A stretch of DNA of 64,000 nucleotides, taken from the NCBI GenBank assembly GCA_041640595.1, contig JBEPZY010000008.1, positions 66,566-130,565 of the forward strand, written 5' to 3'. The notes under the pieces were generated by a model. The model was not told the origin of the DNA. It made no database searches and saw only the letters and a program-made list of their open reading frames with translations. Source of the stretch: Gemmatales bacterium (GTDB lineage Bacteria > Planctomycetota > Planctomycetia > Gemmatales > HRBIN36). The position numbers were made by a program, and so were the translations under genes. Every line of letters starts with the position of its first letter. The first letter of the stretch is position 1. Positions 1 to 64,000 of this stretch are shown here, piece by piece.

Positions 1-581
1 TCTGACACCACGATGTCGCTGGGATCAGCGAATCCGTGTTCCGGTTCGTCGAGCGCAGCCGTTTCCCACATGTAACCCACCTGCCCTGTCCAGCGCGTCA
101 ACCCGCTGGTGAAAACCCAGCCCTGATTGAGTTGCGTAGCCGGCAGAGAAAACCTCGGCCAGGTGTGTACCATCCAGCCGGATTCGGGCCGACCCCAGAG
201 AGCCCGAATCGGTCCGGCTCGCGGTGGCTGCAACTGCGATACCAGCCCTCGCAATTCCTGCTGATGAACGACCGGCTCATTCGGGCGGGACTCTTCCCGG
301 TCTGGAGGCCATTTCTCCCTGGCCAGTATCCGACCCGCCACCAGGTCCACAGTGACCGTTTCCCGCGTACCGGTCAATTCGACCTGTACCTGCGTGGCGC
401 CCACAAACCGCACCGTCAGGGGATTCAAGTAGGCCGGTCTGCTGGAGTGAGCGGGATCGCTTGCCGCAGGCCCGGCCCCGCCGGTTGCTGCATACAGGCA
501 CACCATCCCGACGGCCAGCCAAACCGCCTTTCTGGCCACCGATCGCACAGTGCTCCGAATCAGGCATTCGCGCCGCCTCAT
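1..581 (-). CDS. hypothetical exported protein, N-terminal part (ORF runs off the left window edge)
   Basis: The frame is open from the ATG at 581-579 (minus) to position 1. It is absent from the supplied track, presumably because it is truncated. The N-terminus MRRRECLIRSTVRSVARKAVWLAVGMVCLYAATGGAG looks like a signal peptide or anchor. It starts 57 nt downstream of the nagA stop on the same strand. Confidence 0.45.
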   Translation of the reverse strand, partial: MRRRECLIRSTVRSVARKAVWLAVGMVCLYAATGGAGPAASDPAHSSRPAYLNPLTVRFVGATQVQVELTGTRETVTVDLVAGRILAREKWPPDREESRPNEPVVHQQELRGLVSQLQPPRAGPIRALWGRPESGWMVHTWPRFSLPATQLNQGWVFTSGLTRWTGQVGYMWETAALDEPEHGFADPSDIVVS

Positions 582-637
582 GTCTGACTCTCCAACATCC
601 GGCCGCGATGGTGCCATTGTATGGGTTGCCGATGCGT

Positions 638-1948
638 TTATCGAGTCGCGTCTTCGCCCCGGTATAGAGAATCGCCGACGACCGTGTAACGAACACGCAA
701 ACGGTCAGTCGCCACGTCGAAGAGGACGAAATTGGCCGGCTGCCCGACCACAAATCCCGGTACCGGCATACCGAACAGAACGCGGGGTTGTGTCACGGCC
801 AGGGAAATGGCTTCGCTCAAGGCGATCTCACCATCCTGCCAAGCACGGAAAATACACGTATCCAGAAACGAGCACGCTCCGGCCAGCAGATTTCCTCCGC
901 GTTCATCCACGACGACAGCGCGACCACTGGGCGTAACCTCAATCGTAGTGTTCCAGAGCTGATAGCGACCAGCAGGCAGACCGGCCAGCGGACTGGCGTC
1001 GCTGACCAGCAAACAACGTTGCGGCGTTTTGCAACGCAGGATGCATTTAATGACCGCCGCGGGCAGATGGTGACCATCGGCGATCAAACTGGCCCACAAC
1101 GGATCGGCGGCCAGCTGATCCCACAGATAGTTCGGATGTCGCGGCAAGAGTAAATCGCAGCCGTTGCCCAGGTGAGTGCATAAACGCGCCCCGGCACGAA
1201 TGGCGTCGCAGATCTGCTCAGCGCTGGCCTGATGGTGTCCTAAGGCCACGATGATCCCCTGTTCGACCAGCCAGGAGATGAAATCGCATACACCAGGCCA
1301 GTGAGGAGACAACGTAACCATGCGGATTCGACCTTCGGCTGCCTCCTGGAGACGGCGAAACTCGTCCTGGTTCGGTGGGCGAATGTGTTCGGCTGGGTGC
1401 GCGCCTCGCGGCCCCGGTGCCGGGCAAATGTAAGGCCCTTCGAGATGAAAGCCGATAACGGCCTGGCGGATTGTCTCATCCTGCTGTGCCGCCAGTGCCA
1501 GGGTTCGCAGGGCTGCGGTTAGCGTTACTTCATCGCTGGTGATGACGGTTGGGCACAGCATAGTCGTGCCGTGTTGGTGACATAGCTCTGTCACCGCCCG
1601 CACCTGCTCGATCGTCAAGTGTCGCGACGTAAAGTTGTGGCCGAGGGCACCGTTGATCTGAACGTCGCAAAAACCGGGAGCGATGTATTCCGCTTCCAGC
1701 ACTGTCCCAGCGCTTTCCGCCGGCGAGGCACTGTCGGCCAGGCGAGATGCTTGCGGGAATGCGTTTTCAGCGCCCGGAGCAAGCTCGGGAAAACGTGGCC
1801 GCAACTGTGCAACTTTTCCGTCGCGCACAACGATTTCGACCGGCTGACCAGTGTCATAGCGCTTGCCGCGCAGCCTCACGCTCATAGCCCATTCCTGACA
1901 GCAGTCTTCGCCTGGTGCGAGCCAGCGCCCGTTCACGGTGACCGGCAA
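638..1948 (-). CDS. nagA: N-acetylglucosamine-6-phosphate deacetylase
   Basis: NagA/amidohydrolase-type motifs FCDVQINGALGHNF, GFHLEGPYI, ALGHHQAS, CTHLGNGC and LVSDASP. The true start is probably the internal MSVRLRG (about 1885). Confidence 0.85.
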   Translation of the reverse strand: MPVTVNGRWLAPGEDCCQEWAMSVRLRGKRYDTGQPVEIVVRDGKVAQLRPRFPELAPGAENAFPQASRLADSASPAESAGTVLEAEYIAPGFCDVQINGALGHNFTSRHLTIEQVRAVTELCHQHGTTMLCPTVITSDEVTLTAALRTLALAAQQDETIRQAVIGFHLEGPYICPAPGPRGAHPAEHIRPPNQDEFRRLQEAAEGRIRMVTLSPHWPGVCDFISWLVEQGIIVALGHHQASAEQICDAIRAGARLCTHLGNGCDLLLPRHPNYLWDQLAADPLWASLIADGHHLPAAVIKCILRCKTPQRCLLVSDASPLAGLPAGRYQLWNTTIEVTPSGRAVVVDERGGNLLAGACSFLDTCIFRAWQDGEIALSEAISLAVTQPRVLFGMPVPGFVVGQPANFVLFDVATDRLRVRYTVVGDSLYRGEDATR

Positions 1949-2009
1949 GTTGTCACCAGCAAACCGCCGGCATAATTACGGTTACTGGCCCGGTCGCCAG
2001 CCGATGTTC

Positions 2010-3560
2010 CTACTCCCATTCAATAGTGGCCGGGGGCTTGCTGCTGATGTCATAGACAACGCGATTGACGCCCCTGACTTCGTTGATAATTCGGGTGGCC
2101 ACGTGGGCGAGAAAATCATGCGGCAATCGAGCCCAGTCGGCGGTCATGAAATCTTCAGTGGTCACGGCTCGCAAAGCCACGACGTTTTCGTAGGTGCGAT
2201 AATCGCCCATGACGCCGACCGATTGCACTGGTAACAACACGGCAAAAGCCTGGGCCACCTGGCGGTATAATCCGGTTTTTTTGAGTTCCTCCAGGAAAAT
2301 GCTGTCCGCCTCGCGGAGAATAGCGAGCCGCTCTGCGGTCACTTCGCCCAGGCATCGCACCGCCAATCCTGGTCCGGGAAATGGGTGCCGCCAGACCAGC
2401 CGTTCTGGTAGGCCGAGTTCGATGCCCAGTTGTCGAACTTCGTCCTTGAAGAGGTCGCGCAAAGGTTCGAGAAGTTCGAAACCCAGTTCGGCAGGGAGTC
2501 CGCCGACATTGTGGTGAGTCTTAATCGTCGAAGCCGGGCTGTTCGCGTTTCCCCCGCTTTCGATCACGTCGGGGTAGATCGTGCCCTGGGCCAGGAATTT
2601 CGCCCCGGGAATGCGGCGGGCTTCTTCCTTGAAAACTTCGATGAAGACGTGGCCAATAATGCGGCGTTTTTCCTGCGGATCGGTCACACCCCGTAATGCG
2701 CCAAGGAACCGTTCCTGGGCGTTGACGATGTGCAGGTCAGCATGAAACGATTGGCCGAAAGTTTGCCGCACTGCTTCGACTTCGCCTTTGCGTAAGAGGC
2801 CGTTGTCCACGAAAATGCAGGCCACCTGGGGACCAACAGCCTTCAGCAACAAAGCCGCGGTTACCGAGGAATCCACGCCGCCGGACAACCCGCAAATAAC
2901 CCGGTGAGGGCCAACGCGCTGACGCAACTGCTGCACTGTCGCTTCAATGAACGATGCCATCTGCCACAGACCCTGGCAACCGCAAATCGAATAGAGGAAA
3001 TTGCGAAGAATCTGGCGACCGTGTTCGGTATGGGCAACTTCGGGGTGAAACTGCAGGCCGTAAATCGGACGCTGACGATGGCGAACCGCAGCAATGGGAC
3101 ATTGCGGTGTGCTCGCCAGTGAGACGAAATCTTCGCTGACGCGCACCACTTGATCGCCGTGGCTCATCCAGACAACACTCTGTGAAGGCAGGCCCTCCAG
3201 CAACGGGTCGCTGGTTAGAAACCGACAGGGAGTTCGCCCAAACTCGCGGGTGGGTACGGGTTCGACCACGCCTCCCAGGGCCTGACACAGCAATTGCATA
3301 CCGTAACAAATCCCCAGAATCGGGATGTTCAATTGCCACAACGCCGGATCGCAACGGGGAGCATTCGGCTCGTAAACACTGGCCGGGCCACCGGAAAGAA
3401 TGATGCCTTTCGGAGCCAGAGCGGCGATTTCAGCGGCAGGGGTGTCGTAGCGGACGATTTGCGAGTAAACGTGCTGCTCGCGCACACGTCGGGCGATCAG
3501 TTGTACATACTGCGAACCGAAGTCCAAAATGACCACACGTTCCCGAATCGGCTCCATCAT
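2010..3560 (-). CDS. guaA: GMP synthase (glutamine-hydrolysing)
   Basis: 516 aa. N-terminal class-I glutamine amidotransferase domain ([27 protein letters not shown]). ATP-pyrophosphatase P-loop [10 protein letters not shown]. Canonical C-terminus KPPATIEWE. Confidence 0.97.
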
Positions 3561-3615
3561 ACCGGCATTTTACGCATGGGTATGGACCAGTGCGGCAAGC
3601 TTGCAACCGCTCCCG

Positions 3616-3701
3616 GCCGGCTTGTGTCGTAGCCAATATACATGCGGAAAGCCAGGAACAGATGCGATTATCGCCGTTCGAGCCGGCTTGCGTCGTAGCC
3701 A
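3616..3701. repeat. intergenic direct-repeat pair, 66-bp period
   Basis: GCCGGCTTGTGTCGTAGCCA at 3616 and GCCGGCTTGCGTCGTAGCCA at 3682 (1 mismatch in 20). The sequence between the copies is unrelated. Lies in the divergent guaA / 3805 intergenic region. Confidence 0.8.
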
Positions 3702-3804
3702 GCAAGCCCGGGCGTGGTTTCCAGGGTTGCACAAGCTCGCTCCGTTTACTATGATGGTACGGACACATGGAAGTTAGGAACCTGCCACGGTCGGGCACAG
3801 ATTC

Positions 3805-4260
3805 GTGAGGGAGGTCCCGTCCATGACGGCTGCATGCTCGCTGCCTGCGGAATGTGCCAGCGTCCTGGAAGAAGGGCGCAAGGAAGCGCTGCGGTACAAG
3901 TGGATCAAGAGCGAAAAAGCTGGCCGCGATCTCGGCCAGGCCGCTATTGACGAATGGTCGCGGCTGCACTGGTGGCCTCACCTGCGCCATTGCTGGTTCC
4001 TGCATCTGCAGGGGATTCGTTATTACCAGGAGTTTGACGAGCGGGATTTCGGTTTGTTGCATCGGGAGTTTACCGACCCGCAAGACCGCGAATTGTTGCG
4101 GCAAATTGTCGAACGCATTTACTATCACGGTGCGGAGAACCTCGACATTATCCTGTGGGCGCAGGAGAACCGGGTGGATATGGAACGTGTGCATCTGATT
4201 CTGGAGCGTCTGGACATCAATACTCGCCGGCTCCGTTGCAAGTTTCCCCTGGAAGGGTGA
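3805..4260 (+). CDS. conserved hypothetical protein
   Basis: 151-aa ORF with protein-like composition (YKWIKSEKAGRDLGQAAIDEW..., RQIVERIYYHGAENLDIILWAQEN). Family not recognised. The start could instead be the ATG at 3823. Confidence 0.6.
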   Translation: MREVPSMTAACSLPAECASVLEEGRKEALRYKWIKSEKAGRDLGQAAIDEWSRLHWWPHLRHCWFLHLQGIRYYQEFDERDFGLLHREFTDPQDRELLRQIVERIYYHGAENLDIILWAQENRVDMERVHLILERLDINTRRLRCKFPLEG

Positions 4261-4296
4261 ACTCGTCCTGGCTTCGGGCAACACACGCCAACACCC

Positions 4297-4716
4297 ATGA
4301 CGTTTGAATATCAGCGCCGTGTCGAATTCGCTGACACCGACCTGGCAGGAGTAGTGCACTTCACCAAGTTTTTCCAGTACATGGAAGAGGCGGAACATGC
4401 GTTTCTGCGTTCGCGTGGACTTTCGGTAGTGATGCGCTATGATGGCGAACAACTGGGCTGGCCACGTGTGGCAGCGGCATGTGAGTATTTCCGCCCGGCC
4501 TATTTTGAGGACGTGCTCACCATTCGCCTGCAGCTGACCCGCATCGGCAGCAAAGCGCTGAGTTACACGGCGGAGTTTTATCGGGGTGAGGAACTGCTTG
4601 CCCGCGGTCAGGTGACGACCTGTTGCTGCCGCATGGAAGCCAATGGTCGGATGACTGCCATCGAGCTCCCGGCCGAAATCCGTGCGAAGTTGTCCGCAAA
4701 CGAATCGGCTGGTTAA
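4297..4716 (+). CDS. acyl-CoA thioesterase, 4HBT/YbgC family
   Basis: 139 aa. Hot-dog fold signature RVEFADTDLAGVVHFTKFFQYMEEAEHAFLRS. Confidence 0.85.
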   Translation: MTFEYQRRVEFADTDLAGVVHFTKFFQYMEEAEHAFLRSRGLSVVMRYDGEQLGWPRVAAACEYFRPAYFEDVLTIRLQLTRIGSKALSYTAEFYRGEELLARGQVTTCCCRMEANGRMTAIELPAEIRAKLSANESAG

Positions 4717-5933
4717 ATCCTGACCGCGCCGCCGTTGATGCGAATGACCTGACCGGTGATAAACCCCGCCTCCGAAGAAACCAGCCAGCAGGCCACCGCT
4801 GCGACATCTTCGGGAGTCCCCCAGCGACGTAACGGCGTTTCACCAACCGCCCGCTGCTGCCAGTACTCCGACGCCTGTTCTGCCCAAGCGGTGCGAATCC
4901 AACCGGGAGCCAGACAGTTGACGCGCACCTGCGGCGCCAGGCTCAGGGCCAGGCTGCGGGTGTAGGCCATCACTGCTCCCTTGACCAGGGCAAACAACTC
5001 ACCACTGTCGCCTGCCATGCCGGTTTCCGCCTGATCCCAGCCCATGTTGAGAATTACCCCCCAACCGCGAGCCTGCATGCGTGGCCCGACCTCGCGGCAG
5101 AGTCGCACCGTGCCCAGCACGTCGGTTCGCCAGAGCAATTCGAGTTTGGCTTCGTAGGGCAATCGTCGCGTCTCGCCGGTGAGGATGTCGGCACCGGCAT
5201 TGTTGATCCAGAAATCCACGGGGCCCACGTGCGACCAGACCTCCGCAACGAATCGTCGGCAGGCATCCGCATCGGTCAGGTCGGCGTAATAACACCACGC
5301 CTGCACGCCAGACGCGCGAGCCTTTTCTGCGACCGTCTCCGCCTGGTTGCGGGAACGGTGAGCGTGAATCACGACGTCGGCACCGCGCTCAGCCAGAGCC
5401 AGAGCGATGGCGCGACCGATCCCGCTCGAAGCTCCCGTTACCACTCCGCGACGACCGTGTAAATCCTGCCGGGTGAGTGTAGCCAGCAGTTCGACCACCG
5501 TGCGGCCCAGAACAGGATGCACCAGGGTCGGAGCAATCTCTGCCAGAGGTCCAAGCACAAAACGCCGCTGATGTAAACGGGGATGCGGTACGGTCAGCTC
5601 CGCCGTTCGGATCACCTCGGAGCCGTAGAACAGCAAATCCAGGTCGAGCGTGCGCGGAGCATTGGCCTCGCCCCGTTGCCGACCATGCTCGGCTTCAATT
5701 CGCAGCAATTCGCGGTGGAGCTGCTGCGGCGACAGCTCCGTCTCTACAGCGCAAACAGCATTCAGGTAGCGGGGTTGATCGGGCGGACCACCCGCGGGAT
5801 CAGTTTCCCAGAATCGCGACACCGCCACCAGCTTCACACCGGGCGTCTGCCGTAACCGTTCCAGGGCCGAGTTCAGGTTCGCCTGGCGGTCGCCCAGATT
5901 GCTTCCCAATGCGATGTACGCTTGCACTGCCAT
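4713..5933 (-). CDS. folK: fusion protein: 6-hydroxymethyl-dihydropterin pyrophosphokinase (HPPK) plus short-chain dehydrogenase/reductase
   Basis: The N-terminal ~160 aa carry HPPK motifs (YIALGSNLGDR, PRTLDLDLLFYG, PHPRLHQRRFVLGPLAEIAP). The C-terminal ~245 aa form an SDR with Rossmann motif VVTGASSGIGRAIALALAERGADV and NNAG. Confidence 0.85.
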   Translation of the reverse strand: MAVQAYIALGSNLGDRQANLNSALERLRQTPGVKLVAVSRFWETDPAGGPPDQPRYLNAVCAVETELSPQQLHRELLRIEAEHGRQRGEANAPRTLDLDLLFYGSEVIRTAELTVPHPRLHQRRFVLGPLAEIAPTLVHPVLGRTVVELLATLTRQDLHGRRGVVTGASSGIGRAIALALAERGADVVIHAHRSRNQAETVAEKARASGVQAWCYYADLTDADACRRFVAEVWSHVGPVDFWINNAGADILTGETRRLPYEAKLELLWRTDVLGTVRLCREVGPRMQARGWGVILNMGWDQAETGMAGDSGELFALVKGAVMAYTRSLALSLAPQVRVNCLAPGWIRTAWAEQASEYWQQRAVGETPLRRWGTPEDVAAVACWLVSSEAGFITGQVIRINGGAVRI

Positions 5934-6256
5934 CCGTTAGCACCCTGGATGTTCGCAGTCTGTGACAAAGGCGGTTGCCTGTTGATGCGGTAAGCTTCTG
6001 TCCTGCCGCAAAAATGCTCCCGCGGACACAGGGATATTTCCGAAAAACGGGCGAATCAGAGCGGCACCAGGGCGCAGGGACCCCGTTGCGTCCGTCGCTG
6101 CGTGTGTGGTTGTTCTATAAAATATGGCCGCCAGCCTGTGGCGGTTCGATGAACCTGGCAGGCGATGTGCTGGGGACAAATGTGAAAACGGCTGCGGGAT
6201 CAGGGATGACCGGAGGTCACGGCGAAGACACATCTGTTGCTCGATTCGGCAGCACA

Positions 6257-7075
6257 ATGCGGCCCAAGAATTCCGTTCCGCAGGTGCTGATTAGCGTCCG
6301 CGATGTTGCGGAAGCAGAAGAAGCATGGTACGGTGGGGCGCGATGGCTGGATATCAAGGAACCGCAGCGTGGCTCGCTGGGTGCCTCGGATGAGCACGTG
6401 CAAGTGGCAATTGCCCGGAAATTCGCCGGTCGGGCCTGGCTCAGCGTTGCCGCGGGAGAACTTCTGCACCCCGCCCGCGCACCGAGTATTCCCTGCTGGG
6501 CAGTGAAAGTCGGCCTGGCCGGATGTGCCCACGAGCTCAACTGGCCACAACGATTCGAACAGATGGCGGAAAGCCTCAGGCGAAGTACGTCCTTTCGCCC
6601 GTCGTTTCACCAGGTAGCCGATAGCCTGGCGCTGAATGCACGAGCCACCTCGACCGCACCCTGGCTGGTAGCGGTGGCGTATGCGGACGCGGAAAGCGCA
6701 GGTGCCCCGGAAGTGGCAACGGTGCTGGAGACGGCAATTACTCGCGGCTGGCCTGCGGTCATGATTGATACCTGGAGCAAGAATGGCCAATGCCTTTTCG
6801 ATTATCTCACTCCGGAGTTCCTCGCCGAGTGGTCTGGCCGACTGGGCCAGGCAGGGATAGCGTTCGGTCTGGCCGGTTCGCTTCGGTGCGAACATGCGGA
6901 CCTGCTCCAGGCGATCGCGCCTTTTATCGTTGCGTTTCGGGGGGCCGTTTGCCGAAATCACCAGCGCGAACAATCCCTTTGTCGCGATCGGGTGCGCCAG
7001 TTGCTCTGTCGTTTCCACGGCGGCGAAACTCCGGGTCGGCGTGAGCAGGTGCTCGATACCACCTGCCGGCAATGA
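6257..7075 (+). CDS. DUF556 / MfnB-like protein (4-(hydroxymethyl)-2-furancarboxaldehyde-phosphate synthase family)
   Basis: Start trimmed to the ATG at 6257 (MRPKNSVPQ). VLISVRDVAEAEEAWYGGARWLDIKEPQRGSLGAS matches the family N-terminal signature as I recall it. The track ORF (5975) adds an implausible 94-aa leader. Confidence 0.7.
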   Translation: MRPKNSVPQVLISVRDVAEAEEAWYGGARWLDIKEPQRGSLGASDEHVQVAIARKFAGRAWLSVAAGELLHPARAPSIPCWAVKVGLAGCAHELNWPQRFEQMAESLRRSTSFRPSFHQVADSLALNARATSTAPWLVAVAYADAESAGAPEVATVLETAITRGWPAVMIDTWSKNGQCLFDYLTPEFLAEWSGRLGQAGIAFGLAGSLRCEHADLLQAIAPFIVAFRGAVCRNHQREQSLCRDRVRQLLCRFHGGETPGRREQVLDTTCRQ

Positions 7076-7111
7076 GCATCGGGCCTTCCGAAGCAAGGGC
7101 CGGAAGAGTGC

Positions 7112-8095
7112 ATGAAAACAGTGCAGCACAGTCGTACGGACTCCGGTGTTCTACGCATCGCTGCGCCGGCAAAAGTGAATCTTTTCCTGGAAGTGCTCGG
7201 TCGGCGCGACGACGGTTTCCATGAGATTGAAACGTTGATGGTGCAGGTCGGGCTGTGCGATACTCTGAGCGTCGAGGAAACAGCCCCGGCACAGGTGCAT
7301 CTGGAGGTGATCAAGGGCGGTGATTGTGAGGAGTTCGGTGTTCAGCTGCCTGACTCTGGGCGGGACAATCTGGTCTGGCGGGCCGCCGAATCTTTGCGCC
7401 AGCATACGCAATGCCCACGCGGTGCCCGTATCGTTTTAGAAAAGCGCATCCCCATCGGTGCCGGGCTGGGAGGAGGTTCGAGCGATGCGGCTGCGACTTT
7501 GCGCTTGCTTGATTTACTCTGGCAGCTTGCCTTGCCCACCGAGGAACTGATGTCGCTGGCGGCCAGTCTGGGCAGTGACGTACCGTTCTTTCTCAACGGG
7601 CCGGTCGCCTGGTGTCGCGGTCGTGGTGAACGGGTCGAACCTTTCTCCGGTATGTTTCCGTGCTGGTTCCTGTTACTGTCGCCGGCGATGCTGGTGAGCA
7701 CGGCTCGCGTGTACCAGCATGTGCGGATTCCCGAGCAACCGCGGTCCGGTTCTGAGTTGGTCGTTCGTTTGCGGGAGAAAAACGTCGAGGCCTTGCGCTC
7801 CGCGCTCTTCAATCGCCTGGAAGAAGCGGCTCTGGAAGCCTATCCGCAATTGCGAGCAATACGGGAAACACTTGATGTCTGCGGATTAACGCACGCTCAG
7901 TTGAGCGGCAGCGGTGGCACTTTTTTCGCAGTGTTTGCAGTTGCCGAAGAGGCACACCAGGCCGCCGAAGATTTCCAACGCCATTACGCGAGTCGCGGTG
8001 GTGTGCCGGTGCGCACAATAGTCGTACCTTCGTTCCTCAACGCACCTACGCCGGAAGGCGAACCGCCAGAATCGGCCCAAAACGATCCGCGATAG
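7112..8095 (+). CDS. ispE: 4-diphosphocytidyl-2-C-methyl-D-erythritol kinase
   Basis: APAKVNLFLEVLGRRDDGFHEIETL and the GHMP kinase motif PIGAGLGGGSSDAAA. Confidence 0.93.
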   Translation: MKTVQHSRTDSGVLRIAAPAKVNLFLEVLGRRDDGFHEIETLMVQVGLCDTLSVEETAPAQVHLEVIKGGDCEEFGVQLPDSGRDNLVWRAAESLRQHTQCPRGARIVLEKRIPIGAGLGGGSSDAAATLRLLDLLWQLALPTEELMSLAASLGSDVPFFLNGPVAWCRGRGERVEPFSGMFPCWFLLLSPAMLVSTARVYQHVRIPEQPRSGSELVVRLREKNVEALRSALFNRLEEAALEAYPQLRAIRETLDVCGLTHAQLSGSGGTFFAVFAVAEEAHQAAEDFQRHYASRGGVPVRTIVVPSFLNAPTPEGEPPESAQNDPR

Positions 8096-8135
8096 ATGCA
8101 TCAACTCGTCCTGATACATCGTTTGCAGCGGCAGC

Positions 8136-8229
8136 CAGCGAAGTTGTACGTAAGCGCGTCGGCAACGCCACCAGCCATGGCGACTGACGACCGGCGACCA
8201 GCAGCGAAGTTGCACGTTAGTGCGTGAGC
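8136..8229. repeat. intergenic direct-repeat pair, 66-bp period
   Basis: CAGCGAAGTTGTACGTAAGCGCGT at 8136 and CAGCGAAGTTGCACGTTAGTGCGT at 8202. Lies in the convergent ispE / 8288 intergenic region. Confidence 0.8.
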
Positions 8230-8287
8230 AGCCGACAACGTGGGCAACGTGGCGTTCATCCAGATGCGTCCCTGCACACAAATGGAA

Positions 8288-8830
8288 TTACACCGCGGGC
8301 GGCAAGCTGCCACTGGTTACCAGCGCATTCCAGCGGCGATAGGCCAAATAATCCCCTTCCGGAATAGGAATGGCGTTGTCGAGCGGGCGGTTGTACACGT
8401 ACATCCAGCACGGCATGGTCTGGTTGTCCGTCAGGCGAACAACGACAGGTACCCTGCGAAACAGGCTCCGCTCCGGATAACGGGCATCGTATCCTTCGTA
8501 AGCATCGAGCGAAACAATCACGGCCGGATCAGGGGGAAGCAGATAAACATCTCCCACAATGTCGCCATCGGCCTGGGGATCGAGGATGGCGGCAGGATAA
8601 GGCCCCAGGTCGTACAACCGACCACGAACCCGAGCAGTACCCGCATAGCGCAACCGCTCAAACACCGCGCGCAGCAGCTCGGGAAACTGCTCCTCATTCC
8701 AGATCGGATTTACCAACGACTGTTCTGGCGGTGGCATTACGTCGCGGGCCAGGCCTGGCCGATATGCCGGCGGTAGCAGGGCCCAGCGTAAAGTCCCGTA
8801 AGCGAAAAGGTGACGGTTGGCGGTTCTCAT
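8288..8830 (-). CDS. gamma-glutamylcyclotransferase (AIG2/GGACT-like) family protein
   Basis: 180 aa. N-terminal HLFAYGTLR signature plus a conserved YEGY region. Its start overlaps the upstream stop by 4 nt, suggesting translational coupling. Confidence 0.75.
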   Translation of the reverse strand: MRTANRHLFAYGTLRWALLPPAYRPGLARDVMPPPEQSLVNPIWNEEQFPELLRAVFERLRYAGTARVRGRLYDLGPYPAAILDPQADGDIVGDVYLLPPDPAVIVSLDAYEGYDARYPERSLFRRVPVVVRLTDNQTMPCWMYVYNRPLDNAIPIPEGDYLAYRRWNALVTSGSLPPAV

Positions 8831-9960
8831 AGTTCGGCAGCATCCAGCTGATCGAGCAAGCGATCGAGATCGTCTTTGGGAGCCTGGGGCTGTTGAGCAC
8901 GGCGTTTGGGAATGCCGACGGTCATCCCGACTGCCTGACGACCTGCGGCCAGCAATTCCCGATCCCGTTCGGCTGCGGCAATCTGTAAGGCGTCCGCTCC
9001 GCCGAACAGTCGCGAGAGGTCTATTTTCAACCCGTCAATTTCTCCCCCTAAAGCACCGGCGATAGCAGGGGACTTGTACTCCGGGAAAATAATGGCGTGT
9101 TCCGGACAGACACGGCTACAGGCGGGGCAGCCTTTGCGGCATTCGTCCTGATGCTGCACGTAAATCAGCCCATCCTCGGTTGTCCCGTACACGCCGAACA
9201 AACAGAAATTCAGGCATTCCAGACAATTGGTACAGCGGGAATAATCAATCACCGGATACCAGCGGCGTGCCGGTGGTCGGAGCAATTCGTCGGTACCGTT
9301 GCTGACGGTCTGGTGAGTGCCAGTCGCGGTATCGCTCGCCGTGCTTGCTTTCGTCTCCGCCTCGGTGCGGTTCGGAGCCGCAACCGTGCGTATTCCCAGT
9401 TGCAGCAATGGCGAAGCCTGGGAACGGCGAGATTCGGCGCGGCTTGCACACTCTTCGTAAATGCGATGAATTTCGGTCAAAAACGGCTCGGCCTGTTCGC
9501 TGTCGCGCAAATCCAGGCAGTAAATGTAGCGGTCCGGTGGAGGTGGACGGAGTCGGTCGGCCCGAGTGACTGCCTGACCGTTTGCGGTCGGCTCCTCAGC
9601 CGCGTTCGCGGTGTCGGATGGGACAGCGGATTGGGTCGAATCCGACGCTGCTTCCGACTCTGCGTCGTTCGGCTGGCGTAATTGCGTTTCGCCCCAGTGC
9701 CCCCGTACACCGTCGCGATCGAGCACCCAGAAAGTCGCCCGGGGATATAACCACGCCAGCACCACCAGATCGCCCCGCACTCGCTCCAGAAATAAGCGTG
9801 CCGGATGCTCAGCGTCGAGATCGTACAGATGCGGGATCACGACCACTTCAAACCGTGGGTCGCCAAACAACGCGGTTACGATGGCCTCTTCCAGGGCACG
9901 CTTGGCAGGATGTTTTCCCTGGGCTTGCGAGACGACCACCGTCAGGACGTAGCGACTCAT
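8827..9960 (-). CDS. 4Fe-4S ferredoxin-domain protein with uncharacterised N-terminal domain
   Basis: Two Cys clusters in the C-terminal third: CTNCLECLNFC and CRKGCPACSRVCP (...EHAIIF). The N-terminal ~100 aa and the low-complexity linker are not recognised. Confidence 0.75.
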   Translation of the reverse strand: MSRYVLTVVVSQAQGKHPAKRALEEAIVTALFGDPRFEVVVIPHLYDLDAEHPARLFLERVRGDLVVLAWLYPRATFWVLDRDGVRGHWGETQLRQPNDAESEAASDSTQSAVPSDTANAAEEPTANGQAVTRADRLRPPPPDRYIYCLDLRDSEQAEPFLTEIHRIYEECASRAESRRSQASPLLQLGIRTVAAPNRTEAETKASTASDTATGTHQTVSNGTDELLRPPARRWYPVIDYSRCTNCLECLNFCLFGVYGTTEDGLIYVQHQDECRKGCPACSRVCPEHAIIFPEYKSPAIAGALGGEIDGLKIDLSRLFGGADALQIAAAERDRELLAAGRQAVGMTVGIPKRRAQQPQAPKDDLDRLLDQLDAAEL

Positions 9961-10073
9961 GAGGTAGAGCCCGTACAGTTCGGCGGATGTTATGCCGCCA
10001 GGTTGCCTGAATCAGGAAGTCGAAGCGGCTACCGGTTGTATTCGCCAGGCGGATAGTTTCGGCGAATTATTTT

Positions 10074-10364
10074 TCAGGCATCGCGGCGGACGTAAATCTT
10101 CCACAAATCGGAGTGCTCATCTTCCAGTATGGCCAAGATGGTAAAGCCGGGTCGCAGAATTGCCGCCGGCACTTCAAATTTCGACTCGAGCCAGTCGCCG
10201 ACGATTTCCAGCACTTGTCCCGGTCGGAGCGCTGCGGTGGCTTTCAAGCTCTCCAGAGCCGGGGCGGGACAAATCAGACCGCGGACGTCTAAATGCGCAT
10301 CAATGCGATGCACCCGTCCTTCTTCGTCGCAAATAGTTTCCTGCGGCTCGGCAGATAGCGGCAT
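10074..10364 (-). CDS. TusA/SirA-like sulfurtransferase
   Basis: 96 aa with LDVRGLICPAPALE (CPxP active-site motif). Confidence 0.8.
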   Translation of the reverse strand: MPLSAEPQETICDEEGRVHRIDAHLDVRGLICPAPALESLKATAALRPGQVLEIVGDWLESKFEVPAAILRPGFTILAILEDEHSDLWKIYVRRDA

Positions 10365-10579
10365 AGCGGAATCACCAGGACTGTTGAGGCGGGAGGACGG
10401 TCAGAATCACGCTTGCCATGAATCTCCGCGCAACCAGTTTCCCAGGCGCGGCTGGCTTGCGATATGGATAGAAAGCCGCACGCCAAACAGCAAGGCAGCA
10501 CCCCTTGCGGTGACGGATCCTGCCTTTTTCCACGCACGGTTCCGCCTTGCTCCGTCAACGCATCCACTTCCGCCCAAAA

Positions 10580-10689
10580 TTGCAGTGCCCGATGGGTCGG
10601 TTGTGACGAATGGCGGGGATAACTTTTGCTCGCAGGAGCCACCTGGGTTAACTTGCAGTGCCCGATTGGTTGCTTTTGACGAATGGCGC
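10580..10689. repeat. intergenic direct-repeat pair, 73-bp period
   Basis: 36-nt repeat TTGCAGTGCCCGATgGGTcGgTTgTGACGAATGGCG at 10580 and 10653 (4 mismatches), separated by about 37 nt of unrelated sequence. Confidence 0.85.
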
Positions 10690-10952
10690 TTACGGCGAGT
10701 TGGTTGTTTTGTATCGGCGATAGCGGTATTGCCATTCCGTCGAGGACGCAGGCGTCCAGGACTATTTCTCGGAAATCGTTTCACCAAACCGCACAGAGGG
10801 CAGCAGGCGACAAGCGCACGACAGCGTTGCCCAGGATGTTGCCGCAAGTCGTTTCTTGAAAGCGGACGCACACGCCGCTACGAGTTCTGCGCGATAAAAT
10901 AAACGAGGAGCAGATAACGCTACCGGGGCCGCGAACAATAGAGACCCTGACT

Positions 10953-11132
10953 ATGGAGAAATGGCTGACGCTCGGCTCGCTGATTATTTGCTGCGTGCTC
11001 CTGGCCGTCTTTGCCGTGGATATCGCTATCGGCTTTCCGTTTGGCCGAAGCATCTTCCTGGACATCTGCGCTATGCTGGCGGCCGGGATTGTGGCGTACC
11101 TCTCCTGGGACGTTTACCGCGAGATCACGTGA
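10953..11132 (+). CDS. small two-TM membrane protein (59 aa)
   Basis: Below the track's 60-aa cut-off. MEKWLTLGSLIICCVLLAVFAVDIAIGFPFGRSIFLDICAMLAAGIVAYLSWDVYREIT has two hydrophobic helices and host-like codon usage. Confidence 0.4.
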   Translation: MEKWLTLGSLIICCVLLAVFAVDIAIGFPFGRSIFLDICAMLAAGIVAYLSWDVYREIT

Positions 11133-11143
11133 TAGCGGGATTT

Positions 11144-12694
11144 TTAGGGTGGCGGTAACTGCGACGAACCGGAACGGGATTGTGCCAGGCGTAGGAGCGT
11201 CTGCACCAGGCCCGGCATAGTGTACTCGCTGGCCTCGGCATTTACCGGCAAACCGAGTTCGCGTAACGTTGCCCCGGTAACCGGACTCAGGGCCACCAGT
11301 TGTGTTTTTGTGCCCAGGTGAGCACGCATGGGAGCATCGAGTAGTCTCGCCAGTGCCCGTGCCAGATTGCTGCTGGTCAACGGTATGAAATCATATTCTC
11401 CCTGCCTCAGCCGCTCGGCAATTATCGGGGGCAGGTCGGTGATTTCCCGCTGGGAATAGACGGCCACCTGTTCCACTTCAGCGCTGGCGGACAATTGCTG
11501 GGGCAAAACGTCCCGTCCGCGATCGGCTCGTAATAACAACACGCGGCATCCACGCACCAGCGGCAAAAGACTCTCGGCCAGGTTTTCCGAGCGGTATTCT
11601 TCGGGGACAACGTCGGCACGCAGGTGAAATTCCGCCAGGGCCTGCGCGGTGCCGGGACCGATTGCGGCCAGCCGAACGCTGCCGAAGATACGCAGGTCGG
11701 CCCCCACTTCTCCCAGGGCGTGCATGGTGGACTGCACACCGTTTCGACTGGTGAAAACCACCCACTGAAACGCTCCCTGACCCAGCTGGGTCAGGGCCTG
11801 GCGAACCTTATCCGGTTGTGGCGGCGGGCCGATTTCCAGCAGCGGACAGACATCCACTACCGCGCCGAGCAGTTCCAGATGGCGAGCCAGAGTTTGCGCC
11901 TGGGTGCGGGGCCGAATCAGTAAGATGCGTCGGCCCAGGAGCGGTCGCTGTTCCCACCACGAGAGGGTTTTTCGCAATCCCACAACCGAGCCAATCAAAG
12001 TAATTGCCGGGGCAGCCAAGCCCGCTTGCCGCACCGCTTCTGCCAGCTGGCCCAGTGGCGCGGCCGCACTGCGTTGCTTGCCTGTGGTGGCCCATTGCAC
12101 AGTGATCGCCGGTGTATCGGCCGGCAACCCGTGCCGGATCAGTTGCTCCGCGATGTACCCCAGGCGTTCAAATCCCATGTAAATGGCCAGCGTCCCCGGA
12201 AAGCGAGCTAAACTGGCCCAGTCGAGTTCGGGGCTATCTTCGGCCTGATGCCCGGTGATGAAAGCGACGGCACTGCTCAGACTGCGATGGGTCAGCGGTA
12301 TGCCCGTGTAGGCCGCAGCTCCTTGTGCCGCACTGATACCGGGCACGATCTCGAACGGGATGCCAGCTTCTGCCAGGGCCAGGAATTCTTCCCCTCCGCG
12401 GCCGAAAATCAGAGGATCTCCTCCTTTCAGTCGCACTACGGTTTTTCCCCGACGGGCATAGTCCACCAGCATGGCACTGACTCTGGGCGCGCGCTGCTCG
12501 TGAGTTTCGCCCCATTCCCGCACGCAATGCTTTTCCGCCTGCGGTGCCCAATCGAGCAGACGTTCGCTGACCAGCTGATCGTAGATCACCACGTCGGCTT
12601 CCTGCAAACATTCCACCGCGCGCAGCGTCAACAAACCCGGATCACCGGGCCCAGCGCCGACAAGATAGACTTTTCCGATCTGCGGCGTTGCCAT
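11144..12694 (-). CDS. cobA: uroporphyrinogen-III C-methyltransferase / uroporphyrinogen-III synthase fusion
   Basis: SUMT motifs VYLVGAGPGDPGLLTLRA and VVRLKGGDPLIFGRGGEE, followed by a HemD-like C-terminal half. Start trimmed to MATPQIGKVY (12694); the track ORF extends to 12892. Confidence 0.9.
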   Translation of the reverse strand: MATPQIGKVYLVGAGPGDPGLLTLRAVECLQEADVVIYDQLVSERLLDWAPQAEKHCVREWGETHEQRAPRVSAMLVDYARRGKTVVRLKGGDPLIFGRGGEEFLALAEAGIPFEIVPGISAAQGAAAYTGIPLTHRSLSSAVAFITGHQAEDSPELDWASLARFPGTLAIYMGFERLGYIAEQLIRHGLPADTPAITVQWATTGKQRSAAAPLGQLAEAVRQAGLAAPAITLIGSVVGLRKTLSWWEQRPLLGRRILLIRPRTQAQTLARHLELLGAVVDVCPLLEIGPPPQPDKVRQALTQLGQGAFQWVVFTSRNGVQSTMHALGEVGADLRIFGSVRLAAIGPGTAQALAEFHLRADVVPEEYRSENLAESLLPLVRGCRVLLLRADRGRDVLPQQLSASAEVEQVAVYSQREITDLPPIIAERLRQGEYDFIPLTSSNLARALARLLDAPMRAHLGTKTQLVALSPVTGATLRELGLPVNAEASEYTMPGLVQTLLRLAQSRSGSSQLPPP

Positions 12695-13111
12695 CGTCAA
12701 GCCTGGCCCCGTTACCGACCGACAAAGAAATAGGCTTTCCCCGGCAGTCGTGCAGCGCTGTGCCTTGCTACGTGCCATTTTACCGTCTGGTATGAAAACT
12801 CGCCCAGCTAACGCAGCCGCGTGCTTATTCGCTTCGCGGAACGGCTGCCGACAGACCAACCTGCTTCCACCTTGCACTGGCATTCCTGCCATTTCTCGTA
12901 AGCGGGTGCTGAACGAGCGTCACTACGCCGACCAGGCTGGAACTGGGCCTTTGCTTGGACAGCTCAGCACGAAACTATCATCTTCGCCTTGCTGTCATTG
13001 TGCCGGACGCGTAGTATACCTTTGATAGTACCCGCCTGATGTGCTGACCTTTCCGGTCTATCCCGCCAACGGGCAGATGCCCGTCATCCTGCCAGAAGAA
13101 GGGGGGCGAAG

Positions 13112-14536
13112 ATGTCCTGCCGCAGCGTAGTTTCACCTGGCTGCCCGGAGTACGGTGTTCTGGATTCCTGGAGCCGCCGGGAATTTCTTCGCGTCGGTGC
13201 CTTGAGTGCCTTTGGGCTTTCCCTGCCTCAGCTTTTCCGTGCTGAGGCGCAGGCTTCGGCATACGGCGAGACGGTGCGGCCCCGGGCGAAGGCGTGTATC
13301 CTGGTCTTTTTGTCCGGCGGGCCGAGTCATTACGAAACCTTCGACCCGAAACCGGAAGCGCCAACGGAGTACCGCACGATTTTCGGCGTGGCGCAAACAC
13401 CGATTCCGGGCGTTTATTTGTGTGAACATCTGTCGCGGTTGGCACGGTTGGCCAATCGCTTTGCCCTGGTGCGGAGCATGTCGCACAAATTCACAGGACA
13501 CTTCGGCGGCCATCGTTACGTGCTGACGGGGCATTTCGCTCCCGGTAACCCCGACCAGCCGGCTCGTCCCGATGACAAACCGGGACTGGCTTCGTTGGCG
13601 GCCAGGTTCCTGGCGCGGCGCAATGTCGCCATGCCCCCCACGTTCATGCTGCCGTGGGTCGCCACCGATCAGGGAAGCGGAGCCAGTGGCGGGATGCTGG
13701 CTGGTACGCTCGGCAAACAATACGATCCGGTGGTCATCGAAGCCGACATGAACTCGCTGAAAAATCCCAACCAGCCACCGGTATTCCGTGTGCCGGAATT
13801 CGCCTTGCAGCCGGATGTTACCCCGCAACGACTCACCGAGCGCCGGAGTTTACTGCAAATCGTGGATCAGGCCCGGCAGGAACTCGCTCAGCAAGCTGCG
13901 CTGGCCGATATGGATACCTTTTACCGCAAGGCGTTTGAACTGCTCACCTCCAACCAGATTCGTGAAGCCTTCGATCTGGACAAAGAACCGGCTAAGCTGC
14001 GCGAAGAATACGGCCTGAATGCGTTTGGACAGTCGTGTCTGCTGGCCCGCCGGCTCATCGAAAGGCAGGCTCGGTTCGTGCAGATCAATTTCTCCCGCAA
14101 CGTGACCCAGGATCGCTATGGCTGGGATACGCACAACAAAGGCCGCGAGACCCTCAAAGACCATCTCCTGCCCAAACTCGATGCCGGACTCAGCACTTTG
14201 CTGACCGATCTGGAATCGCGCGGGCTGTTGCAGGAGACCCTGGTGGTGGCGATGGGCGAGTTTGGCCGCACACCTCGCGTCAAGCCGGACGGTGGTCGCG
14301 ATCACTGGCCGCAATGCTACTCCATTTTGCTCGCCGGCGGCGGTATCCACGGCGGGCTGGTCTATGGCAGTTCCGACAAGCATGGTGCCTACCCGGCCAG
14401 CGATCCCGTCGAACCACGACAAATCATCCTGACGGTGCTGACGCTCCTGGGCATTCCCACGGCGATGCCCGATCCGCAGGGCCGCGTGGTGCCGCTCTTC
14501 GATGGCTATCACCCGGTGGAACGGCTTTATTCGTGA
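13112..14536 (+). CDS. DUF1501 domain protein (sulfatase-like) with Tat signal
   Basis: Twin-arginine leader SRREFLRVGALSAFGLSL. DUF1501-type motifs FLSGGPSHYETFDPKP, GEFGRTP and GRDHW. Confidence 0.92.
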   Translation: MSCRSVVSPGCPEYGVLDSWSRREFLRVGALSAFGLSLPQLFRAEAQASAYGETVRPRAKACILVFLSGGPSHYETFDPKPEAPTEYRTIFGVAQTPIPGVYLCEHLSRLARLANRFALVRSMSHKFTGHFGGHRYVLTGHFAPGNPDQPARPDDKPGLASLAARFLARRNVAMPPTFMLPWVATDQGSGASGGMLAGTLGKQYDPVVIEADMNSLKNPNQPPVFRVPEFALQPDVTPQRLTERRSLLQIVDQARQELAQQAALADMDTFYRKAFELLTSNQIREAFDLDKEPAKLREEYGLNAFGQSCLLARRLIERQARFVQINFSRNVTQDRYGWDTHNKGRETLKDHLLPKLDAGLSTLLTDLESRGLLQETLVVAMGEFGRTPRVKPDGGRDHWPQCYSILLAGGGIHGGLVYGSSDKHGAYPASDPVEPRQIILTVLTLLGIPTAMPDPQGRVVPLFDGYHPVERLYS

Positions 14537-14619
14537 GGGCTGGCCTGGAACCGAACGGCACGTCGAGTCTGGACAACACGCATCGCTAATTGGAATTTGA
14601 ACAAGACGCATCGCCATGC

Positions 14620-15680
14620 GGAGCACAAGAGCGGCGGGCGTCAGCCCGCCGTGGTTCGGGAAACGCACTTGCTGGACGATCCGATTTGCGTTCGGCGAAC
14701 AACCGCACTAGGAGCGGCGGGCGTCAGCCCGCCGTGGTACCGAAAAACGCACCTGCAACGGGGAGCGATTTTCGGGCACTGATTGCATTAGCCACGCACG
14801 ACGGGCCAGTGTACCACGGGGGGCTTACGCCCCCCGCTCTTGGTTGTGCGTGCGGTAGAGCCATGACGAGAGCGGCTTACGTTACCGGGACGCTTCGCCG
14901 CACAGCCACGGCTGGCTTACCCCAGCCGCTCCTGGTGCACGGTGTCGGTCGCGCGAAAAAATAACGACATTCGCGGTGCACAAACGCACATTCTACAGGA
15001 GCGGCGGGCGTCAGCCCGCCGTGGGTTGGCAAACGCGCTTGCAGGACGATTCGATTTGTGTTCGGCGAATAACCGCACCAAGAGCGGCGGGCGTCAGCCC
15101 GCCGTGGTACCGAAAAACGCACCTGCAACGGGGAGCGATTTCCGGGAACTGATTACATTCGCCACGCACCACGGGCCAGTGTACCACGGGGGGCTTACGC
15201 CCCCCGCTCTTGGTTGCGCGTACGGTAGAGCCGTGACAAGAGCGGCTTATGTTACCGGGACGCTTCGCCGCACAGCCACGGCTGGCTTACGCCAGCCGCT
15301 CCTGGTGCACGGTGTCGGTCGCGCGAAAAAATAACGACATTCGCGGTGCACAAACGCACATTCTACAGGAGCGGCGGGCGTCAGCCCGCCGTGGTTCGGG
15401 AAAGGCACTTGCAGGACGGTTCGATTTGCGTTCGGCGAATAACCGCACGAGGAGCGGCGGGGGTCAGCCCGCCGTGGTACCGAACAGCGCACCTGCAACG
15501 GGGAGCGATTTCCGGGAACTGATTACATTCGCCACGCACGACGGGCCAGTGTACCACGGGGGGCTTACGCCCCCCGCTCCTGTGTTGCGGTGCGAATGTC
15601 TGCCGGCAAAAAAGCGATTTTTGCGATGGACGAACGCATGTTCACAAGAGCGGCGGGGGTCAGCCCGCCGTGGGTGACAA
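14620..15680. repeat. ~2.9 copies of a 370-bp higher-order tandem repeat built from GC-rich hairpins
   Basis: GGTGTCGGTC recurs at 14941 and 15311 (370-bp period). Each unit holds two GGCGGGC-GTCA-GCCCGCC hairpins 83 bp apart. Each also holds GGGGGGC-TTAC-GCCCCCC, GGCTGG-CTTACS-CCAGCC and CGCGAA-N12-TTCGCG. Confidence 0.95.
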
Positions 15681-16060
15681 CGTGACAGCAACGGCGATAC
15701 GGCACACATTCGGACACGGTCATCACACCCGACCAGGAGCGATGGTCGCCAGTTCTCCGTGTGCTGCGAAACACCGTAACCATGATTCCGCACTTACCGG
15801 CAGTTCGATGCCGCAGGGGCAAGGTGAGCCACCACGCTGAGGTTGGGCCTGGCGTTGTCCGGACGGTCCGGAGGGAAAATTTTTGGCAAACTGGGCTTGA
15901 CATAATGACATGCAGTTGATTTTCTTTACAGCTGCAAAGCAGTTCGTCGCCCGGAACCGAACGGAGACGGAGATGCGAATGCGGAAGATCGCTGTCGGTG
16001 TGTGACCGACAGTCGTTGGTCAGAAGGGATTCGTCTCCACAAAAGGAAAGGAGGACACCT

Positions 16061-16660
16061 GTGGAGATCACCGAAATTCGCATCAAGCTCATGGACGAGA
16101 AGAAGGGTGGTAACGAACGCTTGCAGGCGTTCTGTTCCATCACCTTCGACAACATGTTCGTGGTGCGTGACCTCAAGATTATTGAGGGAGCAAAAGGCCA
16201 GTTTGTGGCTATGCCGAGTCGCAAATTGGCCGACCGTTGCCCGACGTGTCGGTGCAAAAATCACCTGCAGGCCCGCTTCTGCAACAATTGTGGCCGGCGG
16301 TTGGATGAAAATCGCGCACCACGCGATGCCAGCGGTCGAGTTCGGCTCCACGCTGACGTAGCCCATCCCATCAACGCTGCCTCCCGCGAGTACATCGAAA
16401 AGGCCATCCTCAAGGCCTACTACGAGGAACTCGAGCGGGCCAAGCAGCCGGGCTACGTTTGCCGCTACGACGATTACGAAACTGAGGATGATTACGTCAG
16501 CTACGAGCCGATGACCGAAACCTGCACCGGTGGCGAAAAAATCCGTCGTGATGCCGGGCACGCCGCAGTTGCACCGCCGACGGCCACTACGAACGAATCC
16601 TGCTCGCGCAGCGAACCGCCTCGACCCTTCGGAGCGGGCGTGGAATCTGCGGCTAGCTGA
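16061..16660 (+). CDS. spoVG: SpoVG family protein with internal zinc-ribbon insertion and acidic C-terminal tail
   Basis: GTG start at 16061 preceded by AAGGAGG. VEITEIRIKLMDEKKGGNERLQAFCSITFDNMFVVRDLKIIEGAKGQFVAMPSRK is SpoVG-like, with the later ...AHPINAASREYIEKAIL. A CPTCRCKNHLQARFCNNCG ribbon lies between the two conserved blocks. Confidence 0.85.
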   Translation: MEITEIRIKLMDEKKGGNERLQAFCSITFDNMFVVRDLKIIEGAKGQFVAMPSRKLADRCPTCRCKNHLQARFCNNCGRRLDENRAPRDASGRVRLHADVAHPINAASREYIEKAILKAYYEELERAKQPGYVCRYDDYETEDDYVSYEPMTETCTGGEKIRRDAGHAAVAPPTATTNESCSRSEPPRPFGAGVESAAS

Positions 16661-17573
16661 ACGCTTCGAGCTTGGGCAGAGCGCACTCTTGCCCGGCCTG
16701 GATCAGGGCACGAAGATGCGCCCGGAGCCAGGCCCAATCGGTGCTGGTGTCCACATCATACCACGGCGGCAACAACGCCCAGCGTAACCGCGTGGTTTCC
16801 AGGCGCTGCACTGTCTGCTCGAACACCTGCGCACTGTCCCATGCTATGTCCGTAAAAATAGGCAGGCGTTGCTCTCCCAATAGCGCTGGCAACCGCTGTC
16901 GCATGTCCGGTTCCAAGGTCCGGTTCTCCGGCAGATGCGGTTGCACTGAGGGAAACAGTGTTAGCAGCCAGCGCAGCGACCATCGGCAACCGAGCAGATA
17001 GTATCCGCCATCCCAGGCCGGGCCGAGCACTACTTCCACTTGCCGCAGCCACTCTATAGCCGTTCCAATGTAGCCCAGTGGCAACGTAGGACTGTCTGTG
17101 CCGAGAAAAATTACCGCGTCCTGTCCAGCCGCCCATTCGCTCAAGAGCAGCGTCTGCAAACGTTCACCGAGGTCGCCCTTACTTTGGGGAAGCAGAACAA
17201 AATCCTGCCCCGCCAGTTCGGCAAACTGTGTAGCTGCCTGTTGCGGTGCATAGGCGAGCACTCGCCGCAACCGGACTGACTCCCGGCCACACCAGCTGAA
17301 ACTGGCTGCTGGCAATTCCTGCAAGTCCCCCAGCCGCAAAGGCTGGCCAGAATCGCCTGGCGGTGCGAATCCCTGGCCTTTCGGTTGAGGCGGACCTGTG
17401 CAAAGTCCAAATGCCGCCGGGTTGGCCTTGCCCAGACGGAAAACCGTATCGGCAAGCATCGCCTGAGCGATCGCCAGTGCCTGTGTTTCACCAAGTTCCT
17501 GGGCAAGACGGGTTTTGCTCTGGCCAGCTTCGGGCCATTTCGCCATCACCACGAGGCTGATTCGCAGATTCAT
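16653..17573 (-). CDS. DUF2064 (TIGR04282-like) nucleotidyl/glycosyltransferase family protein
   Basis: Start trimmed to MNLRISLVVMAKWPEAGQSKTRLAQELGETQALAIAQAMLADTV, the family N-terminal pattern. The track ORF extends to 17798. Confidence 0.7.
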   Translation of the reverse strand: MNLRISLVVMAKWPEAGQSKTRLAQELGETQALAIAQAMLADTVFRLGKANPAAFGLCTGPPQPKGQGFAPPGDSGQPLRLGDLQELPAASFSWCGRESVRLRRVLAYAPQQAATQFAELAGQDFVLLPQSKGDLGERLQTLLLSEWAAGQDAVIFLGTDSPTLPLGYIGTAIEWLRQVEVVLGPAWDGGYYLLGCRWSLRWLLTLFPSVQPHLPENRTLEPDMRQRLPALLGEQRLPIFTDIAWDSAQVFEQTVQRLETTRLRWALLPPWYDVDTSTDWAWLRAHLRALIQAGQECALPKLEAFS

Positions 17574-17652
17574 GGTTACCGCAAACCGATGGGGGGTTGC
17601 AAATGGTATCCGTGGCTCGAATCGGTCTGGCGAGCCGCACCGCACGGGCATT

Positions 17653-18381
17653 TCACGAAGGCTTGATTTGAATGGTATGCACAATCGCCGGGGGCAGGTT
17701 GCACCATACCAGTTGCCGCGTCTCCTGATGGCGCTGGAAAAATTTTTCGGTCCACCTGCCGATGCAATACAGTCGGCGTTTCTCGCGTTTGCCGACAAAC
17801 GGCATCTTCAACTGGCGAATCCACAGGTACTCGAAATAAACCAGCCAGCCCCCTGGCCGTAGCAATCGCTCCATGTGGTCGAGAATCTCCCGGACTGTGG
17901 CTGCCGAGAAGTTGTTTAGAGGCAAACCGGAAATGATGCAATCGGCAGGCTGTTCCGGTTGAAACTCCTGAATGGGAACGGGATGCAGATAAACCTGCTC
18001 CAGGTACTGGCGAAAGAGCGATTCACGGGCAAACCGCACCTGCAGGAATTCCACGAAACGGGGATTGATTTCCACGAGGTCGAGGCGATCGCCGGCTTGC
18101 AGCGCGGGAAGTATCCAGGCGGTGATCGCTCCCGTTCCCGGTCCCACCTCCACGATTCGCCAGGGAGGCCGGGGCTGGCGCAATATCGCCGTCATCGCCC
18201 GAGCCAGGAATCGGCTGCTCGGTGCGATGGCTCCAGTATGCTGAAAATCCCGCCACCATTCAGCCCAAAAGTGTATCCAGCTCCGCCACATGATCCGCTT
18301 GCCGTCTCGTCTCCGTCGCCAGCTGAGCCGTGGGTTCGCCGATAGCGTTCGGCTGATTCGGCCGGGCATCGTCCGGTTCAC
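17653..18381 (-). CDS. class I SAM-dependent methyltransferase (COG3963 phospholipid N-methyltransferase-like)
   Basis: TGAIAPSSRFLARAM and the SAM-binding motif IVEVGPGTGAIT. The start may be the internal MWRSW. Confidence 0.8.
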   Translation of the reverse strand: MNRTMPGRISRTLSANPRLSWRRRRDGKRIMWRSWIHFWAEWWRDFQHTGAIAPSSRFLARAMTAILRQPRPPWRIVEVGPGTGAITAWILPALQAGDRLDLVEINPRFVEFLQVRFARESLFRQYLEQVYLHPVPIQEFQPEQPADCIISGLPLNNFSAATVREILDHMERLLRPGGWLVYFEYLWIRQLKMPFVGKREKRRLYCIGRWTEKFFQRHQETRQLVWCNLPPAIVHTIQIKPS

Positions 18382-18652
18382 GTCGTCCTATGTTGCGGCG
18401 CTCTCCGACACCTGCCGGGCGCTCAGCCCCTGTCCACAAATTAGCGAATACTTCTGCACACGGCGCTGGGGGACCGGTACTTTCCCGATACGCTCGCGAT
18501 TCGTTGCATGAGCGGTTCGACAAACTAACCCCAGGGACGAAAAGGAGCAAGCAGGCACTGCCGCTAGCCAACGGCAAGTTTTTCCGTTTCAGGAGCCGGT
18601 GCCGTTGTCGCCTGTGGACAATTCTCGTGATTTAGGTAAAACTAAACACAAT

Positions 18653-18670
18653 GATTAGACTAAACTAATC
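18653..18670. promoter_or_regulatory. inverted repeat GATTAG-N6-CTAATC in an AT-rich island (candidate operator)
   Basis: Perfect 6+6 inverted repeat inside the only strongly AT-rich stretch (18630-18672) of the intergenic region between the methyltransferase and the metal ABC operon. AAACTAA occurs as a direct repeat on both sides. Confidence 0.3.
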
Positions 18671-18847
18671 TACGGAGCTTCCACGACGGAATGTGAAATT
18701 GCGGCGGATGGGCTTGCCCTGGCGGCAATTGTGGCGAATCAACTTCCCGCCACACGCCCAAGCGAAGCCAGGATTGGCTCTGCAACGCTTTTTGCGGTGG
18801 ATACAAATAGCGGCCAGCGCTTGCCTACGCCCTGACGGAAACGCCAC

Positions 18848-19939
18848 ATGCCAACGCATGGCCATAACGACACGCCAGCAGATGCTTGCACTGAGCGCAT
18901 TGAAGATGAAAAATCACCAGCCGGAGTCTCGGTGAGGCTGAGCAGACTGAAGGTCACCTGGGTTTGGCTCATCCTGGGGTTGCTGCTGAGTGTGGCCGTC
19001 AGCGGTTGCGGGTCGGGTTCTGAAGCTCCAGCTTCCATGCCGCTGGTGGAAGACGGCCAGGTGCGCGTTCCCTGGACGTTTCGCGGCAGTTATCCGATTC
19101 GTGTGGTGTGCACGACGGGAATGGTGGGGGACCTGGTTCGCCACACCGGCGGGGAATGGGTGCAGGTGCACGTGTTGATGGGGCCGGGCGTGGACCCGCA
19201 CCTGTACAAAGCCCGTCCCAATGACGTGGCACTTCTTCAGCGGGCCGATCTTGTCTTTTATTCCGGTCTGCATTTGGAAGGGAAAATGGCGGAGGTTCTG
19301 GAAAATTTGCCGAAGCAAGGGCGCCTGGCGTTTGCGGTGACCGCAGCCCTGTCGCATCACGATTTGCTTGCCGAAGGCGAGCAATTCGATCCGCACGTAT
19401 GGTTTGATGTACGATTGTGGCACAAATGTTTGCTTTTGGTGCGCGATGTGTTTATGCAATATGATCCTCAGCATGCCGAAGATTATCGCCGCAATGCTGA
19501 GGCTTACGGCAAGCGGTTGCTGGATTTAGACCAGTGGGCCCGGGAACAGATCCAGCAAATTCCGCCGAAACAACGCCTGTTAGTGACTGCCCACGATGCC
19601 TTTCGCTATTTTGGCCGGGCTTATGGCATTGAGGTACACGGGATTCAGGGGATCAGTACCGAAAGCGAAGCCAGCACCGTAGAAATAGATGCCCTGGTGG
19701 AGCTGCTGGTAACCCGCAACGTCAAAGCGATTTTTGTCGAAAGCAGTGTCAATCCGCGAAACGTCCAGGCCGTGGTGGAAGGTTGCCGACGCCGCGGACA
19801 TAAGCTTCGCATTGGCGGCGAATTATATTCCGATGCGATGGGCGAATACCGGCCTGGCGTCACTGATGAAGACAACCCGGGCACCTATCTGGGCATGATG
19901 CGCCACAATGTCCGCACGATTGTCGAGGCGTTACGGTGA
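18848..19939 (+). CDS. metal (Zn/Mn-type) ABC transporter substrate-binding lipoprotein, TroA/ZnuA family
   Basis: Lipobox [12 protein letters not shown]. Family motifs [12 protein letters not shown] and [10 protein letters not shown] likely alternative start is the GTG at 18932, after GGAG. Confidence 0.9.
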
Positions 19940-20006
19940 TCCGGCCCGTTGGCAGCGCGGGACCACGCCAGCCGCCAGGAACGAGGTACTAATCGGAGCC
20001 GCTGTC

Positions 20007-20786
20007 ATGCAAGCAAAAGCGAATGGCGAAACCGTGCTGGATGTCCATGACGTTACCGTGGCATACGATCGCCAGCCGGTGCTCTGGGATGTGGACTGGA
20101 CTTTACGGGAACCGGCACTGGTAGCGATTGTCGGGCCGAACGGGGCTGGCAAGAGCACCTTGCTCAAGGCCATCCTCGGACTGGTGCCGCTACTGAGCGG
20201 CGAGGTGCGGCTGTTCGGCCAACCTGTGTCCCGGGTGCGACCCCGTGTCGCTTACGTTCCGCAACGTGAAAGCCTGGATTGGGACTACCCGGCTACTGTG
20301 TTCGACGTCGTGTTGATGGGAACATACGGGCGGCTCGGCTGGTTTCGCCGACCTGGTAAAGCTGAGCGCGACCTGGCGCGGCGCTGTCTGGAACAACTTG
20401 GGCTGAGTGGCCTGGAAAATCGCCAGATCGGAGAACTTTCCGGCGGACAGCAACAACGCTTGTTCCTGGCTCGGGCACTGGCTCAGCAAGCGGAGATCTA
20501 CCTGATGGACGAACCGCTGGCCGGCGTGGATGCGGCGACGGAGCGGGTCTTCTGGACGTTGCTGCAGGAACTTCGCCAGCAGAACCGCACCGTTATTGTC
20601 GTCCATCATGACCTGCGCAGCGTTCCCGAACGTTTCGAGCAGGTGGTGCTCCTGAACACGCGAATCATTGCCAGTGGCCCGACGCAGGAAGTCTTTACGC
20701 CCGAAAACCTGCAACGTACTTATGGCGGTCGGCTGATGATTCTGGAGGAAGCCGGCCAACTTCTGCCCAGGACACGCCGACCATGA
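20007..20786 (+). CDS. metal ABC transporter ATP-binding protein
   Basis: Walker [13 protein letters not shown], signature [15 protein letters not shown], Walker B IYLMDEP. Start trimmed to [10 protein letters not shown]. Confidence 0.93.
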
Positions 20787-21616
20787 GCCACACCCTGCTG
20801 GTCATTTTGGGAACTGCTCTGCTGGGTCTGGCTGCCGGCATTGTTGGTGTTCTGGCCATGCTTCGCCGACAGGCTTTGCTTGGCGACGTGCTTGCCCATG
20901 CCACATTGCCCGGACTGGCCCTGGCTTTTCTGGTAGTTGCGAGCAAGCAAATCGAGGCTCTGCTGCTGGGTGCTATCGTGTCCTGTGTAGCTGCCGCGCT
21001 GACCGTCTGGATACTCGACCGCTGGACGCGACTTAAAGCCGATGCCCGGCTCGGACTCGTACTGGGGGTATTTTTCGGAACGGGCATGGCTGTTTTGGGA
21101 AGTGTGCAGGACGTACCGGGTGGCGGGCAGGCTGGCCTGGAGGCCTACCTTTTCGGCAAACCTGCCGGAATGCTCCAGCGCGATCTCGTTTGGCTGAGCG
21201 TGCTGGCCAGCGTTTGTCTGATGCTTGTCGTTCTGTGTTACAAGGAGTTCCAGCTACTGACTTTCGACGCCGCTTTTGCCCGTGCCCAGGGCTGGCCAGT
21301 GCAATTCCTGGATGTGTTGCTGCTGGGCTTAGTCGTGCTCGTCGTCGTCATCGGACTGCCCGTAGTCGGAGTGGTCATGGTCTCGGCCATGCTGATCCTG
21401 CCGGCAGCCACGGCGCGATTCTGGACGAATCGTTTGCATGTGCTCTTACTGCTGGCGGGAACGCTGGGTGCCAGCATGGGTGTTGTCGGCACGCTGATTA
21501 GCACCCACATTCCGGAATTACCGGCCGGCCCGACCATCATTCTGAGCGGCACGGTCTTTTTTGCACTATCGCTGCTGTTTGGAGCCAAACGTGGTCTTTT
21601 GATTCGCCGACGGTGA
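20783..21616 (+). CDS. metal ABC transporter permease (ZnuB/TroC-like)
   Basis: 277 aa and polytopic. ATGA overlap with the upstream ATPase gene. Confidence 0.92.
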
Positions 21617-21732
21617 ACGCTCCATCACTGCCGGCTTCCGTTGACAAACGGCCCAATCTGGCAAGACATGGAACGGATAACAGGAAACTTTTTTGGGATG
21701 AGCTGGCACTCGTAGGTCGCCCAATCCGTGCC

Positions 21733-21828
21733 GGGTTACCGAATCTATGGCCGCTGAACCATCTGGTAATGCCGCGTTTACTAAAAGATGCCCAGCGCGG
21801 CGGGTTACCGATGCGTAGCGGCTGGACG
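21733..21828. repeat. intergenic direct-repeat pair, 69-bp period
   Basis: GGGTTACCGAatctatgGCCGCTGAAC at 21733 and GGGTTACCGAtgcgtagcGGCTGGAC at 21802. Confidence 0.6.
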
Positions 21829-21933
21829 CTGGCTGTGTTCCGTTTGCCCCAGGCCATTCGTCAGCGGGTCAACGGTATTTTCCGCAACCCCAACATGCCC
21901 CGTAGGACCGTCGTGATCTGCCACCTTCATCCG

Positions 21934-22464
21934 TCAACGGGGCAAAGGCACCTCCCGCAACTCCATTGGGCCGCCGCAACATTCGCATACGCCTTTTTCG
22001 GGATAGTCCCGGCGAATGGCACAGGTTTCGCACCAGTAGTACACTTCGTGAGGTACGCCGTTTTTCAGAGTGTAAAAGCGGTCAATCACCAGGACACTGC
22101 CTCCGCCCGTCAGTCGTCCCCGTACCTGCAACGGTCGGTTGAGTAAGCGTCCATCCTGAAACAACGCACGACTCCCCAGCGTCTTGACGATCGGTAGCAG
22201 CTTGCCGTCCTGAGTGCGTAACGCCAGAACGAAAGGCACCGCATCGGCGTCCACCTGCACATCGTCGGCTTTCAAAAGCTCGGCCAGCTTCACGACCTGA
22301 CCTTCCAGAGTCAATGTCGCAGTGCTCGGTTTCGCATCTGACCAAACCGCAACTTCCAGGCCCAATATCGCCGCCAACAGCAAAGGCAGCACGAACCACG
22401 GGGCGCGGCTGGAGGTGCTGGCAGGCTGGTTCCGACTATTTGCATGGCTGAGCGCGAACCCCAT
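21934..22464 (-). CDS. hypothetical exported protein with C-terminal Cys-rich (zinc-ribbon-like) motif
   Basis: Signal/anchor PWFVLPLLLAAILGLEVAVW. C-terminus YYWCETCAIRRDYPEKGVCECCGGPMEL. Start trimmed to MGFALSH so it no longer overlaps der. Confidence 0.6.
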   Translation of the reverse strand: MGFALSHANSRNQPASTSSRAPWFVLPLLLAAILGLEVAVWSDAKPSTATLTLEGQVVKLAELLKADDVQVDADAVPFVLALRTQDGKLLPIVKTLGSRALFQDGRLLNRPLQVRGRLTGGGSVLVIDRFYTLKNGVPHEVYYWCETCAIRRDYPEKGVCECCGGPMELREVPLPR

Positions 22465-22516
22465 GCTATCCCCCTTTCGATGTCGCTTGCTGCTGGCGCA
22501 AGAGCGTAGCTTTCGC

Positions 22517-23941
22517 TTACACATCTCGCCAGATGTCGGCCGAGCTTTCTTCTTCGTCGGCGTGTTTACGCTGGTCCGCCTGGACTGCGACGGAAGTTTC
22601 GGCTGGCGGTTCGCTGGCTTTGCGCTTGCGCTGATCCTCCTTATCGCGGAGAATCAGGCGGATCGGCACTTCTTTATACGGCAATTGCTCACGGAACACT
22701 TTGAGTAAGTAGCGCAGGTAGGGCGGATCGAATAGCTCCACGCCGTTGGTCATGAGCACAATGGTGGGAGGGTGAACGGCTACCTGGGTGCCGTAATAAA
22801 TGCGCGGTGTGCGATTCTGGCGAACAGGTGGCGATTGTCTATGGACAGCCCATTGCAGGACCCGATTGAGTTCGCTGGTGGGCACACGCTGACCCGCCTG
22901 CTGGTGCAGCAGTTCGGCAAGTTCCAGGAGCCCTGCCACATTTTTGCCGGTCCTGGCGCTGATGAAGGCAATGGGCACATAATCGAGGGCGGGAAAAGTG
23001 GCCTGCAGATATTCCGCCCACCGATCGGTCGGGATGCGCTGCTGAGCCAGGTCCCACTTGTTGACGACGAAGATGGTCGGCTTTTCATGCTCGACGATCA
23101 GGTGAGCCAGCTGCTTGTCCACGCGACTCACCGTCTGGGTGGCGTCGAACAGGTGCAAAACCACATCGGCACGCTTGATAGCACGTTCGGCACGCTTCAG
23201 GCTGTAAAACTCGATACTGTTCTGAATGCTGCGGCGCTTTCGCAAGCCGGCTGTGTCAATGGCCAGGAAGACTTTTCCATCGAGCTCGAAACGCACATCC
23301 ACACTGTCGCGGGTGGTACCGGCGAGTTCACTGACGATGACCCGCTCCTGCTGGGCCAGCCGATTGATGAGGGTGCTTTTGCCCACATTGCGGCGACCGA
23401 CAATGGCCAGTTTGAGTCCTACCTCCGGCGGTGCTTCTGCGCTGGCTGGTAAGTGGGCCAGCAGGGATTGCAACAATTTCTCGCCGCCACGCTTCTGGTG
23501 GGCACTGACGCACAACGGTTCGCCAAAACCTAACCGGCAAAATTCGCCCGCCTGGTATTCGAGAGCCCTGGTATCGCACTTGTTGGCCACCAGCACGACA
23601 GGTTTGCCAAGTTGCCGCAACCGTTCGGCGACGTGCTGATCCAGCGGTACCAGGCCATCACGCACGTCCACGACAAATAGAATCAGGTCGGCTTCCCGCA
23701 GGGCATATTCGATCTGCCGCTCAATGTGCTCGCGAAGCTGCTCCCGTTCGTCCAGGCCCAATCCTGCGGTGTCGCAAATCTCGAAATGCCGACCATCCAC
23801 TTCTACGGTGGCGGTGAGCCGATCGCGCGTAGTTCCCGCGGTGGGGTCCACGATGGCAATTTGCCGACCCGCCAGCCAGTTGAATAACGAAGATTTGCCG
23901 ACGTTTGGTCGGCCGACGATGGCTACTTTTGGTAACGGCAT
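22517..23941 (-). CDS. der: ribosome-associated GTPase Der/EngA
   Basis: Two tandem GTPase domains (GRPNVGKSSLFN...DTAG and GRRNVGKSTLIN...DTAG) and a KH-like C-terminus, plus a charged C-terminal tail. Confidence 0.96.
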   Translation of the reverse strand: MPLPKVAIVGRPNVGKSSLFNWLAGRQIAIVDPTAGTTRDRLTATVEVDGRHFEICDTAGLGLDEREQLREHIERQIEYALREADLILFVVDVRDGLVPLDQHVAERLRQLGKPVVLVANKCDTRALEYQAGEFCRLGFGEPLCVSAHQKRGGEKLLQSLLAHLPASAEAPPEVGLKLAIVGRRNVGKSTLINRLAQQERVIVSELAGTTRDSVDVRFELDGKVFLAIDTAGLRKRRSIQNSIEFYSLKRAERAIKRADVVLHLFDATQTVSRVDKQLAHLIVEHEKPTIFVVNKWDLAQQRIPTDRWAEYLQATFPALDYVPIAFISARTGKNVAGLLELAELLHQQAGQRVPTSELNRVLQWAVHRQSPPVRQNRTPRIYYGTQVAVHPPTIVLMTNGVELFDPPYLRYLLKVFREQLPYKEVPIRLILRDKEDQRKRKASEPPAETSVAVQADQRKHADEEESSADIWRDV

Positions 23942-24153
23942 GGATGGTTCTCGCTTGATGGTTTCGGAAGGTTTGGTCGCAAGCCCGGCATCGTGCGGGC
24001 CTGGATATTTTGTTTAGCCAGGCTCAGGGCTGTCGGTTCTTTTTATGCACAGCTTACCGCTCACCGGTTGCCAACGCCGGGAAAAGCTGTCATCTGGCCT
24101 GGCAGCGTGACCGGCCGTGATCGCTGAAAAACACCGAGGCCCGACCATGCCGG

Positions 24154-24684
24154 CTAAATCAGGTCAAGCCGGCGCTTGTTACTGCGGGAACGCACACAAT
24201 CTGCACACAGGCCACGCACGACCAGATTGTGCCGGCTGGGCTGAAACCCGTGTTGTCGGCAGACCGACTCATAGACCGATTCCAGCTGGGGCGCTTCGAA
24301 TTCTATCACCTTGCCGCAGTCGTCGCAAACCAGGTGCTCATGCTGCGGATATCCGTAGTCATGCTCATAAGCCACGCGATTGCCCAGCTGCACGCGCCGC
24401 AACAAGCCCGCGTTGACCAGCTTATTGAGCGTGCGATAAACAGTGGCCCGGCTAATATCGAGGTTAGCCCGATCCAGTTCCGAGCAAAGCTGCTCGGCGT
24501 CAAAGTGATTGTGCCGCGAAAAAATAAAGAGGATCATCTGTCGCTGCGCTTCGGTGAAACGAAGCGGTTTCGGTCGGCTCGCCAGATATTCCCGGAACCG
24601 AGCCACCGCGCTTTCCGGTGTTTGTAAAGGACGTTGCAACAGAGCTTCGGTCATGGTTTCACCCGCGCCAGGTGTAGCAGCCAA
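24154..24684 (-). CDS. Fur-family metalloregulator
   Basis: Winged-helix ISRATVYRTLNKLVNAGLL, HEHLVCDDCGKVIEF and a C-terminal CADC (two CxxC pairs). Subtype (Fur, Zur or PerR) not resolved. Confidence 0.88.
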   Translation of the reverse strand: MAATPGAGETMTEALLQRPLQTPESAVARFREYLASRPKPLRFTEAQRQMILFIFSRHNHFDAEQLCSELDRANLDISRATVYRTLNKLVNAGLLRRVQLGNRVAYEHDYGYPQHEHLVCDDCGKVIEFEAPQLESVYESVCRQHGFQPSRHNLVVRGLCADCVRSRSNKRRLDLI

Positions 24685-24731
24685 TCGGCCAGCGTAAGTG
24701 CGTTCGAACCATTATACGGTGCGCCCGCGGT

Positions 24732-25415
24732 TCAGAGAGACAGGGAACCGCCCACGGGCAATACCGTAGCTTCCACACCGGTTTCTTTGCGGACTCGCTC
24801 AGCCCAGGCGTGGGCGTCCTGGCGAATGATGTCCCAGGTGTTGTAGTGAATGGGCACTACCCGCCGCGGACGTAACAATTTCACCGCTCGAATCGCATCT
24901 TCCGGGCCCATAGTGAAATTGTCGCCGATGGGCAAAAGCGCCAGGTCAATTCCCTCCTCGCCGATCAGAGCCAGGTCGCCAAACAATCCGGTATCTCCCG
25001 CATGATAGACCTTGCCCGCTTCCAGATAAAGCAGAAGCCCGGCTGGATTGCCCCCATAGCTGCCGTCCGGAAGACCCGAACCGTGAAAAGCTGGTGTCAG
25101 CTTCAGTCGGCCGAAGGGGAACGCACGACTTCCGCCGATGTGCATCGGGTGAACCTGGTTCCATCCCTGGTTTTGCAGCCAGGTGATAATTTCGTAATTG
25201 CTGATGACGGTAGCACCGGTCCGTCGGGCAATGCTCAGCGTATCGCCAACATGGTCGGCGTGCCCGTGGGTCAGGAGGATAAAATCGGCAGCCACTGCGT
25301 CAGGGGATACCGGCGGATGTGGTTGTCCCGACAGGAACGGGTCAATGAGAATGCTGTGCCGATCTGTGCGAATTTGTACGCAGGCATGTCCCAGCCAGGT
25401 GACCTGTGTGGCCAT
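24732..25415 (-). CDS. metal-dependent hydrolase, UPF0173/beta-lactamase fold
   Basis: WLGHACVQI..., LLTHGHADHVGD, YHAGDTG. Confidence 0.9.
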   Translation of the reverse strand: MATQVTWLGHACVQIRTDRHSILIDPFLSGQPHPPVSPDAVAADFILLTHGHADHVGDTLSIARRTGATVISNYEIITWLQNQGWNQVHPMHIGGSRAFPFGRLKLTPAFHGSGLPDGSYGGNPAGLLLYLEAGKVYHAGDTGLFGDLALIGEEGIDLALLPIGDNFTMGPEDAIRAVKLLRPRRVVPIHYNTWDIIRQDAHAWAERVRKETGVEATVLPVGGSLSL

Positions 25416-25871
25416 GGTTTTCCTCCCGTTGTTGGCTCAGTGGTAAAAGAGCAGCGTGGTCAGCTTTCACGATCGCGGTCGGTTCGGGACCAGGGTTCCG
25501 CGTTCCCAGATAGTTTAGCGATTGCGTCCAGGCAAACCGGCTATGTCTCCGTGTTCGGATGGCGGCAGTGCTCCGGGGAGGGAAAAATTTGCCCTGACTT
25601 GGCCCGGAAAAACTCGCCGCGAGCTTTGCAGGTGCGGAATGCGGCAGGAATCCGTAAAAAGGTCAAAGGTCTCGTAAACACCCTCGCTGCCGGTCCGGGC
25701 AATGGAAAAATCAAGGGCCGCGGGGAACGTGAAATCCACTTGGCGCGGAAGCGTTAGCCGTTTATGCGGGCGGTCGGGCCAGGAATGGACCTGGCGGGCA
25801 GGCGAGTAGGTCTCCGCAAGCATGGCGGCGTATCTGGCAAGCGACAACCGGAACAATGCAAAGGGAACACT

Positions 25872-26582
25872 ATGGTCGAATGGCTGAACGAATTTTTGCG
25901 GCTGTTCACTGACCTGGAAGGGACCCTCCGGGAGTGGATTGCCGCCTACGGAGTGTGGATTTACGCGATTGTGTTCGCCATAGTTTTTGTGGAAACCGGA
26001 CTGGTTGTCATGCCGTTTTTGCCTGGGGACAGCCTGCTGTTTCTGTGCGGGGTGCTGGCATCGCTGGGGGAGATGAACATTGTGGCGGTAATAGCGGTGC
26101 TGATCGCAGCCGCGGTGCTGGGAGACGCCACCAATTACGCGATTGGTTACCGCCTCGGTCCGAAAGTGTTTTGCAGCGATACTTCCTGGCTGTTTCACAA
26201 AAAGCACCTGCTGCTGACGCAACGCTTTTACGAACGGCACGGGGGCAAAACTATCTTTCTAGCGCGGTTTATTCCCATCGTGCGAACGTTTGCTCCGTTT
26301 GTCGCCGGGATCGGCCGGATGTCGTATCCGCGTTTTGCCCTCTACAATGTCCTTGGTGCCATCGCCTGGGTGATAACTTTTGTGTTGCCCGGCTACTGGT
26401 TAGCAGAGCAGCCGTTCGTGCGTGAAAATCTTTACCTGGTGCTGGCGGTGATCGTGGTGCTCTCCGTGATGCCGCTTTTGATCGAAGGCTGGCAAGCGCG
26501 TCGTGGCAACGCTCAGGTGAAACACGAAACTCCGAAATGGTGCAACTCGGACAATTCCGCATCGCCAGCAGGCACAAACTGA
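25872..26582 (+). CDS. DedA family membrane protein
   Basis: VETGLVVMPFLPGDSLLF and GGKTIFLARFIPIVRTFAPFVAG. Start trimmed to MVEWLNEF. Confidence 0.9.
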   Translation: MVEWLNEFLRLFTDLEGTLREWIAAYGVWIYAIVFAIVFVETGLVVMPFLPGDSLLFLCGVLASLGEMNIVAVIAVLIAAAVLGDATNYAIGYRLGPKVFCSDTSWLFHKKHLLLTQRFYERHGGKTIFLARFIPIVRTFAPFVAGIGRMSYPRFALYNVLGAIAWVITFVLPGYWLAEQPFVRENLYLVLAVIVVLSVMPLLIEGWQARRGNAQVKHETPKWCNSDNSASPAGTN

Positions 26583-26828
26583 TCTTTTCACGCTGAAGGA
26601 AGTCGCGTATTATCAGCGGCGGTGGAACGGAGACCGGAACCTTCGCTCCACCAGGCCACGGAGGGCCGGGCAGAGAAGAGGCACACCTCTCGAGCCGACT
26701 CACCCCCTTTGATTCCCATCCGCACCACGGCTTTGTTGACCGCCTGTGCCTGGCTCGCCGAATCCTGAGAACCAGCGCTGGATGCTTGGGCAAGCCCAGC
26801 GCCTTGTCAACGGAACGGCAGGAGAGGC

Positions 26829-27899
26829 ATGAGCCGAGAAGCTGTCGTGTTGCGCGTGGATGCTGGCTATAGCTTTGGCTGGGATGCCTGGAATCGCTGT
26901 CAGGTTCTGGCCTACGGCTTGCAGAGGCGTCGCAGGCCCTGCTATTTCCTGTCGCATCTCGAACCGAATGGATTGGCTCTGAGCTTGAAGCGCAGCGGCC
27001 ATGATTGGCTTGCTGCCGAACATCCGGCCGGTTCGCCCGGCGATCTCGAGCAATTGCTGCGCGAGCTGCGACGGCTGCAAGCGGTAGCGGTGATCGTGGA
27101 TGCAGCGGCCATCGGGCCCGATTATCTTGCAGAATTGGCTGCGGCAGGGATTCTGGTGGTCAGTGTAGATACCCGCGCGGGTTTTCGTTCTCCCGCCCAT
27201 CTGGTGCTCAACCCGACGCTCAATCGTTCCGGTCAGGAGTATGAAGTGTGTGGCGACGGACAGGTGCTATGCGGACCGCGGTATGTTTTAGTCCGGCCGG
27301 AAATCAAACGAGTGCGACCCCAGCGCTCTCTCGAACCCCCAGAACCCACGCGAGTGGTCGTGGCCCTGGGCGATGACCAGGCGAAACTGAGCCAGGCTGT
27401 GGTCAAAACCCTGCTGGGCATGAAAACCATCGCTCGCATCGAAGTGCTCACCTGGGCCCACCACCCATGCGTAACTGCTTTGCAAAGCTGCCTCGAAAAG
27501 GAGCCAGAGCGAATCACCCTGGCCACGGAACCGTCGAGCTGGGGGCTGGCCATGATGCGCAGCCATCTCGCCATTGCTGCCAGCGGGCCATGGGCTTTGG
27601 AACTCGCCTACGTCGGTGTACCGACCATCCTCATCAGCGATCATCCCGAGCAGGAACGCACAGCGGAAACCTTGCAGGAAGAGGGAATCGCCCGCTATCT
27701 CGGACACGCCGAAGATTTCTCCCCAAGCGCCCTGCGTGCTGCCATAGAGGACCTTTTGAGCGATGCCCAGGAGCGGCACACGATGTCGCGGCTTGGTCGT
27801 GCCTACCTGGACGGTCGTGGGATTGACCGTTTCGTTCAGGCCATCGAAATTCTCCTGCACGCTCCGGCTCGGCGTCAGAGTATCAGTCAGGCGGCGTAA
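26829..27899 (+). CDS. PseG-like / glycosyltransferase-28 C-terminal domain family protein (divergent)
   Basis: N-terminal LRVDAGYSFGWDAWNRCQVLAYGL resembles the PseG 'RxDasxxiGxGHvmRclxLA' pattern but lacks the GH. A second Rossmann-like half follows (VVVALGDDQ...). Assignment is tentative. Confidence 0.5.
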   Translation: MSREAVVLRVDAGYSFGWDAWNRCQVLAYGLQRRRRPCYFLSHLEPNGLALSLKRSGHDWLAAEHPAGSPGDLEQLLRELRRLQAVAVIVDAAAIGPDYLAELAAAGILVVSVDTRAGFRSPAHLVLNPTLNRSGQEYEVCGDGQVLCGPRYVLVRPEIKRVRPQRSLEPPEPTRVVVALGDDQAKLSQAVVKTLLGMKTIARIEVLTWAHHPCVTALQSCLEKEPERITLATEPSSWGLAMMRSHLAIAASGPWALELAYVGVPTILISDHPEQERTAETLQEEGIARYLGHAEDFSPSALRAAIEDLLSDAQERHTMSRLGRAYLDGRGIDRFVQAIEILLHAPARRQSISQAA

Positions 27900-27956
27900 A
27901 ACAGGACTCGGAGCTTTTGCGGTTAGCAAAAACGTGCCCGCTTCGGAGGGCCCACA

Positions 27957-29168
27957 ATGAGCACAGAAAGCCAGGAAAAATCGGCCTGCTGGCGGCTCCT
28001 CGGTGAACGCACTCGCCGACAACTGGAAGAACTCGATGCCTTGCTGGAACGGATGCTGGCCTTGCCACCCTTCGACCTGCCAGAAGAACAATCTTCAGAC
28101 CCACCCTCGTCCAGCATTCCAGGTTCGTCGCAGAAATTGACCGCAACAGGAACGCCAGGCAACTCGGGGAGCTCGACGAGCAACTCAGGTTCGGCGCAAA
28201 ACCATCCGCAGACCCCAACATCTACCGTCTCACCAGAAAAACCATCTGCGGCATCCGTCTCAGCAGCCCCGCACGCAGGCTCTGCCAACAACACAAAAAT
28301 TGCCGCTGCCGAACCAGCGGAAACCAGCAGCATCGCCCGAAGCAAGCCACCTGCGGAGGCGTTAGCACAAAGCGTCGCCATTTCCGCTGCCGCATCGGCA
28401 GGGGGAACCACTCCTGCTTCAGAACCGCCAGCGGTTTCAGAATCGGCATTGGCGGAGGCAAAGCCTGCTCCGTCCGCAGATGCCGGGATGAAGCCTAGGA
28501 ACGAAACGACCAATTCGGCTGAGCAGGCCCCTGCTGTTACAATCAGTGCATCCGCAAAACGGATCGCCAGCCGACCTGTTTCGGACGGGGAATCGGTCGA
28601 GCGCGTTGCCGAACCGGAGTCGGTCGTTTCCAGAACCGCCACGCCGCGTGAAACCAGAACAGCATCGGCAACGCATTCCTCCGCCAGTGGCACTCGTCCT
28701 GTCAACAATCCAACCCTGGCAGGCCCAAAGCTCCCGGAGTCTTCGACTATTACGCCCGTCGAAAGACACGATTCAGCTGCCCCAGCGATTCGTTCTGCCG
28801 CGGATGATTCCGAATCCAAGGCCAGTGCATCCGTTCACACCGAACCGCCTTTGCAGGCTTCCAGCGAACCCCCGAAAGGTCCCGCCTGGTTACTGCGAGA
28901 GGACACAGGTCCGGGCGATGCCGATGCTGACCGGTCGGTCGCTGACACCAGCAAAGACGCTTCCGGAAGCAACAACGGAGCAAACTCGCTTGACCAGTCA
29001 CAGTCAGGCTTTCGCTGGATCAGGCCGATTGCTGAAAATCTCGCTCAGCCTTTACGCTGGTTGTTCCTGACACCTACCGGCTCGAACGTGCTCGGTTGGA
29101 TTGGCATTCTGCTATTGCTCGGTTCGGCGGCATTCTGGCTCGGAGCCTGGCTGGGCTGGCACTGGTGA
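27957..29168 (+). CDS. tail-anchored Ser/Pro/Ala-rich (predicted disordered) protein
   Basis: SD GGAGGG lies 8 nt upstream of the ATG. Helical N-terminus (RRQLEELDALLERMLALPPF), about 300 aa of low-complexity S/P/A/T, then one C-terminal TM LGWIGILLLLGSAAFWLGAWLGW. Confidence 0.65.
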   Translation: MSTESQEKSACWRLLGERTRRQLEELDALLERMLALPPFDLPEEQSSDPPSSSIPGSSQKLTATGTPGNSGSSTSNSGSAQNHPQTPTSTVSPEKPSAASVSAAPHAGSANNTKIAAAEPAETSSIARSKPPAEALAQSVAISAAASAGGTTPASEPPAVSESALAEAKPAPSADAGMKPRNETTNSAEQAPAVTISASAKRIASRPVSDGESVERVAEPESVVSRTATPRETRTASATHSSASGTRPVNNPTLAGPKLPESSTITPVERHDSAAPAIRSAADDSESKASASVHTEPPLQASSEPPKGPAWLLREDTGPGDADADRSVADTSKDASGSNNGANSLDQSQSGFRWIRPIAENLAQPLRWLFLTPTGSNVLGWIGILLLLGSAAFWLGAWLGWHW

Positions 29169-29223
29169 TACCCTGACGCTTGCCAGTCAGGCATAGGCAT
29201 TTGTGAACCGCCAGTTGCTACCG

Positions 29224-29470
29224 GTGCACTACCGTTTCGCTAACGGTAATGCAGCATGGTGCGAGACCTGCAAGTCGAGCTGGGGCGAAAGTCAGCGTGT
29301 ATTACCGTTTTGCTAACAGGCAAGCCGCATAACGTCGTGGTAACGGATTACGACACGTTGTACCCTCAATTTGCACTACCGTTTTGCTAACAGTATGAAG
29401 CCAGTATCAAGGCCAGAGGCACAGTCTAACCTCAATGTGCACTACCGTTTTGCCAACAGGCAAGCCGCAT
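29224..29470. repeat. four phased copies (73/74/66 bp) of GTGCACTACCGTTTTGCTAACAGG-type motif
   Basis: Cores start at 29227, 29300, 29374 and 29440. Copies 2 and 4 share the extension AACAGGCAAGCCGCAT. Copies 3 and 4 share the upstream CCTCAAT, giving a dimeric higher-order unit of about 140-147 bp. Lies 640-890 bp upstream of the giant vWA gene. Confidence 0.9.
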
Positions 29471-30112
29471 GGGCTATCCGGTGCCATTTTTCAGGGTTTT
29501 CCCGTACTACGGTGCAGTGCGGCTCCGCAAACCGGCAGGGAATATAGTTTCCGCTTCCGGGCTTAGGGTACGTTACCGCAAGCCAGCCAAACCAGCAGAC
29601 GGCACGGCTGTGTTATGCTGTCCAGTGAACGATGCTGGCAGCGCAAGTTGGCCAAGCCGGGTCGTTTACTGGGTAACGCTTGGTGCTCGGATGCAAAACC
29701 ATACTGGCCAGGCGGGCCGGAATACTCCCTGGGAAGCGTCGGACGGGATGTGCTTCTCTCAGGGATGGCCCTGCACGGGCCCGCAGGAGTAGCAGCCCTG
29801 GTCGGAATGGTGGTGAAGCGGGCCATCATTAACGCATTATCCCGACTGGACTAACGGCATTTTGCGGACTATAACGATTGCAATGGATGTGGGGAGATTG
29901 TGTGTCGGGTTGAGGATGGAAGGGACAGCGGGGGATAAGAATTTTCCCCCTCACACCGCTGGTTGTAACTTAGACTACAAAAGCGGGAATAACACCTGCC
30001 GGAACCGCTGGCCAGAAAAGCGACACTAATTTAAGGCAGCCATTCCCGCAAATAGACGGGCGGAGCATATCTGGCCAAACAACCTCCGAAGTTGCTGGAA
30101 AAGGAGAGGAGC

Positions 30113-33100
30113 ATGCTGCGACGGCGAGAAGTCCAACGGGGTGCGGCCCTTGCGGCGACGCTGGTCTTCTGGAGCGTGTTGCACGGCGACCCGGTCAATG
30201 TGCGAAAAGATGAACGCCCAAGTTCACCGCAGCCGACGGACCTGGGCCAGTTTTCTCAGGAAAAGTTGCGCCAAGAGGGGCTGTTGACCTATGAAACGCA
30301 GGATAAGGAAATCCTCTTTGCGCTGAAATTGCGCGTTCGTCTGAACCACACAGTTAACCAGCCGCGAGATTTCGTTGTTTTGTTCGACACCACAGCCAGT
30401 CAGGCAGGTGAAAGCTGGTTGGTGCAGCTGGCCCTGCTCAAGGAGCTTTGCCGGCAAATCAGCGACCAGGATCGCATCCGCGTGATCACTGTCAACACTC
30501 AGCCCGGCGAATTGACGGCGGGTTTCGTTCGCAAGGGCGATCCTGCACTGGAAAAGGCTCTCCAGCAGCTCTCCGACATCACGCCGATGGGTGCCGCCGA
30601 TCTGAAAGCCGCTCTCGACAAGGCCATCGAGAGCCTGGACATTCAGCCTGGCCGTCAGCCGGTGGTGGTGTACATCGGGGACGGCATGAGCAGTTTGCGG
30701 CCCATCGGCGGGCAAGAACGCCTTCGTTATGCTGAAACTTTCAACCGCCTGCGGGTCCCCTTCTATGCCATCCCGATCGGGTTCCGCCTCGACCCTGAAT
30801 TTTTGCACGGCATGACCGGAAGCACCGGCGGGGCCGTATGGCGGGTTGACATCCGTTACAGTGTGCCGGAACTGTGGAAACAATTTTTGCCGCAGCTGGA
30901 AGTGCCCGTGCTGTATCCGATCGAATATCAGTTGCCAGCGGAAGTCGCCGAAGCCTACCCGACGAAATTACCGCCTTTGCGTGCGGACACGTCAACCTTG
31001 ATCGTTGGCCGCCTGCGCCAACTTCCGCAAAAATTCGCCTGGCAAGTCAAGGGTACGGTGCAGGAGCAACCGGTGCAGGTGAGCGGCGAGGAAAAAGTAG
31101 TTCCGCCGGATGTCAGTATGTTCTTCCTCAAGGCGTTGGTAGAACAAGGCCGCAAAGATCGCGAAGCACCCGCGTTGTTACCTGCGGATCGCATGCTGGT
31201 GATGGCCCACAATCAGGTGCGAATGGTACGCGAAGAACTGCTGGCTCAAGGACGTTTGGCCATCCGCATGGATCGGCTTGACCTGGCCCGGCAACTGTTC
31301 GAGCAAGCGCAGCAGCTGGTGCCTCACGACCCGGAAGCCCGAGCCGCCGTCCGTTTGGTCGAACGGTTGCAGCAAGCTCCCGATGCAGCCCAGCGGCGTG
31401 AGCTTCTCGAACGGGGCTTAGCGCAAGCCGGACCAGCAGGCGGCGGTGGAGCCGCAGCCGCACAGCCCAACGCCAAGCCCGACCCGCAAGCCGAGGATTT
31501 ACTGCGCCGTCAGGAGCAGATCATTCGCATCCTCGAGCAGCAACTCAAAAACGACATTGACGAAGCGTTACGGCAGCTGGATCGGCCATTGACAGCGGCA
31601 GAAGCTAACGAGTGGCTGGCGCGGCTGAAACTTTTGACCGAAACCGTCCAGCGCGAAACGCAGATCGGCCCGCAGGTCAGAGAACAATTATTGCAGCGCC
31701 TGGCTGCAGCGATGCGTCAACTTGAGCGCCGATTAGACGAACAACGTCGTCGCGAAGCCGAAGCTCAGGCGCGAGAAATGCAGGCTCAGGAACTGGCTCG
31801 CCGTCAGGAACAGGTACTGGATGAACAGGCCCGCGTGCGGCAACTGATGCAGCAGTTCCATGCCCTGGTGCAGGCGAATCGGCTCATGGAAGCGTATCGC
31901 AAGGGCTTACAGATCGCGCAAGCGACCCCGGGTGAGTCGATCGGTGTGGCGACGTCGAGTCAGGCCTTAGCTTCGCGGTATCTAGGTGAATCCCAACGTC
32001 TGGTTCAGGAACGGCAGGCAAAGTACCTGGCCGCCATGCTGGAAATCGAACGCTCGCATGTGCCCTTCCCGGACGAGCCGCCTATCACGTTTGCTCCTGC
32101 CAGCTTTTACGAAACCAAGATTTTCCGCAACTGGAACGAATTATCACGACACCGTATCAAGCGGTGGCTGGTCAGCTATCTGGGCGAAGCACCATCGGAA
32201 CGTGCTCAGGAAATCGAACGGATGCTGTCGCAACCAAGTCCGCTTCTGGATCGCGACTTCCCCGCTGACACTCCGCTAAACCTGGTTCTGGAAACCATCG
32301 AGAAGAAGCTCAACCTTCCGATCCGCATAGACTTTGAGGCTTTCGGTGAAGAAGCGGCGAAATTTGATCCGCAGCAGATGACGCTCAAAAAGGCTGTGCG
32401 GGTCAGAAATATGTCGCTGGGGATGATCTTGCACGATGCGCTGGCCAGTGTCGAACCCCAGGCCACTTATATCATCCGGCGGGATACCATCGAAATTACC
32501 AGTCCGCAAAAGGCCATCGCTGAAAAGGTTCTTCGCGTGTATCCCGTGCCGGAACTGGTTTTGCCACCGCTATTCGGAGGCAACCCGTTCCAGCTCAACA
32601 CCATGATTTTCGGCTTTGGTTTCCAGATGGGCGTGCCCATGATGATGTGGGGGATGATGATGGGTATGCCTGGCATGATGATGGGCATGCCCGGCATGAT
32701 GATGGGTATGCCTGGCATGATGATGGGTATGCCCGGCATGATGATGGGAATGCCCGGCATGATGATGGGCATGCCTGGCATGATGATGGGGTTCCCCGGC
32801 ATGATGATGATGGGCGGTATGATGATGGGTATGATGATGGGCATGCCCGGCATGATGATGGGAATGCCCGGAATGATGATGGGGTTCCCCGGCATGATGA
32901 TGATGGGTGGCATGATGATGGGCATGATGATGGGTATGCCCGGCATGATGATGATGGGCGGTATGATGATGGGCGGCATGATGATGGGTGGCATGATGAT
33001 GGGTGGTTTGATGGCCATGGGCGGACCTAACCTGTTTGCAACCAATAGCGCGCCCATGCTCATCGAGCTTATCAAGCAAGTCGTTGGCGGGCCGGGCGAC

Positions 33101-34774
33101 TGGTATATTGACCCGATGAACATGATGATGCTGACCATGATGGGCCAGCAGCCGCCACAAGACTACAACCCTCTTCTGGCCAATTACATCGGTTACTATG
33201 ACCCGGCGTTTGCACTGGTGGTAAGGGCGACAGCGCGCCTGCATGAGCGCGAAACCCGCACGTTGACTTTGCCGGCAGCCGCAGGGGGCGGCGGTGCTGC
33301 TGGGGGTATGGGGCAAGCGGGTCATGGGGAACGCCATTTCGCCCACGCCGATATTGTCCGCGACGTCGAGGGAGTCATTGGCGGATTGGTGGGTGCACAG
33401 GCTTTGCGAGGCCGTGGGAAGGTAGTCGCTGCTCAGCTGGATGCAAAGAAGGCCTGGCAGGAGGCTCTGGCACGCAGCGATAAACCGGTGGATGCGGATG
33501 TGCTCTTTGCTGGGGCTGCTGCGCTGGCCGCCAGTGGGCACTGGAATCACGCGGCTGAGTTACTCAAAGCCGGTTTGCGTCAGGGTGGCGTAGCCCGCGA
33601 CTGGATGTTCGAAGCAATCGCCCTGGCTATTCGCATTCAGCACGGCGACCCGGAGGAAGAAGTTCGGTGCCTGCTCTCCGCAGCGGATTTGCGGCCCAGC
33701 GATGCTTTCGGTTTGCTCCAGGGCGCTGAAGTGCTGGCACGGCATGGCAAATACGCCCCGGCTATCTCGCTGACTCGATTGGCTGCTGAGCAAAACCCTG
33801 AATTGCCGCATCCGTACCTGTTCGCCCTGCAACTGGCGAGCAAAGCGAAGGACGTGCCCACGGTACGCTGGGCGGCGATGGAATTGCTCCGCCGCGATTG
33901 GCCCATCCAGTGTGCTGAACTTCACGCTACCGCTCAACGCACGCTCGAAGACCTGGCGGAAGCATTGCGGAAAGAAGGTCGCGCTCCGGATGCCGAAGCG
34001 CTTGCCCTGCCCGCAGCACAAATCCAGCGCCGCGATCTCGTGATTCGGCTGTTGTGGACTGGAAACGCCGATCTCGATCTGGAAATTTCCGAACCCTCCG
34101 GAAGCACCTGTTCCCTCACCCAGCGAGTAACTGCCAACGGTGGCAGTTTGCAAGCTGATTTTGATGCGGAACATCAGACCGAAATCTACAGCGTCGCAGA
34201 AGGTTACTCCGGCGAATATCGCGTGACCGTCAAACCGCGCTGGGGTAAGCCGGTGGCCGGCAAAGCGGTCGTCGAAATCATCACGCATCAGGGCACGCCC
34301 AACGAGCAGATTCGCCGCGAGATGATCACCGTGGCCAGGGAGCCGGTAACCCTGACCGTGCAGCTGCGCGACGGCCGACGCCAGCAACCTGCACCGGTAG
34401 CGCCGCTGGAAGCTTATCGCCTGGGCATTGACCCATTCTATCGGCCGACCTGGCCGGTCCCCGGTGCTGAGATGCTGCGGCAGTTAGCGGTTCCTATCAC
34501 CACGGGTATTGAAATACGTCGCTCGCCGTTCGGCCCGACCAGTATGGCCGATCCTTTGCCGCGACCAGGCGATGACGATAACTCCGGCCCGCAACTTGGG
34601 CCCGGTGGTGCGCCAGGCGTAGTGGTCATACCCGCCGGTGCCCTGGTCAATACGCAAGCTCTGGTCCATAGCGACCGTCGCTACGTTCGCCTTTCCGCAA
34701 ACGTGACCTTCAGTGGCATTACAGGTTTTGTGCCTGTGCCGTTGGCCAGCCTCAGCCCTGGCATACGGCCGTAA
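30113..34774 (+). CDS. giant secreted multidomain protein: signal peptide, vWA, coiled coil, STN-like module, Met/Gly repeat, helical repeats, DUF2135-like beta domain
   Basis: ATG at 30113 preceded by AAGGAGAGGAG (the track starts at TTG 30092). vWA with MIDAS-like DTTAS (30386-30400) and VVVYIGDGMS. About 400 aa of Q/R/E-rich coiled coil. LVIRLLWTGNADLDLEISEPSGSTC...GYSGEYRVTV resembles DUF2135. Confidence 0.9.
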   Translation: MLRRREVQRGAALAATLVFWSVLHGDPVNVRKDERPSSPQPTDLGQFSQEKLRQEGLLTYETQDKEILFALKLRVRLNHTVNQPRDFVVLFDTTASQAGESWLVQLALLKELCRQISDQDRIRVITVNTQPGELTAGFVRKGDPALEKALQQLSDITPMGAADLKAALDKAIESLDIQPGRQPVVVYIGDGMSSLRPIGGQERLRYAETFNRLRVPFYAIPIGFRLDPEFLHGMTGSTGGAVWRVDIRYSVPELWKQFLPQLEVPVLYPIEYQLPAEVAEAYPTKLPPLRADTSTLIVGRLRQLPQKFAWQVKGTVQEQPVQVSGEEKVVPPDVSMFFLKALVEQGRKDREAPALLPADRMLVMAHNQVRMVREELLAQGRLAIRMDRLDLARQLFEQAQQLVPHDPEARAAVRLVERLQQAPDAAQRRELLERGLAQAGPAGGGGAAAAQPNAKPDPQAEDLLRRQEQIIRILEQQLKNDIDEALRQLDRPLTAAEANEWLARLKLLTETVQRETQIGPQVREQLLQRLAAAMRQLERRLDEQRRREAEAQAREMQAQELARRQEQVLDEQARVRQLMQQFHALVQANRLMEAYRKGLQIAQATPGESIGVATSSQALASRYLGESQRLVQERQAKYLAAMLEIERSHVPFPDEPPITFAPASFYETKIFRNWNELSRHRIKRWLVSYLGEAPSERAQEIERMLSQPSPLLDRDFPADTPLNLVLETIEKKLNLPIRIDFEAFGEEAAKFDPQQMTLKKAVRVRNMSLGMILHDALASVEPQATYIIRRDTIEITSPQKAIAEKVLRVYPVPELVLPPLFGGNPFQLNTMIFGFGFQMGVPMMMWGMMMGMPGMMMGMPGMMMGMPGMMMGMPGMMMGMPGMMMGMPGMMMGFPGMMMMGGMMMGMMMGMPGMMMGMPGMMMGFPGMMMMGGMMMGMMMGMPGMMMMGGMMMGGMMMGGMMMGGLMAMGGPNLFATNSAPMLIELIKQVVGGPGDWYIDPMNMMMLTMMGQQPPQDYNPLLANYIGYYDPAFALVVRATARLHERETRTLTLPAAAGGGGAAGGMGQAGHGERHFAHADIVRDVEGVIGGLVGAQALRGRGKVVAAQLDAKKAWQEALARSDKPVDADVLFAGAAALAASGHWNHAAELLKAGLRQGGVARDWMFEAIALAIRIQHGDPEEEVRCLLSAADLRPSDAFGLLQGAEVLARHGKYAPAISLTRLAAEQNPELPHPYLFALQLASKAKDVPTVRWAAMELLRRDWPIQCAELHATAQRTLEDLAEALRKEGRAPDAEALALPAAQIQRRDLVIRLLWTGNADLDLEISEPSGSTCSLTQRVTANGGSLQADFDAEHQTEIYSVAEGYSGEYRVTVKPRWGKPVAGKAVVEIITHQGTPNEQIRREMITVAREPVTLTVQLRDGRRQQPAPVAPLEAYRLGIDPFYRPTWPVPGAEMLRQLAVPITTGIEIRRSPFGPTSMADPLPRPGDDDNSGPQLGPGGAPGVVVIPAGALVNTQALVHSDRRYVRLSANVTFSGITGFVPVPLASLSPGIRP
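32626..33023 (+). repeat. in-frame 21-nt tandem repeat encoding (MPGMMMG)n
   Basis: Units of ATG CCY GGC ATG ATG ATG GGN with synonymous variation. The higher-order pattern ending FPGMMMMGGMMMGMMMG occurs twice. Confidence 0.97.
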
Positions 34775-34966
34775 TGCCTTCCGAGTCATTCTGGCTAGCC
34801 CTACCATCTGGACGCTAGCCCCGGCCGGACGCCAACGGACAACTCGTCGCTCAGATAACCAACCGCCTCATGCGTGGAATCGGTCGCCAAGGAAGCGGCA
34901 AAGCAACAGGAAGATCACAGAATCGCACTGGCATAGTCGGCCGTTTCTGCCCCAATTGTCGCCGCG

Positions 34967-35554
34967 TTAAGGAGTCGGTTTGCTCGGCGCGGTTACGTTG
35001 TCACTCGTACCAGCGGGGATGGACGAGCTGGCAGCACGGCTGCGAGCATCCAGATCGGCTTTGGTGTACAAGACCAGTCCTGCTCCGACAGCTGCCAGAA
35101 TGATGCCAACATAAAACAGCGGGCCGGGACGCAGTCCCGCCGCAGGCGGATGCCAGGCCAGGCTGACCAGCGTATTGACGATTGGGGCACCCGCGAAAAC
35201 CAGCGGAGCGATAAACAGAGGACTGCCACCGTTTTTGATGGAAAGGATAATGCACAAGGCTCCCGCGGCGCCGGCAGCACCGGCCAGGGTCGCAAAACTA
35301 ATGCCTCGCCAGTTGATCTGACCCTGACGCCAGAATTGCAACCGTTCGCCGCCAGCCAGGTCGAAGTGAAGCAACAGCAACGGCACCACCACCGCCGTCA
35401 CAAAATACGCCAGGCCCACACACAAAAACGCGCGCACCGCACCGGCCGGTGGTCGGCCTTCACCCAGTTCCTTCTGGCCCTCGTGCAAAGTCGGAACATA
35501 TACTCCCCACGATAAAATCGCCCCCAGCACAAAAGCCAGCCATAGCATCTTCAT
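34967..35554 (-). CDS. polytopic membrane protein, unknown function
   Basis: Start trimmed to MKMLWLAFVLGAILSWG (ATG 35554, SD GAGGAG upstream). Four to five hydrophobic helices. The track ORF (to 35776) adds a non-protein-like leader. Confidence 0.7.
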   Translation of the reverse strand: MKMLWLAFVLGAILSWGVYVPTLHEGQKELGEGRPPAGAVRAFLCVGLAYFVTAVVVPLLLLHFDLAGGERLQFWRQGQINWRGISFATLAGAAGAAGALCIILSIKNGGSPLFIAPLVFAGAPIVNTLVSLAWHPPAAGLRPGPLFYVGIILAAVGAGLVLYTKADLDARSRAASSSIPAGTSDNVTAPSKPTP

Positions 35555-36652
35555 GGCTCTCCTCAAAAGTCCTGACGGCCAGTTATCGCCTCGTTTCGAT
35601 CGTAAATGGGCTACGGACGATGGCTGCTGAAAAGTCGCACCACAATTGCCCGAAAATTCGCTACCACGCCGGACACACGATTCGGCAGCTATTGCTGACA
35701 AGGAATGCCCGTTTGATCCCGGCGAGTTGCTGCGGATTGTATTCGGACAAAAACTCGCTAACAAGATGCCTGCCATGGACGCGCCCTAACTTGAACGCAC
35801 ATTCGTATCGCCTGAGACGAATTGCAAACGCCGCGATTTCCAACCCTGCAAAACGCCTTTGCACGTTCAGCTTCATCGCATCATGGGTGCGTAACAAGCA
35901 AAGGCCGCGATGCCGGCACAGGTCGAACGCTCGCCAGCCAACCGATGCGATCCCGACGACCGGCCCCCGCTCGGTAACCTTTCCTGGCGGAAAACTGGAT
36001 CAGCACATACCCAGGACATTTCGCTAGCGATTGGCTCTCAAAAAAGCATTCCTTGCTGGAAGAGCAGGCAGTCGCACTGCGTCCTGTGCTCTGGTTTCCG
36101 CCAGCCGACAGCATGCTTGCCTTGCAGAAAATGGCATTCCCTCGCGGCGCAACGGATGTGGGATTGGCTCAGCTTGTCGAAACGACGTGGCGTTTCACGG
36201 CCAGTGATCGTGTTTTCGCAACTACGCTGCCCGAACGCACGGGAAAACCGGTCACAACACGGCTGTGCTCGCGTCCCACCGCACCTCATTCTCCATAGCG
36301 TTGTTGCCGGCTTGTCCGCAGGGAGAAAGTTCGCAACAACGGCTAAGGCAGGCGGATATGCGCAACGAAGCCGCCTTCTGTGCCAATTGGGCTAACCAGG
36401 AGCGCTAAACTCCCGGATACGAGCCCGGAATACGACGAAGCACCGTGCTTCTGAGTCCCATCGGGGAGCCTGCACCGCAAAACTGGCCAGCGAACGTGCG
36501 CATGGGCGGTGATGTTTTTCGGGAGCATCGCCAGACGGTGCGCTATTTTCCCACCCCGGACGGTGAGCGATTGTGTCTGGCGCAACGCTTTCGGAAGCGG
36601 CTGGCTACACCATCGCGCATCCGGCAAACGACGCAGTTGCGGCGGTTCTTGG

Positions 36653-36793
36653 TCAGGCGGCTTTTTCTTTCGTTACCTTGGACAGGTGGTTCTGCAATCG
36701 GTCGAGTATTTTTTTCAGATGGGCAATCTTGCGGTCCACCCGCTGGAGACGCCGCAGCAATACTTGCCGTTTCTTTTCCTGCATGCTGGCCAT
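36653..36793 (-). CDS. small basic helical protein (46 aa)
   Basis: Not in the track (<60 aa). AGGAGG lies 8 nt upstream of the ATG at 36793. MASMQEKKRQVLLRRLQRVDRKIAHLKKILDRLQNHLSKVTKEKAA shows heptad-like Leu/Ile spacing. TGA stop at 36655-36653. Confidence 0.45.
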   Translation of the reverse strand: MASMQEKKRQVLLRRLQRVDRKIAHLKKILDRLQNHLSKVTKEKAA

Positions 36794-36866
36794 GCTCGTT
36801 TCCTCCTGCCTTGTGGCGAATAGATTTGGCTTGTCCGCAAACCGAAAGCGGCATTAACTGCATCGG

Positions 36867-37030
36867 CAATACCTTCGGTAACGATTAAGCAAAACGTTGC
36901 CAAGCATACCGCTGCCCCATTCGCCACCACGCAATACCTTCGGTAACGGTTGAGCAAAAGGTTACCAAACATACCGCTACCCCATCCGCCACCACGCAAT
37001 ATCTTCGGTAACAATTAAGCAAAAGGCCCC
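36867..37030. repeat. 2.6 copies of a 65-bp tandem repeat
   Basis: CAATACCTTCGGTAACGATTAAGCAAAACGTTGCC... starts at 36867, 36932 and 36997. Each full unit can form a GGTAAC(G)/(C)GTTRCC hairpin. Lies 75-240 bp upstream of the small ORF. Confidence 0.92.
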
Positions 37031-37200
37031 GATGATCCCGCCGGCATGCCGCCCACTCGCCCAGCCAGAATCCCCGCAACCTCCAGGCCAACAGAATCCG
37101 CTTGGGCTGGCCGGAAGGCGAAGTTTTTCGCTGGTTCGGATCGCGAGTATCCGTTTCAGAGTATCAGCGTTCGGAGTGTCAGTCAGGGCCCGTCGCCGGG

Positions 37201-37583
37201 CGGGCTTGCCGCTACGTTGATGCAAGTGGACGTGGGCCCTGACAGGTCCGCATGGGCGATCTCTGCCTTGACAGGTGGGTTTGCGGCTATGCTGATGCAG
37301 GTGATGGCTGCCGGTGTTATCGTCAGGGTACCAGCGACCATTGGCAGCGAGGTTCCCTGCCACGTTGATGCAAACGGTGGCCGTCAGCGTTACCGTGGGG
37401 CGATCGACTGGCGGTTGACAGGCGGGTTTGCCGCTACTTTGATGCAGGTGATGGCTGCCGGTGTTATCGTCAGGGTACCAGCGACCATTGGCAGCGAGGT
37501 TCCCTGCCACGTTGATGCAAACGGTGGCCGTCAGCTTTACCGTGAGGCGATCGACTGGCGGTTGCCAGGCGGGTTTGCGGCTA
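37201..37583. repeat. phased tandem array: ~73.5-bp subunits in a 147-bp dimeric unit
   Basis: GGGYTTGCSGCTA occurs at 37201, 37277, 37424 and 37571. The 147-bp units 37277-37423 and 37424-37570 are nearly identical. Alternate subunits carry GCCACGTTGATGCAAACGG (about 37357 and 37504). The last copy contains the NTPase stop codon (37581-37583). Confidence 0.95.
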
Positions 37584-39731
37584 CTGTTCCGAAGGGAGAC
37601 AGAGCAACCGCAGCAGGGCTTCGCAATGAGTTTGCAAGAAGTCGGCCAGATTGGGCAGCGGCGTTTCCTCGGGCAGAGTCTCGGTGAGAGCGGCGAACCA
37701 GCGCGGGAAGGCGTACAATTGGGCCAGGTCTTCAGCGCCCAGCGGCTCCAATCGCAAACGTTTGCCGCGAGACTGTGCTTCTTCCCACAGGGATTTGCTT
37801 TTGCCCGTCAGGTGCACGTCTTCCGCCGGGCGAAGCAGGACGAGCACATCCATAGCCGGCGGTTCCAAATCTAAAGCGGCGAGTTTGACCTGTAAATCGC
37901 GGAGTTTGCCGGGACCTCGCCCCAAAAACAATCCCACACCGAGCCGCCAGGGCTGACCGTCGCGGCAAGCCCAGTGGGCCAGCGTGAGCACACCGTAGGT
38001 TGGATGATTGCCGAAAGTCCATTCCGGTACCACATGCTGCAACCGCCACGCGCCCACTTTCACGCCGTGCTCCTGACACGCTTGCAAAAACGCACCCAGT
38101 CCGGCCTGCAATTCGCGAGTGGCACCAGTGATGGCACCCTCGGGAGCCAGTCGGATCCGGGCATCGGCTAATGCTTGCTCCCATAGTTTTTCCAGCAATG
38201 CCGCGAGGGAATCGCCCCCCTTGCTGCATTTGCTCCCGTCGGAAGTGTCGGAATGCTGCGGCGATTTTGTTTCCACAGCCTTGAGCACGGTAACTTGTTT
38301 GACCTCCGGTGGAATCGGTTCCGGTGGCGGAACTTCGACGTAGCCGACGTTTCCGGCAGCCCCATCCGCGACTGGCTCGGTTTCCTCGCTGGTTTCCTGC
38401 CCGTACACCAGACGGTCGAACAATCGGCGAAACTGTTGCAGCATGTCGCGCAATGTCGGTTCGGTGCGGGCAATTCGCAACACCTGTTCTTCATTGAACG
38501 GGAAAATCGGTGAAATTTCCGAGCCGAACTGTTCCAAAACTGGCCGCAAGCGCACCACCACCACCTTGCGAACCAGATCGGGCGTCGGTGGATCCAGCCG
38601 CACCGCTGCAACGCTTCCATAACCGGGCAGGTGAAGCGGATGATTGAGGCGATCCTGAATGTACCCGTCCAGGCTCGGCACGAAACGGTTCCAGAGTCCA
38701 CGTTCGGCAAAAATCAAAAAGCAGATGCCATCCACCTGATGCAGCACCTGCACCAGCCCTGCGAAGAAAGACTCGCTCACTTTGTGGCCATCTTCAGTAC
38801 GCCGAACCAGCAGCAGGTCCTCAAGCTGGTCGAAGGCGACCACTACCGGAATCCGCAACGTCAAGCAGATGTCCATAACTGCCCGCAACTGAGCCAGCAC
38901 CAGTTCCTGTCGGCTCGGTTGCACCTGGAAATCCAGTTCGGTGAAGCCGGTGGTCAGGAAATGTGCCAGGTCGTCCTCCTGTCCCAGGAGAATGGCCCGG
39001 GCAAAACCCTGATAAATACGGCGACGCATTTGCCCGGCCACACTGTGAACTTCGTTGCGATCCACAAACTGGCACACCTGTTCGTACACCAAACGCGGGT
39101 CCATCTGCACCTGCAACAGTGCCTGGCGAACCGGCAAAGTGCTGGAACGACCGAGCAGCTGGATCAACCATTGACAACGCTCCTCAGCCTGGGCCTGGCC
39201 CAGCCCTAACCGTCGCGCCCAGCGGGTCAAGGGCGGGGCTGGGAAAAGCTCCAGCCGAGCCGGGGCGTCGAGGGTTTGCAACCAGTTGCGCACCAGGCGT
39301 CGGGTCAGTTCCTCGCCGATATACACCAGCGGACGCACACCACCCTGGCAGGCACCGCTCAGCAAGGTGTCAATCAACTGAAAGAGCAGATATTCGAGAA
39401 AATCGCAACCTTTCTGATAGGTGCTGGGAGTTACCAGCAGCTGGCGACCCCGACCTGGACCGTGTTTGATGGAATGCAACAGATGGGTTTTCCCCGAACC
39501 TTTGTTGCCGAGGATGGGCAAAACTTCCGAATGGCGTCGTCCATCCTGGCGATACAATTCCACCGCGGCCAGAACCATCTCCCGTTCGCGGGCATACAGC
39601 TCCGGAACATGGTAACGGGCACAGAGTTCATCATCGGGATGGCGAGCAAAATAATTGCGAAACGGATTACCGTGTCGCCGCAGGGCTTCCAATGCCCGTT
39701 CGTGCACGTGAGTAGTAAGTGTGGCAGTCAT
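37581..39731 (-). CDS. P-loop NTPase (ORC/AAA_16/STAND-like) with large uncharacterised C-terminal region
   Basis: 716 aa. Walker A GNKGSGKT (39486-39509). Walker B-like VVVAFDQLED (38817-38846), about 220 aa downstream, implying a long helical insertion. No recognisable effector domain. Confidence 0.85.
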   Translation of the reverse strand: MTATLTTHVHERALEALRRHGNPFRNYFARHPDDELCARYHVPELYAREREMVLAAVELYRQDGRRHSEVLPILGNKGSGKTHLLHSIKHGPGRGRQLLVTPSTYQKGCDFLEYLLFQLIDTLLSGACQGGVRPLVYIGEELTRRLVRNWLQTLDAPARLELFPAPPLTRWARRLGLGQAQAEERCQWLIQLLGRSSTLPVRQALLQVQMDPRLVYEQVCQFVDRNEVHSVAGQMRRRIYQGFARAILLGQEDDLAHFLTTGFTELDFQVQPSRQELVLAQLRAVMDICLTLRIPVVVAFDQLEDLLLVRRTEDGHKVSESFFAGLVQVLHQVDGICFLIFAERGLWNRFVPSLDGYIQDRLNHPLHLPGYGSVAAVRLDPPTPDLVRKVVVVRLRPVLEQFGSEISPIFPFNEEQVLRIARTEPTLRDMLQQFRRLFDRLVYGQETSEETEPVADGAAGNVGYVEVPPPEPIPPEVKQVTVLKAVETKSPQHSDTSDGSKCSKGGDSLAALLEKLWEQALADARIRLAPEGAITGATRELQAGLGAFLQACQEHGVKVGAWRLQHVVPEWTFGNHPTYGVLTLAHWACRDGQPWRLGVGLFLGRGPGKLRDLQVKLAALDLEPPAMDVLVLLRPAEDVHLTGKSKSLWEEAQSRGKRLRLEPLGAEDLAQLYAFPRWFAALTETLPEETPLPNLADFLQTHCEALLRLLCLPSEQ

Positions 39732-39813
39732 GGCCTGCTCCTTGGCCTGGTCTGGCGGTCAGTTTTCATCGCCCTGGATTTGCTGCGTGCGGTTCCCACC
39801 GCTTTTGCGCCTT

Positions 39814-40623
39814 TCATAAACAGCCGTTGCCCGCAGGTGCGTTGTTCCCAGATGCCCGCAGGCTGACGTAATATGCGATGGCGTGGCCGACCAGCATGGC
39901 GAGTTCCGGTTCGGGAATTTCGTAAATCGGCCCTGCCCAGGGATGCAACACGATCTGCCCCTGCGCATACCATTGCCGCAACGCCTCCTGAAATTGTCCG
40001 ACACTCAGTTGCGGATGCTGCTGCCGCAGCTGGCGGAACAATTCCGGCAATGGGCAGTCTTCCTGGGGATGCGTCTCCTGCCAGCGGCGGAGGAAGGGCC
40101 AGGCAGTAGCTTTCAAAATGGCCGGATTGCCTGCCGCCCAGCCCTGTCGTGCCGAGGTTTTGAGTTCCTCGATCACACCGGCTACCCATTGCCGCAGTTG
40201 ATCCAGTTCCTCGCGGCAACGCTCCAGCATTTCGCCCCAGGTCTGCCATTGCTGCTGGCATTGAACAATCCGCTGCTGGAGTGCTTCCAGCGCGGTGGCT
40301 GGGTCGGTTTTGTGCAACAGCCACTGAAGCCCGGCTTCGGTCAGCGTGTACAGTGCGGTTACAGTTTTGCCTGCGGGTCGGCTGGCCACGCACTCCAACC
40401 AGCCCCGTCGCTGACACAGTTCGGCGGCCTGCTGACCCAACCGGGTTCGCGGAAATAAACCGGGATTGCGACCAGAGGCGATCAGCGGTAAGGGTTCCGG
40501 CGAGGATAACGCCTTTTTCAAAGCCGCGAGCACCAGCGATTCCACAGCGGCAGACGTATTGCCAGAATTATCGCTGACGGTAGAGCAAGCTCTTTGGGTT
40601 TCAAGAAGGGCCGACGTTTCCAT
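39814..40623 (-). CDS. hypothetical protein, putative double winged-helix with central coiled coil
   Basis: ATG at 40623 with GGAGGAA 8 nt upstream (the track starts at GTG 40629). wHTH-like segments QAAELCQRRGWLECVASRPAGKTVTALYTLTEAGLQWL and LSVGQFQEALRQWYAQGQIVLHPW. Lies 82 nt upstream of the NTPase on the same strand. Confidence 0.7.
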   Translation of the reverse strand: METSALLETQRACSTVSDNSGNTSAAVESLVLAALKKALSSPEPLPLIASGRNPGLFPRTRLGQQAAELCQRRGWLECVASRPAGKTVTALYTLTEAGLQWLLHKTDPATALEALQQRIVQCQQQWQTWGEMLERCREELDQLRQWVAGVIEELKTSARQGWAAGNPAILKATAWPFLRRWQETHPQEDCPLPELFRQLRQQHPQLSVGQFQEALRQWYAQGQIVLHPWAGPIYEIPEPELAMLVGHAIAYYVSLRASGNNAPAGNGCL

Positions 40624-40810
40624 GAACACTTCCTCCGATATTTTGCCGCAGTCGCGGCATTATGCCGCAATCCTGCCGCCGTGCAAGCCCAAATGATGGA
40701 CCGACAACGCAGGAAAAGCGGCGATGGTTCGCGTCCAGGGGAAGGTAGCTGAAAACAAACTCGTCTGGTTCACGATCAGGGCGGTTCCATTGCTCGGGCC
40801 AGCCATTGCG

Positions 40811-40834
40811 GTGCAACGATCGCGTTTTGCCAAC
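40811..40834 (+). promoter_or_regulatory. solitary copy of the GTGCA...CGTTTTGCCAAC motif upstream of the wHTH/NTPase operon
   Basis: GTGCAACGATCGCGTTTTGCCAAC. The 12-mer CGTTTTGCCAAC is identical to 29446-29457 (copy 4 of the array upstream of the giant gene). Lies about 190-210 bp upstream of the ATG at 40623, on the opposite strand. Confidence 0.4.
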
Positions 40835-40848
40835 CGCGCATTATTCCG

Positions 40849-41406
40849 TTATCGGGGCCAGTAGCGCACTCGCCCCAGGGCATCAAAAACTTCCGCGCTC
40901 ATGAGTTTCCAGGTGCCATCCGGTGCCGGTTCAAAACGCATGCGAATCAATAGCGGGGCCGACTCCCCGACCTGGCCTTCGTAACTGCCGGTGAAGGAAA
41001 TGTTCAGTTCTGCAATGAATGCCGTGCCATCGCCAGAGCGCTCGACTGTGAGTTTCCCGGAGCGAATCCGCGCGACATGGGGCAGCGTTCGCCGCAACTC
41101 CTGCTCCAGAGTGGCTCGATCTATTGAACCGGAACGGAATTTGTCGGCCACGTGGTGCAAGATACCATCGGCATCCTGCTTTTCCGCCGCGGCAACCATC
41201 GCCTGCACAGCCAGGATCACGCGCTCGCGGTCGGTGACTACCAGGTAATCGGCCAGCGCGATCAGAGCCATCACCAGCGCGGCACCGATCACACCGAGCA
41301 GGTAAACGGCACGCTGAGTGTACACCGTCACCAGCAAAAACAGCACGCCGGCACCCGCAACGATCCAGTAAGCTGAACTCGGCTCGTCAATCAGCCAGTC
41401 CCACAT
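40849..41406 (-). CDS. membrane-anchored hypothetical protein (NTF2/SnoaL-like C-terminal domain suspected)
   Basis: 185 aa with two N-terminal TM helices followed by a soluble domain. Family not recognised. Confidence 0.6.
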   Translation of the reverse strand: MWDWLIDEPSSAYWIVAGAGVLFLLVTVYTQRAVYLLGVIGAALVMALIALADYLVVTDRERVILAVQAMVAAAEKQDADGILHHVADKFRSGSIDRATLEQELRRTLPHVARIRSGKLTVERSGDGTAFIAELNISFTGSYEGQVGESAPLLIRMRFEPAPDGTWKLMSAEVFDALGRVRYWPR

Positions 41407-41493
41407 GGTTCGACCCCGAGCAAATCAGCCAAGTTGCCTGCTGGCTTAGAGCATCGCCTGAAGGATTCTGTGTCGGATCGCCTGAGAGATCAG

Positions 41494-43578
41494 CTAAGCC
41501 GGTTGGTTGCTCTCAGCCGGATGAGCATCGAGCCAGGCACGAATCGCCTCCTGTCCGATCAGCGGTTGCTGACACGTTCCCTGCTCGCACAAGTAAATGG
41601 CGGGAGTCGGTGATAGCTTGTCGGCCAGTAGTGCAAACGGAGCGTAGCCGTGTGCCGGAAGAGTCGGATCGAGCCACGCCACGATGCGTCGCGGTTCAAA
41701 AGTTTGCCACAACGAAGCCCAGGCCTGCTGCAACACTGGCTCGGTCACGGGGCCCGACAGGACAATTTCGCGCACTGGTCCGATGGCGAAATCCACGCCG
41801 CATAGGAAGTGCCCGAACGCCGTCGGCAGGCGTTCGGCCAGTGGTGTCAGCCAGCGGAAAATGGCGTCGGCACAGTCACGGAAATCGGCTTGGCCTGTGA
41901 AATGCCATAAGCGCAGGAGCATCCAGGCAGCGGCACTGTTGCCCGAAGGAGTCGAACCGTCCTGGGCATCTTTCTGCCGAACCAGGAGCGGTTCATGGGC
42001 CAGTTGGGCGTAGAACAAGCCTCCGCCTTCCGGATCACGAAAACGTGCCATCATCTGCTCGGCCAGCACCACCGTATTTTCCAGCCAGTGTATTTCACCT
42101 GTGCATTCGTAAAGCGACAGCAGGGCATCTGCGAACAAGGCGTAGTCGTCCAGGAAGGCGGGAATTTCCGGTAAACGATCCGGCAAACACGCGTGGAAAA
42201 GTTCGCCCGACCTCGGCTGCAAATGGGCGAGAATCCAGTTCGCGGCCCGACACGCCAGCTCGAGATAATGTGGATCAAAGACGCGGCCAGCCAGCGCCAG
42301 TGCCTGAATCGTCAGGGCGTTCCAGGCCGTGAGGATTTTTTCGTCGCGCGACGGTGCAATGCGTTGCTGTCGGGCTGCCAGTAATCGGCCCCGCGCTTCC
42401 TCCAGCCGGGCGAGCAACTCCTGCTCGGACATCTTGAGCAAGCGTGCGCAGACCGGCAGCGGTTTCGCCTGAGCCAAGACCTGTTTTCCTTCCCAGTTGC
42501 CAGTCTCGGTAACATCGTAAACGTAGGCGACAATATCATACAGTTCGGGTGGCAAAATCGCCCGCAGCTCCGTTGCCGTCCAGACATAATACTTGCCTTC
42601 TTCACCTTCGCTGTCGGCGTCGAGACTGCTGAAAAACGGGCCGTCCGGAGCCATCATCTCGCGTTCCAGCCACGTCAACGTTTGCTCCACAACCTGGCGA
42701 TAACGAGCCACACCGCTCACCAGCCAGGCTTCGGTATAAGCCAGGCTCAAAAGGGCGTTGTCGTACAACATTTTCTCGAAATGCGGTACCAACCAGCGCT
42801 CATCGGTGCTGTAACGGTGAAAACCGCCGCCCACGTGATCGTAAATGCCACCGCTGGCCATGCCATCCAGGGTAAGCTTCACCATTTCCAAAATGTCTGC
42901 CTGCCGAAAGCGGTGAAAGGCACGCAACAAGGCACGCAGTTCCATAGCATGAGGAAATTTAGGAGCGCCGGCTAACCCGCCGTAAACGCGATCCAGATTC
43001 TGCTGCCATACCTCGACTAAGTGCCGCAACAATTCTTCGGAAGGCTCACTTTCTGGCAGGGATAGATGCAGGGTTTTTTGCAAATGTGCAGCAACTTCGT
43101 CGGCGGTCTGAAGGACATCGGCACGGCGTAATTGCCAGGCCTGGGCTAGTGCGACGATCACATCGCGGAATCCCGGTCGCCCCCAGCGCCGCTCCGGTGG
43201 GAAATAGGTGCCGGCATAAAATGGCTTCAGGTCGGGCGTCAGGAAGACCGACATCGGCCAGCCTCCCTGTCCGGTCATGGCTACGACCGCCTGCATGTAC
43301 AACTGATCCAAATCCGGCCGCTCTTCGCGATCCACCTTGATGTTCACGAAATGCTCATTGAGTAAGCGTGCAATCTCAGGGTTTTCAAAACTTTCCCGTT
43401 CCATGACATGGCACCAGTGGCAGGCCGCATAACCGATACTCAGGAAGATAGGCTTGTTCTCCTGCCGTGCCCGTTGCAGTGCCTCATCCGACCACGGATA
43501 CCAGTCCACCGGATTATCGGCGTGTTGCCGCAGGTATGGACTTGCCGAGTCCGCCAGCCGATTCTTTTTGCCCGTCAT
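41494..43578 (-). CDS. thioredoxin-domain protein, DUF255 / YyaL family
   Basis: NRLADSASPYLRQHADNPVDWYPWSDEALQRARQENKPIFLSIGYAACHWCHVME, followed by a six-hairpin glycosidase-like C-terminal region. 694 aa. Confidence 0.93.
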   Translation of the reverse strand: MTGKKNRLADSASPYLRQHADNPVDWYPWSDEALQRARQENKPIFLSIGYAACHWCHVMERESFENPEIARLLNEHFVNIKVDREERPDLDQLYMQAVVAMTGQGGWPMSVFLTPDLKPFYAGTYFPPERRWGRPGFRDVIVALAQAWQLRRADVLQTADEVAAHLQKTLHLSLPESEPSEELLRHLVEVWQQNLDRVYGGLAGAPKFPHAMELRALLRAFHRFRQADILEMVKLTLDGMASGGIYDHVGGGFHRYSTDERWLVPHFEKMLYDNALLSLAYTEAWLVSGVARYRQVVEQTLTWLEREMMAPDGPFFSSLDADSEGEEGKYYVWTATELRAILPPELYDIVAYVYDVTETGNWEGKQVLAQAKPLPVCARLLKMSEQELLARLEEARGRLLAARQQRIAPSRDEKILTAWNALTIQALALAGRVFDPHYLELACRAANWILAHLQPRSGELFHACLPDRLPEIPAFLDDYALFADALLSLYECTGEIHWLENTVVLAEQMMARFRDPEGGGLFYAQLAHEPLLVRQKDAQDGSTPSGNSAAAWMLLRLWHFTGQADFRDCADAIFRWLTPLAERLPTAFGHFLCGVDFAIGPVREIVLSGPVTEPVLQQAWASLWQTFEPRRIVAWLDPTLPAHGYAPFALLADKLSPTPAIYLCEQGTCQQPLIGQEAIRAWLDAHPAESNQPA

Positions 43579-43916
43579 TGGCTTCTCCCGGAAGGGTGCA
43601 GGATTTTGCCGGTCTGAAAAACCGCCGATCTGCTCCCGCGTACTCGCTCACCTTGCCAACATGAAGAAGGGCAGCTTTATCGGCGTTCGGCCCCACTCAG
43701 TGGCAGTATAGGCGGTCAACGTGTCCCAGCCAAATCTGCAACATTTCTGGCTCCCCAGCCACTACGGTCTCGATGTTCGAATCCGGAACAGTGCGGCGCC
43801 CAACCAGGCTGTCCGTGGCGGATAAGCGGGAAGCCGCACAGCTGCTGTGGGCTTCAATTCCCCAGCGCCAAGCATCCCCGTCACCGGGGCCTAAACTCCG
43901 CTGGCCAAGGCTTCCA

Positions 43917-44915
43917 TCAGTCGGCGAGCCAGTAAAGCATGATCGGTTGCGGTCGCCCAATGACTCCTACTTGCGTGAAACCGTAGCGCTGGATAATGGC
44001 GATTGCCTGTTCGGCGTCTTCAGCACGACGAAAGCGGAAATAGCGATAACGCCCGTCAGTGATCCAGTAATCATGCCCCAGAGCGATTACGCGCAGTTGT
44101 TGCGGGGCAAACGTGATTGTTTGTTGACCGGGCATACGTCCACGCGGAGCCTGCCCGAACGACAGCCAGAACTCGATCCCCGTGTCCTTCTCTCCAACAG
44201 TTATGCGTTCGTTCAGCCGGTAATAACGGATAACGTGCAGAGCGAACATGGCCTCGGTTTCCTGGTAGCCAAAATCCTTGAGGACTTCCTGCCCGGCGAG
44301 CAATTGCCAGCGCCCCTTTTCCTGGCGTAATTGAACTTGCATCGGGTCGAATTGTTGTCGGCGTAAGCTGGAGCGCGAGTCCGGGTTGGAAGGTTTGTCG
44401 GGGGATGAGGCTGGCGGTCGAAGTTGTGGTCCAGCAGGTGGCACATGGATTCGATCAGAACCCGGCGCAGCAATGTTTGGTGGGAGCCAGGGAGAAGTGG
44501 ACCCCGCTGGCGAACCGGTCTGGCCTGGATGCAGCGCTGAGCCGGGCGCGGACGGAACAGACTGCACTGGCGATCGGGGCATGAAATACGGACTGCCACG
44601 AAATGAATCGGTATTCCCGCTCGGCGCTACGCCCGGCAAAACGGGGGAAAGGACTCCCGGCATCGGCCAGAGCATCGGACGCACACCGGGATAGACGTAA
44701 CCGTTCCACCCATTCGCAGCGGCAGGCGAAAGCGATGCGGGGACGTCCTGCGTACCAGAAGTGCTCCCGGCCACCGGGGTGGAAGCTGGACGGGAAACAT
44801 CACGGCCGGCAGCGGGCGAGGGTGATTGCGGAACGTTCGGCATCATTGGAATTTGCCCCGCGGCCCAGCATGGCCATAGCAGCAAACCGACAACCATGGT
44901 GCAAGCTCTCGCCAT
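43917..44915 (-). CDS. exported Pro/Ser-rich protein with conserved-looking C-terminal domain
   Basis: Start trimmed to MARACTMVVGLLLWPCWAAGQ (signal-like). The globular C-terminus runs QLRQEKGRWQLLAGQEVLKDFGYQETEAMFALHVIRYY...AIAIIQRYGF. The track ORF extends to 45218 across a terminator and repeats. Confidence 0.6.
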   Translation of the reverse strand: MARACTMVVGLLLWPCWAAGQIPMMPNVPQSPSPAAGRDVSRPASTPVAGSTSGTQDVPASLSPAAANGWNGYVYPGVRPMLWPMPGVLSPVLPGVAPSGNTDSFRGSPYFMPRSPVQSVPSAPGSALHPGQTGSPAGSTSPWLPPNIAAPGSDRIHVPPAGPQLRPPASSPDKPSNPDSRSSLRRQQFDPMQVQLRQEKGRWQLLAGQEVLKDFGYQETEAMFALHVIRYYRLNERITVGEKDTGIEFWLSFGQAPRGRMPGQQTITFAPQQLRVIALGHDYWITDGRYRYFRFRRAEDAEQAIAIIQRYGFTQVGVIGRPQPIMLYWLAD

Positions 44916-44964
44916 TACGGCAAGCCAGGCCGCACCATTTCGCCCGCCAGCTGCACATCGGGTT

Positions 44965-45060
44965 TCGGATTTGCACAATCGAACAGGCGAAAGGAGGTCG
45001 TTGGCGGGAGAAAGTTGACCAATACGGGCCTCGGATTTGAACAACCGAACAGGTGAAGCC
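44965..45060. repeat. intergenic direct-repeat pair, 66-bp period
   Basis: TCGGATTTGCACAATCGAACAGGCGAAAGG at 44965 and TCGGATTTGAACAACCGAACAGGTGAAGCC at 45031. A weak third copy starts at 45091. Confidence 0.8.
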
Positions 45061-45210
45061 ACGCACAAGTGCCTCTTGTTTGCTCGCGGCTCGGATTCGG
45101 GTATTTCCGCACACTTCACATCCGGCAACCCAGTCGCGGCCATAGATTCGCCTCCATGCCCAGCTATCAAAGGCCAGCGGGTAGAACAAATTACTGCAAC
45201 CCAGTCAAGG

Positions 45211-45249
45211 CCAAACAAAATCGGCTCCGAAGCCGATGCTCCGGAGCCG
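45211..45249 (-). terminator. rho-independent terminator candidate
   Basis: On the minus strand: CGGCTCCG-N12-CGGAGCCG (perfect 8-bp stem) followed by ATTTTGTTTGG. Lies 45 nt downstream of the stop of the 99-aa gene. Confidence 0.6.
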
Positions 45250-45293
45250 ACGGTCAGGCCAGTCTCAGTTGTGAACCGCGTTCCCGGCAGTCG

Positions 45294-45593
45294 TTATTTC
45301 CCCTCGGGCTTTTTAGCCGGCAGCAGTTTGATTTCGGTGATCTTGCCGCCGTCTATGGTCACGTCCACTTTGGTGCCTTCTTTGAAGCCTTTGAACTTGT
45401 CGGCCGGAATGACGTTACCTTTGGGGCTGAGAATCTTGACGTCAGCGACCTTGGCCGAGTACTCTTTGTCGCCGACTTTGACGACCACAGTCTGGGTGCC
45501 CTTGTCGTACTTTGCGACGACCCCTTCGGCGGCCAGGCAGACCGCGACCCCAAGCAGCAGGGCCACCGTTACAGCGAGCAGTTTGCGGAGCAT
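45294..45593 (-). CDS. small secreted Lys-rich protein
   Basis: 99 aa. AGGAGG upstream. Signal peptide MLRKLLAVTVALLLGVAVCLAAEG. Beta-rich, K-rich mature part. Confidence 0.7.
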   Translation of the reverse strand: MLRKLLAVTVALLLGVAVCLAAEGVVAKYDKGTQTVVVKVGDKEYSAKVADVKILSPKGNVIPADKFKGFKEGTKVDVTIDGGKITEIKLLPAKKPEGK

Positions 45594-45755
45594 GCTTCAA
45601 TCCTCCTATGCTGTGCAGGCCGTAGATGCGAAGGGTTCCGAACCCTCGTTCGGAATCCCGGGCACTCCGATAAGCCTCGTTTGATCGGAGCACCCATGTT
45701 TGTAACACCTATTATCGGAAAAAGTTTCGCCGCTGGCAACGCAGTGCCCAAAAAT

Positions 45756-46784
45756 TCAGAACAGACCGCTGCGTTCGTGAAAATGGGTAGGTTTGTCCCA
45801 AACCTCTCCGCCACGCATCAGCCAGTCAGCTATCCATTCCACGAGCAGAGCCAGGGGGACACGCGGATAGCCAAACAGGCGGTGGGCACGTGAGGCATTA
45901 CTCAGATAGGCGTCGCCAGCTTCGGTGCCGATAAAACGCGGAGTTTTGCCGAAACGCTGGCCGAATTGCTCCGCGGCCCAGCGTACGCTGACCGTTTCGG
46001 GCCCGGCCAGGTTCAGGACTAAAGGAGGACTGTCCGCATATTGCAGGGCCTGGATCGTCCAGGCATTCACGTCGCCCTGCCAGACGGCGTTGAAGCAGCC
46101 GGTGGCCAGCGGGATCGGTTGTTCGTGGTACACGGCTCGGGCAATATCCACCAGCACACCGTAACGCAATTCGTGGGCGTAATTGAGCCGGAGAATGACC
46201 GTCGGTGTCGAAAATTTGCGGCTGAAGAATTCCAGTAACCGCTCTCGGCCGATGCAGCTGGCAGCGTATTCGCCATCCGGTCGTAACGGGTCTGTCTCCC
46301 GACTTCCGCCACTGGTAACCGGCACCATCCCGTACACATTTCCCGTAGAAAACGCCACAATCCGGGACTGACGGTAGCGCTCCGCCACCAGGGCGGGCAG
46401 ATAGGCATTGATCGCCCAGGTGCGGGCTTCGTTGCCGGTTGTGCCGAATTTCGTGCCGACCAGGTAGAAGACAATCGCGGCATCCGGGAGTCTTTCCACA
46501 CTGGAACGGTCCAGGAGGTCGCAACGCAGAACTTCGATCCGGTCGCGGCTAAGAGATTCCGCAAGAGTCGGGTTAGCAAAACGGGAAACGGCAAAAATTC
46601 GCCGCGTGGCATCAGTAGCCCGGCGAAGCATCCGCGTCAGACTGGGTCCGATTTTACCGCCTGCTCCCAGCACCAGAATGTCGCCGGAAACGCGCTGCAA
46701 AGTCTCCACCACCGCCGGCGTCGGTTCGCTGAGTAGCTCCTCCAGGGTGGTCAGGTCGGGAATTCGCACGGGCAGAGCACTCAT
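45756..46784 (-). CDS. NAD-dependent epimerase/dehydratase family protein
   Basis: Rossmann motif ILVLGAGGKIGPSLTRML and SDR-extended architecture. Starts 16 nt after the PP2C gene stop. Confidence 0.85.
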   Translation of the reverse strand: MSALPVRIPDLTTLEELLSEPTPAVVETLQRVSGDILVLGAGGKIGPSLTRMLRRATDATRRIFAVSRFANPTLAESLSRDRIEVLRCDLLDRSSVERLPDAAIVFYLVGTKFGTTGNEARTWAINAYLPALVAERYRQSRIVAFSTGNVYGMVPVTSGGSRETDPLRPDGEYAASCIGRERLLEFFSRKFSTPTVILRLNYAHELRYGVLVDIARAVYHEQPIPLATGCFNAVWQGDVNAWTIQALQYADSPPLVLNLAGPETVSVRWAAEQFGQRFGKTPRFIGTEAGDAYLSNASRAHRLFGYPRVPLALLVEWIADWLMRGGEVWDKPTHFHERSGLF

Positions 46785-46799
46785 AGGCAGCGCGCTTGC

Positions 46800-49097
46800 T
46801 CATTGACAACGGACTGCGATCACGGCGCTGTTATCCGAGCCGCCATAAGCATTGGCCAGGTTGACCAGCCGGCGGGCACACATTTCTGCGGAATCGGCCC
46901 GCTGAATCATCTCGGCCAGAGTTGCCTCGTCCACGTGGCCAGTCAAACCGTCGCTGCACAGGATCAGCCAATCTCCAGGTTTGAGCGTCACGGCCAAGGT
47001 CTGCGGCTCGACAAACGGCTGGGCACCCAGGGCTTGCTGCAATTCGTTTTTTCGCGGATGCTGTTCCGCCTCTTCCGGTGTCAGCTGACCCAGCTCGACC
47101 AGCCGATTCACCAGCGTGTGGTCACGGGTCAACTGTCGGAGCTGGCCTTCGGAATAAAGGTAAGTGCGACTGTCGCCCACATGAGCGATGACCGCCTGCG
47201 AACCGCAGATGACCAGCATCTCGCAGGTACAGCCCATGCCGCGCTTTCCCTGCGGTGAACGCGAAAACTGATACAGGTGCTGGTTTACGTCGCGGAGCAA
47301 GTCAAAAAGAAACTTGCGGCAGGCGTCGGTATCGAAAGCGCCGTCGGGCGCTTCGCCCAGCAAAGATTTTGCGTAATCGCTTTGAAAGAAACGCCGGCGA
47401 AGCTCGTGAATGGCCATGGCGGCGGCAACTTCGCCGGCTTCGTAACCTCCCATGCCATCGCACAAAATAGCCAGCACCGTTTCGCCCAACCGTTCTTCAA
47501 ATCCCGAGCTGGAGTGCCAGAAGGCGAATGCGTCTTCGTTATTGCTCCGGAGCTTGCCGATATTGCTCCAGCCAGCAATATCCAATCGGGTAATGTTCAA
47601 CTGCTGGCCGGCGTTGCGCAGTGCACGGGCCAGTTCATCCCAGCCGGTAGGATCGGTGCGAGCAGCTTCGTCTGTCGGAAAACGGTGCTGTTTATCGCGG
47701 ACAAAAGTTTTCATGACCAGCCGGGCGTATGCCGGATGGGCGTCGGGGAAACGGAACACCAGCGGTTTGGGAACCCACGAGCTTTCAAAGTCAGTTTCCG
47801 TCAATTCGTGGCCGAGGTACAGCGCGTACAAAACCGCTCCGAAACTATAAAGCGGCGAACGAGCATCCACTTCGTGAGGTTCCAGCACCAGTTCCGGCGG
47901 AGTGTAGGGAGTCGCTGCCAGGTGCGTTCGCGCCGTATAGGGCAAACTCACCAGCAGGCTCAGATCGGTGAGCGTCAGCTGGCCGCGTTCGTTGAGTCGC
48001 AGCAATTCCGGCTTCAGATACTCCGGAATCGCTCCCGCCGTTGCCAGCGCTTTCAAGGAGTCTGCGAAATCGGCCAGCAAGTTGAAGCGAGCCGGCATCG
48101 TGTAAGCTGGGTCGTCAAACACCTGCCACAGATCCGGTCCGCTGGCCGCTTCTTCCACCGCAAAAACACTTCGCCCATCGCACAACACATCGAGTACCCG
48201 TGGCCAGCTGGCATGTTGCACGGTTTCCAGCAGAGCAATTTCCCATCCTAACTCGGGCCAGGCGGTGCCTATTTCGGCAGGGACATGGAACCGCCCGATA
48301 GCCACGGTGGCGCCGTTGTTCTGGCTGACCGCTTGCTGCACCAGGATGACTGGACGATTGTCATGACTCCGGTCTCGTGCCAGATAGCGAATCGTGTTTA
48401 CCCGCCGCGACATCTCCTGGACGATCTCATAGCGTCCCGCCACCAGCGTGCCCGGTGGCAACGAGTCGGCCGACGGAAGCGCAGCCGCTGTCGGCAAGGC
48501 AGTCATTTCACCGTCAGGAAAACTGTAACCGCAATCCTGGCAGAACTGGCTTTCCAGGGGCAGAGTGGTTCCGCAGGCCGGGCAGGTTTTCGCCTCAACA
48601 GCTAAAACCGGTGTGGTGGGCGGCAATGTCGCCGCTTGGTCTTTCGGAGAAGACTGGTCGCTCGGGGTCATCGGAACCTCGACTGCATGGGCCCCTGTTG
48701 GCGGGCTACCAATCGGTTGAGCCACTGGCAAGGAAGTGCCCAGCTTTTCGGCAGATCTCGATTCCACGGACGGCAGGGGCGATGCCATACCGGTAGCCGT
48801 TCCGGCAGCGTGCTCCGCCCGGTTAACGAAATCCTCGAGCCAGCTGGTACGCGGGGCCATACCGGCATCCATTCCAGTGCTATGCGACGCCGAAGCTGGT
48901 GGAACCAATTCCGCGACCGGCAAACTGTCCACGGTAACTCCCGGCGGGAGCGTGCTGGGGTTCAAAACCACGGCCGTAGGCAAATCTTCTCCCGCACCCT
49001 GAGCAGTTGGGGTGTTCGTAACTGAGCCAGCCCCGGTCGCAGGTCCGGTTGCCGATGGCATGCTGGACGGCTGATGGCTTTCCGCTTCTGACGGCAT
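46800..49097 (-). CDS. zinc ribbon / pseudokinase / PP2C phosphatase fusion protein
   Basis: ATG at 49097 with GCAGGAG upstream. CPACGTTLPLESQFCQDCG ribbon. The kinase-like domain lacks the G-loop, VAIK Lys, HRD Asp (EYLKPELL) and DFG (TDLS). PP2C motifs: NEDAF, CDGMGGYEAGEVAA, HVGDSRTY, LCSDGL, GGSDNSAVI. Confidence 0.9.
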   Translation of the reverse strand: MPSEAESHQPSSMPSATGPATGAGSVTNTPTAQGAGEDLPTAVVLNPSTLPPGVTVDSLPVAELVPPASASHSTGMDAGMAPRTSWLEDFVNRAEHAAGTATGMASPLPSVESRSAEKLGTSLPVAQPIGSPPTGAHAVEVPMTPSDQSSPKDQAATLPPTTPVLAVEAKTCPACGTTLPLESQFCQDCGYSFPDGEMTALPTAAALPSADSLPPGTLVAGRYEIVQEMSRRVNTIRYLARDRSHDNRPVILVQQAVSQNNGATVAIGRFHVPAEIGTAWPELGWEIALLETVQHASWPRVLDVLCDGRSVFAVEEAASGPDLWQVFDDPAYTMPARFNLLADFADSLKALATAGAIPEYLKPELLRLNERGQLTLTDLSLLVSLPYTARTHLAATPYTPPELVLEPHEVDARSPLYSFGAVLYALYLGHELTETDFESSWVPKPLVFRFPDAHPAYARLVMKTFVRDKQHRFPTDEAARTDPTGWDELARALRNAGQQLNITRLDIAGWSNIGKLRSNNEDAFAFWHSSSGFEERLGETVLAILCDGMGGYEAGEVAAAMAIHELRRRFFQSDYAKSLLGEAPDGAFDTDACRKFLFDLLRDVNQHLYQFSRSPQGKRGMGCTCEMLVICGSQAVIAHVGDSRTYLYSEGQLRQLTRDHTLVNRLVELGQLTPEEAEQHPRKNELQQALGAQPFVEPQTLAVTLKPGDWLILCSDGLTGHVDEATLAEMIQRADSAEMCARRLVNLANAYGGSDNSAVIAVRCQ

Positions 49098-49113
49098 GAT
49101 TGGCTCCTGCAGA

Positions 49114-50631
49114 CTAACGCAATCGGTTACCACAGTGAATGCAAAAGCGGCTGCCCATGCGGTTGGACTTACCGCAGTGCTGACAGGGTGGCGACAGATC
49201 GGTCAACGGAGCGGCACATTTGACGCAGTAAGGCTGGCGAACAGGATTTACCGCCTGACAACGGGGACAATTTATCTCCCGGGTCACCCGCCGCGCCTCC
49301 AGATCTGCCTTGAACTCCCGTGCGGTGAAATACCGGTCGTTGACGTCTTCGGAAAGATTGATGCGAATCAGCTCGTAGAACCAGCGGTGAGCCGGGGGAA
49401 TAGCACCATCCGGCATGGCGAGAAGTTCATCAATTTCCTTGGCGGTGTAAAAACCTTCCGGTGGCCGACCGGTTGCCAGATGGTACAGAGTTCCCGCCAA
49501 GGCGAACAGATCGCTGCGAGGCTCCGGTTTACCCACAATTTGCTCGGGCGGAGCATACCCTTCGGTGTACACTCGCGTCTTGGCTTGCAAACGTGTGCGT
49601 GAAGTGCGGCCCAGGTCGCGGGCCGTGCCAAAGTCTATCATCTTGATACTCCGACCATCGGCCAGCAACATAATGTTGTCCGGCTTGAGGTCGCGGTGAA
49701 CCACCGGCGGCTCCATGCGGTGCATGTGATCCAGAACATCGCAAATCTGTTTCCCCCACTCGATCACCATGTCCAGCGGGAACGGCCGATGATTGTTTTG
49801 TTCCATCACCTTGACCAGGTCGGTGCCCTCAATGAACTCCATGACCAGGTGCGCCGACTGCCCTTTCTGGATGAACTCGTAAATCCGCGGAACGATCGGC
49901 AAGGAAGACAGGGCGCGAAGTATCTCGGCCTCGCGCCGGAAAAAGCTGAGCCGAATCTTGAACTCCTCCGGGTCGGGACAGATCATGTCTTTGATGGCGA
50001 CGGTCTGGCCGGTACGCGTGTCCACAGCGCGATAGACCGCGCCGAAACCTCCCATGGCGATCAACTTCTCAATACGGTAACGCCCTTCGAGCATACTGCC
50101 GGGTGCGCTGGGCAAAAGGCAATTGCACCGCTGGCAGTAACGTTCCCCGACCGGATTCGCGGCACCGCACGCGGGGTTGGTGCAGATCACCACCGGTGCG
50201 CCGGTTTCGTCGGCCCGTGCAGCTTCGGAGGTCCAGCCACACTCCAGGCACATGGTCGCGCCGGGAGGTAAAGCCGCCCCACACGCCGGACATTGCCCCA
50301 ATGGTCCAACCACACGGGTCGGCGGACGGATTACCACGGACTCTGCGCTGAGATTGTCGGAACTTGCATCCCCCGGCCTGGAAGCAGGCGAACCCGCAGG
50401 TGCGGACGGCATGGGGGCAGTCCGTCCCGGTGCTGCGCTCGAAGATGGGGTCATGCCTGCGGAAGACGGGGCACCGACGCTGCCAGGAGCTGGAGCGGTG
50501 ACTTGACCCGCCTGGGCTACCGTTGCCGTGAACACTTTCTGGCAGGTGGGACAACGCACCGGATGGTTGGCAAACTGGTCGGCAATTTGAGCCGGTTTGC
50601 GGCAGTGTGGACAATGGACGATCAGGGGCAT
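49114..50631 (-). CDS. Ser/Thr protein kinase flanked by five zinc ribbons
   Basis: Kinase motifs GGFGAVYRAV, VAIKDM, HRDLKPDNIML, DFGTARD and GYAPPE. CxxC...CxxC ribbons: one at the N-terminus, two before the kinase domain and two at the C-terminus. Confidence 0.93.
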   Translation of the reverse strand: MPLIVHCPHCRKPAQIADQFANHPVRCPTCQKVFTATVAQAGQVTAPAPGSVGAPSSAGMTPSSSAAPGRTAPMPSAPAGSPASRPGDASSDNLSAESVVIRPPTRVVGPLGQCPACGAALPPGATMCLECGWTSEAARADETGAPVVICTNPACGAANPVGERYCQRCNCLLPSAPGSMLEGRYRIEKLIAMGGFGAVYRAVDTRTGQTVAIKDMICPDPEEFKIRLSFFRREAEILRALSSLPIVPRIYEFIQKGQSAHLVMEFIEGTDLVKVMEQNNHRPFPLDMVIEWGKQICDVLDHMHRMEPPVVHRDLKPDNIMLLADGRSIKMIDFGTARDLGRTSRTRLQAKTRVYTEGYAPPEQIVGKPEPRSDLFALAGTLYHLATGRPPEGFYTAKEIDELLAMPDGAIPPAHRWFYELIRINLSEDVNDRYFTAREFKADLEARRVTREINCPRCQAVNPVRQPYCVKCAAPLTDLSPPCQHCGKSNRMGSRFCIHCGNRLR

Positions 50632-50643
50632 GGTGCTACTCGC

Positions 50644-51597
50644 TTATGCAGTTGCACTGGGCGAAGGTTTGGGTCGCTGGCTGCGGGCGCGGCTGCGAAA
50701 GATCAGCACGCAGTCACCAACACGAATACGGTCACCCGACTGCAAGCGGCGTTTTTCACTGACGCGCCGTTCGTTGACGAAAGTGCCGCCGGGAGTTTGG
50801 CCATCTTCGATGTAATAATCCGGCCCCTCGACCAGGATTCGGGCGTGCAGTTTTTCTACCCCCTTGGCACCGTAAAGACCGATGTCGCACCCTTCGGCCC
50901 GCCCAATGGTAATGATAGGTTTGGTGATGAGAATCTCCCGGCCAGGACGAAAACCGCTTTCGACAATCACCCAGGCGTCCCGCAGTACTATCTGAGCCAG
51001 ACCGATAAACAGCCCGATCAACGCTCCGAGGGTTGTCCAGCCAACACCAGAAGGGCTGAGGGCCTCCCCACTGCCCGTGATTCGCGTCAAGGCGCTCTGG
51101 AGGGCCACAAGCGCAATTCCGCCTAATAATCCGCCGATACTGCCCCCGATAGCGCCGTTGCGAAGTTTCCGTACCGCTCCGCGCACCTCCTGCCGGGCAA
51201 GCAATAGTTTTAGTAGCGCTGGCAGTCCCAGCCCCGTTCCGATTAGCGCTCCGGTTATGAGCCAGCCAATGACCCGCAGGTATTCACTCATCAAGGCCAA
51301 CAACTGCCCGATGATACCGCCGATCAAGCCAGCCAGTCCGCCCAGAACCAGATTGGTTACCGTGGCCGGGATGGCTGTTACGGTTCGGCCACCGGAAGCC
51401 GCCAGGGCATCCACCACTCCCAGGACAGCACCAACCAGCGCACCGAGAATGGCTCCCTGTAAGGCGGCTCGCAGCAGCAGCTTCCAGGTCTCCGTCTCGC
51501 CCGCCGTCCCGAACACAATCCGGGACACCAACCAGGCAAGCAGCGCTGCAAATGCCCCGCCAATGGCCATGTAATACGCATATAGCCGAAATGACAT
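50644..51597 (-). CDS. polytopic membrane protein with C-terminal FHA domain
   Basis: The N-terminal ~210 aa are Gly-rich TM helices. The FHA domain reads ITIGRAEGCDIGL...LHARI...YYIEDGQTPGGTFVNERRV...GDRIRVGDCVLIF. Confidence 0.88.
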   Translation of the reverse strand: MSFRLYAYYMAIGGAFAALLAWLVSRIVFGTAGETETWKLLLRAALQGAILGALVGAVLGVVDALAASGGRTVTAIPATVTNLVLGGLAGLIGGIIGQLLALMSEYLRVIGWLITGALIGTGLGLPALLKLLLARQEVRGAVRKLRNGAIGGSIGGLLGGIALVALQSALTRITGSGEALSPSGVGWTTLGALIGLFIGLAQIVLRDAWVIVESGFRPGREILITKPIITIGRAEGCDIGLYGAKGVEKLHARILVEGPDYYIEDGQTPGGTFVNERRVSEKRRLQSGDRIRVGDCVLIFRSRARSQRPKPSPSATA

Positions 51598-51750
51598 ATC
51601 CGCCCCGCGGCTGTTTCTGACGCCGTGTTTGCCAGGCGCACTTGTCGGCCGACACTAAAGTGAGCCTTATCTTTTGCTACGATCCGGTTGACCTTGAGTC
51701 AACCGCCCATCCTGCCAGGCAGAGCCATCCTGTCAGGCAAAGCGTGGATG

Positions 51751-53043
51751 TCAGGCCTTCGGAAGCGCTTGCTCAATCCAGCCGCCGCCCAGCACCCGGC
51801 TTCCGTCATAGCAAACCGCCAGCTGACCGGGAGTGACAGCCAGCTGGGGTTCGTCAAAGACAATGCGTACCCGCTGCTCGGCTAAAGGCTCCACACTGGC
51901 CGGAACCGCTGCGGCACGATAGCGGATTTTCACCTGGCATCTTCGTGTTCCCGATACCGGTTCGATCAGCCAGTTGAAGCGTTCGGCAATCAGGCCCGGA
52001 CTGAGGCATTCCTCGCGGCTACCGACAACGACCGTGTTATCCGCAGGCAGAATGGCCAGGACATACCGTCTCTGACCAGCCGCAAAGCCGAGTCCCTTGC
52101 GTTGACCGATGGTGAAGTGCTCTATTCCCGTGTGCCGTGCCAGCACCCGGCCAGAGCTGTCCACGATGAGACCGGCGGTGTTTCGCTCCGGGCGACGCCG
52201 CCGCACAAACGCTGCGTGATCCCCATCGGGAACGAAACATATCTCCTGGCTGTCCGGTTTATTGTGCACAGGTAGTCCCGCCTGCCGAGCCAGTTCGCGG
52301 ATTTGCAACTTCGTATATTCGCCAATCGGAAACAGTATCCGCTCCAGTAGTTGGCGGCGAATCCCTGCCAGCACGTAGGACTGATCCTTGGACGGGTCAA
52401 CGGCACAATGCAGCTCTGGCCCGGTGGCACCGCGAACGATCCGGGCATAATGACCCGTTGCAATAAAATCGGCAGCCAGTTGCCGCCCATAGCTCCACAG
52501 CTGACCAAACTTGAGCCAGTTATTGCACACCACGCAGGGATTCGGCGTGCGTCCGGCCAGATACTCATCGGCGAAGTAGTCCATAATGCGGCCGAAAGCC
52601 TGCGAAAAATCCAGTGCGTAGAAGGGGATATCAAGCATCTCGGCTACCCGCCGGGCATCCGCTGCATCCAGCGAAGAGCAGCAGCCGACATGCCGCCTGG
52701 GTCGACCGGTTTGCCGGTGAACATCAGCGACTGCGACGGAATCGCGGTTCTCTCCCCGGGTAGCCAGCCCAGCATGCCTGTCAGCAACCGCGGCTGTTAC
52801 GGTCTGGTGCAGCGAATCGGCCTTGCTGCGACCAAACGAGCGTGCATCTTCTGGATCGAGTGTCGAATCGGTCGGTTCTGCGATTTCACAATTTTCCGCT
52901 TGCACACCGGTGCGCATGAATAGCCCGATGACCTCGTAGCCCTGCTGCTTGAGAAGCCACGCGGCCACGGAGCTATCCACACCACCACTCATAGCGACGA
53001 CGACACGTGGACGCATCACACGCAAATGGAAGCCAGGCGACAA
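51751..53043 (-). CDS. mnmA: tRNA 2-thiouridine(34) synthase MnmA, CxxC-type, with a low-complexity insertion
   Basis: PP-loop [21 protein letters not shown] (CxxC where E. coli has DxxC). About 70 aa inserted between LFMR and GCCS. The start may be the internal MRPRVVV (53016). Confidence 0.92.
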   Translation of the reverse strand: MSPGFHLRVMRPRVVVAMSGGVDSSVAAWLLKQQGYEVIGLFMRTGVQAENCEIAEPTDSTLDPEDARSFGRSKADSLHQTVTAAVADRHAGLATRGENRDSVAVADVHRQTGRPRRHVGCCSSLDAADARRVAEMLDIPFYALDFSQAFGRIMDYFADEYLAGRTPNPCVVCNNWLKFGQLWSYGRQLAADFIATGHYARIVRGATGPELHCAVDPSKDQSYVLAGIRRQLLERILFPIGEYTKLQIRELARQAGLPVHNKPDSQEICFVPDGDHAAFVRRRRPERNTAGLIVDSSGRVLARHTGIEHFTIGQRKGLGFAAGQRRYVLAILPADNTVVVGSREECLSPGLIAERFNWLIEPVSGTRRCQVKIRYRAAAVPASVEPLAEQRVRIVFDEPQLAVTPGQLAVCYDGSRVLGGGWIEQALPKA

Positions 53044-53210
53044 CTGCTTCTTATGCTGGGCATCTCATTGTATGCGGGCATTGCCGGACGATGCCATGCG
53101 GTGCCGACAACCCTTTTTACGGCACGAGGTTCGGCGCACACGCACCGAACCTCGCCAAAAGGAGAAGGTGCAGAAAAATCGGAGAGTCTAGCTATTGCTG
53201 CCGGGTGAAA

Positions 53211-53966
53211 CTATTGCTTGAGCAATTCCAGGATCACCGGTTTGACCGCCTGGGCCCACAATTCGTAACCCTTTTCGGACAGGTGCAGGAAGTCGGGCAT
53301 GATCTCCTGAGGGATTGTTCCATCCTGCCGGATAAACAGATGGCCGATGTCCATATACTTCACCGTCTTCCCGCCATCGTCCAGTTTGGAGATGATCTGG
53401 TTGACTCGAGCAATCTTTTCGCGCTGAGCCTTGGTGGCCGGGTTATTCGGGTCTTTGCCGCGCGGGAAAATGCCCAGGAGCAGCACCTTCGTTTTCGGCG
53501 AACGCTTGTGGATTTCCCGGACGATGGCGGTGATGCCTTCGGCGATTTCCTCGGCGGTGTTATCATTGCCGTTGGAGTTATTGGTGCCGATCATCAGCAT
53601 GACGACCTTTGGCTGAATGCCGTCCAGTTCGCCATTCTGAATCCGCCACAGGACGTGCTGCGTGCGGTCGCCACCGATACCGAAATTAGCAGTTTTCAGG
53701 GGCGCGAATTCCCGTTCGAAGACCTTGCTGCCCGCTGCCTTGGGATTGTGCCCTTCCCCGCCCCAGGCGTCGGTGATGGAATCACCGAGGAACAGCACTT
53801 CCACGCCGCCCCGCTTGGCAATGGCCACGAACGTTTCGTGCCGTTTCAGCCAGTTGGGATCGCGCGGCACTGGCTTGATCGCCGAGTGGAGTTTTTCCTG
53901 AGCTGAAAGCACCGCCGGCAGCAGAATGACCGCCAGCATTCCCAGTTGCCGTTTCCAGGTTCCCAT
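53211..53966 (-). CDS. SGNH/GDSL hydrolase (PAF acetylhydrolase-like), exported
   Basis: Signal peptide, FLGDSITDAW (block I), MIGTNN (block III), DFLHLSEKGY (block V). Confidence 0.88.
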   Translation of the reverse strand: MGTWKRQLGMLAVILLPAVLSAQEKLHSAIKPVPRDPNWLKRHETFVAIAKRGGVEVLFLGDSITDAWGGEGHNPKAAGSKVFEREFAPLKTANFGIGGDRTQHVLWRIQNGELDGIQPKVVMLMIGTNNSNGNDNTAEEIAEGITAIVREIHKRSPKTKVLLLGIFPRGKDPNNPATKAQREKIARVNQIISKLDDGGKTVKYMDIGHLFIRQDGTIPQEIMPDFLHLSEKGYELWAQAVKPVILELLKQ

Positions 53967-54032
53967 GAGGACTCCTCCTTTGGTGTGCCTGTAAGCTGTG
54001 GCTATCGCTAGGCGTGATACCGTGCATCAGCC

Positions 54033-54452
54033 TTAGTGCCCGTGGTCAGCGTGATGGTGCTGGTGCTCGTGATGATGGGCCGGCGCAGTCGCTTGCAGCG
54101 TGATTTCAACTGGATGCCACGAAAAGACTTCCTGTAACCAACCGCACAACAGAATGGAACCGAAAAGGAGCACGGTCATGGTCAGTGGAGCCAGAATTGC
54201 AGGTTTCCAGTCCGCAAGCCAGGGCAGCTGCAGGTGCCACGCCAGGAAACTGATCAACCCCAGTACCAGCAACAGAGGAAGCCAGGCACCACGAGCCAGC
54301 GCTGGCCAGAACTGTCGCCAGTCCACCAACCACAACCACCATCCAAGCCAGCCGATAAGCAGCGCGTAATCGAACCCCAGACGTGTCAGTATGCTCAGCA
54401 AGCGCACCAGGTCGCGGCCCAGGTCGAGTAGGACTGTGATTAACTCCTGCAT
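54033..54452 (-). CDS. small membrane protein with His-rich C-terminal tail
   Basis: Start trimmed to MQELITVLLD (ATG 54452). Three to four TM helices. C-terminus APAHHHEHQHHHADHGH. The track ORF (329 aa) is over-extended across the divergent promoter. Confidence 0.6.
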   Translation of the reverse strand: MQELITVLLDLGRDLVRLLSILTRLGFDYALLIGWLGWWLWLVDWRQFWPALARGAWLPLLLVLGLISFLAWHLQLPWLADWKPAILAPLTMTVLLFGSILLCGWLQEVFSWHPVEITLQATAPAHHHEHQHHHADHGH

Positions 54453-54575
54453 GGCGAGCCTCGTGGATTGACAGTTTTTGCTGCGTATGATAGAAGCGCA
54501 GCCCTTCGGGTGCAAGAGATAGGAAAAAATCACGAACGGAGGCACCGATCCAGACCGTCTGAGTTTTTGGCCGCC

Positions 54576-55067
54576 ATGATTCTCGGCGTGATTAGCGATA
54601 CTCACGGCCATCAGCAAGCGGTATCGGCAGCGCTGCGGTTGTTGCAGGCACGTGGGGCAAACTGTATAGTGCATTGCGGCGATGTGGATGACGCATCTAC
54701 TCTTTATCTGTTTGCCGGTACCACCCTGCATCTGGTGCTGGGCAACTGCGATCCGCCTGCGCAACGGTTGCAGGAAGTCATAGACGAGATCGGAGCCAGG
54801 CTGCACGGCCGGTTTGGTACCCTGCAGCTGGCGGACCGGCGTTTCGCGTTTTTGCACGGGGATGACCGCCAGCGTCTCGATTACACCATTCGCAGCGGTA
54901 GCTTCGACGTGGTCTTCCACGGACACACGCACCAGCGCCGCTGCGTTCGCCTGGGCCGAACTCTGGTAGTCAATCCCGGCGCCCTGATCCGCGTCGCTAC
55001 CCCGACAGTGGCTCTTGTCCATCTGCCAAAAGTCGAGGTGGAGTTTCTCGATGTTCCCGTCGCCTGA
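54576..55067 (+). CDS. metallophosphoesterase, YfcE/MJ0936 family
   Basis: MILGVISDTHGH, HCGDV, GNCD, FLHGD, HGHTH. Confidence 0.85.
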   Translation: MILGVISDTHGHQQAVSAALRLLQARGANCIVHCGDVDDASTLYLFAGTTLHLVLGNCDPPAQRLQEVIDEIGARLHGRFGTLQLADRRFAFLHGDDRQRLDYTIRSGSFDVVFHGHTHQRRCVRLGRTLVVNPGALIRVATPTVALVHLPKVEVEFLDVPVA

Positions 55068-55241
55068 CCTGACCCGGTCAGGCTGATATTTCCCCTATCC
55101 TCGGCGTATTCGTCACGACTGCGGCAGTTTCGGAAGCTAAAATAGTTTGCCAGGCTGCACACAAACCGGCTGTTTTGTTACAATTGCATGGGCAGCAAAG
55201 CAAAGCCAAGAGGTGCCGTTGATTAGCGGGAAAATCCAGCC

Positions 55242-56024
55242 ATGACCATCTTCAGCCGCATCCTGGCGTTCGCCAACTTCATCGCCGCCGTGGTAACGAT
55301 TTACTTCCTGATACAGGCGTTTGTAGCCCGCATGGCGTGGCAAAGGGAATTACGGCGATTAGAAGAGGAACGCGACGGAGTAACCACAGCGAAGTTGGAA
55401 CAGCTCATCCGTCGGGATTATCCCGAAGAGGTGCAGAAGCTCGAAAAGGACAGGCCACAGTCGGAAGAAGCCTGGCGAGCTGACCTGCTCAGGAAAATTT
55501 TATTTCCGCCGGAAAAGCCGGATCTGCTTGCTGATCCCGACAACACGCAAGAATCGATCCGCCGTACGGAAGAATTGATCCGCCGTTACGGACTGAAGTA
55601 CGATGAAGTGCGGAGTGTTGTGGAAGAGCATATCGGTCGTGTGCGGAAGGAACTGGACATCGAAGAGCAGACGTTAAAGCATCGCCGCCGGGAACTGGAA
55701 ACGCTGCGAGCGACTGCCCTAACTGCTATCCGCGAGGCCGAGGAACGGTTGAAGTCGCTGCAACAACAAGTGGCAACCGAACTGGCACAGCACCAGAAGA
55801 TACGCCAACTCATCCATCAGCGACGATTGCAGATCGCCTTCTGGCTGGCACGATTATCGGAAGCGTATGCTGCCCGCGAAGTCGCCGCTGCACGGCTTCG
55901 GGATATGGAAGATGAGCGCCTGGCGCTGGAGAAAGAAGCCCAGGAACTCGAAAAGACCTGCCTGGAACTGCTCAAGCAAATCAAGGAGCTGGAACTAAAA
56001 CAACTGCCGCGGAGCCGCCCATGA
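55242..56024 (+). CDS. N-terminally TM-anchored coiled-coil protein
   Basis: TM segment ILAFANFIAAVVTIYFLIQAF followed by about 220 aa of E/R/L-rich heptad sequence. Confidence 0.7.
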   Translation: MTIFSRILAFANFIAAVVTIYFLIQAFVARMAWQRELRRLEEERDGVTTAKLEQLIRRDYPEEVQKLEKDRPQSEEAWRADLLRKILFPPEKPDLLADPDNTQESIRRTEELIRRYGLKYDEVRSVVEEHIGRVRKELDIEEQTLKHRRRELETLRATALTAIREAEERLKSLQQQVATELAQHQKIRQLIHQRRLQIAFWLARLSEAYAAREVAAARLRDMEDERLALEKEAQELEKTCLELLKQIKELELKQLPRSRP

Positions 56025-56698
56025 GCTGGTTTGGGAAAAGTCTGGTCGTGCTCAACACGATCGTAAGCCTGATTCTGCTGGGTGCCATCACCTGGATGGT
56101 GATAGAACAGCGGGAGTTTGAGGCAGAGCGTCAAAAACGCCAGAGCGAGATCAACAAACAGCGCGAGCAATGGACTAACGTAACCAACACACTCGCAGGA
56201 TTGCTAAAAGAACAGCGCGAAGGTAACCGCCCCTTTGTTTGGACGGAGCGCGTGGAAGACAAGCGAACCGTGCCACAGGAAGTCATCAAAGTTGCCGAGG
56301 CAAGACGCCGGGTTCAAGAACTCGAGCATGGAGGAACGAACATGCCCTCCCTGGCCGACCTGGCGGCACAACTGAAAAAGATTTACGACGAAAGCACTCT
56401 CGAACGGGATAAACTCGACAAAGCACAACAGGAAACCCGTGCACTCGGCGAGCAACTGGCACAGGTTACCGCTGCCGCCGTGCAACTTCAGCCAGCTCCC
56501 GGTAAGCCTGGCCCTGTCGAGGAACTGCAACAGCAACAACGCGAAATTGAGCTGAAGATGCGCGATCTCGAATTGCCGCTCAACCTGGCCCGTCTGCAAC
56601 GGCAAGTGCTGGCGTTTCGCAAAACCCAGCTGAGCAGTCGTCTGCGCGAGTTGCAACGGTTGCTCCAGCTTCCTTCCCTTTCAGCACAACAGGACTAA
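56021..56698 (+). CDS. N-terminally TM-anchored coiled-coil protein (second of pair)
   Basis: ATGA overlap with the upstream gene. TM segment LVVLNTIVSLILLGAITWMVI followed by coiled coil. Confidence 0.7.
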   Translation: MSWFGKSLVVLNTIVSLILLGAITWMVIEQREFEAERQKRQSEINKQREQWTNVTNTLAGLLKEQREGNRPFVWTERVEDKRTVPQEVIKVAEARRRVQELEHGGTNMPSLADLAAQLKKIYDESTLERDKLDKAQQETRALGEQLAQVTAAAVQLQPAPGKPGPVEELQQQQREIELKMRDLELPLNLARLQRQVLAFRKTQLSSRLRELQRLLQLPSLSAQQD

Positions 56699-57212
56699 CC
56701 CGCGGTCAGCACCCTGTCCTCGCCGGCAAGTATTTGTTATTGCATGGAACGCGGTCAACTTCCACACGGCACGGCAACACAATACCACACAGAATCACTA
56801 GGGAACTTTGCCGTAGCCTTCCGCTATTGGCCTCGGCGAGCCTGGTAGCAGGCCCTGCCGGGAGTAGGTTTCTATCTAGATGGTGCCCCAAGAGTAGCGC
56901 GCCATCTCGTCTGCCAGTAAACAATGGTGGCGATAGATTCCATATCGGTGGCGTCCACAGCTACCATCACGGCGGCTGGTCGTACCCGTTGCAGAACATC
57001 TCGCCCACTCCCGCCGCCTGCGCGAGGTGTTTTCGAGTCAGCAAATTGAGGTGGCTAAGAATGCGATGGAGCCGAACGCCAAGGCTCTAACGAGAGTTGG
57101 ACGGAAGCAGAAGAAGCGGGGTCAGACGGAAAATGCCTGAGTCGCTCTGCTCCGGTTAGTAAGCAACCCAGCACGATTGCGGCGGAGAGGTTGACGGACA
57201 AAACGGCAGCGA

Positions 57213-57830
57213 TTACTGCGATCGAGTTAGCAACGTCGGGAGCAGAATTTCCACGGCCCGGCGGACGTATTTGCTGAGGATATCTACTTCCAGGTTGACT
57301 GTTTCGCCCACGCGACGCAGCCCCAACGTCGTGTGTGCAAGCGTGTAGGGAATGAGTGCCACGCTGAAGCGGTCAGGCTGCACCTCAACCAGGGTCAAGC
57401 TAACGCCATCCAGGGCTACCGAACCTTTGGGAACCATGTACGCGAGGAGTTCCGGCGCACAGGTGAACCAGACCAGATCAAAGTCCTGCTGGTGTTGCCG
57501 TGAAAGTACCGTGGCCAGTCCGTCCACATGGCCCTGAACCCAGTGCCCACCCAGCGGAGCACCAAGACGAACCGGACGCTCGAGATTGACTGGTTGGCCA
57601 GGCGATAGCGACCCCAGGTTGGTACGCGACAGGGTTTCCGGCGCCAGGTCGAAATGCAAGTGCTCGCCTTCGACAGCCACCACCGTCAGGCACACCCCGT
57701 TGACTGCCAGGCTATCCCCTGGTCGGAGTTCACGAGCCAGACCGGCGTGGCTGAGAACCAAACGCCGACCGCTGTTATGCTCGCGTAGTTCCACGACCGT
57801 GCCCAGGATTTCGATTATGCCGGTGAACAT
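57213..57830 (-). CDS. ribE: riboflavin synthase alpha chain
   Basis: MFTGIIEILGTV. Duplicated lumazine-binding halves (NGVCLTV / DGVSLTL). Confidence 0.93.
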   Translation of the reverse strand: MFTGIIEILGTVVELREHNSGRRLVLSHAGLARELRPGDSLAVNGVCLTVVAVEGEHLHFDLAPETLSRTNLGSLSPGQPVNLERPVRLGAPLGGHWVQGHVDGLATVLSRQHQQDFDLVWFTCAPELLAYMVPKGSVALDGVSLTLVEVQPDRFSVALIPYTLAHTTLGLRRVGETVNLEVDILSKYVRRAVEILLPTLLTRSQ

Positions 57831-57930
57831 GGCGAATCTCCAGAAGTGTTCTCGATGCCGCTCGCTGGTCTGGCAAGTGAAATGCTACCAGCGCTGAGCT
57901 TTGTATGTTCGGAACCGGCACATGGCATCG

Positions 57931-58800
57931 TTAGCGGTCGGGGCGAACCACCTCAGCTGCTTCGAGAGCTTTAGCGACGGGGCGACGTACAAGCAACCCA
58001 GTTGGCCCCAGGAAAATATACAACCAGCAGAGCCCCACCAGAGCCACTTCCTTCAGCAACACAACCAGGAATCCGGCCAGGATCAACTCGACCAGTTCGG
58101 TAAAAGGTCGGCGTCGGTGCAACAACTTCGTGGCCAGATGCGGATACGGGATTCGCGAGACCATCAGCACAGCGACCAGCGTGGCACCAATCGGAGCCAG
58201 CCAGTGCACTGCCTCGCGTATTTCTTCCGGCAACCAGGGATAAGCCATGGGAGAATAGCGTACCAAAACCAGCGAAGCGAGACAGCCAGCCGCAGCTGGG
58301 GATGGCAGGCCCTGAAAACTGCGATGGCTTTTTGCGTCGAGGCTGGTCTGAACATTGAACCGGGCCAGCCGAAGCACTGCACACACCATGTACAGCAGGG
58401 CAACCAGCAGAAAAATCTCCCCGGCCAGTCGTCCGGAAAAATGACTGCCCAGCTGCAGCACTAAAAAACCCGGTGCCGCTCCGAAACTGATCGCATCACA
58501 AAGGCTGTCGAGTTCGGCGCCAAACTGACTCGCCGTCCGCGACCGCCGTGCCAGATACCCATCGAACATGTCGAAAACCATAGCGGCGAAGATCAACCAT
58601 CCTGCTACGTAAAAAGCGGTCTCGTTGGGCCAATCGGAAGCCAAACCGGCTCCGGTTGCCAGCATGATGGCCGTGAAACCACACGCGGCATTGCCCAGGG
58701 TGCACAGCGTCGGCAAAAGCGCAATTCTTCGCAAAGGCCGGTTCTCCCGTAAGCGCCCGCAGTCCGGTCGGCATGCCCTTACTGCATGACCGTAGGGCAA
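57931..58800 (-). CDS. pssA: CDP-diacylglycerol--serine O-phosphatidyltransferase
   Basis: CDP-alcohol phosphatidyltransferase motif DMFDGYLARRSRTASQFGAELDSLCD in a polytopic protein. Confidence 0.85.
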   Translation of the reverse strand: MPYGHAVRACRPDCGRLRENRPLRRIALLPTLCTLGNAACGFTAIMLATGAGLASDWPNETAFYVAGWLIFAAMVFDMFDGYLARRSRTASQFGAELDSLCDAISFGAAPGFLVLQLGSHFSGRLAGEIFLLVALLYMVCAVLRLARFNVQTSLDAKSHRSFQGLPSPAAAGCLASLVLVRYSPMAYPWLPEEIREAVHWLAPIGATLVAVLMVSRIPYPHLATKLLHRRRPFTELVELILAGFLVVLLKEVALVGLCWLYIFLGPTGLLVRRPVAKALEAAEVVRPDR

Positions 58801-59110
58801 GGATTTGGCATCATTATACTCGATCGAAGAGACGCAATAAAGCAGAATTTATCACGCCCCCATCTGCCCCGGCGAGAGCATGAACCACCCAGGCCGTAAC
58901 CGTGCAGTTTACTAAAGCACCGAACCAGTGGCGGATGTTCGACCAGTAACAGCTATCTGGTCGGTGCAGAAAGCACCAGCGAATCTCCGGTGGCCTGGCT
59001 GCCACTGTGGAAAGGCTAGCTGACACAACGGTAAGCCGTGATTCGATACCAAATACATACCGGGGCGGGACAACCGATGTGCAGGCCGGCCAAGTTCGCA
59101 ATGGGGTGCA

Positions 59111-59212
59111 GGATAACGATTTATTCTGCGTCGGAGCATCGCGCGAGTCCACCAACTGAAGCGGAGGTCGCAACAACGGTAACGATTCATTGAGCGTCGG
59201 AACATCGCACCG
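59111..59212. repeat. intergenic direct-repeat pair, 66-bp period
   Basis: GGATAACGATTTATTCTGCGTCGGAGCATCGCGC (59111) and GGTAACGATTCATTGAGCGTCGGAACATCGCAC (59178). A weaker third copy starts near 59046 (CAACGGTAAGCCGTGATTCG). Confidence 0.75.
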
Positions 59213-59294
59213 GTCAGGATGTTTGATGGGCGTGAGGTTGGCGTGGTTGGTAGCCAGCCGGACTTGACAGGGCCGATAGTTTGTATAGTGTATA

Positions 59295-59304
59295 TGTGTA
59301 CACA
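59295..59304. promoter_or_regulatory. perfect 10-bp palindrome TGTGTACACA in an AT-rich patch upstream of the polymerase cassette
   Basis: Embedded in TTGTATAGTGTATATGTGTACACACATT. TTGACA lies at 59264-59269 and TATAGT at 59284-59289 (a short 14-nt spacer). The patch is about 80 nt upstream of the ATG at 59385. GTATAGTGTA recurs at about 59471. Confidence 0.3.
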
Positions 59305-59384
59305 CATTCAGCGGGATGCTTCGATCCTTCTACCGGCTGGTCAGGTTCTTTTGAAACTGATGCCTTCCGAAGCGGAGTCAGCCG

Positions 59385-60842
59385 ATGACGTGGACAACTG
59401 CTTCGAGTCCCCTGGTCTCTGCGAAGCCAATAACGATCGAGGAGGTCGGCAGCGTAGCGGTTCCCTCTTCGTATAGTGTACGCAGGAACATTATATCTTC
59501 GAGCCACGACCAGGCATGCTTATCAACAAAGCCAGATGTCGCTCCTGACCTGGAATCGTCTGTGCAGGGGCAACCAGCGGACCAGCGCAGCTGCGCCCTG
59601 GAGCTTCAGGATGCGGTTCGAACCTCGCTACGCTCGGACGGACGCATAGTGCTGCACTTAGATATAGACGCCTTTTTTGCATCCGTCGAGCAGTTAACAG
59701 ATTCCCGATTACGGGGTCGGCCGGTCGCGGTAGGCACAGGCGTGGTAGCCAGCTGCAGTTATGAAGCACGCCAGTGGGGTGTACGCACCGCCATGCGCCT
59801 CAGTGAAGCTCGCCGACTTTGCCCGGAACTAATCGTCGTGCCGGGATATTATCCACGCTATGAAGCGATTGCCCGACAGATATTCGCCTTCTGCCAGCAA
59901 TTTACTCCGCAGATCGAATGTGCCGCTCTCGACGATTTTTATTTAGATTTAGGCGCTGCCGATGTTAGTGAGGGAGAACGTATAGGTCGGCAATTGCGCC
60001 AATGGGTGCGGGAGGTGTTGCGACTAAGTTTATCCATCGGTGCCGGAAGTTGCAAACTGGTTGCGGAAGTAGCCACCCATCAGGCAAAGCCCGGTCGTCA
60101 GGTTCAGGTATTTCCAGGGCGCGAACGTGATTACCTGGCACCCTGGCCAGTGACGATTTTACCAGGCGTCGGACCACAAGCTGCGCGTCAGTTAGTTCGG
60201 CTTGGTCTGCGCTATGTGGGGGAACTGGCGCAGGTTTCCGGGCGATTATTAGCGGGTTTGTTCGGCTGGCGCGGACGATGCTGGCATCTATATGCACAGG
60301 GGATCGATCTTCGGCCCGTCCAGCCGCATCACCAACCGCTAAGTATTAGCAGGCGCACCAGTTTTGCACCACCGGAATCGGATCCGATGTTTCTGCGCGC
60401 CATGTTGATTTATCTGCTGGAGCGTGCAGCAAGCTGGATGCGCTGGCAACAACGGCGCGCTGCTGGCTTAGAAGTCGCAGTGCGCTATGGCGACGGTGTT
60501 AGCCTCGCTAAATCATTTCGCCTCCGACCGCCAACCGATCACGACGCCACATTGCGCCCACTGGCATTAGAAGCTTTGGCTCGCTTATTAGAAAGGCGGC
60601 TCCCTATCCAACTATTAGCGGTTACATTACGGCCCTTAGCTCCTCACGACGGTCAGCTCTGGTTATATGGCGATCCCCAGCAGGAGCGGCAGAATCAATT
60701 GCAGCAATGGAAGGACGCCATCCGGCAGCGGTTCGGCCATTTATCTTTGACCAGCGGTGAGGAATTGCTGCTGCTGCTGCTGCAACGTCTGCCCCACGAT
60801 CGGCACCGCTTGATTTTGCGCACTCCGTGTTTGACACGCTGA
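59385..60842 (+). CDS. Y-family DNA polymerase (DinB/ImuB-like) of a dnaE2 mutagenesis cassette
   Basis: GGAG upstream of the ATG. LHLDIDAFFASVEQ, SYEARQWGVRTAMR and ALDDFYLDL (DD where DinB has DE). About 90-aa N-terminal extension. The stop is 13 nt before dnaE2. Confidence 0.88.
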   Translation: MTWTTASSPLVSAKPITIEEVGSVAVPSSYSVRRNIISSSHDQACLSTKPDVAPDLESSVQGQPADQRSCALELQDAVRTSLRSDGRIVLHLDIDAFFASVEQLTDSRLRGRPVAVGTGVVASCSYEARQWGVRTAMRLSEARRLCPELIVVPGYYPRYEAIARQIFAFCQQFTPQIECAALDDFYLDLGAADVSEGERIGRQLRQWVREVLRLSLSIGAGSCKLVAEVATHQAKPGRQVQVFPGRERDYLAPWPVTILPGVGPQAARQLVRLGLRYVGELAQVSGRLLAGLFGWRGRCWHLYAQGIDLRPVQPHHQPLSISRRTSFAPPESDPMFLRAMLIYLLERAASWMRWQQRRAAGLEVAVRYGDGVSLAKSFRLRPPTDHDATLRPLALEALARLLERRLPIQLLAVTLRPLAPHDGQLWLYGDPQQERQNQLQQWKDAIRQRFGHLSLTSGEELLLLLLQRLPHDRHRLILRTPCLTR

Positions 60843-60855
60843 CTGGAAGCTCGAT

Positions 60856-63800
60856 ATGCCGACGCGCCTGGTCGCCTTACATGTTCATAGCTGGTATTCC
60901 CTGCTGGAGGGCGTGGACTCGCCGCAACGGTTGCTGGAAATGGCCGCTGCGCGGGGCTATATAGCACTGGCGTTTACCGATACTAATAACCTTTACGGTG
61001 TGCCGGCCATTTATGATCTGGCCTGGCAATACGGGGTGCGGCCGATTTTTGGCGCATGTTTGCGTCAACCTGAACCGCAGAATGCTTGCCGGCCTGAAGA
61101 AATGCCGGCCACGGATGCACCGATACAGCCAGTCCGTTGCACGGTCCTGATTTCCGAGCCGGAGGGCTATAGCAACCTATGCACTATATTAAGCCGCCTC
61201 CATGTGCACTCTGATCCACTGCCAGAGTTGCTGCTGGAATATCATGAGGGTTTGCAGGTATTAGTGGATAATCCCCAATGGCTTGCGGCATTGCAACCTG
61301 TATGGCGTGAACGTTTGTGGGCGGAGTTGATTCGACCCGGAAGGTCTATAAAGCAAGAACGGGCATTATTAGAAACAGCAGCAGCCCGAGGCATTCGGGT
61401 TGTAGCCAGTTGGGCGGTTCATTTCGCTGAATCACGGGGCTGGGAGGCGTTTCGCCTGCTTCAGGCGATTCGCTATCGGAAAATGGTAGCTCGTTTGCCC
61501 AAACGCCTAGGGGTCACGCCAGCACATTACCTACTTAGCGCAGCAGAAGTATGGCATCGGTTTGCAGACATCCCTGAAGCCCTGGTACATGCAGAACAAC
61601 TGGCGGAACGCTGTCGCTCCGATGTCTTGCCTCGACAATTAGTCGTACCCGCACCGCCGGAATACTGGTCTGGCCCGGCTTCCCAGCAAGCATGCTTGCA
61701 GCAATTACGGCATCGGTGTCTCCAGGCTCTAAGTCAATATCCTGGCGATCTTGATGAAGCTGACGCTCGGTTACAGGAGGAACTAAACATCATCGAACAG
61801 CGTAACCTGGCCGGTTATTTTCTTGTGGTCCACGAAATCGCCCAGGAAGCCCGGCGCCGAGGTTATCCGATGGCCCTGCGTGGTTCTGCGGGAAATTCGC
61901 TGGTATGTTATCTTCTCGGTATTACCGACATAGACCCGCTCCGTTATCGCCTTCCATTGGCGCGTTTTCTGCATGCGGGTCGAGGCGATTTACCAGATAT
62001 AGACCTGGATTTTGACTGGCGTGTTCGGGACGAAATCATGGCCTGGATGGTGCAGCGCTTCGGGGCAGAACATACAGCACAGGTGAGCTCCCATCTGTTT
62101 TTCCAACCTCGTTCCGCCTTTCGTGAAGCTGCCAAGGCCTATGGTTTATCGAACTCGCAAATATCTCGACTTCTGGTCCGTCTGGAGGCACGCCTGGAAA
62201 GCTTAGTAGATAGACAATCCGAACTGTCCAGTACGCCGACATGGCAATTGTTGTGCCAGGCGGGAAAGGAGCTTCTACCGGAAACCTGCTGGGCACGAAT
62301 ATTAGAAGCGACGCACTGGCTTCTCGGCAGACCCTATCATCTTTCCCTGCATCCCGGTGGTATGGTACTTACACCGGATCCGTTGTGTCGGCATGTACCG
62401 CTGCAACGTGCGCCGAAAGGCGTGATCATGACGCAACTGGATAAAGACGGTGTCGAACGCATTGGCTTAGTGAAAATAGATGTTCTGGGGAATCGGGCTT
62501 TAGCCACCTTGACAGAAGCACGATGTTTAGCCGGTTCGAAGGTGCAAATATCCGAAACTGACGCCGACACTTTACGACTCTTACAGCGAGGCGATACCCT
62601 GGGTGTAAATCAACTGGAATCGCCTGCCATGCGTCATTTACTGGTCCAGTATCAACCCCAGACGCGGGACGATCTAATAAATGTGCTGGCCCTGATTCGC
62701 CCGGCAGCAGCATCTATAGGCAATAAAGAGCTGTTTCTTCGCCGACGGCGTGGCTTAGAACCACCGCCGCCATTGTCCGCACAGTTAGAGCCAATCCTGG
62801 GTGAAACCTGCGGGCTGATGATTTTTGAGGACCAGGCACTTTTGGCGATCCAGGCGGTGACGGGTTGGCCAGCGGCTGAGGCCGATCAGTTACGCAAGGC
62901 CATCAGCAATGGCTTGCCTGCCGACCAGGCCGCTGATTGGTGGCAGCGCTTCGTGCGAGCCTGTCGAGTTCAGGGTGTTAGTCGGGAGATCGCCGAGCAC
63001 ATCTGGACGCAACTGGCCCGTTTCAACGCCTATTCTTTCTGCAAAAGCCACGCGGTGAGCTATGGCTGGCTGGCGTGGGAAGTGGCCTGGTATAAGGCCC
63101 ATTATCCCCTGGCATTCTGGACAGCAGCACTTAATAATAACCTGGGCATGTATCCGCTCTGGCTCTATATCGAGGCTATCAAGTGGTCTAATATACACTT
63201 ATTGCCGCCGTGTGTGAATCGCTCGGATCTAACGTTTCGGATAGATGGCGATGGTATTCGCGTGGGTCTGGGTAATATTCGGGGCGTGCCACGGACTATA
63301 TTGACAGCGATTGTGCGAGAACGTGAGCGGCGGGGGCCATTTACCAGTATCCGTGATCTGTGTCGTCGAGTCCATATCGGGCCGGAAGCATTGGCACAAC
63401 TCATTCAGGCGGGGGCATGCGATTTTGCTGGTCTATCTCGTGAGGAACTGTTCTTGGAGGCCAGCTTGTATTTTCGCCGTTATGATGAAACGGCTATCTT
63501 CGCAGGGCACCTGGAGCATCCACCTCCTTTGTTGCCGTGCATAAATCGGGCCCCGGCTCCAGCAACTAAGCAGAGCCTGGCTGAGGCGGTCAGACAATGG
63601 GAGACGCTTGGTTTTGTTATAGAGGTGCCATTGATGGCCCTGTTCCGGCCATGCTTACCGTCTGGTCTGGCCGATAGCCGAGCCCTGCAGGAACCGCCGG
63701 GTGCGCGCCTGACCCTGGCGGGGCTGGTAGCTGCCAGTCGCATTACCACGACGACGGATGGAAAACCCATGCAGTTTCTTACCCTGGCGGATGAATGGGG

Positions 63801-63954
63801 ATTGGTTGAGGTGACGCTATTCCCCGATATCTGCCCTATCCTGGCGAGTCCTGCACTGGGGCCTTATCTGGTCACCGGACAAATTGAGGAGCATCTAGGT
63901 GCTCGTACATTGAGAGCCATTCAAAGACCGGAACTGTGCATGCAGTGTTCCTGA
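60856..63954 (+). CDS. dnaE2: error-prone DNA polymerase III alpha-like, DnaE2
   Basis: 1032 aa (DnaE2-sized). PHP domain LHVHSWYSLLEGV, polymerase core with ...PDIDLDF... and a C-terminal OB region. Tightly linked to the Y-family gene. Confidence 0.92.
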   Translation: MPTRLVALHVHSWYSLLEGVDSPQRLLEMAAARGYIALAFTDTNNLYGVPAIYDLAWQYGVRPIFGACLRQPEPQNACRPEEMPATDAPIQPVRCTVLISEPEGYSNLCTILSRLHVHSDPLPELLLEYHEGLQVLVDNPQWLAALQPVWRERLWAELIRPGRSIKQERALLETAAARGIRVVASWAVHFAESRGWEAFRLLQAIRYRKMVARLPKRLGVTPAHYLLSAAEVWHRFADIPEALVHAEQLAERCRSDVLPRQLVVPAPPEYWSGPASQQACLQQLRHRCLQALSQYPGDLDEADARLQEELNIIEQRNLAGYFLVVHEIAQEARRRGYPMALRGSAGNSLVCYLLGITDIDPLRYRLPLARFLHAGRGDLPDIDLDFDWRVRDEIMAWMVQRFGAEHTAQVSSHLFFQPRSAFREAAKAYGLSNSQISRLLVRLEARLESLVDRQSELSSTPTWQLLCQAGKELLPETCWARILEATHWLLGRPYHLSLHPGGMVLTPDPLCRHVPLQRAPKGVIMTQLDKDGVERIGLVKIDVLGNRALATLTEARCLAGSKVQISETDADTLRLLQRGDTLGVNQLESPAMRHLLVQYQPQTRDDLINVLALIRPAAASIGNKELFLRRRRGLEPPPPLSAQLEPILGETCGLMIFEDQALLAIQAVTGWPAAEADQLRKAISNGLPADQAADWWQRFVRACRVQGVSREIAEHIWTQLARFNAYSFCKSHAVSYGWLAWEVAWYKAHYPLAFWTAALNNNLGMYPLWLYIEAIKWSNIHLLPPCVNRSDLTFRIDGDGIRVGLGNIRGVPRTILTAIVRERERRGPFTSIRDLCRRVHIGPEALAQLIQAGACDFAGLSREELFLEASLYFRRYDETAIFAGHLEHPPPLLPCINRAPAPATKQSLAEAVRQWETLGFVIEVPLMALFRPCLPSGLADSRALQEPPGARLTLAGLVAASRITTTTDGKPMQFLTLADEWGLVEVTLFPDICPILASPALGPYLVTGQIEEHLGARTLRAIQRPELCMQCS

Positions 63955-64000
63955 AGCCATTGCACGAATATCACCCGACGCGCGTCCCGTTACAATCGAA

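Follow-up and report, generated by a model that had tools for sequence, protein, structure and literature searches.

CRISPR arrays carry the same repeat throughout their units; this repeat is constant in length and usually shared between the arrays of a genome. Their spacers vary little in length, are foreign in origin and are added at one end, and the arrays go together with cas genes in the genome or an adjacent leader. Minisatellites (VNTRs) consist of head-to-tail units of 10–100 bp with homology along their full length. Among bacterial minisatellites, the MIRUs of Mycobacterium tuberculosis constitute one homologous family. Template switching is said, following Ripley, Lovett and others, to perfect imperfect direct or inverted repeats, and Nivala et al. 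2018 reportedly observed off-target Cas1-Cas2 integration that gives repeat–spacer–repeat (R-S-R) structures with locus-specific repeats and unrelated spacers. Typical CRISPR periods include 65–67 bp (PMC6749651). Nivala et al. 2018 is cited in 10.1101/148544.

The window (the whole 64,000-nt stretch of Gemmatales DNA analysed here) carries about 15 loci at which a repeated part (R) of 14–40 nt recurs after a spacer (S) of 24–60 nt. Only the sum R+S is constrained. Our literature searches found no description of such a fixed-step pattern, and to our knowledge a genome-wide fixed step of 64–77 nt has not previously been described.

Close direct repeats recur at a fixed step

The DNA examined comprises about 64 kb of this genome and about 120 kb of relatives. 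A scan of the window for lags of 25–300 bp required at least 17 matches in 20 and left out two large repeat regions, which were masked (14.5–15.9 kb and 32.5–33.3 kb). A true cluster of REP-like hairpins sits at 14.6–15.8 kb, apart from the fixed-step loci. The masked scan returned only lags of 65–74 bp or about two to three periods (130, 140, 147, 213, 222 and 294). Outside the two large regions, nearly all close direct repeats lie at lags of 64–76 bp or multiples of these, and the lag spectrum consists of one peak at 64–76 bp plus its multiples, far above shuffled sequence. The roughly 15 loci compare with an expectation of about 0.1 per lag bin. Looser thresholds gave 12–16 segments in the 65–74 bins against 0.07–0.12 per 5-lag bin in shuffles, and exact 9-mers matched 22 times at lags 64–75, compared with about 2–3 times per 6-lag bin elsewhere. 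Lags are spread continuously over 64–77 bp, and helical multiples are not favoured. The borders of R are sharp, and its length varies over 14–40 nt while the period is fixed.

The original prediction described nine loci with a repeat and an unrelated spacer at a fixed period of 64–74 bp. All nine are present, displaced by at most 6 bp, and each has the period that was claimed for it. The pattern is non-random relative to shuffles; the enrichment test, set beforehand and run on the 64-kb window, strongly favours the signal. Six more loci were found (21854/21927, 35822/35896, 41423/41488, 45125/45196, 28106/28172 and 48779/48851). The observation is real and stronger than had been stated. The loci are as follows.

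3616–3701, unstranded: 20-nt repeat pair (3616/3682), lag 66, flanked by guaA on the minus strand and a 151-aa ORF on the plus strand
8136–8230, unstranded: 29-nt repeat pair (8136/8202), lag 66, between convergent GHMP-kinase and GGACT genes
10577–10688, unstranded: 39-nt repeat pair (10577/10650), lag 73, in a 588-bp divergent intergenic region
21727–21811, unstranded: 16-nt repeat pair (21727/21796), lag 69, convergent intergenic, after an ABC-3 permease gene
21854–21965, unstranded: repeat pair of about 39 nt (21854/21927), lag 73, second copy overlapping the 3' end of ORF 21934–22524
28106–28202, plus strand: repeat pair of about 31 nt (28106/28172), lag 66 (22 codons), within a low-complexity 403-aa ORF
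29225–29461, unstranded: four repeats of 24–40 nt (29225/29298/29372/29438), lags 73, 74 and 66
35822–35911, unstranded: 14–16-nt repeat pair (35822/35896), lag 74
36866–37029, unstranded: R-S-R-S-R array of 65-bp units (36866/36931/36996), upstream of a small minus-strand ORF
37197–37590, unstranded: array of 73–76-bp units, arranged as a 147-bp dimer repeat
41423–41510, unstranded: repeat pair of about 23 nt (41423/41488), lag 65, between two minus-strand genes
44959–45057, unstranded: 33-nt repeat pair (44959/45025), lag 66, 44–140 bp upstream of a secreted-protein gene start
45125–45213, unstranded: 18-nt repeat pair (45125/45196), lag 71, spacer highly conserved
48779–48875, minus strand: 25-nt repeat pair (48779/48851), lag 72 (24 codons), within kinase/PP2C gene 46800–49133
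59114–59208, unstranded: 29-nt repeat pair (59114/59180), lag 66, upstream of a Y-family polymerase gene

Two of the added loci, 28106 and 48779, lie inside a coding sequence (CDS); the others are non-coding, although the array at 37.2–37.6 kb extends with its final, partial copy over the stop codon of gene 37581–39731 (minus strand). Both CDS loci have lags that are multiples of three (66 and 72), as does an exact 10-mer within an efflux-pump gene (lag 69). Locus 48779, at 80% identity, is the weakest case. A gene is also called at the site of locus 28106 in L089 (L numbers denote the sequences compared with the window), and at locus 10577 the interval 10365–10952 is without genes in the L088 gene calls. 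The secreted-protein gene next to locus 44959 likely starts at 44915 on the minus strand.

The repeats form neither a sequence family nor a conserved structure

As originally predicted, the repeats differ between loci; indeed, their sequences are wholly different across the 15. An all-against-all BLAST of the loci yielded nothing beyond 9–15-mer matches, and the repeat cores formed no family. The motifs GCGGCCATAGATTCG and CGGTAACGATT each join two loci only. The loose cores said to be shared between loci have a partial basis in the tetramer TTGC, which is 2.6-fold enriched in R and found in 11 of 13 loci (37.5 per kb on either strand in repeats, against 9.8 in spacers and 14.5 in other intergenic DNA), but they define no sequence family. 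No further R copies were found in the window or in the relatives' DNA searched. R shows no hairpin propensity, the fold z-scores of 22 copies being centred near 0, and across the 64 kb there is no Rfam match at gathering score and no tRNA match by ARAGORN. Some repeats contain small palindromes: TACCGTT-N5-AACGGTA at 29230 and, read directly from the sequence, GGTAAC..GTTACC at 36.9 kb.

The 58 window ORFs scanned against Pfam are housekeeping or unassigned, with no cas, transposase, reverse-transcriptase or mobile-element domains among them. Neither a cas gene nor a canonical CRISPR array turned up among these ORFs or in the related loci.

Gapped alignment of 10 pairs revealed no similarity between S and the DNA after R2 or before R1. 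By this method, residual whole-unit homology is significant solely within the 37.2-kb array, whose spacers are diverged homologues of each other (p = 0.009 and 0.03). At 36.9 kb a weak resemblance to S is seen in the DNA past the last R (p = 0.09). The 29.2-kb array combines mosaic edge extensions with unrelated spacers. A copy of other window DNA was rejected as the source of S, which matched none, and so was an inverted copy of the flank: inverted upstream-flank matches of 9–12 nt occur in three of the 15 loci, a hint that does not extend to the loci in general. A low-power test for viral protospacers matched none of three spacer consensus patterns to IMG/VR. Spacer G+C is host-like, at 0.568.

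Locus 3616 lies upstream of a conserved promoter-like site, TTGCAC-N17-TATGAT, at 3727. Duplication of promoters was rejected as the basis of R: copies that bear a -35-like TTGC hexamer mostly have, by eye, no -10-like hexamer at 16–18 nt. Sigma-54 and ECF promoter patterns were also set aside, their spacing being mismatched by eye, and a formal scan of positions 28900–30200 found no promoter.

Whole periods are gained and lost between strains

The fixed-step signal is clade-specific. Relatives carry it as far out as about 84% protein identity; two sister species lack it, and so does 1.14 Mb of DNA from other planctomycetes. There are 17 hits per 100 kb in the window, 41 in L089 and 13 in L092, against a background of 3.1 in the other planctomycetes (1.14 Mb); L085 has zero hits and L082/L083 one, which is the background rate. 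The same structures are present in independent assemblies (JGI, ENA, NCBI, Logan), and a metagenome scan for further strains recovered four loci only. The L084 contig stops within a repeat locus.

Comparison with relatives, which had been suggested along with the original prediction, reveals that the loci gain and lose whole periods. Conspecific contigs were compared at 98–99.7% identity, and against two conspecific strains the only indels of at least 4 bp are 74, 69, 74 and 147 bp long. Against relatives of about 90% identity, one or two steps account for most indels of at least 60 bp (65, 72, 74, 75, 130, 133, 140 and 148 bp). The 36.9-kb array has one R in L090, two in L089, three in the window and four in L094; at this site L092, which is more distant, has an R-S-R of its own with another spacer and another R boundary. 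The 37.2-kb array is missing one dimer in L089, L090 and L097, and the 29.2-kb array has only two of its four repeats in L089, a difference of 140 bp. At locus 35822 the conspecific strain L094 is short of exactly one 74-bp period; since L089 and L090 retain both copies, this change is a deletion. A window intergenic region of 330 bp measures about 920 bp in L089 and L090, where the extra DNA consists of three arrays of 64–72 bp units; the 65- and 72-nt units of these arrays are 76–85% alike across the whole unit. Array growth, documented at 36.9 and 37.2 kb, is by duplication of existing units.

Between orthologs, R is 82.7% identical (508 nt), S 84.2% (505 nt) and the flanks 85.7% (1298 nt). 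Conservation of R does not exceed that of S or of the flanks, so R is under no extra constraint. All pairs checked are older than the split of the compared genomes. The similarity of R1 to R2 is highest in the genome where a locus was first found, a pattern that fits neutral decay combined with ascertainment bias. The two copies of locus 41423 are 78% alike in L089 and 65% alike in the window. At locus 3616 the copies match at 19 of 20 positions with sharp edges; both are kept in L087, where they are only 65% alike. R1 of L084 has variants otherwise found in R2 of L087, and the inferred ancestral copies of this locus are identical over 20 nt with no similarity in the adjoining DNA. At locus 8136 a 7-bp spacer deletion in L087 leaves a period of 59 and copies that are 59% alike.

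A proposed origin as neutral footprints of a mutational process

The element class implied by the original prediction finds no support in these comparisons. With no family, no conserved structure, no extra conservation of R and whole periods gained and lost between strains, the loci behave like mutational footprints or micro-minisatellites and unlike functional or mobile elements. We give about even credence to the reading that a mutational process particular to this Gemmatales-like planctomycete group left the repeats behind as largely neutral footprints. Since the birth of an R-S-R pair was caught in none of the genomes compared, we infer the first step: during replication or repair the growing strand would mis-pair transiently 64–77 nt away, copy a patch of 14–40 nt (R) and return, so that two R copies come to flank pre-existing, unrelated DNA (S). 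At locus 3616 the variants of L084 and L087 agree with the copying of patches from one R copy to the other, and the data as a whole are compatible both with the insertion of new DNA and with patch copying in place. What follows is shown by the comparisons: once an R-S-R exists, whole R+S units are added or removed as its R copies mispair by strand slippage or recombine unequally, turning pairs into small arrays or back into one copy and changing the length of intergenic DNA in quanta of 65–75 bp. Without selection the copies diverge, and within coding DNA a step survives only if it is a multiple of three.

Two observations sit less comfortably with neutral footprints. The enrichment of TTGC in R is not predicted by a purely random process, and the separate R-S-R of L092 at 36.9 kb could just as well reflect insertions recurring at a hot spot. 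The step length is close to one wrap of single-strand-binding protein (SSB) or to a promoter-bound RNA polymerase, a link that is speculation; we know of no mechanism that imposes a step of 64–77 nt. A bolder proposal, which we hold tentatively and consider somewhat doubtful, is that a molecular ruler found only in this thermophilic Gemmatales clade writes 64–77-bp-phased duplications across non-coding DNA. The jump length might be fixed by a promiscuous integrase of the Cas1-Cas2 kind or by a replisome or repair intermediate (e.g., one SSB wrap), and the process might be the main source of new intergenic sequence.

An unlikely alternative source of the repeats is tandem duplication of whole 64–77-bp units, mostly decayed, with the R core kept alike by short-tract gene conversion. 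It would account for the whole-unit arrays at 36.9 kb, 37.2 kb and in L089/L090 and for the weakly S-like DNA past the last R at 36.9 kb, and the variants at locus 3616 suggest conversion between copies. The ancestral copies of that same locus, however, are identical over 20 nt with zero similarity alongside, and gene conversion that needs no homology in the flanks amounts to the patch-copy model. Furthermore, S does not outpace R in divergence between orthologs; with R still 85–100% alike, saturation between S and its supposed twin is therefore not expected, and the preferred unit length would still lack an explanation. Ectopic Cas1-Cas2 integration, in which a spacer-sized insert and a target duplication create a 'neo-CRISPR' R-S-R wherever the insert lands, is the only mechanism known to us for locus-specific repeats with unrelated spacers. 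The periods of the loci match those typical of CRISPR, the spacers of 10 pairs are unrelated to local DNA, and the 36.9-kb site has different spacers in L092 and in the window. We nonetheless consider this origin quite improbable, as Cas1-Cas2 rulers set R and S each separately whereas here R varies and R+S is fixed, and the documented growth adds duplicated units, not new spacers at one end. The host-like G+C of the spacers, the three consensus patterns without an IMG/VR match (at low power) and the lack of cas genes or a canonical array in the 58 window ORFs or related loci also speak against it.

The repeats could instead be functional in cis, as paired operator- or promoter-like sites spaced for two protein complexes side by side. 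The majority of the loci lie upstream of genes, the TTGC cores resemble the -35 box of the site at 3727, and some repeats contain the small palindromes noted at 29230 and 36.9 kb. We regard such a function as very unlikely: R is not conserved above S or its flanks, the copies decay, and close strains carry between one and four of them, with copies lost in some and the spacing shifted to 59 bp in L087, on which grounds paired transcription-factor operators were rejected. Two loci lie between convergent gene ends, the -10-like hexamer is mostly missing by eye, and the lags run continuously over 64–77 bp instead of following helical multiples. Regulation would also require a different protein for each locus under one spacing rule. 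Miniature mobile or REP-like elements forming a family are effectively refuted as an explanation, and so are chance and an assembly artefact. The window does contain a REP-like hairpin cluster, and the L084 contig ends in a repeat locus; against this, similarity between loci is limited to 9–15-mers, R has no hairpin propensity and no extra copies in the DNA searched, and the structures recur in assemblies from four sources with an enrichment far above shuffles.

A sharply preferred step length that unrelated sequences across a genome have in common, and that only one clade shows, can be read as the signature of a specific replication, repair or integration event. Identification of the ruler, if achieved, would account for the way these bacteria form and renew their intergenic DNA and would provide a natural system for template switching or off-target CRISPR adaptation. 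For annotators, the loci are a warning that CRISPR-like geometry can arise without CRISPR. They are usable as strain-typing markers for an uncultured lineage, and they likely cause contig breaks in its metagenome assemblies.

Comparison with known systems

We agree with the original prediction that the loci are CRISPR-like in dimensions but not in copy number or repeat identity, and that they match no described element class, be it CRISPR, REP/BIME or a MIRU-like family. They share with CRISPR and neo-CRISPR structures the R-S-R geometry, a period of 65–75 bp and spacers unrelated to the flanks, and with off-target integration also the locus-specific pseudo-repeats. They differ in their variable repeat length, the lack of a common repeat, the neutral decay of the copies and growth by unit duplication, and neither a cas gene (58 window ORFs) nor a leader was seen. 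Membership in CRISPR was rejected on the lack of a common repeat, the varying length of R and growth by unit duplication. REP/BIME elements are likewise short, intergenic and frequently clustered, but REPs are imperfect palindromes in large families; the repeats here are neither hairpin-forming nor multi-copy.

Templated mutagenesis at quasi-repeats resembles the proposed first step, as a nearby short patch is copied with sharp borders and little or no prior homology; its known cases are at quasi-palindromes or adjacent repeats and have no preferred distance. Bacterial minisatellites (VNTRs), such as the MIRU-VNTR and ETR/QUB loci of M. tuberculosis, are similar in their intergenic units of tens of bp, in 1–5 copies, in an organism-typical range of unit sizes and in slippage-driven copy differences between close strains. 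The loci described here show such whole-unit copy-number polymorphism (indels of 65, 69, 74, 140, 147 and 148 bp; 1–4 copies) and, in the arrays at 36.9 kb, 37.2 kb and in L089/L090, whole-unit homology, whereas R alone is shared in 10 pairs. A dispersed MIRU-like family was rejected, the loci not being homologous by BLAST. Unlike MIRU-VNTRs, each locus has its own sequence, at most loci only a core of 14–40 nt is repeated while the rest is unrelated, and the size window is far tighter, covering nearly all close repeats and all long conspecific indels.

Periodic direct repeats in intergenic DNA

The non-coding DNA of the window carries short direct repeats set at a nearly constant step. Each locus has a repeated core R (successive copies R1, R2) and intervening DNA S, and R+S makes one period. 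The original prediction reported nine intergenic loci with a period of 64-74 bp and CRISPR-like dimensions. All nine are present where it placed them and with the periods it gave, in the divergent, convergent and tandem gene contexts claimed, and the proposed comparison with shuffled sequence, run on the window, yielded a signal far above the shuffles.

Two large, unrelated features, one a cluster of hairpins (14.5-15.9 kb) and the other a set of Met-rich coding repeats (32.5-33.3 kb), were masked before all lags of 25-300 bp were scanned at a threshold of at least 17 of 20 matches. The scan returned only lags of 65, 66 (five times), 71, 72, 73 and 74 bp, or near two or three periods (130, 140, 147, 213, 222 and 294 bp). 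With looser windows, 12-16 segments fell at lags 65-74, compared with 0.07-0.12 per 5-lag bin for shuffled sequence; exact 9-mers produced 22 hits at lags 64-75, versus about 2-3 in other bins of equal width. Six further loci (21854, 28106, 35822, 41423, 45125 and 48779) extend the original nine, and loci of this kind take up about 17% of the window's non-coding DNA. We conclude that the repeat pattern is real, which confirms and extends the earlier observation.

Most loci consist of sharp-edged R copies of 14-40 nt and an S of 24-60 nt without relation to the DNA 5' of R1 or 3' of R2. Gapped alignment of S with the DNA before R1 or after R2 gave no significance in 10 pairs, and no source of S was found across the rest of the window. 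R+S is held to 64-77 bp while R length differs among loci. An inverted match of 9-12 nt to the upstream flank occurs in 3 of 15 S segments, and R copies fold no better than shuffles. The loose shared cores of the original prediction hold for TTGC, which is 2.6-fold enriched in R; different loci have nothing in common past 9-15-mers. Two clear cases lie in coding sequence, with lags of 66 and 72, both divisible by three. Three loci form small true arrays:

36.9 kb: R-S-R-S-R, S copies 89% alike
37.2 kb: five units as a 147-bp dimer, spacers being diverged homologues (p = 0.009, 0.03)
29.2 kb: four R copies, their edge extensions mosaic

Genomic context

The window is core chromosomal DNA from a Gemmatales-related planctomycete. 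The best GTDB representatives for GuaA are Gemmataceae and Gemmatales MAGs (71-74% identity). A Pfam scan tied 41 of the 58 ORFs to housekeeping functions (guaA, cobA-hemD, a znuABC-like transporter, engA, mnmA, kinases and others), left 17 without any family match, and found no cas, transposase, integrase or reverse-transcriptase domain among the 58. The 64-kb window contains no tRNA gene or Rfam family.

The hairpin cluster (14560-15800) is composed of the GC-rich unit GAGCGG[C/G]GGGCGT[C/A]AGCCC[G/C]CCGTGG in both orientations, with a higher-order repeat of 370 bp x 2.6 copies. The cluster is REP/BIME-like and separate from the 65-75 bp phenomenon. Immediately 5' of the gene for a Y-family DNA polymerase (59385-60842), palindrome-rich DNA at 59270-59300 (TGTATAGTGTATATGTGTACACA) may be an operator of the SOS type.

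Distribution among relatives

Homologue searches supplied a graded series of contigs:

L088: 99.7% DNA identity to the window
L094, L097, L093: about 98% identity
L084, L089 (a single assembly): about 91-93% identity
L087, L090, L091: about 90% identity
L092, L095, L096: about 84-85% protein identity
L082, L083, L085: sister species

The signal at 64-75 bp amounts to 41 per 100 kb in L089 and 13 per 100 kb in L092, with two hits in L095 (lags 72 and 73), often at sites that differ from those of the window. L082 and L083 show no enrichment, L085 lacks the signal, and 80 other planctomycetes (1.14 Mb) show background only (3.1 per 100 kb, compared with 2.7 for an equal bin). Because the signal occurs in L089, L092 and L095 and stands above background in neither the sister species nor the other planctomycetes, the pattern is confined to one clade.

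Several features near the loci can be followed in these relatives. Locus 44959 falls within a coding sequence as annotated in L089; codon-position analysis puts it 5' of the true start codon. Just one promoter-like site is clear, TTGCAC-N17-TATGAT at 3727-3755; it lies outside the repeats and is kept in the window, L087 and L082 (81% DNA identity), with the surrounding intergenic DNA unalignable. A small conserved ORF at ~36657-36797 (minus), with an AGGAGG ribosome-binding site and a 46-aa gene call in L090 and L092, has its upstream region occupied by the 36.9 kb array. A near-invariant block at 45137-45260, downstream of gene 45294-45593 (minus), is shared by the window, L089 and L090. Two hairpins (ATCGGCTCCGAAGCCGAT, GCTCCGGAGC) form its end, and it could be a terminator and/or small RNA.

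Gain and loss of whole periods

Whole periods are gained and lost, and such steps dominate non-coding length change. When the window is set against two conspecific strains, all indels of at least 4 bp measure 74, 69, 74 or 147 bp. Against relatives of ~90% identity, indels of at least 60 bp are mostly one or two steps (65, 72, 74, 75, 130, 133, 140 and 148 bp), and the remaining large gaps all fall at 43.6-43.9 kb, where the sequences do not truly align. At 35.8 kb, L094 is without exactly one 74-bp period, removed cleanly between R copies of 14-16 nt; this is a loss in L094 because L089 and L090 retain both copies. The 36.9 kb array has one R copy in L090, two in L089, three in the window and four in L094, and L092 carries its own R-S-R there (lag 68), with another R boundary and a spacer unalignable to that of the window between alignable flanks. 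The intergenic segment 43579-43917 spans 330 bp in the window vs ~920 bp in L089 (5232-6122) and L090 (5180-6121), and nearly all of it differs despite ~91% overall identity, one 33-nt patch being in common. The extra DNA comprises three distinct arrays of 64-72-bp units, and L089 and L090 do not have the same number of copies.

MAG contig JBRBZS010000058.1 (L084) has its position 1 within the 3616 repeat locus. The sequence of L097 to the left of its counterpart of window 37090 does not match the window, pointing to a rearrangement or an assembly break at the 37.1 kb arrays. Met/Gly/Pro-rich in-frame tandem repeats (ATGATGATGGG..., periods 21, 42, 63, 93) at 32630-33013, in gene 30092-34774 (1560 aa, VWA_3 domain), are the site of a 72-bp length difference from L089.

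Decay and origin of the pairs

Ortholog identity is 82.7% for R, 84.2% for S and 85.7% for flanks (7 loci, 11 pairwise comparisons). R is under no extra constraint, and the repeats are not conserved as functional sites. These data argue against a regulatory function, which is unlikely also in view of the varying copy number, the continuous spread of lags and the position of some loci between convergent genes. R1-R2 similarity peaks in the genome of first detection, which is the window for six loci and L089 for the one at 41.4 kb; neutral decay seen through ascertainment would give this pattern. In L087, the period of locus 8136 is down to 59 bp.

We propose that a pair would arise when a short patch is copied over a distance of one fixed step, and that slippage would follow. 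Sharp R edges, variable R with constant R+S, and unrelated S point to this course, as do the mosaic extensions at 29.2 kb and, at locus 3616, R1 variants of L084 that are elsewhere found in R2 of L087. None of the genomes compared caught the birth of an R-S-R pair, and in-place patch copying and insertion of new DNA with target duplication are therefore not separable. Nivala et al. in 2018 reportedly found that off-target Cas1-Cas2 integration inserts DNA with target duplication. Such integration would account for the period and the unrelated spacers, but we consider it quite improbable here, given that R length is variable, arrays grow by unit duplication, spacer composition is host-like and the 58 ORFs include no cas gene. 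Three spacer consensus patterns had no viral match in IMG/VR, a comparison of low power.

The SSB tetramer wraps 65 nt in E. coli, and the 64-77 nt step approximates one such wrap or the footprint of promoter-bound RNA polymerase, at this stage only a numerical coincidence.

Comparison with known systems

Among described systems, the closest are bacterial intergenic minisatellites (for example the MIRU/VNTR loci of mycobacteria), neo-CRISPR loci, and the templated mutagenesis of quasi-repeats. To our knowledge, none of these combines locus-specific sequences with a genome-wide fixed step. A full-text literature search returned no account of this kind of pattern, whether in planctomycetes or in any other group, and a survey of prokaryotic satellites mentions ~65-nt units only as CRISPR (PMC6749651). 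We file the loci as slippage-driven micro-minisatellites with a clade-specific length ruler.

Follow-up and report, generated by a model that had tools for sequence, protein, structure and literature searches.

The window analysed here is a stretch of 64,000 nucleotides from a Gemmatales planctomycete. On its forward strand, the ORF list contains a 1553-codon open reading frame (ORF; stop included) at 30113..34774, encoding a protein in which a VWA domain, an STN-like domain, a low-complexity loop and a beta-sandwich follow one another. The listed start is a TTG at 30092, which gives 1560 aa; the likely start is the ATG at 30113, immediately preceded by the Shine-Dalgarno-like AAGGAGAGGAG, which gives 1553 aa. 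The database protein P0002 is 100% identical to this host protein, and 33 homologues of 870-1576 aa were found. None of its homologues is characterised, and Rfam, promoter and terminator scans around the gene found nothing. In literature searches on Met-rich or Gly-rich linkers in Planctomycetes, on HR36 and on Gemmata FG repeats, neither the family nor the loop turned up.

The N-terminus reads as a probable Sec signal peptide (MLRRREVQRGAALAATLVFWSVLHG followed by D; 30113..30187, forward strand), with an Arg-rich n-region and a hydrophobic core of 14 residues. The N-termini of the orthologues have the same form. Export of the host protein to an oxidising compartment is probable. The von Willebrand factor type A (VWA) domain (30371..30832, forward strand; aa 94-247 in the 1560-aa numbering) matches Pfam VWA_3 with an E-value of 1e-12 and a score of 48.8 bits (cut-off 27), and in NCBIfam this region matches that of marine_srt_targ (E 2.6e-10). 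Its MIDAS-like motif DTTAS reads VVLFDTTASQ, a DxTxS variant of the canonical DxSxS. The C-terminal beta-sandwich domain (34049..34396, forward strand; aa 1320-1435) was predicted by AlphaFold2 with a pLDDT of 75-94 and carries the conserved motif W.G.AD.DL.V.EP.G..CS. Its fold matches were weak and generic (filamin/Ig-like), and comparison with Pfam and PDB sequences gave no match. The initial annotation had placed recognisable domains on both sides of the Met block described below. Its VWA domain stands, but its DUF2135-like domain is not supported: neither the whole protein nor 15 aligned C-terminal regions matched DUF2135 in Pfam at E <= 1. Across the family, the architecture is a signal peptide, VWA, a helical region, an STN/FecR_C-like module, a second helical region and the beta-sandwich.

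The STN/FecR_C-like module is bipartite. Its first half, a domain of the secretin N0 type (32255..32560, forward strand), was modelled by AlphaFold2 with a pLDDT of 85-94 and ends in the conserved RVYPVPELV (family motif VYPVxDLV). AlphaFold2 and Foldseek together predict an N0/STN alpha-beta fold. The best Foldseek matches were PilQ N0 (4ar0; probability 0.98), the PupR C-terminal domain (6ovk/6ovm), the PupA (2a02) and FpvA STN domains and GspD N0 (3ezj), with weak E-values of 0.07-0.5 and a target TM-score of 0.62-0.65 for PupR. Among 28 aligned family members, 13 matched FecR_C (PF16344) and six matched STN (PF07660) in Pfam, with a best E-value of 8e-6; the window's own copy matched none of the Pfam models. 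A profile search with the module returned 14,636 cluster representatives, and proteins found by the family profile scored up to 85.9 bits on Pfam STN against a cut-off of 28.4. This is a very large family of STN-type modules in planctomycetes, apparently uncharacterised. The second half of the module (33056..33277, forward strand) comprises the helix MLIELIKQVVGGPGDW, a second loop and the strands YYDPAFALVVRATARLHE. It fits the consensus LIxLIxxxIxPxxW...LVVxQTxxVH, which in other module-bearing proteins follows YxVxDL after a short gap. The pLDDT of this half was 49-64, and the two halves were not confidently packed together. The module shares its fold and a weak sequence similarity with STN, FecR_C and secretin N0 domains. 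However, known STN/N0 domains are not described with a low-complexity loop of 100-200 residues, unlike those of the window's family, whose proteins are neither secretins nor TonB-dependent transducers.

The low-complexity loop separates the two module halves (32561..33055, forward strand; aa 824-988). It is 165 aa long, at a position where ordinary modules have a median of 16 aa, and consists of 46% Met, 27% Gly and 10% Pro, with no charged residue. The core Met block within it (32624..33025, forward strand; aa 845-978) extends from QMGVPMMMWG to GGLMAMGG. An earlier delimitation at 32626-33023, with roughly 75 Met in about 133 codons, had captured a real block; the bounds were corrected and the count was confirmed as 75 Met (56%) in 134 codons. 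The other residues are 40 Gly, 12 Pro, two Phe and single Q, V, W, L and A residues; charged residues, His, Cys, Asp and Glu are absent from the block. Outside the block, the host protein contains 2.2% Met. A second, small Met patch (DPMNMMMLTMMG; 33110..33145, forward strand) occupies the second loop of the module, which is also where the PGMMMG repeats of a Singulisphaera homologue (L007) are found.

The block opens with six MPGMMMG units, FPGMMMMGG and two MMMG units, continues with two MPGMMMG units, FPGMMMMGG and again two MMMG units, and closes with MPGMMMMGG and three MMMGG units. Tandem Repeats Finder recovered a 21-nt period (8.7 copies) and a 93-nt period (2.4 copies, 92% match), which confirms that the higher-order pattern occurs twice, as had been noticed at first. 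A 32-nt unit-pair pattern occurred nine times in the window and never in 100 shuffles. The eight MPGMMMG units exist in seven DNA versions, which differ exclusively at three four-fold-degenerate third positions of the 21. Likewise, an 81%-identical orthologue has seven GGFPGMMM units, which differ at synonymous sites only. Such synonymous-only variation implies that selection acts on the peptide. The initial annotation had argued the same from variable third positions in Gly and Pro codons, and its argument now extends to two lineages. Its further statement that the block is not merely fresh DNA slippage needs correcting in that slippage and unit turnover appear to be ongoing: strains of at least 90% identity differ in loop length and even in repeat unit.

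The ORF is uninterrupted through the block, so that the block is translated if the ORF is, as had been proposed, and its 1553 aa agree with P0002. Three overlapping ORFs are shadows rather than genes: a His-rich one (32570..33550, reverse strand), an Ile/Pro-rich one (32467..33138, reverse strand) and an Asp/His-rich one (32647..33030, forward strand). They are listed because the ATG repeats contain no stop codons in those frames, and the conserved flanking domains identify the Met frame as the coding frame. More than 13 independent assemblies (NCBI, JGI, ENA) contain full-length versions in which the Met frame is preserved and bounded by the same conserved flanking regions. Several metagenome versions (P0187, P0192, P0198, P0007) are frameshifted, into an RHDDDG frame, or truncated within the block, and exact repeat copy numbers from short reads are therefore unreliable. 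These versions, and a repeat that exceeds short-read length, could point to an artefact of assembly or annotation, i.e. a collapsed or mis-joined repeat or a wrong frame. We consider this very improbable, given a Met frame held by at least 13 independent full-length assemblies and fixed by conserved domains on either side, and given that most units can be told apart by synonymous differences.

AlphaFold2 assigned the Met block a pLDDT of 32-44 without secondary structure, compared with 85-94 for the adjoining domain, and the block is thus predicted to be disordered. A transmembrane or helical reading of this hydrophobic block was discarded: the recurrence of Gly or Pro at intervals of 3-4 residues and the lack of secondary structure in the AlphaFold2 model speak against it.

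All 33 homologues have a low-complexity loop of ~40-200 residues at the equivalent position, after VYPVxDLV. Its length is 97-196 aa in the orthologues of 1488-1576 aa and 37-65 aa in a shorter subfamily; charged residues account for <=2% in the former and up to 11% in the latter, and Gly ranges from 27 to 67% across the family. Comparison of orthologues, an early suggestion, found the loop throughout and Met-richness in the close Gemmatales clade (68-100% identity), where Met makes up 25-47% of the whole loop. Outside this clade, however, it makes up 0-24%, and 18 of the 26 distant homologues have only 0-2%. The loops of distant relatives are Gly-rich with sparse hydrophobics (GGGGF, GGGL, GGI, GGMGM). 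The hydrophobic residue varies by lineage (F, L, I, M or Q) in no evident pattern, and hydrophobic residues reach 56% where Met replaces Gly, against 17-35% in the Gly-rich loops. Met-rich loops also occur in the orthologues L019 and L056, at only 29-32% identity, with 36-37% Met over the low-complexity core. What is conserved family-wide is the position of the loop, its absence of charge and its approximate length. By sequence comparison, the Met block is a lineage-specific compositional variant of a Gly-rich loop common to every homologue, and not the stand-alone new domain suggested at first.

In the close Gemmatales clade, the Met repeat unit is MPGMMMG, GGFPGMMM, AGGFPGMMM or GGWPGMMMM, depending on the lineage. 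We compared strains as members of clusters at 90% identity. The strain group of the window comprises P0001-P0003 and the P0003 cluster members; there the loop measures 155-179 aa and is built from two different units, MPGMMMG and AGGFPGMMM, with its composition kept; in the P0004 cluster it measures 131-155 aa. Near-identical strains have gained or lost repeat units, and the length of their Met runs shifts between MM, MMM and MMMM. Together with the synonymous-only differences, the composition kept despite differing units indicates that selection maintains a composition and an approximate length rather than an exact sequence.

The same data bear on a neutral explanation, in which nearly every flexible, uncharged sequence is tolerated in the loop and the ATG-rich units of this clade expanded by slippage, with no benefit from Met as such. 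The hypervariable loop length and unit of near-identical strains, Met runs of two to four residues as expected from triplet slippage, and the patternless change of hydrophobic residue (F, L, I, M, Q) between lineages all agree with such a runaway repeat. Yet unit differences are exclusively synonymous in two independent lineages. Moreover, Met-richness has survived several unit replacements over 68-100% identity and arose also at 29-32% identity, which argues for selection on a Met-rich composition. We therefore regard neutral expansion as rather unlikely.

By analogy with known disordered repeats, we lean towards the view that the Met block is a fast-evolving disordered loop, selected for its composition and acting as a flexible, cohesive tether. 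Among the functions proposed initially (a Cu(I)/Ag(I) sponge, a Met-sulfoxide buffer and a cohesive low-complexity spacer), the spacer fits best. The loop is inserted between the halves of an STN-type module and is far longer than the ordinary ~16 residues; in the window's Gemmatales clade its hydrophobic residue is Met, which has multiplied. Under the proposed mechanism, its length would change through duplication and deletion of units and slippage of ATG triplets. Its function would be physical: a flexible tether, self-associating through hydrophobic side chains, that may join copies of a scaffold protein in the periplasm or at the surface, or gather them in clusters. Met in place of Gly would make the loop much more hydrophobic. 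Oxidation of Met to sulfoxide might then switch its cohesion, and the loop might have some soft-metal affinity, as consequences and not as the conserved function. We infer the cohesive or elastic role from composition and from three possible models: the Gly/Met/Phe elastomer abductin, XPGXX elastin-like repeats and uncharged cohesive FG domains.

Cohesive GLFG-type nucleoporin FG domains are uncharged, Gly-rich, disordered and self-associating, with regularly spaced hydrophobics. Their closest lookalikes in the family are the distant orthologue loops (GGGGF, GGFGGGL); in contrast to FG domains, the window's loop has no pore context and contains 5% Phe. An 'FG-repeat' candidate published for Gemmata is a different, unrelated protein.

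Abductin contains a domain rich in Gly and Met, which has the consensus GGFGGMGGGX and random-coil rubber elasticity (PMC13052691). The likeness lies in an uncharged, repetitive random coil of Gly, Met and Phe, and the orthologue loops GGMGMGGMGMGG, GGFGGGLGGFGGGG and GGFPGMMMGG come near it in composition. However, abductin is an animal extracellular matrix protein, dominated by Gly and low in Pro, with an N-terminal Cys/Tyr region thought to cross-link, whereas the window's block is 56% Met, has Pro in every unit, lacks cross-linking residues and forms a loop in a multidomain protein of bacteria; the two are not homologous. With elastin-like XPGXG sequences, the block shares short Pro-Gly hydrophobic repeats (M-P-G-M-M-M-G in the window), but its unit is a heptad or nonamer instead of a VPGXG pentamer and its Met content is much higher. 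Elastin-like polypeptides containing Met show temperature-triggered coacervation, and Met oxidation shifts their transition temperature; poly-Met is hydrophobic, and poly-Met sulfoxide is soluble and disordered (PMC10918826). The elastomeric pattern of tandem Pro-Gly hydrophobic repeats in a random coil fits the 21-nt MPGMMMG repeats and their predicted coil. The residues through which elastomers cross-link (Lys/Ala in elastin, Tyr/Cys in abductin) include Lys, Tyr and Cys, none of which occurs in the window's loop. If there is an elastomer-type network, it would have to be built by the flanking domains.

Synteny of the host locus is shared with the 81%-identical relative only. The neighbours of distant orthologues are unrelated, no conserved neighbourhood was found across four orthologous loci, and there is consequently no operon clue. 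Pfam searches of 39 ORFs across the 64-kb window found no copA, cus, cueO, copZ, cue or cupredoxin genes, and the called genes of the four orthologous loci include no multicopper oxidase, cupredoxin, P-type ATPase, Cus or CopZ. Genes for msr, yedYZ or msrPQ were likewise absent from the 64-kb window. A DUF255 thioredoxin-domain gene lies 7 kb away and is syntenic in a close relative.

A sponge for Cu(I)/Ag(I) in the periplasm or at the surface would use the 75 thioethers as overlapping MxM, MxxM and MxxxM sites and would buffer or hand over soft metal ions. Clusters of these motifs are present, trivially so with 75 Met in 134 residues. The CueO insert, the Ctr1 Mets motifs and the MxxM patches of CusF, PcoC and CopC similarly cluster Met thioethers in flexible exported regions, and the Met-rich domain of CueO recruits Cu(I) transiently (PMC11494321). 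A protein-database search with the Met block alone returned, after the HMMER composition correction, a single match (P0034), which joins GGMMMG repeats and a CSLHAAMAG site to a cupredoxin-like domain. The thaumarchaeal protein L018 also has MMMG-type repeats adjoining a cupredoxin domain. Such repeats beside cupredoxin domains in unrelated proteins imply that a metal role for them exists in nature. Several small MMMGP-repeat proteins occur in ammonia-oxidising archaea, which depend on copper. Furthermore, one Met-rich orthologue comes from 'bacterium HR36', which we take to belong to a MAG set from a hot subsurface gold mine or hot spring. Against this, the known Met-rich Cu(I) regions belong to copper-dedicated proteins or operons, usually have Asp or His among their ligands and are short (E. 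coli CueO: ~50 residues). The window's block offers neither His nor Cys, Asp or Glu as co-ligands, whereas the characterised Cu5 site of CueO consists of two Met and two Asp. Instead of a small chaperone or oxidase, the protein that carries the block is scaffold-like and 1553 aa long, with the block in a loop of a protein-interaction module, and cop, cus and cue genes are absent from the 64 kb and copper genes from the four orthologous loci. Finally, Met at 0-2% in most distant orthologues means that the ligands are not conserved and that metal binding is not the loop's conserved role. The sponge proposed initially thus lacks contextual support and is unlikely; a sticky flexible spacer is more likely than a dedicated copper sponge.

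Alternatively, the block could be a redox device, either a sacrificial Met-sulfoxide sink as in MrpX or an oxidation-sensing switch that alters protein assembly as in Pbp1. Its 75 Met would be solvent-exposed in a predicted disordered chain of a probably exported protein. Thioether-Cu(I) binding and Met oxidation of the block are both physically plausible. MrpX is likewise an exported, natively unfolded, Met-rich polypeptide: a periplasmic hypochlorite scavenger recycled by YedY/MsrP, co-transcribed with yedYZ under stress sigma factor control and induced by stress (PMC4436054). However, MrpX is a small stand-alone peptide with 20% Met and 44% charged residues (PMC4436054), whereas the block is uncharged, has no msr or yedYZ neighbour within 64 kb and is embedded in a giant 1553-aa multidomain protein. 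Nothing connects the DUF255 thioredoxin-domain gene 7 kb away with Met repair. Yeast Pbp1 (ataxin-2) and Pab1 resemble the block in their disordered segments rich in Met, Gly, Pro and Phe (MGFPMGG..., MPGQFMPPM...), which need Met in its reduced state to self-associate. Condensates of the Pbp1 Met-rich low-complexity domain, with MGFPMGG in its key segment, are controlled by Met oxidation and melt upon oxidation (PMC8394241). The Pbp1-type features (disordered, Met-enriched, low-complexity) fit the block as predicted. Nevertheless, Pbp1 and Pab1 are eukaryotic and cytosolic, lack a tandem repeat and have 8 Met in 35 residues of the key segment, whereas the block is bacterial, probably exported and far denser in Met. 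Loop Met is missing from most orthologues. With msr genes absent from the window and Met not conserved across the family, the Met-sulfoxide buffer of the initial annotation has no support from context, and we judge a redox device quite unlikely.

The tether reading has a gap of its own, in that a purely physical role leaves unexplained why it was Met, and not Leu or Phe as elsewhere, that this clade enriched three- to four-fold. Possibly, though doubtfully, Met itself is selected. The loop would then be a near-poly-methionine polymer interrupted by Pro and Gly, whose cohesion or collapse in the cell envelope switches with the redox state of Met or with the binding of Cu(I)/Ag(I). If so, a probably hot-spring Gemmatales lineage would have gained an envelope scaffold that responds to redox state or to metals. 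This would be the equivalent, outside the cytoplasm of a bacterium, of the redox-sensitive Pbp1 condensate or of engineered Met elastin-like polypeptides. The window's loop would, to our knowledge, also be the most Met-dense natural protein segment. Thermophily was considered as a cause of the Met enrichment and was not established; the Met-rich L005 and L056 come from MAGs with SMAG-prefixed isolate names, which we take to denote soil genomes.

If the tether reading is right, the family offers a natural experiment in disordered-linker evolution, in which the hydrophobic residue was swapped (F, L, I, M) and amplified to 56% Met in one clade. The MPGMMMG, GGFPGMMM and AGGFPGMMM arrays are ready natural sequences, with matched Gly-rich orthologues as controls, for studying how Met content in disordered polymers affects their cohesion and thermal collapse, their switching by oxidation and their binding of soft metals. 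They also caution that Met-richness alone is no evidence of copper biology. A scan of metagenome DNA for MMMG-MMM straight after two gapped units, a pattern that the window itself does not match, gave nine loci, most of which were microsatellites or repeats read in an Asp or His frame.

The Met-rich block lies in a single long open reading frame on the forward strand (30092..34774; tool start TTG). An ATG at 30113, immediately 3' of AAGGAGAGGAG, gives the 1553 codons reported in the initial annotation, and this version is 100% identical to a database protein (P0002). The N-terminus, MLRRREVQRGAALAATLVFWSVLHG followed by D, reads as a putative Sec signal peptide. The only Pfam match above noise was a VWA_3 domain (aa 94-247, E 1e-12), and an NCBIfam match agreed on this region, as expected from the vWA domain described earlier beside the block. 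The label 'DUF2135-like' for the C-terminal region is not supported, as this region had no Pfam or PDB sequence match; aa 1320-1435 were confidently predicted as a beta-sandwich with weak, filamin/Ig-like fold matches.

From QMGVPMMMWG to GGLMAMGG (32624..33025; aa 845-978 in the 1560-aa numbering of the ORF from TTG), the protein contains 75 Met, 40 Gly, 12 Pro, 2 Phe and 5 other residues in 134 codons, one codon more than the length first estimated for the same Met count. The block is 56% Met, compared with 2.2% in the rest of the protein. To our knowledge, this density is unprecedented for a natural segment of 134 residues. Tandem Repeats Finder reported a period of 21 nt (8.7 copies) and a higher-order period of 93 nt (2.4 copies, 92% matches), and the two-unit DNA pattern occurred nine times versus zero in 100 shuffles. 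In the peptide, six MPGMMMG units are followed by FPGMMMMGG, MMMG and MMMG; two further MPGMMMG units by the same three elements; and the end consists of MPGMMMMGG and three MMMGG. This parse and the 93-nt period agree with the higher-order pattern proposed initially. Three other ORFs cover the block, one Asp/His-rich (+), one His-rich (-) and one Ile/Pro-rich (-), but they are by-products, because the ATG repeats contain no stop codons in those frames. The Met frame is fixed as coding by conserved domains on both flanks.

A search of 5.8 billion proteins yielded 33 homologues, three at 98-100% identity, one at 81%, three at 68-70% ('bacterium HR36' and two Gemmatales MAGs) and 26 at 25-40%, which places the organism among the Gemmatales planctomycetes. 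The most distant group is mostly 1300-1576 aa long and carries uninformative names, some being called 'TPR repeat protein'. Every homologue has an uncharged low-complexity stretch after the conserved motif (R)VYPVxDLV, and the Met block is homologous in position to the Gly-rich loops of all relatives. Loop bounds were set by alignment anchors, from the end of VYPVPELV to the start of MLIELI. Between these anchors, the window loop spans aa 824-988 (165 aa), with 27% Gly, 46% Met, 10% Pro and zero charged residues. With neither Lys nor Arg, it should give no usable tryptic peptides. The loops of the distant 1488-1576-aa orthologues measure 97-196 aa, with 28-63% Gly, 0-14% Met, 21-35% hydrophobic residues (M, F, L, I, V, W) and at most 2% charged residues, and those of a shorter subfamily 37-65 aa, with 0-24% Met and up to 11% charged residues. 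The hydrophobic residue is lineage-specific, as in GGGGF/GGFGGGL (P0008/9), GGGGL (P0010/11) and GGL/GGI/GGA (P0014-16); further lineages have GQFG (P0017-22) or GGMGM (P0018, P0023-29). Among the 33 homologues, 25-47% loop Met with raised Pro (10-12%) occurred in the close clade only.

We also scanned 185,579 species-representative genomes at the DNA level, using three MMMG units as the pattern. This returned 66 loci, of which the window block was the densest in the Met frame (its richest 100 residues contain 59 Met). Two loci, L019 and L056, are further Met-frame orthologues with loop cores of 36-37% Met at only 29-32% identity, and hence Met enrichment arose more than once in the family. 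A second small Met patch, DPMNMMMLTMMG (33110..33145), lies in the module's next loop, and in a Singulisphaera homologue (L007, 113-164) PGMMMG/FPGMMMG repeats sit in that second loop instead, so that Met enrichment can affect either loop. Directly after the module, a short second Gly/Ala run, AAGGGGAAGGMGQAGHGE (33278..33331; aa 1063-1080), is kept in the close clade; distant orthologues likewise have Gly-rich runs there.

Strain variation was read from members of 90%-identity clusters. Loops in the window's strain group (P0001-P0003 and the P0003 cluster members) range from 155 to 179 aa and are built from two repeat units, (MPGMMMG)n and (AGGFPGMMM)n. In the cluster around the 81%-identical relative, loops of 131-155 aa consist of (GGFPGMMM)n, and the Gemmatales MAG loops use GGWPGMMMM and GGFPAMM. 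Units turn over rapidly, while the Met-rich, Gly/Pro-interrupted, uncharged composition and the approximate length persist. Rapid turnover of unit and length among strains of at least 90% identity speaks against the idea that slippage is not at work. Selection on the peptide, inferred in the initial annotation, was supported: the eight MPGMMMG units comprise seven distinct DNA sequences that differ solely at the three four-fold-degenerate positions of the 21, and the seven GGFPGMMM units of the 81% relative fall into two DNA types differing at three synonymous sites only. Pure neutral repeat expansion is contradicted by this synonymous-only variation and by the fact that the loops stayed Met-rich although the repeat unit changed several times. 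Several metagenome versions slip to an RHDDDG frame or stop within the block, which implies that the repeat is difficult to assemble, truly unstable, or both. Public gene calls are often split or frameshifted inside the repeat (P0187, P0192, P0198, P0007, P0199-P0206), for example by RHDDDG read-through or as 600-950-aa fragments on long contigs, and automated annotation therefore under-reports full-length versions.

An AlphaFold2 model of aa 715-1062 was built from 17 aligned sequences. The domain before the loop was predicted confidently (pLDDT 85-94), the Met block was without structure (32-44), and a modest helix and two strands followed (49-64). Top Foldseek matches of the pre-loop domain in the PDB were PilQ N0, the C-terminal cell-surface-signalling domain of PupR, the STN domains of PupA/FpvA and GspD N0, with probabilities up to 0.98 but weak E-values (0.07-0.5). 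Pfam assigned FecR_C to 13 and STN to 6 of 28 family members (best E 8e-6), and neither to the window's own copy. A profile search of 1.84 billion proteins with this domain found 14,636 representatives of clusters at 50% identity, 7,153 of them with E <= 1e-10 and some above the Pfam STN gathering score; many module-bearing proteins have 2-8 tandem copies. In module-bearing proteins, a median of 16 residues (interquartile range 14-23) separates YxVxDL from the downstream LIxLIxxxIxPxxW...LVVxQTxxVH. The window module (aa 722-1062) carries the matching second half, MLIELIKQVVGGPGDW...ALVVRATARLHE. The Met block thus represents a loop, normally short, that has grown about tenfold within a protein-interaction module of periplasmic type. 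A long Gly-rich loop is rare among the best 150 of the 14,636 matches and, judged by these sequences, looks particular to the VWA family. The wider module consensus (...YxVxDL, about 16 aa, LIxLIxxxIxPxxW...LVVxQTxxVHxxIxxLLxxLR; P0035-P0184) defines a very large family, whose second half is without a Pfam model and whose partners sometimes include BlaR1-type M56 peptidase, LRR, HEAT or SecDF-head domains.

These results identify the block as a disordered, uncharged, hydrophobic and hypervariable loop under compositional selection, in kind a compositional variant of a low-complexity linker. Its role is probably physical: it would serve as a long, flexible tether and also self-associate. In composition, it comes closest among natural proteins to abductin, which has a Gly/Met-rich domain (GGFGGMGGGX) that is a random-coil rubber (PMC13052691), and its units, containing Pro-Gly, are reminiscent of elastin-like repeats. 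Hydrophobic poly-Met contrasts with poly-Met-sulfoxide, which is soluble and disordered, and the transition temperature of elastin-like polypeptides shifts when their Met guest residues are oxidized (PMC10918826). The Met-rich low-complexity domain of yeast Pbp1 forms condensates that melt upon oxidation (PMC8394241). Given this behaviour, a shift from Gly to Met should raise loop cohesion and make it oxidation-sensitive. That Met itself has been selected, yielding a redox- or metal-switchable polymer of the envelope, seems rather unlikely. Our literature search found no account of the VWA/loop family, the long loop, or Met-rich linkers in Planctomycetes.

Two functions suggested initially rank lower than such a linker. 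A copper sponge, in which the block binds soft metal, can draw on genuine Met-copper chemistry in CueO (PMC11494321) and on fusions of MMMG repeats to cupredoxin domains in other proteins. Against it, most orthologous loops lack Met, the block has no co-ligand residues, and no copper genes are nearby: among the 39 further ORFs of the 64-kb window, Pfam found no copper-homeostasis or Met-sulfoxide-reductase families. A sacrificial oxidant buffer would call to mind MrpX, a small, highly charged peptide in the yedYZ operon (PMC4436054), but the window protein does not match that pattern.

MMMG-type repeats also occur in unrelated small exported proteins (P0034, L018, L020, L030, L033, L039, L043, L044, L046). 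In P0034, (GGMMMG)n precedes a cupredoxin-like domain with the site CSLHAAMAG; the thaumarchaeal L018 has a cupredoxin-like YCIVHPWMTG and then (MMMGDDDS)n; and in several Nitrososphaeraceae proteins (MMMGPQQG)n or (MMMGP)n comes after a short globular domain. Proteins of these types are better candidates for Cu(I) handling by Met repeats than the window protein. Four Pirellulaceae proteins of ~490-580 aa (L009, L027, L061, L065) make up a distinct family in which the mature protein begins with a short Met/Gly/Pro repeat: a signal peptide, PPGMGGPPGMMMGGPGMMMGGPGMMMGG, then an EF-hand-like DSNGNGSLDPDEM. Repeats of (MGMNPMMMG)n or (GMNPMMMG)n were found in 270-580-aa proteins of gut Firmicutes (Lachnospiraceae/Clostridia L015, L034, L050, L062, L049, L052) and Verrucomicrobia (L053, L058). 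A 315-aa open frame in a Gemmataceae MAG (L005) has a 167-aa low-complexity region with 42% Met and 47% Gly (GGMMGMGGGMMGMGG...) and no BLAST similarity to the window protein, so that in Gemmataceae such regions also occur outside the VWA family.

Rfam and promoter/terminator scans around the gene added nothing. Products encoded elsewhere in the window include GMP synthase, HPPK, HemD/CobA, DUF1501, SpoVG, the zinc transporter ZnuABC (18848..21616), Der, a metallo-beta-lactamase-fold protein, DedA/VTT, a glycosyltransferase, a DUF255 thioredoxin-domain protein, Ser/Thr kinases with PP2C and FHA domains, MnmA and riboflavin synthase. In an error-prone polymerase cassette (59385..63954, +), the gene for an ImuB-like Y-family polymerase (IMS domains) precedes one for a DnaE2-type Pol III alpha. 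Synteny extends to the 81% relative; three distant orthologues have unrelated neighbours. Upstream, separated from the VWA gene by ~945 bp of non-coding DNA, a gene without Pfam match (27957..29168, +) specifies a low-complexity protein of 403 aa that is rich in Ser/Ala/Pro/Thr and has a hydrophobic helix at its C-terminus; its syntenic counterpart in the 81% relative is 374 aa long. A 716-aa ORF with a Walker-A-like GNKGSGKTH and no Pfam match (37581..39731, -) is kept there as a 714-aa gene in the equivalent position. At a syntenic locus (L067), a Fur-family regulator lies nearby.

What the first reader, a model, noticed from the sequence alone, without database searches (positions are those of the whole stretch)
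30113..34774. Unusual domain combination in the 1553-aa protein: vWA, coiled coil, STN-like module, Met repeat, helical repeats, DUF2135-like beta domain
The signal-like N-terminus is LRRREVQRGAALAATLVFWSVLHG. The vWA domain has a DxTxS MIDAS variant (DTTAS). About 400 aa of Q/R/E-rich coiled coil follow. The segment LNLVLETIEKKLNLPIRIDFEAF...MSLGMILHDALASVEPQATYIIRRDTIEITS resembles secretin/TonB short N-terminal (STN/N0) modules. Next come the Met block and TPR-like helices. The segment LVIRLLWTGNADLDLEISEPSGSTC...GYSGEYRVTVKPRWG matches the DUF2135 pattern normally found C-terminal to VIT-vWA proteins. vWA plus DUF2135 is a known pairing. The coiled coil, STN-like and Met insertions between them are not known to me. 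The C-terminal ...HSDRRYVRLSANVTFSGI looks like a conserved tail of unknown role.
Basis: partly seen in the sequence, partly recalled or inferred. Interest (0 to 1): 0.6.

Follow-up and report, generated by a model that had tools for sequence, protein, structure and literature searches.

The report
Secretin-related vWA envelope protein, Met-rich insert
This is a real, 1553-residue secreted protein of a large but unstudied Planctomycetota family that joins a von Willebrand A domain to pieces borrowed from outer-membrane secretin channels, and in this lineage its usual glycine-rich floppy insert has become a 139-residue stretch that is 54% methionine.

Summary
The ORF (30113-34774, +) is real and conserved. 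Confirmed: a signal-like N-terminus; a vWA domain (Pfam VWA_3, 52.8 bits) with a DTTAS MIDAS variant; a Met block (75 Met in 139 residues, 21-bp DNA repeat); a confident beta-sandwich; a conserved tail. The "STN-like" segment folds as a secretin N0/STN domain (AlphaFold2 pLDDT 80-90; best Foldseek hit PilQ N0).

New findings. The middle and the tail are homologous to a planctomycetal secretin (P0042). The Met block lies where that secretin has its own low-complexity insert, which splits a segment weakly matching Pfam Secretin_N; by homology, the family's insert splits an N1/Secretin_N-like unit. The tail matches a segment inside the secretin domain's N-terminal half. The pore-forming C-terminal half is absent, so this protein is not a secretin.

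DUF2135 is not supported at Pfam thresholds (3 of 41 relatives, best E 0.15). "400 aa coiled coil" is overstated.

The architecture is not rare. At least 554 species genomes, mostly Gemmatales, Isosphaerales and other Planctomycetota, encode a relative, and 93 of 98 full-length proteins examined share the layout. No curated family or paper describes it.

Best guess: an envelope scaffold that docks onto, or assembles like, secretin periplasmic rings. This function is inferred, not shown.

The parts
30113..34774 (+). Whole gene, 1553 codons plus stop; monocistronic (about 320 bp intergenic upstream, convergent gene downstream)
   Evidence: 100% identical protein P0002 and 43 homologues
30113..30184 (+). 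Signal-peptide-like N-terminus (residues 1-24)
   Evidence: Read from the sequence; the family consensus keeps a hydrophobic N-terminus ending in xGD; no predictor was run
30371..30832 (+). vWA domain (residues 87-240); MIDAS D92-x-T94-x-S96, Thr position replaced by Ala (GAADL), D190 kept
   Evidence: Pfam VWA_3 52.8 bits, VWA_2 28.9 bits; alignment to ITIH4; family invariants G160, G189, D190
30833..31102 (+). Post-vWA region of the inter-alpha-trypsin-inhibitor / VIT-vWA kind (residues 241-330) with the invariant LPPLRxD motif
   Evidence: The ITIH4 alignment runs to query residue about 329; TIGR03788 match 78-323; invariants L286-D292
31130..32032 (+). Helical A/L/R/Q/E-rich spacer (residues 340-640): TPR-like unit 375-406, G/A/P-rich break 437-460, heptad-periodic part about 456-540, E/R/Q-rich run 539-575
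   Evidence: residues 530-640 align to secretin P0042
32045..32167 (+). Most conserved motif of the family, ERSHVPFPDEPP...W..L..R (residues 645-685); also present upstream of N0 in secretin P0042
   Evidence: Invariants P651, E655, P656, W674, R681; this pattern found relatives in at least 554 genomes
32255..32503 (+). N0/STN-fold domain (residues 715-797)
   Evidence: AlphaFold2 pLDDT 80-90; Foldseek best hit PilQ N0 4ar0, probability 0.99, then DotD, GspD N0, InvG, FpvA, FecR-type domains; homologous P0042 region scores Pfam STN E 1.6e-4
32504..32566 (+). Conserved segment before the insert, ...EKVLRVYPVPELVLPP (residues 798-818); proposed first strand of an N1/Secretin_N-like unit
   Evidence: Conserved VYPVADLVIPIP in the family and in P0042; the strand assignment is inferred from Secretin_N topology and from P0042
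32609..33025 (+). Met/Gly/Pro repeat (residues 833-971), units MMMGMPG / MMMGFPG / MMMGG; a low-complexity insert whose copy number varies
   Evidence: the same slot is G-rich (median 33% G, 2% M) in 94 relatives
33035..33262 (+). Segment after the insert, LIELIKQVV...ALVVRATARLHE (residues 975-1050); proposed second half of the N1/Secretin_N-like unit
   Evidence: Aligns to P0042 1257-1320, which matches Pfam Secretin_N profile 30-64, E 0.001; the AlphaFold2 model here has low confidence; detectable in 57 of 98 full-length relatives
33410..34012 (+). TPR-like helical region (residues 1100-1300)
   Evidence: Sub-threshold TPR_14 E 0.004; designed TPR protein E 0.04; TPR families match 10-23 of 26 relatives at E<=1
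34025..34387 (+). Beta-sandwich domain (residues 1305-1425) with the motif RDLVI.L.W.G.ADLDL.V.EP.G..CS
   Evidence: AlphaFold2 pLDDT about 90; only generic Ig-like/CBM-like Foldseek hits; Pfam DUF2135 sub-threshold in 3 of 41 relatives
34595..34732 (+). Tail (residues 1495-1540), predicted beta-hairpin ...ALVNTQALVHSDRRYVRLSANVTFSGI; homologous to a segment inside the N-terminal half of a secretin domain
   Evidence: Tail HMM against P0042 1533-1582: 38.3 bits, E 4e-8 at Z=1e6; that P0042 segment lies within a single Pfam Secretin match (profile 7-168, 77.5 bits) once its G-rich insert is removed; strands predicted at low confidence

Best explanation
The gene encodes a Sec-exported cell-envelope protein of a large Planctomycetota-specific family. 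Shown: an inter-alpha-trypsin-inhibitor-type vWA head; a long helical spacer; an N0/STN-fold domain; a fast-evolving low-complexity insert; a TPR-like region; a beta-sandwich; and a C-terminal segment homologous to part of a secretin domain. Apart from the vWA head, the TPR-like region and the beta-sandwich, the protein is collinear with, and homologous to, a planctomycetal secretin. It lacks the C-terminal half of the secretin domain that solved secretins use to build the channel. Inferred from P0042: the insert splits an N1/Secretin_N-like unit. Inferred mechanism: the N0/N1-type modules, which form the stacked periplasmic rings of secretins, let this protein oligomerise like a secretin or dock onto one. 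The tail hairpin would add to or bind a secretin barrel. The helical spacer would bridge the wide planctomycetal periplasm. The vWA head would hold a ligand, such as a pilus or pseudopilus component, a wall polymer or a substrate, through a non-canonical metal site. The low-complexity insert is a flexible, self-cohesive segment with hydrophobic stickers (F, L or M) set in glycine spacers. In this lineage the stickers are methionine.
For: Export and domains. Homology to secretin P0042: residues 530-894 (75 bits, E 5e-17) and the tail. Tail HMM: 38.3 bits, E 4e-8. The matching P0042 segment lies inside Pfam Secretin, and P0042 is a genuine secretin, matching GspD and PilQ in PDB. The homologous N0 and N1 regions of P0042 score STN E 1.6e-4 and Secretin_N E 1e-3. 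The layout is kept in 93 of 98 full-length relatives and relatives occur in at least 554 species genomes, so selection keeps the parts together. The insert is always low-complexity but its composition drifts by lineage (G/L/F/Q, GGM or MMMGMPG). Its length varies among relatives at least 90% identical (163-185 aa between fixed flanking motifs). This indicates constraint on composition rather than on sequence. Precedents: the PilQ N0 domain binds the beta-sandwich of PilP, and the vWA protein PilY1 sits in the PilQ secretin (PMC11531922-style cryo-ET study, PMC11525922). Planctomycetes have an enlarged periplasm and outer-membrane crateriform complexes (PMC11131199).
Against: No conserved operon links the gene to secretion or pilus genes. 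Neighbours differ between lineages, and secretin P0042 is itself an orphan gene. Pfam STN, Secretin_N and Secretin do not hit the query itself. The N1-like half is modelled with low confidence and is detectable in only 57 of 98 relatives. The secretin link rests on one secretin sequence. Ring formation, localisation and partners are untested. The MIDAS threonine is replaced by alanine, so metal-dependent binding is uncertain.
Confidence: 0.4

Rival explanations
1. It is a free-standing periplasmic or surface adhesin/scaffold of the VIT-vWA (inter-alpha-trypsin-inhibitor-like) kind. The vWA head and a DUF2135-like beta domain do the work. The N0-like, TPR-like and low-complexity parts are only spacers or generic interaction modules, with no link to a secretin machine.
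For: The vWA and the region after it are closest to ITIH4/ITIH1 (E 0.006) and TIGR03788. Distant relatives P0040, P0041 and P0043 carry VIT + vWA + TPR. DUF2135 is the most recurrent, though sub-threshold, Pfam family for the beta domain (3 of 41). There is no secretion-gene neighbourhood.
Against: It does not explain why four separate segments (the helical end with PFPDEPP, N0, the insert's flanks, and the tail) are collinear with and homologous to a secretin. No VIT domain is present.
Confidence: 0.3
2. The Met block is the functional core: a periplasmic Cu(I)/Ag(I)-binding or oxidant-scavenging methionine sponge, as in the Met-rich regions of copper-resistance proteins.
For: 54% Met over 139 residues. 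Met-rich periplasmic segments bind Cu(I) in CueO, PcoA, CusF and CopC-type proteins (general knowledge, not tested here). The block is maintained, with changing copy number, among close relatives.
Against: In 94 relatives the same slot has a median of 2% Met and 33% Gly. Met at 15% or more is found in the Bacterium HR36-like clade (P0001-P0005 and relatives at least 90% identical) and in five other proteins (P0031, P0160, P0171, P0185, P0210). Metal binding therefore cannot be the family's function. No His/Met motifs of the MxxMxxH type and no copper genes lie nearby.
Confidence: 0.12
3. It is a FecR/TonB-type cell-surface signalling component that uses its STN-fold domain to contact a TonB-dependent transducer.
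For: Foldseek also hits the FpvA/PupA signalling domains and FecR/PupR C-terminal domains. Distant vWA relatives carry FecR domains.
Against: No FecR, sigma-factor or TonB-dependent receptor gene lies nearby. The sequence homology is to a secretin, not to FecR. There is no transmembrane anchor.
Confidence: 0.04
4. The long ORF is an artefact: a fusion of separate genes or a misassembly across the repeat.
For: Many database entries for relatives are broken at the low-complexity region.
Against: Ninety-three full-length proteins have the same order of parts. Most of 83 loci carry one 1500-1600-aa ORF. The broken versions show out-of-frame read-through of the repeat (P0227, P0044), meaning that they are the artefacts.
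Confidence: 0.01

Closest known systems
Secretins (GspD, PilQ, InvG; Pfam STN, Secretin_N, Secretin), in particular the planctomycetal secretin P0042
   Same: N0/STN-fold domain. An apparent N1/Secretin_N-like unit split by a low-complexity insert, as in P0042. The conserved PFPDEPP motif and helical region upstream. A tail homologous to a segment inside the secretin domain's N-terminal half.
   Different: No C-terminal half of the secretin domain (the part matching GspD/PilQ in P0042 is absent). A vWA head, a TPR-like region and a beta-sandwich are added. Pfam secretin models do not hit the query itself.
VIT-vWA proteins / inter-alpha-trypsin inhibitor heavy chains (ITIH1/4; TIGR03788 marine sortase target; often with DUF2135)
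   Same: VWA_3-type vWA followed by the same post-vWA region. A C-terminal beta domain with a faint DUF2135 signal.
   Different: No VIT domain. MIDAS threonine replaced by alanine. About 1000 residues of helical, secretin-like and low-complexity sequence lie between the vWA and the beta domain. No sortase signal.
PilY1 (vWA tip adhesin of type IV pili)
   Same: A large exported vWA protein. PilY1 is proposed to sit in and gate the PilQ secretin (PMC11525922).
   Different: PilY1 has a C-terminal beta-propeller and no N0, N1 or secretin-like parts. No sequence relationship was found here.
FG-nucleoporin repeats and Met-rich low-complexity domains (e.g. yeast ataxin-2/Pbp1)
   Same: Hydrophobic stickers (F or M) in Gly-rich spacers. 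Composition is conserved while sequence and length drift.
   Different: This is an analogy only. The protein is bacterial and exported, gel or condensate formation is untested, and Met at 54% is far above those examples.

Membership tests
vWA domain (Pfam VWA_3 / VWA_2) | Profile score above Pfam's gathering cutoff | tested here: met
   VWA_3 52.8 bits against 27; VWA_2 28.9 against 27; all 26 relatives match
vWA domain (Pfam VWA_3 / VWA_2) | Complete MIDAS: DxSxS, a Thr, and an Asp | tested here: not met
   D92-T-T94-A-S96 is a conservative variant of DxSxS, and D190 is kept. The Thr aligned to ITIH4 GGTNI is Ala (GAADL), and this holds family-wide (GAxDL)
VIT-vWA / ITIH-like proteins | VIT domain N-terminal to the vWA | tested here: not met
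   No VIT hit in the query, and VIT is not among the 25 most frequent families in 26 relatives. Only about 60 residues precede the vWA
VIT-vWA / ITIH-like proteins | vWA plus the following region similar to ITIH or TIGR03788 | tested here: inconclusive
   ITIH4 E 0.006 over residues 82-329; TIGR03788 39.4 bits against a cutoff of 551.65
STN / secretin N0 domain (Pfam PF07660) | Pfam STN profile match | tested here: not met
   No hit on the query segment at E<=10; E 0.086 in 2 of 26 relatives; 21.9 bits against 28.4 in the homologous P0042 region
STN / secretin N0 domain (Pfam PF07660) | N0/STN fold | tested here: met
   AlphaFold2 pLDDT 80-90. The Foldseek list is dominated by N0/STN-fold proteins; the best is PilQ N0, probability 0.99, although E-values are weak (0.04 or above)
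Secretin_N (N1-type ring domain, PF03958) | Profile match or a confident fold | tested here: inconclusive
   No Pfam hit on the query even with the insert spliced out. The homologous P0042 segment gives E 0.001. The AlphaFold2 model here is below pLDDT 60
Secretin (PF00263) | Complete secretin C-domain, including the conserved C-terminal half | tested here: not met
   No Pfam Secretin hit. The protein ends a median of 11.5 residues after the tail in relatives. Only about 50 residues are homologous to P0042's secretin domain
DUF2135 (PF09906) | Pfam profile match | tested here: not met
   The query has no hit at E<=10. Three of 41 relatives' beta domains match, best E 0.15. No PF09906-labelled protein appeared among 83 profile hits
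DUF2135 (PF09906) | Remote homology by profile-profile comparison | not testable with these tools
TPR repeats | Pfam TPR match above cutoff | tested here: inconclusive
   The query is sub-threshold (TPR_14 18.1 bits against 23.5). Relatives reach E 2e-7, and 23 of 26 match TPR_2 at E<=1
Coiled coil | Sustained heptad periodicity | tested here: inconclusive
   A crude 3.5-residue hydrophobic periodicity test exceeds shuffles only at about 435-540 and 687 (z 2-3.6). No dedicated predictor was available

The most novel reading that the evidence does not exclude
The family is a non-pore paralogue of planctomycetal secretins that co-assembles with them in an envelope complex, possibly the still uncharacterised crateriform structures. 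The low-complexity inserts of both proteins (GLFG-like in the secretin; G/F/L/Q or Met-rich here) would then form a cohesive, nucleoporin-like gel that filters what passes. In this lineage the gel would be built from methionine and so would be sensitive to oxidation.
Probability: 0.1. Interest if true: 0.8.

Novelty: new variant of a known kind. Interest (0 to 1): 0.5.

Why it matters
Planctomycetes have an unusually wide periplasm and outer-membrane complexes whose proteins are largely unidentified. A 1500-residue exported protein found in hundreds of their species and built partly from secretin modules is a concrete candidate component, and it can be tested in cultured species such as Limnoglobus roseus. 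It also shows that secretin N-terminal modules, and a piece of the secretin domain itself, can be reused in a protein that cannot form the channel. The 54%-Met repeat occupies a slot that is glycine/phenylalanine-rich in relatives. It is a natural experiment in swapping the hydrophobic 'sticker' of a low-complexity region, useful for studying cohesive disordered regions outside the cytoplasm.

Tried and rejected
- PDB sequence-profile searches with the N0 module (A2) and with the beta domain plus tail (A4) gave nothing meaningful.
- Foldseek on the beta domain gave only generic beta-sandwiches: DUF4425, the AMPK carbohydrate-binding module and MmpS5.
- Word-indexed profile searches with A2 and A5 returned mostly short proteins. 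Those inspected (P0044-P0048, P0053, P0062) are fragments or out-of-frame read-through of the same gene. No new architectures and no DUF2135-labelled proteins appeared.
A1 was used instead.
- Gene-neighbourhood clustering over 83 loci found only lineage-restricted synteny: a coiled-coil protein, a mannose-6-phosphate-isomerase-like protein, HflX, an FHA protein and ABC-transporter genes. No secretion or pilus genes recurred.
- No paralogue of the N0, beta or tail modules exists elsewhere in the window.
- A split-secretin idea, with the second half encoded downstream, was rejected. The downstream gene is convergent and has no Pfam match, and the family also lacks the first strands of the secretin domain (one search compared).
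- The Tat-signal reading of 'RRR' was set aside because the following residues do not fit the motif (by inspection).
- Literature searches found no paper on this family.
Full report
**1. The gene**

The window holds one uninterrupted ORF at 30092-34774 on the + strand. The region is about 59% G+C, like the rest of the window. An identical protein (P0002) and relatives at 98-99% identity exist in public assemblies. The nearest named relative is from 'Bacterium HR36' at 70% identity. The gene looks monocistronic. Upstream genes include a VTT/DedA-domain protein and a possible glycosyltransferase; the downstream gene is convergent and has no Pfam match.

**2.

*vWA domain.* It is solid: VWA_3 at residues 87-240 scores 52.8 bits against a cutoff of 27.
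- DTTAS is a conservative variant of the family's DTSAS.
- The best PDB relatives are inter-alpha-trypsin-inhibitor heavy chains. ITIH4 gives E 0.006, and the alignment runs through residue about 329.
- NCBIfam TIGR03788, a VIT-vWA sortase target, matches residues 78-323 far below its cutoff.
- The head is therefore of the VIT-vWA kind but has no VIT domain.
- The MIDAS threonine (ITIH GGTNI) is alanine here (GAADL) and across the family.

*Helical region.* Residues 340-700 are 62% A/L/R/Q/E.
- A crude heptad test beats shuffles only around 456-540.
- Residues 375-406 are TPR-like, and 437-460 is a G/A/P-rich break.
- '400 aa of coiled coil' is therefore an overstatement.

*STN-like segment.* It has no Pfam hit. 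AlphaFold2, run on a 17-sequence alignment, models residues about 690-805 at pLDDT 80-90. The Foldseek list is dominated by N0/STN-fold proteins:
- PilQ N0 (probability 0.99);
- DotD, GspD N0-N1 and InvG;
- FpvA and PupA signalling domains;
- FecR/PupR C-terminal domains;
- the phage baseplate hub domains known to share this fold.
The E-values are weak (0.04 or above), partly because 60% of the model is disordered.

*Met block.* It is real and extreme: 75 Met, 42 Gly, 12 Pro and 5 Phe in 139 residues. It is encoded by a 21-bp tandem repeat.

*Beta domain.* Residues 1305-1425 form a confident beta-sandwich (pLDDT about 90). Only generic structural neighbours were found.
- Pfam DUF2135 never hits the query.
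- In a scan of 41 diverse beta domains at E<=10, DUF2135 matched three, best E 0.15.
- It was nonetheless the most recurrent family in that scan.
- This is a hint, not support.

**3. The link to secretins**

One distant hit of the first search, P0042 (1799 aa), carries a Pfam Secretin domain. Its last 63 residues match GspD, PilQ, InvG and RcpA in PDB. The query aligns to it in four collinear places:
- the end of the helical region with the ERSHVPFPDEPP...W...R motif;
- the N0-like domain and VYPVxDLVxP (together 75 bits, E 5e-17);
- the segment after the low-complexity insert;
- the tail (ALVHSDRRYVRLSANVTFSGIT against AVISADRRYVRLTVTPSFTTIT).

A 51-position HMM of the family tail scores 38.3 bits on P0042 residues 1533-1582, E 4e-8 for a million-sequence search space.

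In intact P0042, Pfam Secretin matches only profile positions 89-168. With P0042's GGFGGGLGG insert removed, the domain matches in one piece: profile 7-168, 77.5 bits. The DRRYVRL segment lies inside that match.

With its insert trimmed, the N-terminal region of P0042 scores STN E 1.6e-4 and Secretin_N E 1e-3. Secretin_N matches the segment after the insert. The insert therefore appears to split an N1-type unit between its first strand (VYPV...) and its first helix (LIELIKQVV in the query). This topology is inferred. The query's own model is poor there.

The family ends shortly after the tail (median 11.5 residues). It has nothing corresponding to the conserved C-terminal half of the secretin domain, so it is not a secretin.

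**4. How common it is**

- A profile of the beta domain plus tail finds 2883 representatives of 50%-identity clusters, 559 of them at E<=1e-30.
Of the best 80, most are labelled Gemmataceae, Gemmatales, Isosphaera/Singulisphaera or Planctomycetota. They include the complete genome of Limnoglobus roseus PX52.
- Pirellulales-type members (Roseiconus, Thermoguttaceae) appear.
- A few records carry non-planctomycete labels. These probably reflect binning, but this was not checked.
- Of 98 full-length proteins in hand, 93 have vWA, helical region, PFPDEPP, N0, (N1 half), TPR-like region, beta domain and tail in that order.
- Sources name them only 'VWA domain-containing protein', 'TPR repeat protein' or 'hypothetical protein'.
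- No NCBIfam model fits, and no paper was found.

**5. The low-complexity insert**

- Across 94 relatives the slot is always low-complexity: median length 116 residues, 33% Gly, 2% Met.
- Gemmatales-type members end it with a conserved GQFGNLGGQFG pattern. Pirellulales-type members use GGMGGM.
- Only the HR36-like clade reaches 26-49% Met across the whole slot.
- Among relatives at least 90% identical, the stretch between the fixed flanking motifs varies from 163 to 185 residues, and units switch between MMMGMPG, MMMGFPG and MMMAGGFPG.
- This pattern fits selection on composition (flexible glycine with hydrophobic F, L or M) rather than on sequence.
- It argues against metal binding as the family's function.
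- Met-rich low-complexity domains are discussed in the phase-separation literature. A review is listed (PMC8394241) but was not read in detail. The yeast ataxin-2 example is from my own knowledge.

**6. Context**

Clustering ORFs around 83 loci found only lineage-restricted synteny and no recurrent secretion or pilus genes. P0042 is also an orphan gene. One locus (L002) has an 891-residue version ending in the insert. It is followed by a 404-residue paralogue that aligns to the query's N0-like domain, VYPV strand and post-insert segment, joined by only a short linker. A Flp pilin gene lies 640 bp upstream.

**7. Interpretation**

*Shown.* This is an exported, conserved, multi-domain envelope protein. 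Its parts are related to ITIH-type vWA proteins and to planctomycetal secretins.

*Inferred.*
- It oligomerises like the periplasmic rings of a secretin, or docks onto them.
- The tail contacts or extends a secretin barrel.
- The helical region spans the wide periplasm.
- The vWA head binds a partner.

*Precedents.* The PilQ N0 domain binds the PilP beta-sandwich, and the vWA protein PilY1 is proposed to plug PilQ (PMC11525922).

*Main rival.* A free-standing ITIH-like adhesin or scaffold.

*Less likely.* A copper or oxidant role for the Met block as the primary function, and a FecR-type signalling role.

**8. Verdict**

The finding is real and partly well read. The architecture is not a rarity of this genome. 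It is the hallmark of a widespread, unnamed Planctomycetota family, best described as a secretin-related vWA envelope protein. It is a new variant built from known kinds of parts, of moderate interest. The function is unproven.

Noticed in passing
L083:4786-10185 (protein P0042): A planctomycetal secretin's Pfam Secretin domain is interrupted by a GGFGGGLGG (GLFG-like) low-complexity insert of roughly 100 residues. Pfam sees the whole domain (profile 7-168, 77.5 bits) only after the insert is removed. The gene is an orphan, with no secretion-system neighbours.
   Followed up: partly
Proteins P0033 and P0035 (family members), C-termini; also mid-protein in P0035: An extra module of about 90 residues, 'CWVAREVYG..NPRWL.FR.W...AP.WL..LY..HGE.FA.W', follows the G/M-rich low-complexity tail. 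In P0035 the same motif also follows the mid-protein insert. I do not recognise it.
   Followed up: no
Protein P0227 (at least 90% identical relative), inside the Met block; proteins P0044-P0048, P0053 and P0062: 'IPRHDDDGRVPRHDDDG' in P0227 is the ATGATGATGGG repeat read out of frame and then back in. The short 'homologues' inspected are the same gene broken or read out of frame in the GC-rich low-complexity region. Gene calls for this family are often fragmented in public data.
   Followed up: partly
L002:7192-12220: In one Pirellulales-like contig the family gene ends inside the GM-rich insert (891 aa). The next gene (404 aa) aligns to the query's N0-like domain, VYPV strand and post-insert segment with only a short linker. 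A Flp pilin gene (PF04964) lies 640 bp upstream on the other strand.
   Followed up: partly
window 41494-43578 (-): A 694-aa protein with a thioredoxin-like DUF255/DsbH domain (266 bits) and a weak N-acylglucosamine 2-epimerase-like region. It is unrelated to the finding.
   Followed up: no
window 31727-31837 (residues 539-575): An E/R/Q-rich run, RLDEQRRREAEAQAREMQAQELARRQEQVLDEQAR, resembles a charged single alpha-helix more than a heptad coiled coil. Its heptad periodicity is not above shuffles.
   Followed up: partly
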